Shown: one piece after another, positions 1-29,929 of the stretch
How positions within the stretch are numbered: position 1 is the first letter of the stretch
Layout: every line of letters begins with the position of its first letter
Source of the DNA: a bacterium
GTDB lineage: Bacteria; Arandabacterota; Arandabacteria; Arandabacterales; JALGWA01
NCBI GenBank assembly: GCA_050125095.1
Contig: JASFEA010000019.1
Coordinates: forward strand, 1 to 29,929
Direction of reading: 5' to 3'
Length of the DNA: 29,929 nt
The notes under the pieces: model-generated
Seen by the model: the letters and a program-made list of their open reading frames with translations, nothing else
Told to the model about the DNA's origin: nothing
Databases searched by the model: none
Position numbers and translations under genes: made by a program

Positions 1-872
1 CAGAAATTCTTATCGGCATATGTGGGGTCCCAGCCGTCGTCGTCGTCCACGTCGAAATACCCGGGGCTGTCATTGAAAGAATCCTGCCACAGCACTTCGG
101 CTATGGTGTCTGCGGCGGCCGCGTAGTCATAAGTATCGCCGGGATAGACATCACCCAGCATTGCGGCTGCCACTGCCCATGCTCCTATGTCCCAGGCTAT
201 GATGCCGTTCCCGTAGCCCTGGCCGTACCTGGCGTCGCGGATGTACTTGGCAAGCGAATCCGCCGAACCGTAAACGGCAACCCGCCCGTCGAATTTGGCC
301 TTGGCGCCATCTGCATACGCGGTCCCCGACACTGCCGGCAGGGCCTGGTAGTTGAGGAGGAAGATGATGTCAGCGGCCGTCCTGTAAGTGGTGGCACTCG
401 TAATCAGCTGGTTGGCCGCGTCGGTTATTGCCGTGAAGTGTCCGGCGTCACCCGATTCTAGATACGAGTAATACGCGCCCTGGGCGGTGGCGCCGTAAAG
501 GTTGGTCGGGCTCGCAGCAGTGGAGTGGAAGAAGGGATGTGTATTGGAATCCACCCTCCAGTCCCAGCCCCCGTCGTCGGGATCATCGGGGCTCTCGCCC
601 GCCCCCGAACCGTTGCCGGCATTATCTTCAGTGATGTCGGCCTGCATCTGCTGCAAATAATCGGCCCCGTCCGTCAGGGCCGCGTCGAAGTCGACCAGGT
701 CACCGAGCGCTCCCAGGACCGGAAGCCGCACGGTTGTCTGCGCTCCGAGTACGGGCGGGGATTCGCCCCAGTCGAAGCGCTGGGCCGTTCTCTGACCGGG
801 AGCGCCGATAGCGACGCCGGCCACGAGAACAGCGACAAGAAACAGTATGGAGGAACTCATACCTTGTTTCAT
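1..872 (-). CDS. Secreted acidic protein, probably alpha/alpha-barrel (prenyltransferase/QW-repeat-like); 3' end runs off the window
   Basis: Hand-translated (absent from the ORF track because truncated). ATG at 872, RBS AAAGGAG upstream. MKQGMSSSILFLVAVLVAGVAIG signal peptide, then ...DGADYLQQMQADITEDNAGNG...DDGGWDW...; open to position 1. Confidence 0.8.
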   Translation of the reverse strand, partial: MKQGMSSSILFLVAVLVAGVAIGAPGQRTAQRFDWGESPPVLGAQTTVRLPVLGALGDLVDFDAALTDGADYLQQMQADITEDNAGNGSGAGESPDDPDDGGWDWRVDSNTHPFFHSTAASPTNLYGATAQGAYYSYLESGDAGHFTAITDAANQLITSATTYRTAADIIFLLNYQALPAVSGTAYADGAKAKFDGRVAVYGSADSLAKYIRDARYGQGYGNGIIAWDIGAWAVAAAMLGDVYPGDTYDYAAAADTIAEVLWQDSFNDSPGYFDVDDDDGWDPTYADKNF

Positions 873-1059
873 AGCACTGAACTCCTTTCAGGTGTCTGTC
901 TTCTCTAAACCCCGAAATCCTTTGAGCGCGAGATATGAATTGTCAGACCACCTGGTGTTCCGCGCGCTTCAGACACAACAAGACGTTTCCATACCACCCC
1001 CTCTCAACCAGTCTTGAATAGTGTCGCAGCTAAGGAGTAACTTATATCGCCTCTAATAC

Positions 1060-1596
1060 TTACCTGTACAACGCCTTGATGCTGCCCCAGGTCGAAGCAT
1101 CTACGGCCGTCGGGCACTCGATTGTAACTGTCCCGTCGGCTGTTGAGACGCTTATGGGCATGTTGTCACTGTCTCTCACAATCGCCATTACGAAAGCCAG
1201 AGGAGTGACAGCCCCGCATCCCCAGGGTGGGCCGAAGCAAAGCGTGAACAGGTGTCCCGGACCCGATACAGTCCCAGTAAGGTCAGACGCGTCCACCGCC
1301 ACAGTGTCGTATACCGCGCCAGGACGCAGGTCATCGAAGAACGCAGAGCTGTGACCTGCCAGTGAGAAGATGTCGCCGCTCTGGACGGAGATGAGGGCCA
1401 TGTGGTCAGGCCTGTAAATCATTTCCACGCTGTAGCCCTTGATATCCGTCGCGGCACCAATCCACACCTCGGCGCAGTATGTACTGTCCATGCAGGTGTC
1501 GACAGTCCCATCCTGAGGAACGATATAGATGGGAGTCTGACCCTGAACGCAGGGTGCCAGCCCGAGCACAATCGCACACAGTAGAAATACTCGCAA
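1060..1596 (-). CDS. Secreted cohesin-like domain protein with C-terminal TWGxIKALYR motif
   Basis: TTG start with GGAGGAGG RBS; signal peptide. Cohesin-like pattern (DIKGYSVEMIY, SVQSGDIF, SGPGHLFTLCF, RDSDN, DGTVTI). Ends TAVDASTWGSIKALYR. Confidence 0.75.
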   Translation of the reverse strand: MRVFLLCAIVLGLAPCVQGQTPIYIVPQDGTVDTCMDSTYCAEVWIGAATDIKGYSVEMIYRPDHMALISVQSGDIFSLAGHSSAFFDDLRPGAVYDTVAVDASDLTGTVSGPGHLFTLCFGPPWGCGAVTPLAFVMAIVRDSDNMPISVSTADGTVTIECPTAVDASTWGSIKALYR

Positions 1597-1641
1597 TTGG
1601 GTGCCTCCTCCCTGAGTGATAATCGTGCAACTCTACTGAGA

Positions 1642-1678
1642 ATGCGATAACCTTATCACATATATTAATTTAAGTCAA
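1642..1678 (-). promoter_or_regulatory. Sigma70-type promoter with overlapping inverted repeat for the cohesin-like gene
   Basis: Minus strand TTGACT (1678-1673), 17 nt, TAAGGT with TG extension. ATGCGATAA-CC-TTATCACAT near-palindrome at 1642-1661. Confidence 0.5.
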
Positions 1679-1823
1679 GCCAATAGGGGGCTTTAGGGGG
1701 GGTTTCGCCGAGTCTTTACGGAAATTACGCGGCGCATGCGGATTTCAGGTCCGGGGGAACTGGAAAGGGCCATCGCAGGCTTGCGGCCGGGGCACATGGG
1801 CCGGGGGCCGCGGGCAGACGGGC

Positions 1824-2615
1824 CTAGAGCGGCTGGGCCGCGTTTGACCTCTCCAGGATGAGCTCCGCCACCTTCTTACCGCTCAGGAGCATGCCGCCGA
1901 AAATGGGGCCCATCCTGGGCCCGCCGAAGACAGCGTTGCAGGCCATACCCGTCACGTAGACACGCGGGTATATTTCCTTTGTATTCTCAATAGTGAGCTT
2001 CTCGGCGACGTCGGCAGACATGGGCTTCTCGCCCAAAACCTTCCCGGTAGGAGTATTTAGCCTGACTCCGGCCTTGCGCTCCAGAATACGCGCGACCTCG
2101 CACGGGTGACCCGTCCCTTCCACAATGAACCCGGCCCTCACGGTTATGGGGTCCACGTGCAGCCCGGCCATCTCGACCGCGCTCCAGTTTATGACGAGCC
2201 CGTCCACTTCCTCGCCTTTCATCAAAACGTCTTCGACGCTTAAGAGATTCATTATGCGCGTGCCCGCCCGCGACGCTGCCGAAGCGATTGTCGTCACCGC
2301 CTCAACCGAATCGCTGGCGAAATAGCCCGGCAGGATTTCCCTGGCGCCCACACCGAACTCGTCCAGAACGGCTTTGCCTTCCGCCTGGACGACGATTTCA
2401 TTGAACATGATCCCACCGCCCCACATACCTCCGCCGATCGACATCTTCCTCTCGAAAAGCACCACCTTTTTGCCGCCCCTGGCCAGATAATAGGCCGCGG
2501 TGAGACCGGCCGGGCCGGCGCCGACAATGGCGACGTCACTGTTCATTACCTCTATGAGCTTCTCCGAAAATGACCGGACTATTGCCTCGGATATCTTGAC
2601 ATCATCGATTGCCAT
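1824..2615 (-). CDS. thi4: Sulfide-dependent adenosine diphosphate thiazole synthase (non-Cys, His-type Thi4)
   Basis: [12 protein letters not shown] nucleotide-binding motif, [28 protein letters not shown] signature. Start placed at MAIDDV (2615) behind a G-rich RBS. Confidence 0.95.
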
Positions 2616-2799
2616 GTCTTCCCCCCAATTCAACTTAGGTGAAGCGAATCAGAATAAATGCACGGTATTATCAGGTTCGCCTGACCGATATTAATGACTC
2701 CCTGCCCCAGTTTCAAGCCGAAATGCCGGGGATTGGCGCTTGACGCCCTCAGCCGGCCGGTGCTTATGTGGACACATGAACCGACATGGAGGAAAAGAC

Positions 2800-5397
2800 A
2801 TGAGAGCAAACATAACCCTCGGGGCCGCGCTCGTCTGTCTCGGGCTCACAGCGACGCCGGTACTCGCAGAACCGGCCGCCATGCTGCCTTCTATCGAGGA
2901 CACCATAAGCGTGGACGAGTGGCGGTTCCTCGGCCCCTTCTCGGTGGGATACCGCGAGGGGATACAGAGCGCTGTGCCGGATCCGGCGCACCTCACCCCG
3001 GCCAACCGATGGCGCGGCGACGGGACCGAACCCCCCAAGTTCAGGAGCACGCTCACACAGGGCGGTACTGTGACCTGGAAGAGCGTCTCGGCGGATTCCA
3101 CGGGCTGGGTCAATATCGAATTCGACGATGTTTACTGGGACACAATCATGGACATTTACGGTTATGCTGGCCTTGTGAACAAGACATTCGCATACGCGGA
3201 GATCGTCGCTCCGGCCGAGAGCCGCGCGCTCATTGTCGCCGAGAGGGTCGGGACTTTCTTCCTCGAATCGCAGGAGTATTACGGCGGCCCGTACGGGCAC
3301 GACTTCGTCCGGGTTCCGGTCGTGCTCAATAAAGGCGCGAACCGCGTCGTGCTCAGTCTCTCGGGTTTTGCCGGCCACAGGTTCCGCTTCGAAGTGCTCC
3401 CGGCCCCCGCGCCCGTCATGCTCATGAACGACTACACGACGCCCGACCTCATCGAGGGCGAGACGGGCGGGTTCTATGCGGGCATTACCGTCCTCAATAC
3501 GACTACCTCTAGAATGACAAACGCCACGCTCCTGATAGGAAATGGCGTCATGATAGCCGCGAAGGAGATCGGCATCTCTGATATCGCTCCGCTATGTGTG
3601 AAGAAGGTGCCGGTGCGGCTCGATGTGACATCGACCCCGGGGGGAATTGACCGGGTGTCGATACCTGTAAGCGTTGTCTCGTCCGGGGTCACCTACACCG
3701 ATTCTATGCGCCTCAGGGTTCGGGCGCCCGGCCAATCCCACAAGCGCACGTTCATATCGCGAATTGACAACTCATGCCAGTACTTCGCCGTGCTCCCGCC
3801 GGAAGACTTCCAGCCCGACCGCGATTATGCCCTGATTCTCACGCTGCACGGTGCCGGCGTCAGGGCCGAGGGCCAGGTTGACGCCTACAAGCCCAAGCCG
3901 TGGGCCTTCGTCGCCGCCCCGACCAACAGGCGGCCGTTCGGATTCGACTGGCAGGACTGGGGACGGCTCGACGCGCTGGAGGTGCTTGAGATCGCCAGAC
4001 GGACGCTGCCCATAGACACAACCAGGATTTACCTTACAGGCCACTCCATGGGCGGCCACGGGACCTGGCACGTTGGGCTCAACCATGCCGACCTCTTCGC
4101 CGCAATGGCGCCGGAGGCCGGGTGGACTTCTTTCGAGCTCTACATCCCCTGGTTCCTGCAGAAGAGCTACATCCTCGGCGACCCGAGGGCCGTCGGGATG
4201 AGGGACCTCGCCCTCCGGGAGGACAAGCCATTGAACTTCGTCGAGAACGCCCTCAACCTCCCCATCTTTATCCTCCATGGCGGAGCAGATGATAACGTGC
4301 CGCCCATGCACGGCCGCATGTTCGCCGAGAGACTCGAGGAACTTGAATACGACTTCGAGTACCGGGAAATACCGGGCCGCGGACACTGGTGGCATGACGA
4401 TAGCCTCGATGTCTCCTGCGTGGATTACCCCGAGGTCATGGACTTCCTTAAGTCCCGGGACCGGGATGCGGATCCACGGTGGGTGCGCCTTAAAACCGTC
4501 AACCTGGCAACGGCAAACAGGTCTCACTGGCTCGAAGTCACACTGCAGCAGGAGCCCATGAGGGAAACGTACATCGAGGCGCTTGCCGTCGGAGACGACG
4601 CCCTGGGAACCCAGAAAATAGTCATCACCAATACGCGCAATGTGAAGGAGTTCAGCATCCGGCGTCCGGATTGCTTCAGGACATCCGAACCTATCCCCGT
4701 GACGGTGGGGCAGGCCATATACGAGGTAAGCCTGAAGCCGGGTGACACGGCGGTCTTCGGACGGAGGGCAGGCGAGTTCAGACCGGGGCCCGCGAATCGG
4801 CCGGGGCTCGCAAAAACCGCAAACCTCTACGGGCCGATCAAGCAGGCTTACTTCTCGCCTTTCGTCATAGTCTATGGCACAGGGGAACCCGGGCCCGGCA
4901 TGCAGGCCTTTACGGAACTGTCGCTTCACCAGGCGCGACTGCAGGCCTGGCGCTGGTGGAGAAGGGGAAACGGCTACGCCGACGTCATCCCGGACACCTG
5001 CGTTACCGACTCGGTGATAGCAAACTGCAATCTCATACTGTTCGGTACCGGCGTCCATAATAGAATCCTGGCAAGAATCGAACGTGACCTGCCTGTTAAG
5101 ATAGCCGGAAGTGACATATATATTGGCTCGCGCCGTGTTCCAGGAGCCCGGGCCGCCATGTTTGTTTATCCCAATCCCCTGAACCCGGAGAAACTCGTCG
5201 TGGTACATGCCGGCCTCGAGTTCCAGGGTCAGGAACTCTCGGACTTCTTCAAGACCATATACGCGGGCGCGGGCCTGCCCGACTACATCATATACGGGGA
5301 CAGGGTCCGGACGCGCGGATGGGCCGGCGTATTGTGCACGGGCTTCTTCGATGCCGACTGGCAGGTGGACGAAAGTCTTATGTACATGGCTGAATAG
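2800..5397 (+). CDS. Secreted alpha/beta-hydrolase (S9 prolyl-oligopeptidase/esterase-like) with N-terminal beta-sandwich regions
   Basis: ATG at 2800 with GGAGG RBS; signal peptide; LILTLHGAG, GHSMGG nucleophile elbow, ILHGGADDNVP (Asp), GRGHWW (His). Confidence 0.85.
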   Translation: MRANITLGAALVCLGLTATPVLAEPAAMLPSIEDTISVDEWRFLGPFSVGYREGIQSAVPDPAHLTPANRWRGDGTEPPKFRSTLTQGGTVTWKSVSADSTGWVNIEFDDVYWDTIMDIYGYAGLVNKTFAYAEIVAPAESRALIVAERVGTFFLESQEYYGGPYGHDFVRVPVVLNKGANRVVLSLSGFAGHRFRFEVLPAPAPVMLMNDYTTPDLIEGETGGFYAGITVLNTTTSRMTNATLLIGNGVMIAAKEIGISDIAPLCVKKVPVRLDVTSTPGGIDRVSIPVSVVSSGVTYTDSMRLRVRAPGQSHKRTFISRIDNSCQYFAVLPPEDFQPDRDYALILTLHGAGVRAEGQVDAYKPKPWAFVAAPTNRRPFGFDWQDWGRLDALEVLEIARRTLPIDTTRIYLTGHSMGGHGTWHVGLNHADLFAAMAPEAGWTSFELYIPWFLQKSYILGDPRAVGMRDLALREDKPLNFVENALNLPIFILHGGADDNVPPMHGRMFAERLEELEYDFEYREIPGRGHWWHDDSLDVSCVDYPEVMDFLKSRDRDADPRWVRLKTVNLATANRSHWLEVTLQQEPMRETYIEALAVGDDALGTQKIVITNTRNVKEFSIRRPDCFRTSEPIPVTVGQAIYEVSLKPGDTAVFGRRAGEFRPGPANRPGLAKTANLYGPIKQAYFSPFVIVYGTGEPGPGMQAFTELSLHQARLQAWRWWRRGNGYADVIPDTCVTDSVIANCNLILFGTGVHNRILARIERDLPVKIAGSDIYIGSRRVPGARAAMFVYPNPLNPEKLVVVHAGLEFQGQELSDFFKTIYAGAGLPDYIIYGDRVRTRGWAGVLCTGFFDADWQVDESLMYMAE

Positions 5398-5430
5398 CAA
5401 CACCGGCGCGGGCTCCAGGCCTTATGAAGC

Positions 5431-5459
5431 TTGACTCGTCGCCGCCGGCGTGGTAGACT
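5431..5459 (+). promoter_or_regulatory. Sigma70-type promoter for the lipoprotein gene
   Basis: TTGACT-17 nt-TAGACT with TG extension, about 90 nt upstream of ATG 5552. Confidence 0.55.
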
Positions 5460-5551
5460 GCTGGCTGTTAAATCATGCCTTAAGGGTCACTGGCTGCGGG
5501 TACCGGGGCATGTAATCGCGTGGGGCAACCTACTTCAGGGGGAGCTTTATC

Positions 5552-6463
5552 ATGAGATATCCAGCCACAAACATCGCTCTCATCTTAATTTGCATTGCCG
5601 TTCTGATAGCCGGGGGCTGTTCACGGGACAGCCAGGGCCCCGCGGAACCGGCAATTCCTGACCTTACCAAAACCGATACTGCGAGAAACAGCCGCGAAGG
5701 CACCCTCATCGACTATGTCGACGTCCTGCTTCCAGCGCGTCCCCTGGTTGTGGCCACCAACGCCGGCATCGGCATAGTTGAGCATGAGGGAACCTTCGAG
5801 CTGATCAACTCCTTCGGCAAAAGGGTCGAGGTCCGCGACGGCAGGATATTCGCATTCCAATATGACGACATACTGGAGATGGACCGGGATGGAGCCGTAC
5901 TCAATACCATTGACCTGCCGGATACTGTGACCGGCTGGACCAACTTCTGCGCCCTCCCGGACGGCGGATTCGCCATCATGGACAATGTGAGGGACGTGGT
6001 CTCATTCGTCGACTCCACGGGAGCCTTTATCGATGAGGTGGCGATCCCCGAGGACGACGGTGAGCGTCTCCAGAATTTCTCCGGAATAGTCGTGGGAGAC
6101 GATCTCATCGTCTCGGAGACCGGGACCGGGAAGGTATTCGCCATTGACCTGGTGACGCGCGAGGCCTCCATCTTCAAAGACCTCAGCGACCTCAGGGGCT
6201 GGATAGGCGGCATCGCCCACAGGGGCGGCACCTTCTACATAACCCAGGCCGGCAAGATTCATTCGTTCACAGAGGCGGGGCCGACAACCCTGATATGCGA
6301 TATTACCGACTACAACATCTGCGAAGTTGTAGTCGTGGGCAGATTCCTGTATTTCGTCAGCAACTTCGGAGGCCGGGTATACAGGATGAACAGATTCTCT
6401 TACGATATGGCCGTGCATGTAGGGGGCTTGAACATGCCCGAGGACATAGAGATTCTTCCTTAG
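5552..6463 (+). CDS. Lipoprotein with beta-propeller (NHL/SGL-like) repeats
   Basis: Hydrophobic signal ending LIAGGC (lipobox-like); ~40-aa blades (ALPDGGFAIMD, LIVSETGTGKVFAID, GTFYIT, LYFVSNFGGRVYRM, GLNMPEDI); GGGGAG RBS. Confidence 0.75.
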   Translation: MRYPATNIALILICIAVLIAGGCSRDSQGPAEPAIPDLTKTDTARNSREGTLIDYVDVLLPARPLVVATNAGIGIVEHEGTFELINSFGKRVEVRDGRIFAFQYDDILEMDRDGAVLNTIDLPDTVTGWTNFCALPDGGFAIMDNVRDVVSFVDSTGAFIDEVAIPEDDGERLQNFSGIVVGDDLIVSETGTGKVFAIDLVTREASIFKDLSDLRGWIGGIAHRGGTFYITQAGKIHSFTEAGPTTLICDITDYNICEVVVVGRFLYFVSNFGGRVYRMNRFSYDMAVHVGGLNMPEDIEILP

Positions 6464-6715
6464 GTTCTGATCGGGGTACACCCTGGGGTACTTTTCAGGC
6501 TGGACCCGGCCCCGGGGTAGGTCCGGTGTCCACAAAATAGAGAAGTGGGGCAGGAGCTCGGTGCGAAAACAGCAATTGGGGCAAAGAAAGGAGGCTCCCA
6601 CCCCACACATCCCTAACCCTAATAGTTAGATTCATATCGGAGCCAGAGGTAACATAATCAATTCGCAAAATCCGCGCAAGCCCTGTTTGCATATTCTGGC
6701 TCTCTCTTGCGTCTG

Positions 6716-7231
6716 TTACTCCTCTGACGCCGCCGGCGGGGTAAATACCCGCTGGCCGAGCTCCCTGTCCATCATAAAGAGCCCGTTACCACTATCCCCA
6801 ATAAGTCTGAGCCTGTCCAGTACCGCGCTGGCCGAATCCTCTTCCTCCACCTGCTCGTCCACGAACCACTGGAGGAAGCCCCTTGATGCGTGGTCCTTCT
6901 CCGCAATCGCCAGGTCCATGAGCTTGTTTATGAGCCCCGTGACCTTCTGCTCGTGCTCGTAGACATGCTTGAAAACGGCGACCGCCGAGTCCCAGTCAGT
7001 CTGCGGGCCCTCTATGGCCTTCAAAGTGACCCTGCCGCCCCGCTCGTTTATGTGGCCGAAGAACTTCATGGCATGGCTCATCTCTTCCTGGGCCTGCACG
7101 CGCATCCAGTTCGCGAAACCGGCCATGCCGGCTGAATCGAAATAGGCCGACATCGATAGATAAAGGTAAGCCGAATACATCTCGGCGTTCATCTGATCGT
7201 TGAAGGCTGCTTCAATCTTCTTGTTCAACAT
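6716..7231 (-). CDS. ftnA: Non-heme ferritin
   Basis: [45 protein letters not shown] ferroxidase motifs. Confidence 0.95.
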
Positions 7232-7233
7232 CC

Positions 7234-7608
7234 CTAAGACCTCCAGAGTCCATGCACGTTGCAGTACTCGCGGGCCGAGAGGTCACCCTTTAGGACCTTG
7301 AAAGTCCCCTCCGGGGCCCCGCCCGGCTTTAAGAAAATGCGGTAGGCATTGTCGCCCGACATGATCTGAACCCACTCGATGTAGTGCTCGGTCTCCATGG
7401 GATGTGGAATACTGCCCACCTTGACCGTGACGCCGTCGGCGGCTGCCTCAACGACCGGCACATGCTTCTCCTTTGCCGAATCCGCCCTCTGCTCCTTAAG
7501 GAGCTTCATTGGCTTGCCGCAGCACACGAGTTCGCCCTGGCCGCCGTGAATCACCTCGACGATGTTGCCGCAAATCTCACACTTATAAACCTGGAGTCTC
7601 TCAGTCAT
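7234..7608 (-). CDS. dfx: Desulfoferrodoxin (2Fe superoxide reductase)
   Basis: Start MTERLQVYK at 7608 (RBS AAGGAGG); CEICGN...LVCCG centre [25 protein letters not shown] centre II. Confidence 0.95.
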
Positions 7609-7658
7609 CTGTAATCCTCCTTGCCTTGAACCCCGTCTCTGCCGGCAGGGACCACGCC

Positions 7659-8234
7659 CTACCAGTTCTCTCCCAAAATCTCGTAGTGGGCCCGGGGATG
7701 GGCGCATGCCGGACACTCCTCGGGCGCCTCTTCCCCCTCGTGCAGGTAGCCGCAGTTGATGCAGCGCCACACGACCTTCTTCTCGCGCTTGAATACGCGG
7801 TTCTTTTCTATATTGGTCGCGAGGTCGAGATAGCGCTTCTCATGCTGCTTCTCCGCGATTGCTATAGAGGAGAATACGTCCGCGATCTCGTCGAATCCTT
7901 CCTCCAGCGCCACCTTGGCGAAGCCGGGATACATATCGGTCCACTCATAATTCTCGCCGGCAGCGGCCGCCTTGAGGTTCTCATGCGTGGAGCCAATGAC
8001 TCCCGCCGGAAACGCCGCCTGGACCTCGACTTCCCCGCCCTCCAGGAACTTGAACAGCCGCTTGGCGTGTTCCTTCTCCTGGTTGGCCGTCTCCTCGAAT
8101 ATGAGAGACATCTGCACGTAACCTTCCTTCTTGGCCTTGCTTGCGAAGTAGGTATAGCGGTTTCTCGCCTGGGACTCGCCCGCGAATGCGGCGAGCAGGT
8201 TCTTCTCAGTCTTGCTTCCCTTAAGATTCGGCAT
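7659..8234 (-). CDS. rbr: Rubrerythrin
   Basis: [27 protein letters not shown] di-iron ligands; C-terminal CINC...CPAC rubredoxin-like domain. Confidence 0.96.
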
Positions 8235-8256
8235 CTACTTCCCTCCTTCTTATTCC

Positions 8257-8655
8257 TCAGTCCTTCTTCTTTGTCGTTGCAGTCTTCCTGCAGTCACGGC
8301 ACTTCCCGGTGAATTCCAGGTGGTGCCCCGCTATTTCGTAGCCGCTCAGTTCTTCCACGCGCTTCCTCGCCCTTCCCAGCACACTGTCGGTTATATCGTC
8401 GACCCTGCCGCATTCCAGGCAGCGCACATGTATGTGGTCGTCCACCCACCCGTCATAACGTCTAGGGCAACCGCCCAGCTCAACCGTCTGGATAAGGCCT
8501 TCCCGCGTGAGCAAGTCGAGGTTCCGGTAGACCGTGGCCAGGCTAACCCGCGGCAGCCTGCGTCTTACGAGCTCGTAGACTTCATCTGCGGTCGGGTGGT
8601 TCCTTGTTTTCCGAAGCTCCTCGAGTATAATAAACCTCTGAGGCGTCATTCTCAA
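8257..8655 (-). CDS. perR: Fur-family regulator, PerR-like
   Basis: TPQR, HPTADEVY, SLATVYRNL, RYD, HIHVRCLECGRVDD, CRDC; heads the rbr-dfx-ftn operon. Start is TTG 8655 (GAGGGGG RBS) or ATG 8649. Confidence 0.85.
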   Translation of the reverse strand: MRMTPQRFIILEELRKTRNHPTADEVYELVRRRLPRVSLATVYRNLDLLTREGLIQTVELGGCPRRYDGWVDDHIHVRCLECGRVDDITDSVLGRARKRVEELSGYEIAGHHLEFTGKCRDCRKTATTKKKD

Positions 8656-8700
8656 TGCTGAATCCCCCTCTTGCCGCTCTATATATGATGAAGGCGCCCG

Positions 8701-8742
8701 GATAACGATTCGCATTATTATATGATATTGGTAACTATTATC
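8701..8742. promoter_or_regulatory. Two tandem Fur/PerR-type boxes overlapping a -10 element
   Basis: GATAACGATTCGCATTATT (8701-8719, 14/19) and GATATTGGTAACTATTATC (8724-8742, 15/19) versus GATAATGATAATCATTATC. Minus-strand TATAAT at 8722-8717. Confidence 0.75.
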
Positions 8743-8809
8743 GACAACTTCGTCGGGCCGCGTATTCCCTTGCCTGTGGGGCGCGGCCGCGGCCGGTGAA
8801 GGGCCGGTA

Positions 8810-9484
8810 CTAGCCCTCAGCGGGATTCTGCTCCTGGTCGAAATGATGCTTTATAACGGTGCCTTCGACCATGAAAATGGTGTCTTCGCAGATATTGGTG
8901 GAAAGGTCCGCAATGCGCTCGAGATTCCCCGAGATCCGTATGAGGTGAAGCGAGCGCTCTATCGTCTTGGGGTCGGCGGCCATGAATGTCACGAGCTCCC
9001 TCATCACCTGCATGGCAAGGGCGTCGACTTCGTTGTCGCGCTCGCAGACGCTCCTCGCCAACCGCACGTCCTCCTCTACAAAGGCGACTATGCTGTCCTT
9101 GAGCATCCCTATCGTCACCTTCGCCATACGCGGAATATCGATATAGGGTTTTACCAGCGGCCTCTCAATAAGGTAGGTGGCGCTCTGCGCTATATTGACG
9201 GCGTGGTCTCCCATTCTCTCAAGGTCATTATTCATTTTCATCATCATGAGTATAGTGCGGAGGGCCTTGGCGCGCGGTTGGAACTGCGCGATAACCTCCG
9301 TGCAGAGCTCGTCGATCTCGATCTCGATCTGGTTGGCCCGGTGCTCGTCCTTCTCGATTACCTCAATCAGGAGATCGTGGTCTTTCCTCATAAGCCCGTT
9401 CACCGCTTTTTCTATCATGCTCTCGGCCAGCCCTGCGTATTCGACGAGCTCCCGCTTGAGATTTGTCATTCTATCATCCAGCAT
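8810..9484 (-). CDS. phoU: Phosphate signalling complex protein PhoU
   Basis: Two PhoU repeats (DLERMGDHAVNIA; NLERIADLSTNICE); follows pstB. Confidence 0.96.
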   Translation of the reverse strand: MLDDRMTNLKRELVEYAGLAESMIEKAVNGLMRKDHDLLIEVIEKDEHRANQIEIEIDELCTEVIAQFQPRAKALRTILMMMKMNNDLERMGDHAVNIAQSATYLIERPLVKPYIDIPRMAKVTIGMLKDSIVAFVEEDVRLARSVCERDNEVDALAMQVMRELVTFMAADPKTIERSLHLIRISGNLERIADLSTNICEDTIFMVEGTVIKHHFDQEQNPAEG

Positions 9485-9493
9485 TCAACTCTC

Positions 9494-10252
9494 CTAGCCG
9501 AACTTGCCTGTCAGGTATTCCTCGGTGCGTTTATCCTCAGGCACGGTGAAGAGCTTCTCGGTCGGCCCGAACTCGATGAGCTCTCCCAGATAAACGAATG
9601 CCGTGAGGTCCGAAACCCTAGCAGCCTGAGCCATGTTATGCGTAACGAGCATTATAGTCACGTCCTTTTTGAGCTCGAATATCAGCTCTTCAATGCGCGA
9701 CGTGGCCTTGGGGTCCAGCGCCGATGTCGGTTCGTCGAGCAGCAGGATCTCGGGCTCCATCGCCAGCGCGCGCGCTATACAGAGCCTCTGCTGCTGGCCC
9801 CCCGACAGGAATGTGCCCTTACGGTGAACCGAATCCTTGACCTCATCCCAGAGTGCCGCCTTCACCAGCGACTCCTCGACTATCCTGTCCTGGCGGCTCT
9901 TCTTGAGCTTTATGCCGTTGAGTTTGTAGCCCGCGATGACGTTGTCGTAGAGGCTCATGGTCGGAAACGGGTTGGGTTTCTGAAAAACCATGCCGATCTT
10001 ACGGCGCACGATGATGGGATTCATTCTCTGCACGTCATCTTCATTAAGCAGTATCCGTCCCGTCGTACTCGCCCCCGGGACCAGCTCGTGCATCCGGTTG
10101 ACGCAGCGTATCAGCGTGGTCTTGCCGCAACCCGAAGGCCCCATGATAGCAGTGGCCTTGTTCTTCGGAATCGACAGATTGACTTCGCGCAGTATCTGCT
10201 GGTCTCCGAAGAAAGCGCAGAGTTTCTCTGTTCTTAGAACTGTATCTTCCAT
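9494..10252 (-). CDS. pstB: Phosphate ABC transporter ATPase
   Basis: [49 protein letters not shown]. Confidence 0.97.
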
Positions 10253-11085
10253 CTTCTCGCCACCGTTTTAGCTACCAAGTTCATCAGCAGCACAAAAACG
10301 ACTAACACAAACGAGGCCCCCCACGCAAGCGTATGCCAGTCGGGATACGGGCTCGTTGCGTAGTTGAAAATCAACAGGGGCAGTGAGTTCATAGGTTTAA
10401 GCACGTTATATTCCGTGAAGGGGCTCCCGAAAGCCGTAAAGAGAAGGGGCGCCGTCTCGCCGGATATCCTCGCCACGCTGAGGAGAATGGCTGTGAGAAT
10501 TCCGCTTAAGCCCGCGGGCAGTATGACCTTGAGGACGGTCCTGTAGTAGGGGACGCCCAGCGCCAGCGAGGCCTCTCTGAGAGTCGCGGGGATGAGCTTC
10601 AGCGTCTCCTCAGTTGACCTTACTACGACGGGGAGCATCATTATGCCCAGGGCCGCGCCTCCCGAGAGCGCGGAGAATCCGCGCATCGGCACTACGATCC
10701 AGAGGTAGGCGATTATGCCTATTACAATCGATGGTATCCCCTGCAGCACTTCAACCACAAGCCTGACCAGATATGCGAGTCTGGATTTCCCGTGCTCCGA
10801 GAGGAAAATGCCTGCCGCGATGCCGACGGGCACTGCCATGGCGCATGCCAGCAGTATAAGCATGCCGGTGCCGACAAGCGCGTTTGAGATTCCGCCGCCG
10901 AGCTCCCCGACGGGCGCCGGGAGGCTGGTGAAGAATCCCCAGTTGATGGCCGAGATCCCCTTCCGTCCGATGTAATAGAGTATGAGAAACAGGGGAACCA
11001 GCGACACGAAGGACAGCAGGATCACGACTCCCGTGAAGAACCTGTCCTGCAGTATTCTCGCGTAAACACCCCTATCTTCCTTCAT
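10234..11085 (-). CDS. pstA: Phosphate ABC transporter permease PstA
   Basis: [20 protein letters not shown] loop, [13 protein letters not shown]; overlaps pstB by 19 nt. Confidence 0.95.
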
Positions 11086-12110
11086 GCCGGCTCCACGCTC
11101 GTGCGTTTGATTATCTGCCTGCCGACAACGCTTATTATCGTACTCACCAGGAAGAGCAGCAGGCCGATCTCTACAAGCGCCGACAAGTACACGGCCTCCG
11201 TCGCTTCCGCGAATTCATTTGCTATAACGCTCGCCATGGTGTTCGCTGGGGCGAACAGGCTCCTGGGAAGGAAATTCGAGTTCCCGATTACCATGGTAAC
11301 CGCCATGGTCTCGCCCAGGGCGCGCCCCAGCGCAAGCAGAACGCCGGCAAGTATGCCGGACCGCGCGTACGGGAGCACCACTCTCCTTATCACCTCATAG
11401 CGAGTCGCTCCGAGGGACAGGGCCGCCTCCTTCTGGTCGGCGGGGACGAGCTGTATGACCTCCCGTCCCAACGACGCCGAGTAGGGGATGATCATGATCG
11501 CCAGCACGACCGAAGCGGTGAAAATGCCCACGCCATAGGGCGGTATTCCAAGCTTCATCTGCAGCGCCCTTACCACGGGAACGAGCACGAACAGTCCCCA
11601 GAAGCCGTATATCACCGAGGGAATTCCCGCCAGCAGGTCTACGGAGCTCTTTAGGAAGGACGATAGCGGGCCTTCCCTGAAATACTCCCCAAGGTAGATG
11701 GAAATCGCCAGGGAGAAGGGAATGGATATCGCGAGGGCCAGGAATGACGTGAGCAGCGTCCCCAATATGAAGGGGAGCGCGCCCAGCTCTCCCGTAACCG
11801 GATTCCATGTGGTCCCGTAAAGGAAGCCGACGCCGAGCTCTTTGATGGCCGGCATCGAATGGACAACCAGGGTCAATAAAACAGCCACCAGGAGCCCAAG
11901 AACGGTCCACGCCGCCACTTTCAGAACGCGTCCAAAGGTGACTTCCGAAGACGCCAGCTTCTTATGGCCCCGGGCGGTACGCGGTATGAGCAGCCGCATG
12001 GGATTGAACGGAGAGACAAAAGGCGTCCTCTTTGAGAGCTCCTCCATTCTCTCGGGCGGGATCCCTCTGCGTGCAGCCGGGCTCTCCCGCGGGTCCGGCG
12101 AGCTCCTCAT
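11082..12110 (-). CDS. pstC: Phosphate ABC transporter permease PstC
   Basis: LAGIPSVIYGFWG, KEAALSLGAT, GRALGETMAVTMVIGN, IANEFAEA. Start uncertain (12110 chosen). Confidence 0.93.
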   Translation of the reverse strand: MRSSPDPRESPAARRGIPPERMEELSKRTPFVSPFNPMRLLIPRTARGHKKLASSEVTFGRVLKVAAWTVLGLLVAVLLTLVVHSMPAIKELGVGFLYGTTWNPVTGELGALPFILGTLLTSFLALAISIPFSLAISIYLGEYFREGPLSSFLKSSVDLLAGIPSVIYGFWGLFVLVPVVRALQMKLGIPPYGVGIFTASVVLAIMIIPYSASLGREVIQLVPADQKEAALSLGATRYEVIRRVVLPYARSGILAGVLLALGRALGETMAVTMVIGNSNFLPRSLFAPANTMASVIANEFAEATEAVYLSALVEIGLLLFLVSTIISVVGRQIIKRTSVEPA

Positions 12111-12242
12111 CTCCCCTGCCTTTTGCTGCTTGTCTCTCAGGGATTCGCCTGGTAGCATACAAGCACCTTCTATGTGTAATCGAACAAGGCCACTGAGGCC
12201 GGCCGCCGTTCGGCATCCGGGGCAGAAAGACTTAACTCAGGC

Positions 12243-12276
12243 CCAGGCAGGGGAGGGCTCAGTCTCCCCCGCCTGG
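12243..12276 (-). terminator. Strong intercistronic stem-loop between pstS and pstC
   Basis: Minus strand CCAGGCGGGGGAG-ACTGAGCC-CTCCCCTGCCTGG, a 13-bp stem with one G-U pair; no adjacent U tract. Confidence 0.6.
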
Positions 12277-12310
12277 TGTTGCCCCGGCTTGCCTATGCAG
12301 AACGGGGCCT

Positions 12311-13354
12311 TTACCTTGCTATTGGCTTGCCTCCATACATTGTCGACTTTATGACCGCTTCGGCCTTCCTGACGGCCTCAACCGGCAGAGGCGCGTAATG
12401 CAGCGGCTCGGCCAGTTCCTGGCCTTCATGCGTCATCCACCAGACCAGGTCCATCAAACTCCGTGCCTTATCCATGCTTCTGCCGTCATATTCCTGTTCT
12501 CTATAGAATATCAGCCAGGTGAACCCGCTTATTGGGTAGCCTTCCTCGGCTCCGGTGTCAGTGATCGACACCCTGGTGTGGCCCGGAAGCTCTATGTCCG
12601 CAGCCAGGCTCACGGAATGGATCGACGGTTTGATGAAATTCCCGGACCTGTTCTTGATGTTCGCCACCGGCATATTGTTCGACACTGCGTAGATGAGCTC
12701 CACATAACCGATGGACCCGGGCAGCTGCTTTACCAGCCCGGCCACGCCGGGATTCCCTTTTGCCCCGAGCCCTGAGGGCCAGTTAAGCGATTTGCCCGTG
12801 CCCACGCCTTTCTTCCATTCCGGGCTCACCTTGCTGAGGTAGTCGCTGAAGATAAAAGTCGTCCCGCTGCCGTCCGAGCGGTGAACCACCACGATAGTCA
12901 TGTCGGGAAGCTCGACGCCCGGATTGGCCTTGCTGATGCGATCATCATTCCAGTTGGTCAGCTTACCCAGGAATATATCGGCAACCACATCGGGCGTGAG
13001 GTTGAGCGTCGGGTTGTCAGGCACGTTATAAGTCACCACCACTGCGCCCAGGCACGTGGGAACATGCAGGATCTCATTGTCCAGCTCCTTAAGGTCATCA
13101 TCGCTAATGAAGGCATCCGTGCCTCCGAAGTCCACGGTCTTGCTGAGGACCTGTCTGATCCCTCCGCCTGAACCGATAGCCTGGTAGTTGATCTTTATGC
13201 CCTCTTCCTTGTGATAGACGTCGAACATCTTGGAATAGAGCGGGTAGGGGAAGGTGGCGCCGGCCCCCAGTAATTCCTTGCTCGCGGCGAAACCCGGGCC
13301 GGCGCAACCCAGCGCCAGGACCGCCGCTACAGCAGCTGCCAGTATGTGTCTCAT
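12311..13354 (-). CDS. pstS: Phosphate ABC transporter substrate-binding protein
   Basis: Signal peptide; GAGATFPYP, GSGGGI, DFGGTD, HRSDGSGTT, GYPISGFTW. Confidence 0.97.
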   Translation of the reverse strand: MRHILAAAVAAVLALGCAGPGFAASKELLGAGATFPYPLYSKMFDVYHKEEGIKINYQAIGSGGGIRQVLSKTVDFGGTDAFISDDDLKELDNEILHVPTCLGAVVVTYNVPDNPTLNLTPDVVADIFLGKLTNWNDDRISKANPGVELPDMTIVVVHRSDGSGTTFIFSDYLSKVSPEWKKGVGTGKSLNWPSGLGAKGNPGVAGLVKQLPGSIGYVELIYAVSNNMPVANIKNRSGNFIKPSIHSVSLAADIELPGHTRVSITDTGAEEGYPISGFTWLIFYREQEYDGRSMDKARSLMDLVWWMTHEGQELAEPLHYAPLPVEAVRKAEAVIKSTMYGGKPIAR

Positions 13355-13366
13355 GTCATCCCTCCT

Positions 13367-14470
13367 TCAGAACTTGAATACACAGTCGAGCTGTAGAGTA
13401 TCGAGGGGATCTTCATCGCCCTCCAGCTTTCGAGCCCGATAGTAATCCAGTCCCAATATGACGCTTCTTGCCACTGCATATTCGAAAATGACCTCATGAC
13501 CGCTTACACCCGTGGAACCGCAATAGAAGTCCGAGTCCGGGAACACGTCCATGAATGCGTCTCTTTCGAGCCGCCTGTAGTTGTAGTACGCGGACCACGA
13601 ATTCCCGGTCTTGACTTTAGCGTGCCCGAATCTGAAACCGGCCAGAAAACCCGAGTCCTTCGAATCGAAGCTATATACATAGTCGCCGATAAAGGTGAGT
13701 GTGTACGGCGGCCCGTCCTCCCCGCCGACCCTATACGCGAGAACCAGGTTGGGACTCAGACTGTCGTAGTCGTATTTCAGGCGGCCGTCTACAAGCGTGT
13801 TCGTACCGGAACTGAGGTCCCCATCGGGAACCGATCCCTTCACGTTTTCGAATCCGTAGAAAGCGATTCCGAATTCGCCCGTGAAATCGCCCGCTGCCGA
13901 AAAACTCACGCCCGGCTGAACGTAAAACATATACTGGTCTTCCGAGCTGGACTTCTCTTCCTTAAGAACAAGGAATCCGGCGTTCGCCAGGCCCCCGATT
14001 CCGCCCGCGGGCGGGCGCTTCCAGAGAGCGGAAGCCCCTTCGAAGTTGATGTCCCCGTCCCAGATCAGGTCGTCCACCACCAGAAAGGCATTTCGGTACT
14101 TGCCGAGAACCAGGCCGACCTCCTCCGTCGCCTGCCAGGCGGCATATGCCATATCCAGCCTGATATCCTTGGTTACAAAAAAATCGCCGAGGGTCTGGTT
14201 GGTAGACCTGTTGTCGGTCTGGCCGCTGGCCATTCTGATCCCGACGCTCACCCTGTCATTCAGCGCCGTCTCGAAGCCGAACCGCAGCCTACCGCGAGCC
14301 CGGTGCCGCTGTGTTGACGTCTGCACCTCTGACAAATGGTCATACTGATAACGCAATCTCAGATCGCCTTTGAATTCAGTGTCCTCGAACGAGAATGCGA
14401 AGCAAGTCTCCCCCAGGATCGTCAAAGCCAAAACCGGAATGATATATCTAAAATTCGACCCCCGAGCCAT
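13367..14470 (-). CDS. Putative outer-membrane porin
   Basis: ATG 14470 with AAGGAGG RBS; signal peptide; FKGDLRLRY, RARGRLRFG, RSTNQTLG, LIWDGDINFEG; amphipathic strands; terminal Phe (LQLDCVFKF). Confidence 0.85.
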   Translation of the reverse strand: MARGSNFRYIIPVLALTILGETCFAFSFEDTEFKGDLRLRYQYDHLSEVQTSTQRHRARGRLRFGFETALNDRVSVGIRMASGQTDNRSTNQTLGDFFVTKDIRLDMAYAAWQATEEVGLVLGKYRNAFLVVDDLIWDGDINFEGASALWKRPPAGGIGGLANAGFLVLKEEKSSSEDQYMFYVQPGVSFSAAGDFTGEFGIAFYGFENVKGSVPDGDLSSGTNTLVDGRLKYDYDSLSPNLVLAYRVGGEDGPPYTLTFIGDYVYSFDSKDSGFLAGFRFGHAKVKTGNSWSAYYNYRRLERDAFMDVFPDSDFYCGSTGVSGHEVIFEYAVARSVILGLDYYRARKLEGDEDPLDTLQLDCVFKF

Positions 14471-14508
14471 AGGCAAGCCTCCTTGTTCTGCTGTGCGTTC
14501 GTATGACG

Positions 14509-14850
14509 CTACCGGTTCCCGGCAGCACCTATCAAGCGCACGGGCCGCATGCCGTTTTCCGGCGAATCTGAGCCGGCGACCCCGTGTTCCTCGATCACCT
14601 CCCGGGCATTTGCCCTGTACCAGGCGCATGCCCTGTGCAAATGACTCCGGCAGTAGTTCTGTTCTTCGAAGGCCGACGGAACCGCCACCCGGCCCATGTA
14701 GGCCCTGCAGTAATTCCGCGATCTTCCCTTCCTTAAGTTAGGACAGCCGAAGCCGCCCTGGCAGATACCTTTAGCTTCCGAATTGACAGCACGAGGGGAT
14801 GATGAGTTCCCCACCAGTTGCCGTGTGCGCTCTTCCGTGAAACCAATCAT
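14509..14850 (-). CDS. Small Cys-rich hypothetical protein, probable first gene of the pst operon
   Basis: CPNL-x7-YCRAY-x6-PSAFEEQNYC-x4-H-x2-CAWY pattern; lies between the Pho-box promoter and the porin on the same strand; AAGGAAG upstream. Confidence 0.6.
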   Translation of the reverse strand: MIGFTEERTRQLVGNSSSPRAVNSEAKGICQGGFGCPNLRKGRSRNYCRAYMGRVAVPSAFEEQNYCRSHLHRACAWYRANAREVIEEHGVAGSDSPENGMRPVRLIGAAGNR

Positions 14851-14961
14851 CCTGGGTAAGCTTCCTTTGCGTTCAGTCCACGTTTCGCCACTTCACGAAC
14901 ACTAGAGAGAACTCATGATCCCCTGGCACCTGTTCGAACGCCAGCCAGGATATCCGACATA

Positions 14962-15015
14962 ATTGTAGTGGGGCAGGGTTAAGACCGTATAAAGGAAGTG
15001 TTAATTTTGGGTTAA
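14962..15015 (-). promoter_or_regulatory. Pho-box promoter of the porin-pstSCAB-phoU operon
   Basis: Minus-strand repeats TTAAC(15015), TTAAC(15004), TTTAT(14993), TTAAC(14982) at 11-bp period, then 10 nt, then TACAAT (14967-14962). Confidence 0.85.
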
Positions 15016-15028
15016 GATGCCTGGCCCG

Positions 15029-16759
15029 TTATGAGGCAGCCGGGAGGATTATCTTGAAGGCGGTTCCGCCGGCGGGCACTGCGGTGACGGATATCTCTCC
15101 GCCGTGCATAAGCACGATGTGCTTGACTATGGAAAGCCCCAGGCCCGTGCCGCCGACTTTCCTTGAGCGGGACTTGTCGACAACATAGAAACGCTCGAAT
15201 ATCCGGGTCCTGTGCTCCTCCGGTATCCCGATCCCCGTATCGCTTACCGTTGCGGTCACGGCGCCGCCTTCGACGTCTATTAGAATGGTTATTCCCCCCG
15301 CCTCCGTATACTTGATCGCGTTGTCGATGAGATTGACGAAGACCTGCTGGAGCTTGTAGGAATCGCCCATTACCCGCGGGACGTCTTCCGCGGCACTAAT
15401 CCTTATGCTGAGATGCTTGTCCCTGAGACGGCGTTCGAATATGGTGGCGACATTCCTGACGACCCCCTCGAGATCGACCTCTTCCGGCTCAATCTCGCTT
15501 CCGCGATCCTCAAGCTCGGACAGGTTCAGCAGGTCTTCGACTATGTCGGCAAGACGGTCTGTATGCCGCTTCACTATGTCCAGGTAGTGCCCGGCTTCGC
15601 CGGCAACTTCGTCGCTGGCGGCCTCGAGGAAGCCCTTTATGGCTGTCAAGGGGGTACGAAGTTCGTGAGAGAGGTTCACCACGAAGTCCTTCTTCACTCT
15701 CTCGACACCTCTTATCTCCGTAATGTCGTGGAACCACACCACTACCTCGTCCTGGGCCTCCACATATGAGGCTCCGCATGAGTAGATCTTCCCCTCGTGG
15801 CGGATCTCGCCGACCACGCTTTTTTTCTCCGCGCTTGCGGTCTTGACGAGGTCGCCGAAATCAGCCGCCCGCAGCACTTCCCAGTAGAACTTGCCGTCAA
15901 CCTCTTCTTCCCCCGATATGCTGCGGAATGCGTCATTACTCAGGATCACCCTCCCGTCAGCATCGAGAACAGCCAGGCCGTCCCTTATGGACGAGATTAT
16001 GCCGGCCAGCTCCTCTTGCCTGCGCGATAGTTCGCCGAAAAGCTGCTGTATCTGCCCGGTCATGACATTGAAACTGTCTCCAAGCTCGCGCAGTTCATCC
16101 CGGCCGCTCAGTATCACCCTGGTATCGAGGTCGCCGCCGGCCACGCTTCGCGACGCCTCTATAAGGTCTCTGACCGGCCGTGACAGGGTTGCGGAGAATA
16201 CAAAAGCGCCGACGAGCGAAATGACGAGGGAGATTATCGCAATGGTGATGATCCGCTTCTCAAGGACCCAGAGGACCCGGTCTATTTCCGTCAGGAATCT
16301 GCTGATCCTCAGCACTCCTGTGATTTCACCGCCGATCGCGAGCGGCACCGCAACATAGTGCATGTCCGCGCCCGTCGTTCCACTGAACCGCGTCGCGCTG
16401 CCGACTTCACCCCTGAGCGCGCGCCTGATCTCGGGCCGGGCGGCGTGGTTTTCCATCTGCAGAGGGTCTTCCATCGAGTCCGCCAGCACGACGCCGGATG
16501 CGTCGATCACGGTTATCCTGGTTCCAGTCTCATCGCCGATGCGAGATACAACTCCATTCAGCTCGGCGAGATCACCGTCTTCCACCAGGGTAAGGATCTG
16601 GAGGCTGAACACCTTTCCGAGGTCGTAGAGATGGGCCGTCAGGGTCTCCACATAGTGGTCGCTCATCGTGTCTATTGAGTAGATGAGAACTGTGCTGAGT
16701 AGGACTATGGCCAGCACCGCGTACCAGAAGAAGGCCTTGAAGAAAATGGTGATTTTCAT
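15029..16759 (-). CDS. phoR: Phosphate regulon sensor histidine kinase (2 TM, extracytoplasmic sensor, HAMP, PAS, HisKA, HATPase)
   Basis: MENHAARPEI sensor domain, NLSHELRTPLT, NLIDNAIKYT, DTGIGIP, RIFERFYVVDKSRSR, GGTGLGLSIV; adjacent to pst genes. Confidence 0.93.
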   Translation of the reverse strand: MKITIFFKAFFWYAVLAIVLLSTVLIYSIDTMSDHYVETLTAHLYDLGKVFSLQILTLVEDGDLAELNGVVSRIGDETGTRITVIDASGVVLADSMEDPLQMENHAARPEIRRALRGEVGSATRFSGTTGADMHYVAVPLAIGGEITGVLRISRFLTEIDRVLWVLEKRIITIAIISLVISLVGAFVFSATLSRPVRDLIEASRSVAGGDLDTRVILSGRDELRELGDSFNVMTGQIQQLFGELSRRQEELAGIISSIRDGLAVLDADGRVILSNDAFRSISGEEEVDGKFYWEVLRAADFGDLVKTASAEKKSVVGEIRHEGKIYSCGASYVEAQDEVVVWFHDITEIRGVERVKKDFVVNLSHELRTPLTAIKGFLEAASDEVAGEAGHYLDIVKRHTDRLADIVEDLLNLSELEDRGSEIEPEEVDLEGVVRNVATIFERRLRDKHLSIRISAAEDVPRVMGDSYKLQQVFVNLIDNAIKYTEAGGITILIDVEGGAVTATVSDTGIGIPEEHRTRIFERFYVVDKSRSRKVGGTGLGLSIVKHIVLMHGGEISVTAVPAGGTAFKIILPAAS

Positions 16760-17436
16760 TCTTCGAACTTGTACCCCACGCCCCTTACATTCTTGATGAG
16801 TCTCGCGCCCTTTCCCAGCTTCTCCCTGAGATGCCTTACATGCACATCAACCGTCCTGTCCAGAACCGCTTTCTCATGCCCCCACAGATGATCCAGAATC
16901 TCATCCCTGCTGAAAACCCTCCCCTGCCTGGACGCCAGAAGCGAGAGTATCTTGAACTCGGTCGTTGTAAGGTTCACCTTCTTGCCGTATACCTTGACCT
17001 CGTGGCGATCCGGGTCGATCCGCAGCGTATTGCCCAGGGAGATCGCCTTTGTCTTATGCCTGCTCTCGTCTCTTCGCAATATCGCCTTGACCCTCGCCAC
17101 GAGCTCTCTGGCTGAGAACGGCTTGGTGACATAGTCATCCGCCCCGAACTCGAGACCCAGCACCTTGTCAGTCTCGCCGGTCTTGGCGCTGAGAATGATG
17201 ATCGGCACGCCGGCCGTGCTCTCATTTCTCTTCATGTGCTTGCATATGTCCATGCCGTCCATGTCCGGAAGCATAAGGTCGAGAATCACAAGGTCTGGGA
17301 TTCTCCTCTCGAGGAACTTCAGGAAAGCCCCCGCGTCCGTAAAGCCCCTGGCCTCATAATTGGCTTTCTTGAGGTTGACTGTCACCAGCTCAACCAGGTC
17401 GGGTTCGTCGTCCACGATCACAATCAATTGGCTCAC
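16756..17436 (-). CDS. phoB: Phosphate regulon response regulator (PhoB/PhoP, OmpR family)
   Basis: GTG start at 17436; IVDDE, LDLMLP, GADDYVTKPF, RTVDVHVRHLREKL winged helix; 4-nt overlap with phoR. Confidence 0.9.
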   Translation of the reverse strand: MSQLIVIVDDEPDLVELVTVNLKKANYEARGFTDAGAFLKFLERRIPDLVILDLMLPDMDGMDICKHMKRNESTAGVPIIILSAKTGETDKVLGLEFGADDYVTKPFSARELVARVKAILRRDESRHKTKAISLGNTLRIDPDRHEVKVYGKKVNLTTTEFKILSLLASRQGRVFSRDEILDHLWGHEKAVLDRTVDVHVRHLREKLGKGARLIKNVRGVGYKFEE

Positions 17437-17494
17437 TTCTGCCCGTCCTCTCTGCTCGAGCGGGGCGGGGAGCATCCGGTCCCCACCGGCACTC

Positions 17495-17522
17495 ATTATA
17501 TTTGATCAAGCGGGATTTACAA
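17495..17522 (-). promoter_or_regulatory. Sigma70-type promoter of phoBR
   Basis: Minus strand TTGTAA (17522-17517), 16 nt, TATAAT (17500-17495). Confidence 0.5.
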
Positions 17523-17660
17523 GTGGCAGGTTACAATGAACGCGCCCCAAAGGAAGCCGGGCGGAAGCGCCCGATGGGCCACCTTCTTCCCCCGACGACG
17601 GCCCGGAACCCCGTTAACGGCGACCATGGCGCCCGGTACTCCAGAGCCGGTCGGGGCCGG

Positions 17661-17789
17661 CTATCTACGGACCGTGGCGCGCAATATGAGTATCCCACCG
17701 TCGATCAGCGCCGTACCCAGCAACAGGGCCGCCCTGCTGAACGCCAAAGCTACCCTCTGACGTACGAGCGCCAGAGCTACTGAGGACAT
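17661..17789 (-). CDS. 42-aa small hydrophobic protein (below the ORF-track cut-off)
   Basis: Hand-translated MSSVALALVRQRVALAFSRAALLLGTALIDGGILILRATVRR*; GGAGGT RBS 6 nt upstream; starts 14 nt after the TPR gene stop. Confidence 0.55.
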   Translation of the reverse strand: MSSVALALVRQRVALAFSRAALLLGTALIDGGILILRATVRR

Positions 17790-17803
17790 ACCCCTACCTC
17801 CGG

Positions 17804-19012
17804 TCAGCCTGCGTCCGTATCTATCCTTTTAAGAAGCTGGGCAGCCATGTCTTCGTACTCAGGAAAGGTTGCAGCTTTCATGAGGTATCCAGACGCGTCT
17901 TCAACTCTGCCCAGCTGTATTGCGCAGTAACCCATTACGAGATAGCCCCTGCCATAGTCTTTGTCGAGCCTGATACAATTCTCAAACGCGGCATAGGATT
18001 CCCGGTAGTTCTTCTCCATGAAGTGAAGGTCCCCCAGCAGAGACCAGAGTCTTACGGTCTCGTTCTCCTCGAGAGCCCCCCTGATAGTCTCATATGCCTT
18101 CTCGCTTTCATGTGCCGCGAGGTAGGCCGACGCAAGCCGCTCGAAGTCCCCCGGCGAACTCGAATCGGCTATGGCCCTCTCGTAGTAGCGCGCCGCGACG
18201 AAAGGCGCTTCTACCGCGTTATAGAGGTCTCCGAGCTGAAGGGTCTCCTCGCGCGTCAACGGGAACAGGTAGCCTTTGACCGTGAGCGTGACGGCCGCGG
18301 CGCGATAGTCGCTGATGCTGGCTGCATACTGGAAGGCCAGCGTCCACGCTTCCGGCGTGTCGCCGAAATCCTCAAGCAGGGCGTCGACAGCCGCCCGTCC
18401 CCGGTCCTGATCCCCCAGGTCAACGCAGGCGGCAATGAGAGCCCGGTACCAGTCCAACTTCGGCGTCCCGAATTCCCCCGATACGAGCCGCTCCATATTG
18501 CCCACCGCCGAGGCCGGGTCCCCGGCCATCATATACGCAGCAGCCGCATAGAAGAGCGCGTGTGGCCTCTTGTCTTCGCTGGTCTCGAATCCCCTTGTGA
18601 TGGCACGGGCGGCGAGGTCGTAGCGTTCGGTGTTGTAGGCAAGCTCGCCGAGATTCAGCCATCCCTGGCTGAACCTGTCTTCCATGTCCACGGACTTCTG
18701 GTAATGGACTATTGCTTCCTCATACCTGCCCTCCTGGCTCAGGCTGTTGGCCAGATGGAATCTCAGGAGGAAGTGGTCCTTGTCCGGATGCCCGTTGAGG
18801 CAACCAAGCAGGATCTCGGTTGAGCGCTCCACATTTCCCCTCTGCCGCTCCTCCTGCGCCCTGAACATGGCAAGCCGCGTCGATTTCGGAACATCGGCCA
18901 GGGTGTCAATCTCCCCGTCCTTCTCCCCACCCGCGCCGTCTGAGGACAGGGATAGCAGGAGCGCCACGAGCATCAATGCGCTTATCATAATCCAGAGTTT
19001 GGAGCTATCCAT
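17804..19012 (-). CDS. Periplasmic TPR protein of the TonB energizer (TtpD-like)
   Basis: N-terminal hydrophobic segment; multiple TPRs (LANSLSQEGRYEEAIVHYQKSV, WSLLGDLHFMEKNYRESYAAF); directly after tonB. Confidence 0.85.
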   Translation of the reverse strand: MDSSKLWIMISALMLVALLLSLSSDGAGGEKDGEIDTLADVPKSTRLAMFRAQEERQRGNVERSTEILLGCLNGHPDKDHFLLRFHLANSLSQEGRYEEAIVHYQKSVDMEDRFSQGWLNLGELAYNTERYDLAARAITRGFETSEDKRPHALFYAAAAYMMAGDPASAVGNMERLVSGEFGTPKLDWYRALIAACVDLGDQDRGRAAVDALLEDFGDTPEAWTLAFQYAASISDYRAAAVTLTVKGYLFPLTREETLQLGDLYNAVEAPFVAARYYERAIADSSSPGDFERLASAYLAAHESEKAYETIRGALEENETVRLWSLLGDLHFMEKNYRESYAAFENCIRLDKDYGRGYLVMGYCAIQLGRVEDASGYLMKAATFPEYEDMAAQLLKRIDTDAG

Positions 19013-19040
19013 ACCTTCTTTCTCCATAAGGCATGCCGCC

Positions 19041-19652
19041 TTAGAGCTCAAATCTCACCGTCGTCACAACCCAGGCCGTCACGGGCTCCCCGTCGATTTT
19101 GCCGGGGCGGAACTTCCATTGCGGGACGGCTTTGAGCACGGCTTCTTCGAATACGTCTCTCGGTCTCGCCTCGAGTATCAGCACCTCGCCGACGGTGCCG
19201 TCGGTATTGACGAGCATTTTGATCTGCACTTCCCCTTCGGTTCCGCGCTCCCGCGCCTTGTAAGGGTAAACGGGTGGAACGCGCATGACGACCTGCGGCG
19301 GCTGGTCGAGCTCATAGGCTTCGAACACGAACTCCTCCGCCGCGTCCCCGGCGCTGGCACCACCGAAGCTTATGGCCACCCCGAGATCGAACATGTCCTG
19401 CCCGCGGCTCAAGTCCGGGCGGAAGAGGTCGGGTTGGAAATCCGTCTCTTCCTCGGGCTTGGGCTTGTCGGGTTCTTTAAGCTGGTCCTGAGGAGCGACT
19501 TCGGGCACCTCGAGTTTCACCAGGCTGATGGCTATCGGGTCGGTAAGGTCCTGCGGAGGCTTGCGCTCGCTTGAGAGAAGCGATATAAGGCCGAGAAGGC
19601 TGAAGTTGACCGCAAGCGAGACCGCTACGGCCCATACGGGGACCCTCGACAT
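19041..19652 (-). CDS. tonB: Energy transducer TonB
   Basis: N-terminal TM, Pro/Glu/Lys linker, PPVYPYKARERGTEGEV, WKFRPGKIDGEPV TonB_C domain. Confidence 0.93.
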   Translation of the reverse strand: MSRVPVWAVAVSLAVNFSLLGLISLLSSERKPPQDLTDPIAISLVKLEVPEVAPQDQLKEPDKPKPEEETDFQPDLFRPDLSRGQDMFDLGVAISFGGASAGDAAEEFVFEAYELDQPPQVVMRVPPVYPYKARERGTEGEVQIKMLVNTDGTVGEVLILEARPRDVFEEAVLKAVPQWKFRPGKIDGEPVTAWVVTTVRFEL

Positions 19653-19654
19653 CA

Positions 19655-20074
19655 CTAGGCTTCTTCCTCCCTTTTCGCCGCCAGGCTTACGTTCCTGGCC
19701 CCCGCGAGGCGGCACTGGTCCATCACCTGGACTATGGACCCGGTCTCACTTCGCTTGTCGGCGACTATGACTACGCCGCTCTCGGGGTCCTCGGCCAGGG
19801 CGCGCTCGATAAGGGGGCGCACGCTGCGGATGTCTATTCTCTTACCCTCGAAGTAGATGTCACCTTCGGGGGTCACACCGATGAGTATATTGCCGCGCTC
19901 TTTGACTTCGGCGGTGGCCGCCGTGGACCTCTGTACGTCTATGCCTGATTCCTTCACGAAGCTCGTCGTGACGACGAAGAAGATGAGCAGTAGAAAGACC
20001 ATATCGATGAGAGGTCCCATGTTGATCTGCACACCTTTGTCCTGTCCCCTGAGCGTCATTCTCACGTTTATCAT
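19655..20074 (-). CDS. exbD: ExbD
   Basis: INMGPLIDMVFLLLIFFVVTTSF TM with conserved Asp; VVIVADK, VQVMDQCRLAG. Confidence 0.95.
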   Translation of the reverse strand: MINVRMTLRGQDKGVQINMGPLIDMVFLLLIFFVVTTSFVKESGIDVQRSTAATAEVKERGNILIGVTPEGDIYFEGKRIDIRSVRPLIERALAEDPESGVVIVADKRSETGSIVQVMDQCRLAGARNVSLAAKREEEA

Positions 20075-20697
20075 TACATTTCACCTTTCCTGCCCGGCGC
20101 CCGCTTGACTATCCTGTCGAGCACTGTGGTAACCTCATCAAGCCTCAGGCCAAGCTGATGCGCCCGGCGCGTGAGTACTCCGCTCAGGAACAGGCCGGGG
20201 ATGGCCACTATAAGGCCGGTCTGGGTCGTGATAAGAGCCACCGATATGCCGCCGGCCATGGCCTTGGCGTTACCGGTGCCGAAGAAGGATATGACATCGA
20301 AGGTCTCAATCATGCCGAGCACGGTTCCGAGCAGGCCCAGAAGCGGCGCGACCGCGGCGAGCACCGCGATCGCGGCGAGATTCTGGCTCAGCGCCGGCCG
20401 CTGCCTGAGGGCGCATTGCCTCAGGATTTCCCTGTCAAGCGAGGGGTCTCCCGAGCGCTGGTTCATGAAAGACTTGACCAGATCGGCCCGCAACCCGTCC
20501 ACGTATATGTTCACCTCATGCCCCTGCACGGCTCTTATGGCGAGCTCCGTGGTGATGTCGTCATGCGTCATAAGCCGGAAGGTCCTGAGTCGTTCGGCGA
20601 TCAGAGTCCACATCACGAGAGAACACAGTAGAAGCGGAACCATGACCCATCCGCCTCTCAGCAGGTAGTCATATGATTCCTGCAAGACCTCTATCAT
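20074..20697 (-). CDS. exbB: ExbB (short MotA/TolQ/ExbB proton channel)
   Basis: APLLGLLGTVLGMI, GISVALITTQTGLIVAIP; start MIEVLQ at 20697 overlaps the upstream stop. Confidence 0.92.
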   Translation of the reverse strand: MIEVLQESYDYLLRGGWVMVPLLLCSLVMWTLIAERLRTFRLMTHDDITTELAIRAVQGHEVNIYVDGLRADLVKSFMNQRSGDPSLDREILRQCALRQRPALSQNLAAIAVLAAVAPLLGLLGTVLGMIETFDVISFFGTGNAKAMAGGISVALITTQTGLIVAIPGLFLSGVLTRRAHQLGLRLDEVTTVLDRIVKRAPGRKGEM

Positions 20698-22145
20698 GCG
20701 GCCATCCTCTCCTTCTCTCCGGCACACTCGAGGTCGAGCGACGAACCGTTGTGCCTGCGGTCCTTCTGCATGATGTTTGTGAGCGACACCGCCTTCTCTT
20801 CCATTTCGCCGATGATATGGTCCACGCGTCTCTGGAGGAACGTGTGAACCAGCATTATGGGAATCGCGACTGCAAGACCGAGCTCCGTAGTAACCAGGGC
20901 CTCGCTGATGCCGCCCGACATCAACTTGGGATCGCCCGTGCCGAACAGAGTTATCACACGGAAGGTCTCAATCATGCCGGTTACTGTCCCGAGAAGCCCT
21001 AAGAGCGGCGCTACCGCTCCGAAGATGGCAAGGGGCGATAGCCCCCGCTCCAGCCTCGGAATCTCCCTGAGGATGGCCTCCTGGAGAATGCTCTCCTGGG
21101 TTTCGCGATCTTCACATCTCGCCGTCAGTCCCGCTTCGATAACATGGTTGACCGGCGAGTGTTCGCCCTTGTGTCGCCGGACGATCGCCTCGCACTCTTC
21201 CCAGTTGCCCTCCGCGGCAAGCCTGTTGACCCGCGTCATGTATTTACCGGTGTTCCGCCTGACCTTGCCGAGGAAGATGATCTTGTTCACGACTATCACC
21301 AGCGCCGCAACAGCTATGGCGAGTATGGGATATACGATGGGGCCGCCGGCCCTGAGCTGCTCGGTTAAGCTCGTCTTGTGAGTTATCTGGCGAAGCGCGG
21401 CGCCGCCCGAAAGGTCTATGGGGGCCGAATCGGACTCTCCTTCAATATAGTTCCTGATCTGTCCCCGCACCCTGCGTGAGGGCAGCGCGGACATTGCATA
21501 AAAACGCCGCCCGGCCGGGGAGTAGTTCAAGAATCCTATCTCTCCGCCCTCTCTGTAGGCGCTCGTGAACCTGCCAAGCGTAAGCACGGTGCCGGCGTGG
21601 TCCTCGCCGTCACGCCCCACGTATTCCGCTTCTACAATCCCCACCTCGCCGGCTAGGCGCATTTCGGAAAAGAAAACCTCGGCCATCGCGGAGATGTCGT
21701 CAATATCCGGGAAATAACCCTGCTCGAGCAGGCGCTGCACCAAGTCCAGCCTCCCGGGCTCCAGAGCCGTCATCGGAGACTGCTGGAGCATGGTCTCGAG
21801 GTCACGCGCAACGACGCGCACATTGCCCGAGATTTCCTTGAAATCGAGCTCCCGCCTTGCCCACTTTTCCTCGAGCCGCTCGAGGCTGAGCTCGTAATCG
21901 GCGACCTGCCGTTCCAGCCGGTCGACCTCCGCCTCGAGCTCTCTCTCCTCGGCCTCCAGCCTTTCGACCTCTGCAATAAGCTTGTCCTGGTCCGCCAGTA
22001 TCCCGGCTTCGACTTCCTCGGCCCTTCGAAGAGCTTCGGCTCGGTCCTCCTCCGCCTTCCGGGCGGCTTCGCGCACATCCTCGGCGGCCGCAAGAGAGAA
22101 CGAGAGAATCAGAGTCATCACGCAGAGTACTATCGCTCTTGTCAT
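20694..22145 (-). CDS. Long MotA/TolQ/ExbB protein with periplasmic coiled-coil N-terminus (TtpC-like)
   Basis: Start MTRAIV at 22145; signal peptide, coiled coil, PIDLSGG, then APLLGLLGTVTGMI and GGISEALVTTELGLAVAIP. Confidence 0.88.
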   Translation of the reverse strand: MTRAIVLCVMTLILSFSLAAAEDVREAARKAEEDRAEALRRAEEVEAGILADQDKLIAEVERLEAEERELEAEVDRLERQVADYELSLERLEEKWARRELDFKEISGNVRVVARDLETMLQQSPMTALEPGRLDLVQRLLEQGYFPDIDDISAMAEVFFSEMRLAGEVGIVEAEYVGRDGEDHAGTVLTLGRFTSAYREGGEIGFLNYSPAGRRFYAMSALPSRRVRGQIRNYIEGESDSAPIDLSGGAALRQITHKTSLTEQLRAGGPIVYPILAIAVAALVIVVNKIIFLGKVRRNTGKYMTRVNRLAAEGNWEECEAIVRRHKGEHSPVNHVIEAGLTARCEDRETQESILQEAILREIPRLERGLSPLAIFGAVAPLLGLLGTVTGMIETFRVITLFGTGDPKLMSGGISEALVTTELGLAVAIPIMLVHTFLQRRVDHIIGEMEEKAVSLTNIMQKDRRHNGSSLDLECAGEKERMAA

Positions 22146-22897
22146 TGGCTGATCCTCCCCAGGGGCAGCGATAAGAGCTCGACCGGCCTTATCCTTGCCG
22201 CCATGTCCATGGCCTCCGAAATCGATCGCGAGTACTTCCCCGGGAGCTCCGACCACTCTGCGGCGGCCCGGTCATACTCCCCTACCGTCGCCCCGTCCGG
22301 GGTCCTCCAGAAGGCTGACACTCTTCCAATCCTCAGCACATCCACGAAGAGCGTGTCTCCTCCCACGGGGACACGTTCCTGATCGACCTCGACGGCGGCT
22401 CCATAACCCGCCTCGATCTGCAGGGCCTCCAGGACCGCCTTGAGCTTGTCGGCCCCCGACAGGTCGGGCTTGGCCAGCTCCTTTTTCACATAGGCGACCC
22501 GCCCCTCCCTTTCATCCAACAGAAACGGGATATCTCTCTGAACCCAGTCCTCCAGCCTGAAGGCAATAGCGTTCAAGGTGTCGACCAGGCTATCTTCCAG
22601 GCGTTCCGACTCCTCCAGACGCCTCACGAGCTCGGCGATTCCCTCCTCCAGGGCAGCCACCCTTTTCTCGTCAACCGATTTGCGGTCGCGGAGGTATTCC
22701 ACATTGGCTTTGGCGCTGCGGTAGCGCATCTCGAGTTCGGATCTTTCGGCGGCCCAGTCGTCCTGCTTTCTCTGAGTCTCCTGGTGGATCTGCACCGTCC
22801 CGTCCACCTCGTCACGGAGATCCTCAGACGCCGACCTGGCCACAAGCGGCAGGGCGGCCACCACCACAAGCAACAAAAGGGATACATTTCTGAGCAT
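22142..22897 (-). CDS. DUF3450-family protein (TtpB-like)
   Basis: Signal peptide, coiled coil, DIPFLLDER, LEALQIEAGYG, VLRIGRV; first gene of the ttpC-exbB-exbD-tonB-TPR operon. Confidence 0.85.
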   Translation of the reverse strand: MLRNVSLLLLVVVAALPLVARSASEDLRDEVDGTVQIHQETQRKQDDWAAERSELEMRYRSAKANVEYLRDRKSVDEKRVAALEEGIAELVRRLEESERLEDSLVDTLNAIAFRLEDWVQRDIPFLLDEREGRVAYVKKELAKPDLSGADKLKAVLEALQIEAGYGAAVEVDQERVPVGGDTLFVDVLRIGRVSAFWRTPDGATVGEYDRAAAEWSELPGKYSRSISEAMDMAARIRPVELLSLPLGRISQ

Positions 22898-23064
22898 TAA
22901 GACTTCCTCTCATCTATGAGGCCGGCTTGCCACACCGCCTCGGGCGACTCCCTCGCGTCGCCGCGGACACCGGCACATCGAGAGTCCGGGCGACAGCCAT
23001 CTGGTTGGTTGTTTCCCTCGTTTAAAGACATGGATTGATAGACGCGTTCATAGTGAACGCGAGA

Positions 23065-23118
23065 ATTGTACCCGGGGGGAGTTAAGTTATTATGAACGTT
23101 ATGTTAAGAAATCGTGAA
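23065..23118 (-). promoter_or_regulatory. Pho-box promoter of the TonB energizer operon
   Basis: Minus-strand TTCAC(23118), TTAAC(23107), TTCAT(23096), TTAAC(23085) at 11-bp period, then 10 nt, then TACAAT (23070-23065). Confidence 0.82.
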
Positions 23119-23166
23119 TTCGTATCCGCGTTCATGCCGGCGACCCGGGAGCCGAGCCGGTACCCC

Positions 23167-23231
23167 GTCACAGTGAATTAACACCTTCTTAACCGTCGCT
23201 TCATACTCCCCTAACACACCTTCGTTACAAT
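23167..23231 (+). promoter_or_regulatory. Pho-box promoter of the TonB-dependent receptor operon
   Basis: GTCAC(23167), TTAAC(23178), TTAAC(23189), TTCAT(23200), CTAAC(23211) at 11-bp period, then 10 nt, then TACAAT (23226-23231). Confidence 0.82.
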
Positions 23232-23357
23232 TTCCGCGAGCTCTAAGTTGGGGATATGCAAATACGATGACAGACAGAGTGATTCCCGAAAGAGAAGGAG
23301 CTCTTAAAAGAATGGAGTCGATTCATAGGTTCCTGGAGGAGGGACAGGAGATTCACT

Positions 23358-26072
23358 ATGAAAACTCTCACGCTGACTTTGCTGTTTCTGTTGGCCGCGT
23401 TTATCGCGACATGTGCCTCGGGGGAAACCGGAACGCTGTACGGTTCGGTCCACGATCTCAAGTCCGGCGAGAGGATCTCCGGGGCGAATGTACTCGTGGT
23501 CGGGACGACAAATGGAACATCAACAAATCTCGACGGCGATTTTGAGATCAAAGGCATCTCACCGGGGACCTACGACATCAGGGTGACGTCGATGGGTTTT
23601 AACACGAAGGTGATCTCACAGACGGAAATAACTTCCGGAAACCCGGTCAGGGTCGATGCGGGACTCACGCCCATAAGCCTTGATGACGCATACACGATCG
23701 AGGAGATGGTCGTCTCGGCCGAACGCATCCTCTCGACAGGCTACGCGGTGCTCGCCCAGCGGAAGCAGGCGGCGACGATAGGTGACGCCATCAGCGCAGA
23801 GCAGATCTCAAGGTCGCCGGACGGGACTTCGGGGGACGCGCTCAAGCGGGTCACGGGACTCTCGGTGGTCGACAACAAGTACGTCTTTGTCAGGGGAGTG
23901 ACGGACAGATACAATGCGACCGCCATTAACGGTGTGGCGGTAAGCAGTACGGATACCGACGCCGACAAGAAGAGCTTTTCCTACGATCTTATCCCGGCCA
24001 GTCTCCTTGCCAACACGGTCGTCGTAAAGACGGCCACGCCAGACCAGCCCGGGGATTTCACAGGCGGACTGGTCCAGGTGAATACCATGGAGTTTCCCCC
24101 GAATCTCGTTCTCAACTTCGGTTTGTCGCCGTCCATATACGCCAGCACTACCAATACCACGGTGCGGGCGTCACAGGGGGGCGGCAAGGATTGGACGGGC
24201 AGGGACGACGGTTCAAGGGCGCTGCCGGAGGGACTGACAGGCGACGAGCTCGCGAAGGCACTGCCGAACACGTGGATGACCCGCGATAAGCGGGCACCCT
24301 ATAATCGCTCATTTAATCTCTCGGTAGGCAACCGGGCCCTCGCGGGTCTCCACGAATTCGGGTTCATCGGCGCGCTTTCGTATAAGAGCAAGGATGTATC
24401 GTCTGTCTGGAAGAGGAAATCATCGCTCCCGTTCATCGATGTCGGCGGGGAGAGTTTCAGATACAACGTGCTCTGGGGCGCCATACTCAATTTCAACTAC
24501 CGGCCGTCATACGCACATAAATTCAGCTTCCAGAACAACTATACACAGGCTGCCGAAGACAAGGTCCACTTAGCCGAGGGGCTCGGCGAGAACGGCTACA
24601 TTCGCAGGCAGACTATCGAGTGGGACGAGCGGTCGCTCTTCGTGACCCAGCTCAATGGCGAGCACAATGTGGACCTCGCCGACGCCGAGTTGGAGTGGCA
24701 GGCATACTATTCGACGTCCAATGCCAAGGAGCCGGACCGGAAGAACATCGAGTACCAGGAAGGGGCCTCAGGCGAATTCGCAATGATCGAAAACTACCGC
24801 AGCTGGAGCGCCCTCGATGAGCGCGGCTACGGAGCGGAATTCAATCTTACCATCCCCATAGAACGGTCAAGGTTCAAGTTTGGCTATCACCACAAGTACA
24901 GGAAGCGCGAATTCGATATCGCAGTCTACCATTCCGACCAGAGCAAGCTGCACTGGAGCAACTGGCACCTGGTGCTGCTGCCGCTCGATGAGATATTCCT
25001 GCCCGATAACTACGGCGCAGGCAAATTTAGATTCCTTCCCATGACCCAGTACACAGGGGCGTACGACGGAAGGCATCGGATCAACGCGTTCTACGGAATG
25101 GCAGACGTTCCGTTTACTCTTCTCGGCCAGAGATTCCGCGCGGCCGGCGGGTTGCGGATAGAGGACTCCAACCAGATCGTCGACGGCGAGACAGCCGATC
25201 CGTTGAAACCATTCACGACCGCAACGGTGAACAAGACCGACATGCTGCCGTCCGCCAACCTGACGTATGCCGTGAACGACATAACCAATTTTCGGCTGGC
25301 CTTCTCCCATTCGGTGAACCGGCCGGAGTTCAGGGAGATGGCCGACGTCAAGTACTACGACTTCAATGAATTCCAGAACGTTAACGGCAATCCCAAACTT
25401 AAGAGGGCGTTCATCCGAAACTACGATATGAGACTCGAGGTATTCCCCGGGCCGGCCGAGGTGCTCGCAATCAGCTACTTCTACAAGGACCTCGAGGACG
25501 CGATAGAAATCCGGCTCATCCCCGAGCCCACCCGGTTTGTGCGTACCTGGTTTAACTCGCCCAACGGCAAGAACCACGGCTACGAGATCGAGGTTCGCAA
25601 GAGTCTCGGCTTCCTGACGGGATTTCTCAACGACATCATGATCACAATGAACTACACCCGCGTAACATCTGAAATCGAGTACGTCGACAAGAAGACGGCA
25701 CCGGACGGCAGCCACATCATCCGCACGCTGACGAGGCCGATGCAGGGGCAGTCGCCGTGGATGATGAACGCCGGCGTCATGGTCACGGCCCCTTATACGG
25801 GAACCACTTTCAACATCCTCTACAACAAGATAGGAAGGCGCCTGGTATCCGTCGGTGACTCCAGATACGAAGACGTCTACGAGGAGCCGCGCAACGTGGT
25901 CGACATCGCGATTACTCATAGGATCAGCGCTTGGCTGGGCGCCAAGTTCACGGTGCAGGACCTCACTGCGGACGACCTGGTACATACCATGGGGCCCGCG
26001 GATTTCAGTGGGCCCCATTCGAAGATAAGCAGGAGCTCGACTTACGGGCTTTCGCTGTCTTTCAAGTTATAG
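23358..26072 (+). CDS. TonB-dependent receptor with N-terminal carboxypeptidase-regulatory-like domain
   Basis: Signal peptide; GTLYGSVHD...GTSTNLDGDFEI; plug ALKRVTGLSV, FVRGVTDRYN; barrel motifs LPSANL, VNRPEFREMA, GNPKLK, RPMQGQSP. Confidence 0.93.
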   Translation: MKTLTLTLLFLLAAFIATCASGETGTLYGSVHDLKSGERISGANVLVVGTTNGTSTNLDGDFEIKGISPGTYDIRVTSMGFNTKVISQTEITSGNPVRVDAGLTPISLDDAYTIEEMVVSAERILSTGYAVLAQRKQAATIGDAISAEQISRSPDGTSGDALKRVTGLSVVDNKYVFVRGVTDRYNATAINGVAVSSTDTDADKKSFSYDLIPASLLANTVVVKTATPDQPGDFTGGLVQVNTMEFPPNLVLNFGLSPSIYASTTNTTVRASQGGGKDWTGRDDGSRALPEGLTGDELAKALPNTWMTRDKRAPYNRSFNLSVGNRALAGLHEFGFIGALSYKSKDVSSVWKRKSSLPFIDVGGESFRYNVLWGAILNFNYRPSYAHKFSFQNNYTQAAEDKVHLAEGLGENGYIRRQTIEWDERSLFVTQLNGEHNVDLADAELEWQAYYSTSNAKEPDRKNIEYQEGASGEFAMIENYRSWSALDERGYGAEFNLTIPIERSRFKFGYHHKYRKREFDIAVYHSDQSKLHWSNWHLVLLPLDEIFLPDNYGAGKFRFLPMTQYTGAYDGRHRINAFYGMADVPFTLLGQRFRAAGGLRIEDSNQIVDGETADPLKPFTTATVNKTDMLPSANLTYAVNDITNFRLAFSHSVNRPEFREMADVKYYDFNEFQNVNGNPKLKRAFIRNYDMRLEVFPGPAEVLAISYFYKDLEDAIEIRLIPEPTRFVRTWFNSPNGKNHGYEIEVRKSLGFLTGFLNDIMITMNYTRVTSEIEYVDKKTAPDGSHIIRTLTRPMQGQSPWMMNAGVMVTAPYTGTTFNILYNKIGRRLVSVGDSRYEDVYEEPRNVVDIAITHRISAWLGAKFTVQDLTADDLVHTMGPADFSGPHSKISRSSTYGLSLSFKL

Positions 26073-26180
26073 GAGGTGGGGCGCAGCTTGCCGGTAACGT
26101 TATCGAAGGGAGGTGATGCTTTAAGGCAAGAAGATGCTCATGGGGCTATTTTCAGTGAAGGAATTCCAGGAGGAAAACTA

Positions 26181-26768
26181 ATGATCAAGAGACTGTTTAT
26201 CGCATGCATAGGCGCTGCCGTGCTGCTGTCGGCAGGAATGGCGGCGGCAGGTGTGCCCTGTGCCGGCACTTCGGAGTGCAACGTATCTGTGGCGCATTTT
26301 GACCCCACAGTCGTTTGCGGCGGTACCGAGGGTTATTTCTGTCCCCTGGGCGACCAGGACACGGTGCATGTCGCTGTAGTGATCAGGGACTGCTACGGCA
26401 ACACGCTTGCCGGCAGGGACGTCACGATTGACCCGCCCGCTTCTGGTTTCTTCTTCTGCGAGGCGTCCAAGCAGGTCACGACGGATGCTCTGGGAGAGGC
26501 GTCTACATTCTTCACTCAGTTCGGCGGCTGCGGCTTCCTGCAGATGACCGCGACGAGTGAAGGCGTGTCGATCCTGGGCAACCTGGTTTACGCAGCCAAC
26601 GTCGACTGTCTGGCCCCGGCCAGCGGCGACGTGACTCTGGGTGACTTCGCCCAGTTCGCTGCGTACTACAACTCGACCGAGGCCTGCGTCGATTACGACT
26701 GCAGCGGTCTGGTCGCGCTGGGTGACTTCGCCAGGTTCGCGGCGCACTACGATCACAGTTGTCCGTAG
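26181..26768 (+). CDS. Secreted Cys-rich Ig-like protein with C-terminal dockerin-like double EF-hand
   Basis: ATG 26181 with AGGAGG RBS; signal peptide; 11 Cys in the mature part; VVIRDCYGN Ig-like strand; paired SGDVTLGDFAQFAAYY / SGLVALGDFARFAAHY. Confidence 0.75.
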   Translation: MIKRLFIACIGAAVLLSAGMAAAGVPCAGTSECNVSVAHFDPTVVCGGTEGYFCPLGDQDTVHVAVVIRDCYGNTLAGRDVTIDPPASGFFFCEASKQVTTDALGEASTFFTQFGGCGFLQMTATSEGVSILGNLVYAANVDCLAPASGDVTLGDFAQFAAYYNSTEACVDYDCSGLVALGDFARFAAHYDHSCP

Positions 26769-26805
26769 GCGAAGCACAACAGCATATATCCGAGGAGGAG
26801 ACAAA

Positions 26806-29800
26806 ATGAAGAGAGGCATACTGCTACTGCTGGTGGCGACGGTCGCCTTGAGTGCCGCGGCCTACGCCAAGCCTACGGCAGTGCTCGGCCCGGGTCTGGG
26901 TACCGGTAGGACTCCCTACCATCAGAACTATGACCGGGTGCTCTCCGCTGACACGACTTACTTTCTGACGGGTCTTTACTACGTGGACTCCACGTACGCA
27001 ATCACGATTCCCGCGGGCACGGTTGTCAAGGGCGACACGGCGGCTACCCTGATCATAAAGAGGGGAGCCCAGATATTCGCCAACGGCGAGGCCGGAGACC
27101 CGATTGTCTTCACGAGCATGAAGCCCGCCGGCCAGCGCGCCCGTGGCGACTGGGGCGGCGTGGTCATCCTCGGTGAGGCCCCGGTCAACCAGGTCAACCC
27201 TGTCATCGAGGGCGGCATCATCGAGGGCACCTATGGCGGAAACGTCTCTGACGACAACAGCGGTGTTTTCAAGTACGTCAGGATCGATTTCCCCGGCTAC
27301 AGGTTCCAGCTGAACAATGAAATCAACGGCCTAACCATGGGAGGCGTCGGCAGCGGCACCGAGCTTCACCACGTGCAGGTGAGCTACTCGTTCGACGACT
27401 CCTACGAGTGGTTCGGCGGCACCGTAAACGCCAAGTACCTGGTGGCGTTCGGCGGCACCGACGACGAGTTCGACACCGACTTCGGTTACTCGGGCAAGGT
27501 CCAGTGGTGCTTCGGCATGAGGGACATGACCGTATGGGATCCCAACGGCGAGTCCAACGGCTTCGAGTCGGATAACGAAGGCTCTTCGCCTTACACCTCG
27601 AAGCCCCTCACAAAGCCCGTGTTCTCAAACGTGACACTGGTGGGTCCCGAGCGTACCGACGCGTGGGTGGGGAACCTTCCGCCCGGCCACAGGTTCCAGT
27701 TCGGCTCGGTTCTCCGTCGCAATACGCAGACCTCGATCTACAACTCCTGCATCATGGGCTACCCCTGGGGCATGAGCCTGCGTGACGACTCGACCAAGGC
27801 TTCCTGCGCCGCCGACATACTGCAGCTCAAGCAGACCAACTACCAGGCGAGCAGCATTCCCTCCGGCTCGAGCCATATCCACCAGGAGACCAGGTGGCCC
27901 GTGACCGACCCGATTCCGCCGGGAGTGCTCGCGTGGATCAACACGGTCGGCTACGGCAACCAGGATTCGAACGGCGCGGCCGGCAGCCCGAGTATGCCGA
28001 GCTACATCATGCTCACCGACCTGAACGACTTCAACAATCCGGACCCCCGGCCGATGGCGGGCTCGCCCCTCTTGACCAACGGCACCAACTACTCTTATCC
28101 GAAGCTTCAGGACGCGTTCTTCGATTCAGTGGACTACCGCGGCGCGTTCGATCCCAACCTTCCGATGGATCAGCAGTGGACGGCGGATTTCGCGTGCTTC
28201 GACCCTCAGGGCTGGGACGAGACACCTCCACAGGAATGCGGCGTGGTCCTGGGCCCGGGTCTCGGCTCGGGTAGGACGCCTTACCATCAGAACTTCGACA
28301 GGGCGCTCTCGCCGGATACGCTCTACTATCTGACGGGTCTGTACTATGTCGACTCGACTTACTCGATCACGATTCCCGCCGGCACGGTGGTTCGCGGCGA
28401 CACGGCAGCCACTCTCGTCATAAAGAGGGGCGCCAAGATCTACGCGACCGGCACCCCGACCAAGCCCGTGGTCTTCACGAGTCTCAAGGATGAAGGCCAG
28501 CGCGCCCGCGGCGACTGGGGCGGCGTGGTCATACTCGGCGAGGCTCCGGTCAACCAGGTTAACCCGGTTATCGAGGGCGGCATCATCGAGGGTTCCTACG
28601 GCGGAAACGTGGCCAACGACAACAGCGGAATCTTCAAGTACTGCCGGATCGAATTCCCCGGTTACAGGTTCCAGCTAAACAATGAGATCAACGGTCTCAC
28701 CATGGGAGGCGTCGGCAGCGAAACCGAGCTTCATCACGTTCAGGTGAGTTACGCGTTCGACGACTCCTACGAGTGGTTCGGCGGGACCGTCAACGCCAAG
28801 TACCTGGTCGCGTTCGGCGGCACCGACGACGAGTTCGACACGGATTTCGGCTACTCGGGCAAGGTCCAGTACGCGTTCGGCCTTAAGGACCCTACGAACT
28901 GGGATCCCAACGGCGAGTCCAACGGCTTCGAGTCGGACAACGAGGGCTCTTCGCCTTACACCTCGAAGCCCCTGACCAAGCCCGTGTTCTCTAACGTGAC
29001 ACTGGTGGGCCCCGAGCGCGTCGACACTCTGGTCAACAACCTTCCGCCCGGCCACAGGTTCCAGTTCGGCTCGGTTCTCCGTCGCAACACGCAGACCTCA
29101 ATCTACAACTCCTGTATCATGGGTTATCCCTGGGGCATGAGCCTGCGTGACGACTCGACCAAGGCTTCAGCCGCTGCCGACATTCTGCAGCTTAAGCAGA
29201 CCAACTACCAGGCGAGCGGGATCCCCTCCGGATCGACACATATCCACCAGGAGACCAGGTGGCCCGCGACCGACCCGATTCCGCCGGGAGTGCTCGCGTG
29301 GATCAACACGGTCGGCTACGGCAACCAGGATTCGAACGGCGCGGCCGGCAGCCCGAGCATGCCGAGCTACATCATGCTCACAAACATGCATGACCTCAAC
29401 AATCCGGACCCCAGGCCGATGGCCGGTTCTCCGCTCTTGACCAACGGTACCTTCTACGGCTATCCGAAGCTGCAGGATGCGTTCTTCGACAGCGTATCGT
29501 ACCGGGGCGCGTTCGACCCGAACCTGCCTATGGACAAGCAGTGGACAGCCAACTGGACCAACTTCAATCCGAATGGTGAAGTCTACTACGCCGGCGTCGA
29601 CGTGGACACCGAAGGCCCGGCTCCGGCCACCACCAGGTTCCTGGCCCAGAACTATCCCAACCCGTTCAGTCCCTCGACAACCATCCGGTTCAGCATTCCC
29701 ACGACCGGACATGTCTCCCTCAAGGTCTACAACGTGAATGGTCAGGAAGTCTCGACCCTCGTTGATGAGGTGATGGCGCCGGGAACGTTCCAGACGACAT

Positions 29801-29892
29801 TCCGCACCGATGGCGTCGCCCCGGGCACTTACTTCTACTGCCTCAAGGGTAACGGGTTCAACGAGACGCGTAAGATGGTCGTCCTCAAGTAA
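26806..29892 (+). CDS. 1028-aa exported protein: two tandem beta-helix-like domains plus T9SS type-A/FlgD-Ig C-terminal sorting domain
   Basis: ATG 26806 with GAGGAGG RBS; signal peptide; two copies of GDWGGVVILG, DNSG.FKY.RI.FPG, NEINGLTMGGVGS, DDSYEWFGGTV; C-terminus LAQNYPNPFSPSTTIRF...GTYFY...RKMVVLK. Confidence 0.88.
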   Translation: MKRGILLLLVATVALSAAAYAKPTAVLGPGLGTGRTPYHQNYDRVLSADTTYFLTGLYYVDSTYAITIPAGTVVKGDTAATLIIKRGAQIFANGEAGDPIVFTSMKPAGQRARGDWGGVVILGEAPVNQVNPVIEGGIIEGTYGGNVSDDNSGVFKYVRIDFPGYRFQLNNEINGLTMGGVGSGTELHHVQVSYSFDDSYEWFGGTVNAKYLVAFGGTDDEFDTDFGYSGKVQWCFGMRDMTVWDPNGESNGFESDNEGSSPYTSKPLTKPVFSNVTLVGPERTDAWVGNLPPGHRFQFGSVLRRNTQTSIYNSCIMGYPWGMSLRDDSTKASCAADILQLKQTNYQASSIPSGSSHIHQETRWPVTDPIPPGVLAWINTVGYGNQDSNGAAGSPSMPSYIMLTDLNDFNNPDPRPMAGSPLLTNGTNYSYPKLQDAFFDSVDYRGAFDPNLPMDQQWTADFACFDPQGWDETPPQECGVVLGPGLGSGRTPYHQNFDRALSPDTLYYLTGLYYVDSTYSITIPAGTVVRGDTAATLVIKRGAKIYATGTPTKPVVFTSLKDEGQRARGDWGGVVILGEAPVNQVNPVIEGGIIEGSYGGNVANDNSGIFKYCRIEFPGYRFQLNNEINGLTMGGVGSETELHHVQVSYAFDDSYEWFGGTVNAKYLVAFGGTDDEFDTDFGYSGKVQYAFGLKDPTNWDPNGESNGFESDNEGSSPYTSKPLTKPVFSNVTLVGPERVDTLVNNLPPGHRFQFGSVLRRNTQTSIYNSCIMGYPWGMSLRDDSTKASAAADILQLKQTNYQASGIPSGSTHIHQETRWPATDPIPPGVLAWINTVGYGNQDSNGAAGSPSMPSYIMLTNMHDLNNPDPRPMAGSPLLTNGTFYGYPKLQDAFFDSVSYRGAFDPNLPMDKQWTANWTNFNPNGEVYYAGVDVDTEGPAPATTRFLAQNYPNPFSPSTTIRFSIPTTGHVSLKVYNVNGQEVSTLVDEVMAPGTFQTTFRTDGVAPGTYFYCLKGNGFNETRKMVVLK
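26881..29571 (+). repeat. Intragenic direct duplication, period 1365 bp (copy 1 26881-28206, copy 2 28246-29571)
   Basis: Constant 1365-nt offset checked at 26881/28246, 27541/28906, 28036/29401 and 28198/29563. Confidence 0.97.
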
Positions 29893-29929
29893 GTATGGCC
29901 TCTTGAGAAAGTCCGCGGAGCCCCACCAC

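Follow-up and report, generated by a model that had tools for sequence, protein, structure and literature searches.

Genes for phosphate transport, for phosphate sensing, for a TonB motor of six proteins and for an outer-membrane receptor plus its beta-helix partner lie side by side in the 29,929-nucleotide stretch analysed here (the window; Table 1). The host is an uncultured bacterium of sediment or wetland. An earlier reading of the DNA letters (the sequence-only reading) had described a block of ~21 kb joining porin-pstSCAB-phoU, phoBR and a six-gene TonB motor to a divergent receptor operon, and this arrangement was confirmed, with the same coordinates, by Pfam and NCBIfam searches. Its statement that no recognisable PhoA, PhoX, PhoD or SusD is encoded also held, with zero such Pfam matches from any ORF of the block. 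The gene order is backed, at ~99% identity, by independent Logan contigs from two runs (X3 and X4; studies P3 and P4), which cover positions 8500-21162 in X3 and 8500-21132 in X4, as well as 21139-26312 in both; at one point within ttpC, no single contig extends 31 letters to both sides. The porin ORF is open to position 14629, its likely start being the Met ahead of the signal peptide (MARGSNF... in translation). The small Cys-rich leader ORF preceding it returned no Pfam match, and its core is kept in two relatives (L028 and L025; tblastn, 39-40% identity over 55-62 aa).

Table 1. Features of the locus, in window coordinates
Feature	Position	Strand	Domains, matches and remarks
Fur-family gene	8257-8715		
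phoU	8810-9484	-	PF01895, E 2.9e-42
pstB	9494-10252	-	Pfam + NCBIfam
pstA	10234-11085	-	Pfam + NCBIfam
pstC	11082-12158	-	Pfam + NCBIfam
pstS	12311-13354	-	TIGR00975, 364.5 bits (cut-off 205)
Porin_5-family porin	13367-~14470	-	PF16930, E 1.5e-46
Small Cys-rich leader ORF	14509-14850	-	Between array 1 and porin; start codon uncertain
PHO-box-type array 1	14960-15015	-	TTAAC, TTAAC, TTTAT, TTAAC + TACAATT; 11-bp period; porin-pst operon promoter
phoR	15029-16759	-	sCache/HAMP/PAS/HisKA/HATPase_c
phoB	16756-17496	-	Response_reg + Trans_reg_C
Terminator-like hairpin	17574-17557	-	Before phoB
Sigma-70-like promoter	17522-17495	-	TTGTAA-16-TATAAT, after the hairpin and before phoB
ttpD-like gene	17804-19051	-	TPR (Pfam)
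tonB	19041-19715	-	TonB_C (Pfam)
exbD	19655-20074	-	ExbD (Pfam)
exbB	20074-20727	-	MotA_ExbB (Pfam)
ttpC-like gene	20694-22256	-	520 aa; DUF3450-like N-terminus + MotA_ExbB (Pfam)
ttpB-like gene	22142-22897	-	DUF3450 (Pfam)
PHO-box-type array 2	23063-23118	-	TTCAC, TTAAC, TTCAT, TTAAC + TACAATT; motor operon promoter
PHO-box-type array 3	23178-23233	+	TTAAC, TTAAC, TTCAT, CTAAC + TACAATT; receptor operon promoter
TonB-dependent receptor	23358-26072	+	N-terminal CarboxypepD_reg, Plug, barrel; PF13715, PF13620, PF07715, PF00593, PF14905
Secreted Cys-rich protein, 195 aa	26181-26768	+	Invasin/intimin-type Ig domain; two C-terminal DxDxSGxVxLxDF EF-hand/dockerin-like repeats
Beta-helix protein, 1028 aa	26806-29892	+	Signal peptide, two beta-helix copies, T9SS C-terminal sorting domain
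Beta-helix copy 1	26881-28245	+	
Beta-helix copy 2	28246-29610	+	
T9SS C-terminal sorting domain	about 29653-29883	+	Por_Secre_tail

The three transport operons do share a single promoter architecture, as had been proposed. Each array consists of four 11-bp direct repeats, and TACAATT begins in the identical register at all three, 15 bp past the start of the fourth unit. The pattern TTAAC-N6-TTAAC, with at most one mismatch, occurs three times in the window, exactly at these promoters, against 0.27 occurrences expected. Genome-wide scans of the 3.35-Mb assembly located such arrays only at the same three promoters. In one scan, seven of the nine positions scoring above 14 fall on the arrays, whether in register or shifted, and the remaining two lack a -10 box; in a second scan, all five positions scoring above 18 fall on the arrays in the same way. 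Within the order, 8 of 16 genomes contain the pattern, at 12 sites in total (reversed control, 0), with six sites heading porin/pst operons directly after phoR, four heading the receptor operon, one the motor operon and one a PAD_porph-like gene. Counterparts of array 1 follow phoR in genomes G001, G004, G007, G010 and G015; in G006, G010 and G014 the receptor is preceded by a counterpart of array 3. Of the 62 usable loci from phyla of the Fibrobacterota-Chlorobiota-Bacteroidota (FCB) group, 22 have a four-unit array 40-350 bp ahead of the receptor (background 0.005 per such upstream window) and 40 have none at the threshold used, the scoring matrix having been built from the window itself. 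The PHO box has been defined as direct repeat units of 11 nt (PMC4415409), and the four-unit array is very probably such a box, since it also heads pst and receptor operons in relatives and precedes the receptor in FCB loci; binding by PhoB is predicted. No PHO array was seen in front of phoB itself.

The receptor scores 214.7 bits against TIGR01782, under the cut-off of 310, and 45.4 bits against the SusC/RagA model, for which the cut-off is 368. The 195-aa protein encoded next to it, of which only 20 relatives were found, gives a Big_1 match below the cut-off, and its model (pLDDT 89.2) aligns 94 residues with invasin (1cwv_A; Z 9.4, rmsd 2.0). Its earlier description as dockerin-like stands at the level of motif resemblance only, as the Pfam Dockerin model did not match even at E<=1. 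The 1028-aa protein is modelled as a right-handed beta-helix (pLDDT 93.7) with structural matches up to Z 21; 388 of 455 residues are identical between its tandem copies, and PF28492 was found on its close homologues. Invariant residues D172, D173, E176, D194, D198, E229 and D231 sit on successive coils.

Gene neighbourhoods were searched, as the sequence-only reading had suggested, at 80 loci. In 72 of them the receptor adjoins a beta-helix gene. Pho genes recur in 11 (pst genes within 10 kb in six, an adjacent PhoB/PhoR-like pair in five), and 66 loci have neither a pst gene nor a PhoB/PhoR-like match of at least 37% identity within 10 kb. Six of the 80 loci, drawn from several lineages of the FCB group, have a DUF3450-type motor adjoining the pair; in G035, a single co-directional string unites the partner with all six motor genes and the receptor.

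These observations are best accommodated, with a probability of roughly 70%, by a single phosphate-starvation regulon locus in which PhoB-switched operons provide surface capture, TonB-driven import and uptake by Pst. At low phosphate, PhoR would activate PhoB, which is predicted to bind the four-unit TTAAC-type arrays at the -35 position, 15 bp ahead of TACAATT. One operon so switched on would supply the small Cys-rich ORF product, the porin, PstSCAB and PhoU, a second the dedicated motor of TtpB, TtpC, ExbB, ExbD, TonB and TtpD, and a third the receptor, the small Ig/dockerin-like protein and the double beta-helix protein. The last of these would leave the cell through the type IX secretion system (T9SS) and stay on the cell surface, where it may act, in the manner of ElpS, Fjoh_0546 ('FII') and BT4056, as a lid or binder that captures a phosphorus-bearing substrate for the receptor; the substrate would be bound by the ladder of invariant acidic residues, probably through metal bridges. 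The receptor would then import the substrate on the co-induced motor, and Pst would take up the phosphate finally released. The proposal of a phosphorus-scavenging system is partly upheld in silico, by the shared PHO-type array, the conserved pair and the recurring motor and pho genes; the exception is the word 'undescribed', which is considered below. The further suggestion in the sequence-only reading, that the uncharacterised proteins may contribute a phosphatase step, is hypothetical.

As judged from sequence, the motor (17804-22897) is of the TonB2/TonB3 type. It may be asked whether it is instead a TonB system for general use, recently acquired and working for many receptors, whose place between phoBR and the receptor operon is accidental. 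DUF3450 scores above the cut-off in only one of 16 genomes of the order, and searches with a protein query found no motor in G010, G014, G005 and G006, which possess the same receptor trio; the motor is not obligatory. Nevertheless, the motor operon has a four-unit array to itself, with TACAATT in the shared register; this, the recurrence of the motor beside the pair and the single gene string in G035 argue for a dedicated relation between motor and receptor, and the general-purpose alternative is considered unlikely.

Alternatively, the receptor operon might serve uptake and degradation of an acidic polysaccharide (pectin-, alginate- or chondroitin-like), with the beta-helix protein as a surface lyase, the arrays belonging to another OmpR-family regulator and the proximity of pho genes being incidental. 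The best structural matches are indeed polysaccharide lyases, epimerases and tailspike depolymerases (Z 16-21), and invariant arginines accompany the acidic cluster of the beta-helix protein. Ca-dependent lyases likewise combine an invariant acidic cluster with invariant arginines. FI and FII of Flavobacterium johnsoniae were, furthermore, modelled on polygalacturonase by Lidbury et al. (PMC8115612). However, identity to each matched enzyme is 5-15% with no one family standing out, among the ORFs of the block none was seen for a carbohydrate-active enzyme, a sugar transporter or a sugar kinase, pst operons of six genomes begin with the same array, and the induction reported in print is a specific response to Pi and not to N or Fe (PMC8115612); this alternative is improbable. 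An iron/siderophore uptake system like Vibrio TonB2, governed by the Fur-family gene that closely follows phoU, is highly improbable. The six-gene architecture is that of the Fur-regulated tonB2 operon required for siderophore uptake (PMC6957404), but Fur-box matches in the divergent region reach no more than 11/19. The only good match (15/19) precedes the Fur-family gene itself, which stands at the head of genes for rubrerythrin, desulfoferrodoxin and ferritin and therefore looks like part of a peroxide/iron-storage unit; as the Fur box of this phylum may differ, the scan is a weak test. elpS was without induction on iron depletion (PMC2996285), and the F. johnsoniae loci are repressed under Fe limitation (PMC8115612).

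The phosphate-starvation reading can be compared with several known systems. The motor genes follow the identical order of Vibrio TonB2 and TonB3, ttpB(DUF3450)-ttpC-exbB-exbD-tonB-ttpD(TPR), with products of similar size (TtpB 251 aa against 255, TtpD 415 aa against 425), and the Vibrio TonB3 operon likewise includes its own receptor gene (PMC6957404). The Vibrio TonB2 operon functions in siderophore uptake and carries a Fur box (PMC6957404), whereas the motor operon here is headed by a PHO-type array and shows nothing resembling a Fur site.

The receptor and its partner match a kind already in print (ElpS-CC0171, Fjoh_0545/0546 and BT4055/BT4056), and the claim that the system is undescribed fails accordingly. 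The pair is assigned to a widespread, already described phosphate-starvation module by comparison of descriptors: the pectin-lyase fold is shared, close homologues carry PF28492, and the domains of the receptor and the gene neighbourhood are the same. Within the papers searched, neither a Pho-box-driven TonB2-type motor, nor T9SS display replacing the lipid anchor of the partner, nor a small Cys-rich middle protein of such a module was found.

The 'PhoBR operon' or PUSIV (Pus4) of F. johnsoniae comprises Fjoh_0542 (OprP), 0543 (PhoR), 0544 (PhoB), 0545 (a TonB-dependent transporter), 0546 (lipoprotein FII) and 0549 (a lipoprotein), and Pi depletion raises Fjoh_0545 by log2 8.0 and Fjoh_0546 by log2 9.9 (Lidbury et al., PMC8115612). 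As in the present locus, a porin, phoBR and a transporter with PF07715, PF13715 and PF14905 lie in one Pi-controlled locus, and after the transporter come a surface protein of pectin-lyase fold and another small surface protein (PMC8115612). Compared by description, the partner here differs from Fjoh_0546 in its tandem double domain and in a T9SS tail in place of the lipobox, the middle protein is Ig/dockerin-like rather than a CARDB lipoprotein, and the same block adds the six-gene motor and pstSCAB-phoU (PMC8115612). A 2026 preprint holds the function of Pus3/Pus4 to be still hard to predict.

ElpS (CC0170) of Caulobacter crescentus, encoded beside the TonB-dependent receptor CC0171, is surface-exposed, is produced only under Pi starvation and was reported as not itself a phosphatase, and the pair co-occurs across genomes (Le Blastier et al. 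2010, PMC2996285). It is a lipoprotein released by a protease that depends on the type II secretion system (T2SS), and a T2SS is encoded next door (PMC2996285), whereas the present locus has no T2SS and its partner carries a T9SS tail and a double domain. In the published text available, homology to ElpS is given only via Fjoh FI-FIII (31-36% identity) and BT4056.

BT4055/BT4056 of Bacteroides thetaiotaomicron, proposed to form a non-SusC transporter with a lid, likewise place a pectin-lyase-superfamily surface protein beside a non-SusC receptor, a proximity kept in 621 genera against 72 of 80 loci here; BT4056 is a single-domain lipoprotein, and the available text of the preprint describes no Pho link or motor (Price and Arkin, bioRxiv 10.1101/2023.03.17.533168). 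SusCD and PusCD of Bacteroidota also couple a TonB-dependent transporter to a surface-exposed capture partner, the PusCD pairs being Pi-induced. No SusD-family protein is encoded here, and the partner is a beta-helix instead of an alpha-helical TPR-like lid; from the transporter-lid proposal for BT4055/BT4056, the beta-helix protein is therefore put forward as the functional analogue of the 'missing' SusD-like partner.

Pfam and NCBIfam searches bear out the gene block proposed by the sequence-only reading, assigning to the minus strand phoU, pstB, pstA, pstC, pstS (TIGR00975, 364.5 bits against a cut-off of 205), a Porin_5 porin, phoR and phoB, and in addition the six genes of a TonB motor, i.e., those for a TPR protein, TonB, ExbD, ExbB, a 520-residue protein whose DUF3450-like N-terminal part is joined to a MotA_ExbB channel domain, and a DUF3450 protein. 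The divergent plus-strand operon encodes a 904-residue TonB-dependent receptor (CarboxypepD_reg, Plug and barrel domains), a 195-residue secreted protein and a 1028-residue beta-helix protein with a T9SS sorting tail, hereafter the partner. The same reading had found PhoA, PhoX, PhoD and SusD missing from the block, and indeed no block ORF matches any of these families. In the corresponding assembly (G000; 3.35 Mb, 268 contigs, 91% complete, of which contig C19 was taken whole as the window), a search returned no PhoX, and PhoD only below its cut-off, while a PhoA-like gene is located on another contig, where the best two-unit score upstream (6.8) does not amount to a promoter array of the kind described below. 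An Rfam scan of the whole window gave no matches.

Logan contigs from two sequencing runs belonging to other studies carry the same gene order at ~99% identity to the window: one of 13 kb extends from the Fur-family gene through phoU up to ttpC, another of 5.2 kb extends from ttpC into the receptor operon, and contigs also run across the boundary between copies 1 and 2 of the duplicated partner gene. As these independent contigs preserve the order, an assembly chimera is ruled out over both spans. The two runs, X3 and X4, are labelled seawater and sediment metagenome and stem from different studies; their contigs (8500-26312) share identical 136 and 49 differences relative to the window, and one strain variant is present in both. 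Directly 3' of phoU, a minus-strand group of four genes, with the best Fur-box-like match of the window ahead of its Fur-family gene, looks like an anaerobe's oxidative-stress unit of the PerR/Fur type, unconnected with the pho block.

Features of the window and, in the last two rows, of other contigs (window coordinates on the forward strand)
Feature	Coordinates	Strand	Remarks
178-aa ORF	1060-1596	-	sub-threshold Cohesin match
Oxidative-stress genes	6716-8741	-	Fur-family gene, rubrerythrin, desulfoferrodoxin, ferritin
Fur-family gene	8257-8715	-	
Fur-box-like match	from 8723		15/19
13-kb Logan contig	8500-21162		
Leader ORF	14509-14850	-	between PHO array and porin start
Porin-pst promoter array			TTAAC, TTAAC, TTTAT, TTAAC; oriented with its operon
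ttpC-like ORF	20694-22256	-	
5.2-kb Logan contig	21139-26312		
ttpB-like ORF	22142-22897	-	
Motor promoter array			TTCAC, TTAAC, TTCAT, TTAAC; oriented with its operon
Palindrome	23043-23061		8-3-8, perfect
GCGTTCA half-site	23127-23133		near the palindrome
Receptor promoter array			TTAAC, TTAAC, TTCAT, CTAAC; oriented with its operon
Receptor gene	23358-26072	+	
195-aa protein gene	26181-26768	+	
Partner gene	26806-29892	+	
PhoA-like gene (G000, contig C5)	38602-39666		
Array ahead of deiminase-family gene (L029, G014:C246)	1927-1964	-	four units

The claim that the three transport operons share one promoter architecture proved correct, as each promoter possesses an array of four units spaced exactly 11 bp apart, and TACAATT begins 15 bp past the start of unit 4. 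Within the window, TTAAC-N6-TTAAC (allowing one mismatch) is present three times, at these promoters and nowhere else, whereas 0.27 occurrences would be expected. In Bacillus subtilis, PhoP sites consist of TT(A/T/C)ACA repeats, usually four in number, and would thus be very close to the arrays of the window. A PHO box is defined by direct repeats of 11 nt in which some seven positions are conserved (PMC4415409), a definition also applied in Streptomyces (PMC2275107). With their four units each, the three arrays fit this operator form, in which at least two units with a conserved core of ~7 nt overlap the -35 position. A matrix scan of the whole G000 assembly revealed no fourth array: in a first scan, seven of the nine positions over the threshold were the three arrays or shifted readings of them and the other two lacked a TACAATT box, while in a second scan this applied to all five positions. 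Besides pst, strong PHO arrays in this genome reach only the receptor operon and the TonB motor, which argues for a central role of the module in phosphorus uptake and against its being an accessory. Induction of the partner by phosphate starvation is predicted from the PHO-type array.

Several further features accompany these promoters. Autoregulation of phoB through an array was considered and rejected, since upstream of this gene a terminator-like hairpin is followed by a sigma-70-like promoter alone (TTGTAA-16-TATAAT). Just 3' of the motor TACAATT, at about the expected transcription start, lies the palindrome CGCGTTCA-tag-TGAACGCG, which, with an additional half-site nearby, could serve as another operator, fold into a hairpin at the RNA 5' end or provide further PHO-like half-sites. 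The leader of ~490 bases that separates the PHO array from the porin start is much shorter in G001, a genome of the same genus; it contains a small ORF without Pfam or Rfam matches, whose Cys-rich core (CPxLR...C.xY.G...YC...H..C.W) is found at 39-40% identity in the related genomes G010 and G015.

The arrays are not limited to this genome. Across 16 genomes of the same order, the four-unit pattern (with at most one mismatch) was found at 12 sites in eight genomes, the reversed control giving none. Half of these sites lie directly after phoR, between it and the porin or pstS and thus before the pst operon (G000, G001, G004, G007, G010 and G015), and four are located ahead of the receptor operon (G000, G006, G010 and G014). 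In G006, the array and then the receptor come straight after phoU, while in G010 and G014 the array is retained ahead of the receptor operon although the pho genes are not adjacent. Of the two remaining sites, the motor promoter of G000 accounts for one, while the other precedes, in G014, a gene of the Porphyromonas-type peptidyl-arginine/agmatine deiminase family (PAD_porph-like; PF04371, E 8.7e-29), which may be one more member of the regulon, though its connection to phosphorus is not obvious. In other lineages of the FCB group, an array of four units was found 40-350 bp 5' of the receptor and in the same orientation in 22 of 62 usable loci, against a background of 0.005 per equal-sized window (35 clusters in 2.16 Mb). 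The matrix was derived from the window, genomes related to one another do not count independently, and intergenic DNA is AT-richer than the background used for these counts. The arrays of AT-rich Bacteroidota and Ignavibacteriota consist of four TTAACA units followed by a TAnnTTTG-like box. The locus supplies a PHO-box consensus that is usable across FCB-group phyla.

The gene-neighbourhood search that had been proposed as a check was performed on the partner. A scan of one genome per species identified at least 594 relatives, and the best 80 loci were examined for their neighbours. The receptor adjoins the partner gene in 72 of these, as it does in the window; in six of the eight exceptions the beta-helix gene starts within ~220 bases of the contig start, so that the upstream gene is out of sight. 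A DUF3450-type motor adjoins the pair in six of the 80 loci, from lineages including Latescibacterota, Krumholzibacteriota and Eisenbacteria, and pst genes are likewise nearby in six, an adjacent PhoB/PhoR-like pair in five and a PhoB-like regulator alone in three more. G035, a distant genome, has the partner, the complete set of six motor genes and the receptor in a single string that points in one direction, while in another, G036, a PhoB-like regulator (45% identity) is positioned directly 5' of the receptor and a double-domain partner. At this locus (L015/L016, G036:C5), where the partner has 1016 residues, a ZnuA/ABC/ABC-3 metal uptake operon also belongs to the genes directly preceding the receptor, and CTAAC repeats with a 10-11 bp period are present 5' of the receptor. 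Together, the arrays, synteny and gene content provide good in silico support for the proposal of a Pho-regulated, TonB-dependent system.

The motor displays the gene content of the TonB2/TonB3 type, i.e., DUF3450, extended MotA_ExbB protein, ExbB, ExbD, TonB_C and TPR protein in this order. It resembles in gene order and sizes the Vibrio tonB2 operon (ttpB/DUF3450, ttpC, exbB, exbD, tonB and ttpD/TPR), which is described as being Fur-controlled and as requiring all six genes (PMC6957404). Unlike that operon, the motor of the window has a PHO-type array of its own and no Fur-like site, the best Fur-box match in the motor-receptor divergent region being 11/19, as compared to 15/19 ahead of the Fur-family gene. 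DUF3450 scored over its cut-off in only one of the 16 genomes of the order, and the motor is lineage-specific. Judging by titles and the openings of abstracts, no publication among those listed was found that ties a motor of the TtpB/TtpC/TtpD/TonB2 type to phosphate starvation. As listed, the ttpC-like ORF shares 115 bases with the ttpB-like one, and its start codon is therefore probably located further downstream.

The receptor falls far below the SusC/RagA model (TIGR04056, 45.4 bits against a cut-off of 368.25), and the lack of any SusD-family Pfam match among the ORFs of the block means that no SusC/SusD pair is present. The 195-residue protein belongs to a narrow family, with 20 relatives in a large protein database and ten invariant cysteines. 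It contains an invasin-type Ig domain (1cwv_A, Z 9.4, rmsd 2.0, 94 residues aligned), which takes up its list of fold matches such that residues 142-195 are barely covered. At its C-terminus are two DxDxSGxVxLxDF repeats, each on a short helix and resembling an EF-hand pair; the dockerin profile (PF00404, Dockerin_1) produced no match at E<=1. Elsewhere in the window, a 178-residue ORF matches Cohesin below threshold (E 0.062, 13.9 bits, cut-off 24.1), which is curious beside the dockerin-like repeats and too weak to build on. Complex prediction for the 195-residue protein with beta-helix copy 1 gave a score of 0.00 against a mark of 0.32, which is evidence neither way.

The partner consists of a signal peptide, two tandem copies (identical at 388 of 455 residues, and at 1151 of 1373 positions in DNA) and a tail. 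Its signal peptide, MKRGILLLLVATVALSAAAYA, has no lipobox Cys and it is thus not displayed as a lipoprotein, while a T9SS sorting domain forms the tail (TIGR04183, 39.7 bits, cut-off 23). A T9SS-like tail occurs in 35 of 71 complete relatives and a lipobox in no fewer than 21, the latter being a minimum as the pattern undercounts; T9SS thus represents an alternative display route within the family. The double domain is not peculiar to the window, as the alignment covers both copies in 13 of the 80 best loci. A search with one copy retained 7979 of 8000 scored candidates as relatives, most of them ~560 residues long with a T9SS tail. PF28492 (Beta_helix_4) is precomputed on every listed homologue at 53-72% identity and, in a protein atlas, on all 30 neighbours of the partner (score 0.97). 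It is also present on lipoprotein forms from Flavobacteriales, and two proteins, P0098 and P0112, are common to both match lists; the best 120 matches of the search with a Flavobacteriales member included no named F. johnsoniae protein.

The model of copy 1, based on 40 sequences (pLDDT 93.7, pTM 0.93), adopts a right-handed parallel beta-helix of the pectin-lyase-like type, and its best fold matches are all right-handed beta-helices, led by 5w6p_A (Z 21.2, rmsd 3.4, 271 residues aligned) and including NosD (7o0y_A, Z 21.0) and Pel9A (1ru4_A, Z 19.5). Tailspikes, NosD, alginate epimerases and PL6/PL9 lyases are all represented at 5-15% identity and none stands out; pectate and polysaccharide lyases (PL1, PL3, PL6 and PL9) have the fold in common with the partner at this same level of identity. 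Querying PDB sequences with the protein or with its profile returned nothing under E 0.2, and Foldseek against the PDB gave no match to the partner at E<=0.001. Among its relatives, D172, D173, E176, D194, D198, E229 and D231 are invariant, and D195 and D200 nearly so. These acidic residues occupy equivalent spots on three successive coils, beside conserved arginines, and are read as a putative metal-binding ladder.

Such a ladder would suit a partner that is not a passive lid but a metal-dependent binder or depolymerase of a polyanionic phosphorus polymer, making of the partner and the Pho-induced motor a ‘phosphorus polymer utilisation locus’, a reading that we regard as unlikely (roughly one chance in seven). 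Candidate substrates would be teichoic-acid-like polyol phosphates, phosphoglycans, polyphosphate, and metal-phosphate or phytate complexes, and Ca or Fe ions sitting in the invariant ladder of acidic residues would bridge to the phosphate groups. A precedent exists in gp12 of phage phi29, a beta-helix enzyme that degrades teichoic acid, and its entry 3gq7 is among the fold matches of the partner (Z 16.1). If the polymer reading were true, the module would be a main route of phosphorus acquisition in anoxic sediments.

The proposal that the system is undescribed did not hold, as receptor and beta-helix modules are already on record from Caulobacter, F. johnsoniae and the BT4055/BT4056 pair. 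ElpS of Caulobacter is described as a surface lipoprotein produced solely under phosphate starvation, whose gene adjoins that of the TonB-dependent receptor CC0171 and whose homologues co-occur with this receptor; it increases extracellular phosphatase activity, while being reported not to be a phosphatase itself (Le Blastier et al. 2010, PMC2996285). In F. johnsoniae, the ‘PhoBR operon / PUSIV’ comprises OprP, PhoR, PhoB, the transporter Fjoh_0545, the pectin-lyase-fold lipoprotein Fjoh_0546 (‘FII’) and a further lipoprotein; its members are induced by log2 8-10 on Pi depletion, FI-FIII exhibit 31-36% identity to ElpS, and Fjoh_0545 has the same domains (PF07715, PF13715 and PF14905) as the receptor of the window (Lidbury et al., PMC8115612). 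BT4056, an ElpS relative of the pectin lyase superfamily with 40% identity to Fjoh_0546, has been proposed as a lid for BT4055, and the proximity of receptor and partner is stated to be conserved in 621 genera (Price and Arkin preprint, 10.1101/2023.03.17.533168), while a 2026 preprint still calls the function of Pus3 and Pus4 hard to predict. Compared by description, the pair of the window fits this ElpS / Fjoh_0546 / BT4056 kind in its fold, the Pfam family to which its close relatives belong, the architecture of the receptor, the surrounding genes and a PHO-type promoter, and such pairs are among the most widespread outer-membrane modules of phosphate starvation. To this known module the locus adds a compact regulatory picture, in which the receptor operon and a private TonB motor are, like pst, predicted to be driven by strong arrays. 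What is new in the locus is this Pho-box-driven private motor, the Cys-rich accessory protein, and a double-domain partner that is displayed via T9SS, in contrast to the lipoproteins ElpS and Fjoh_0546.
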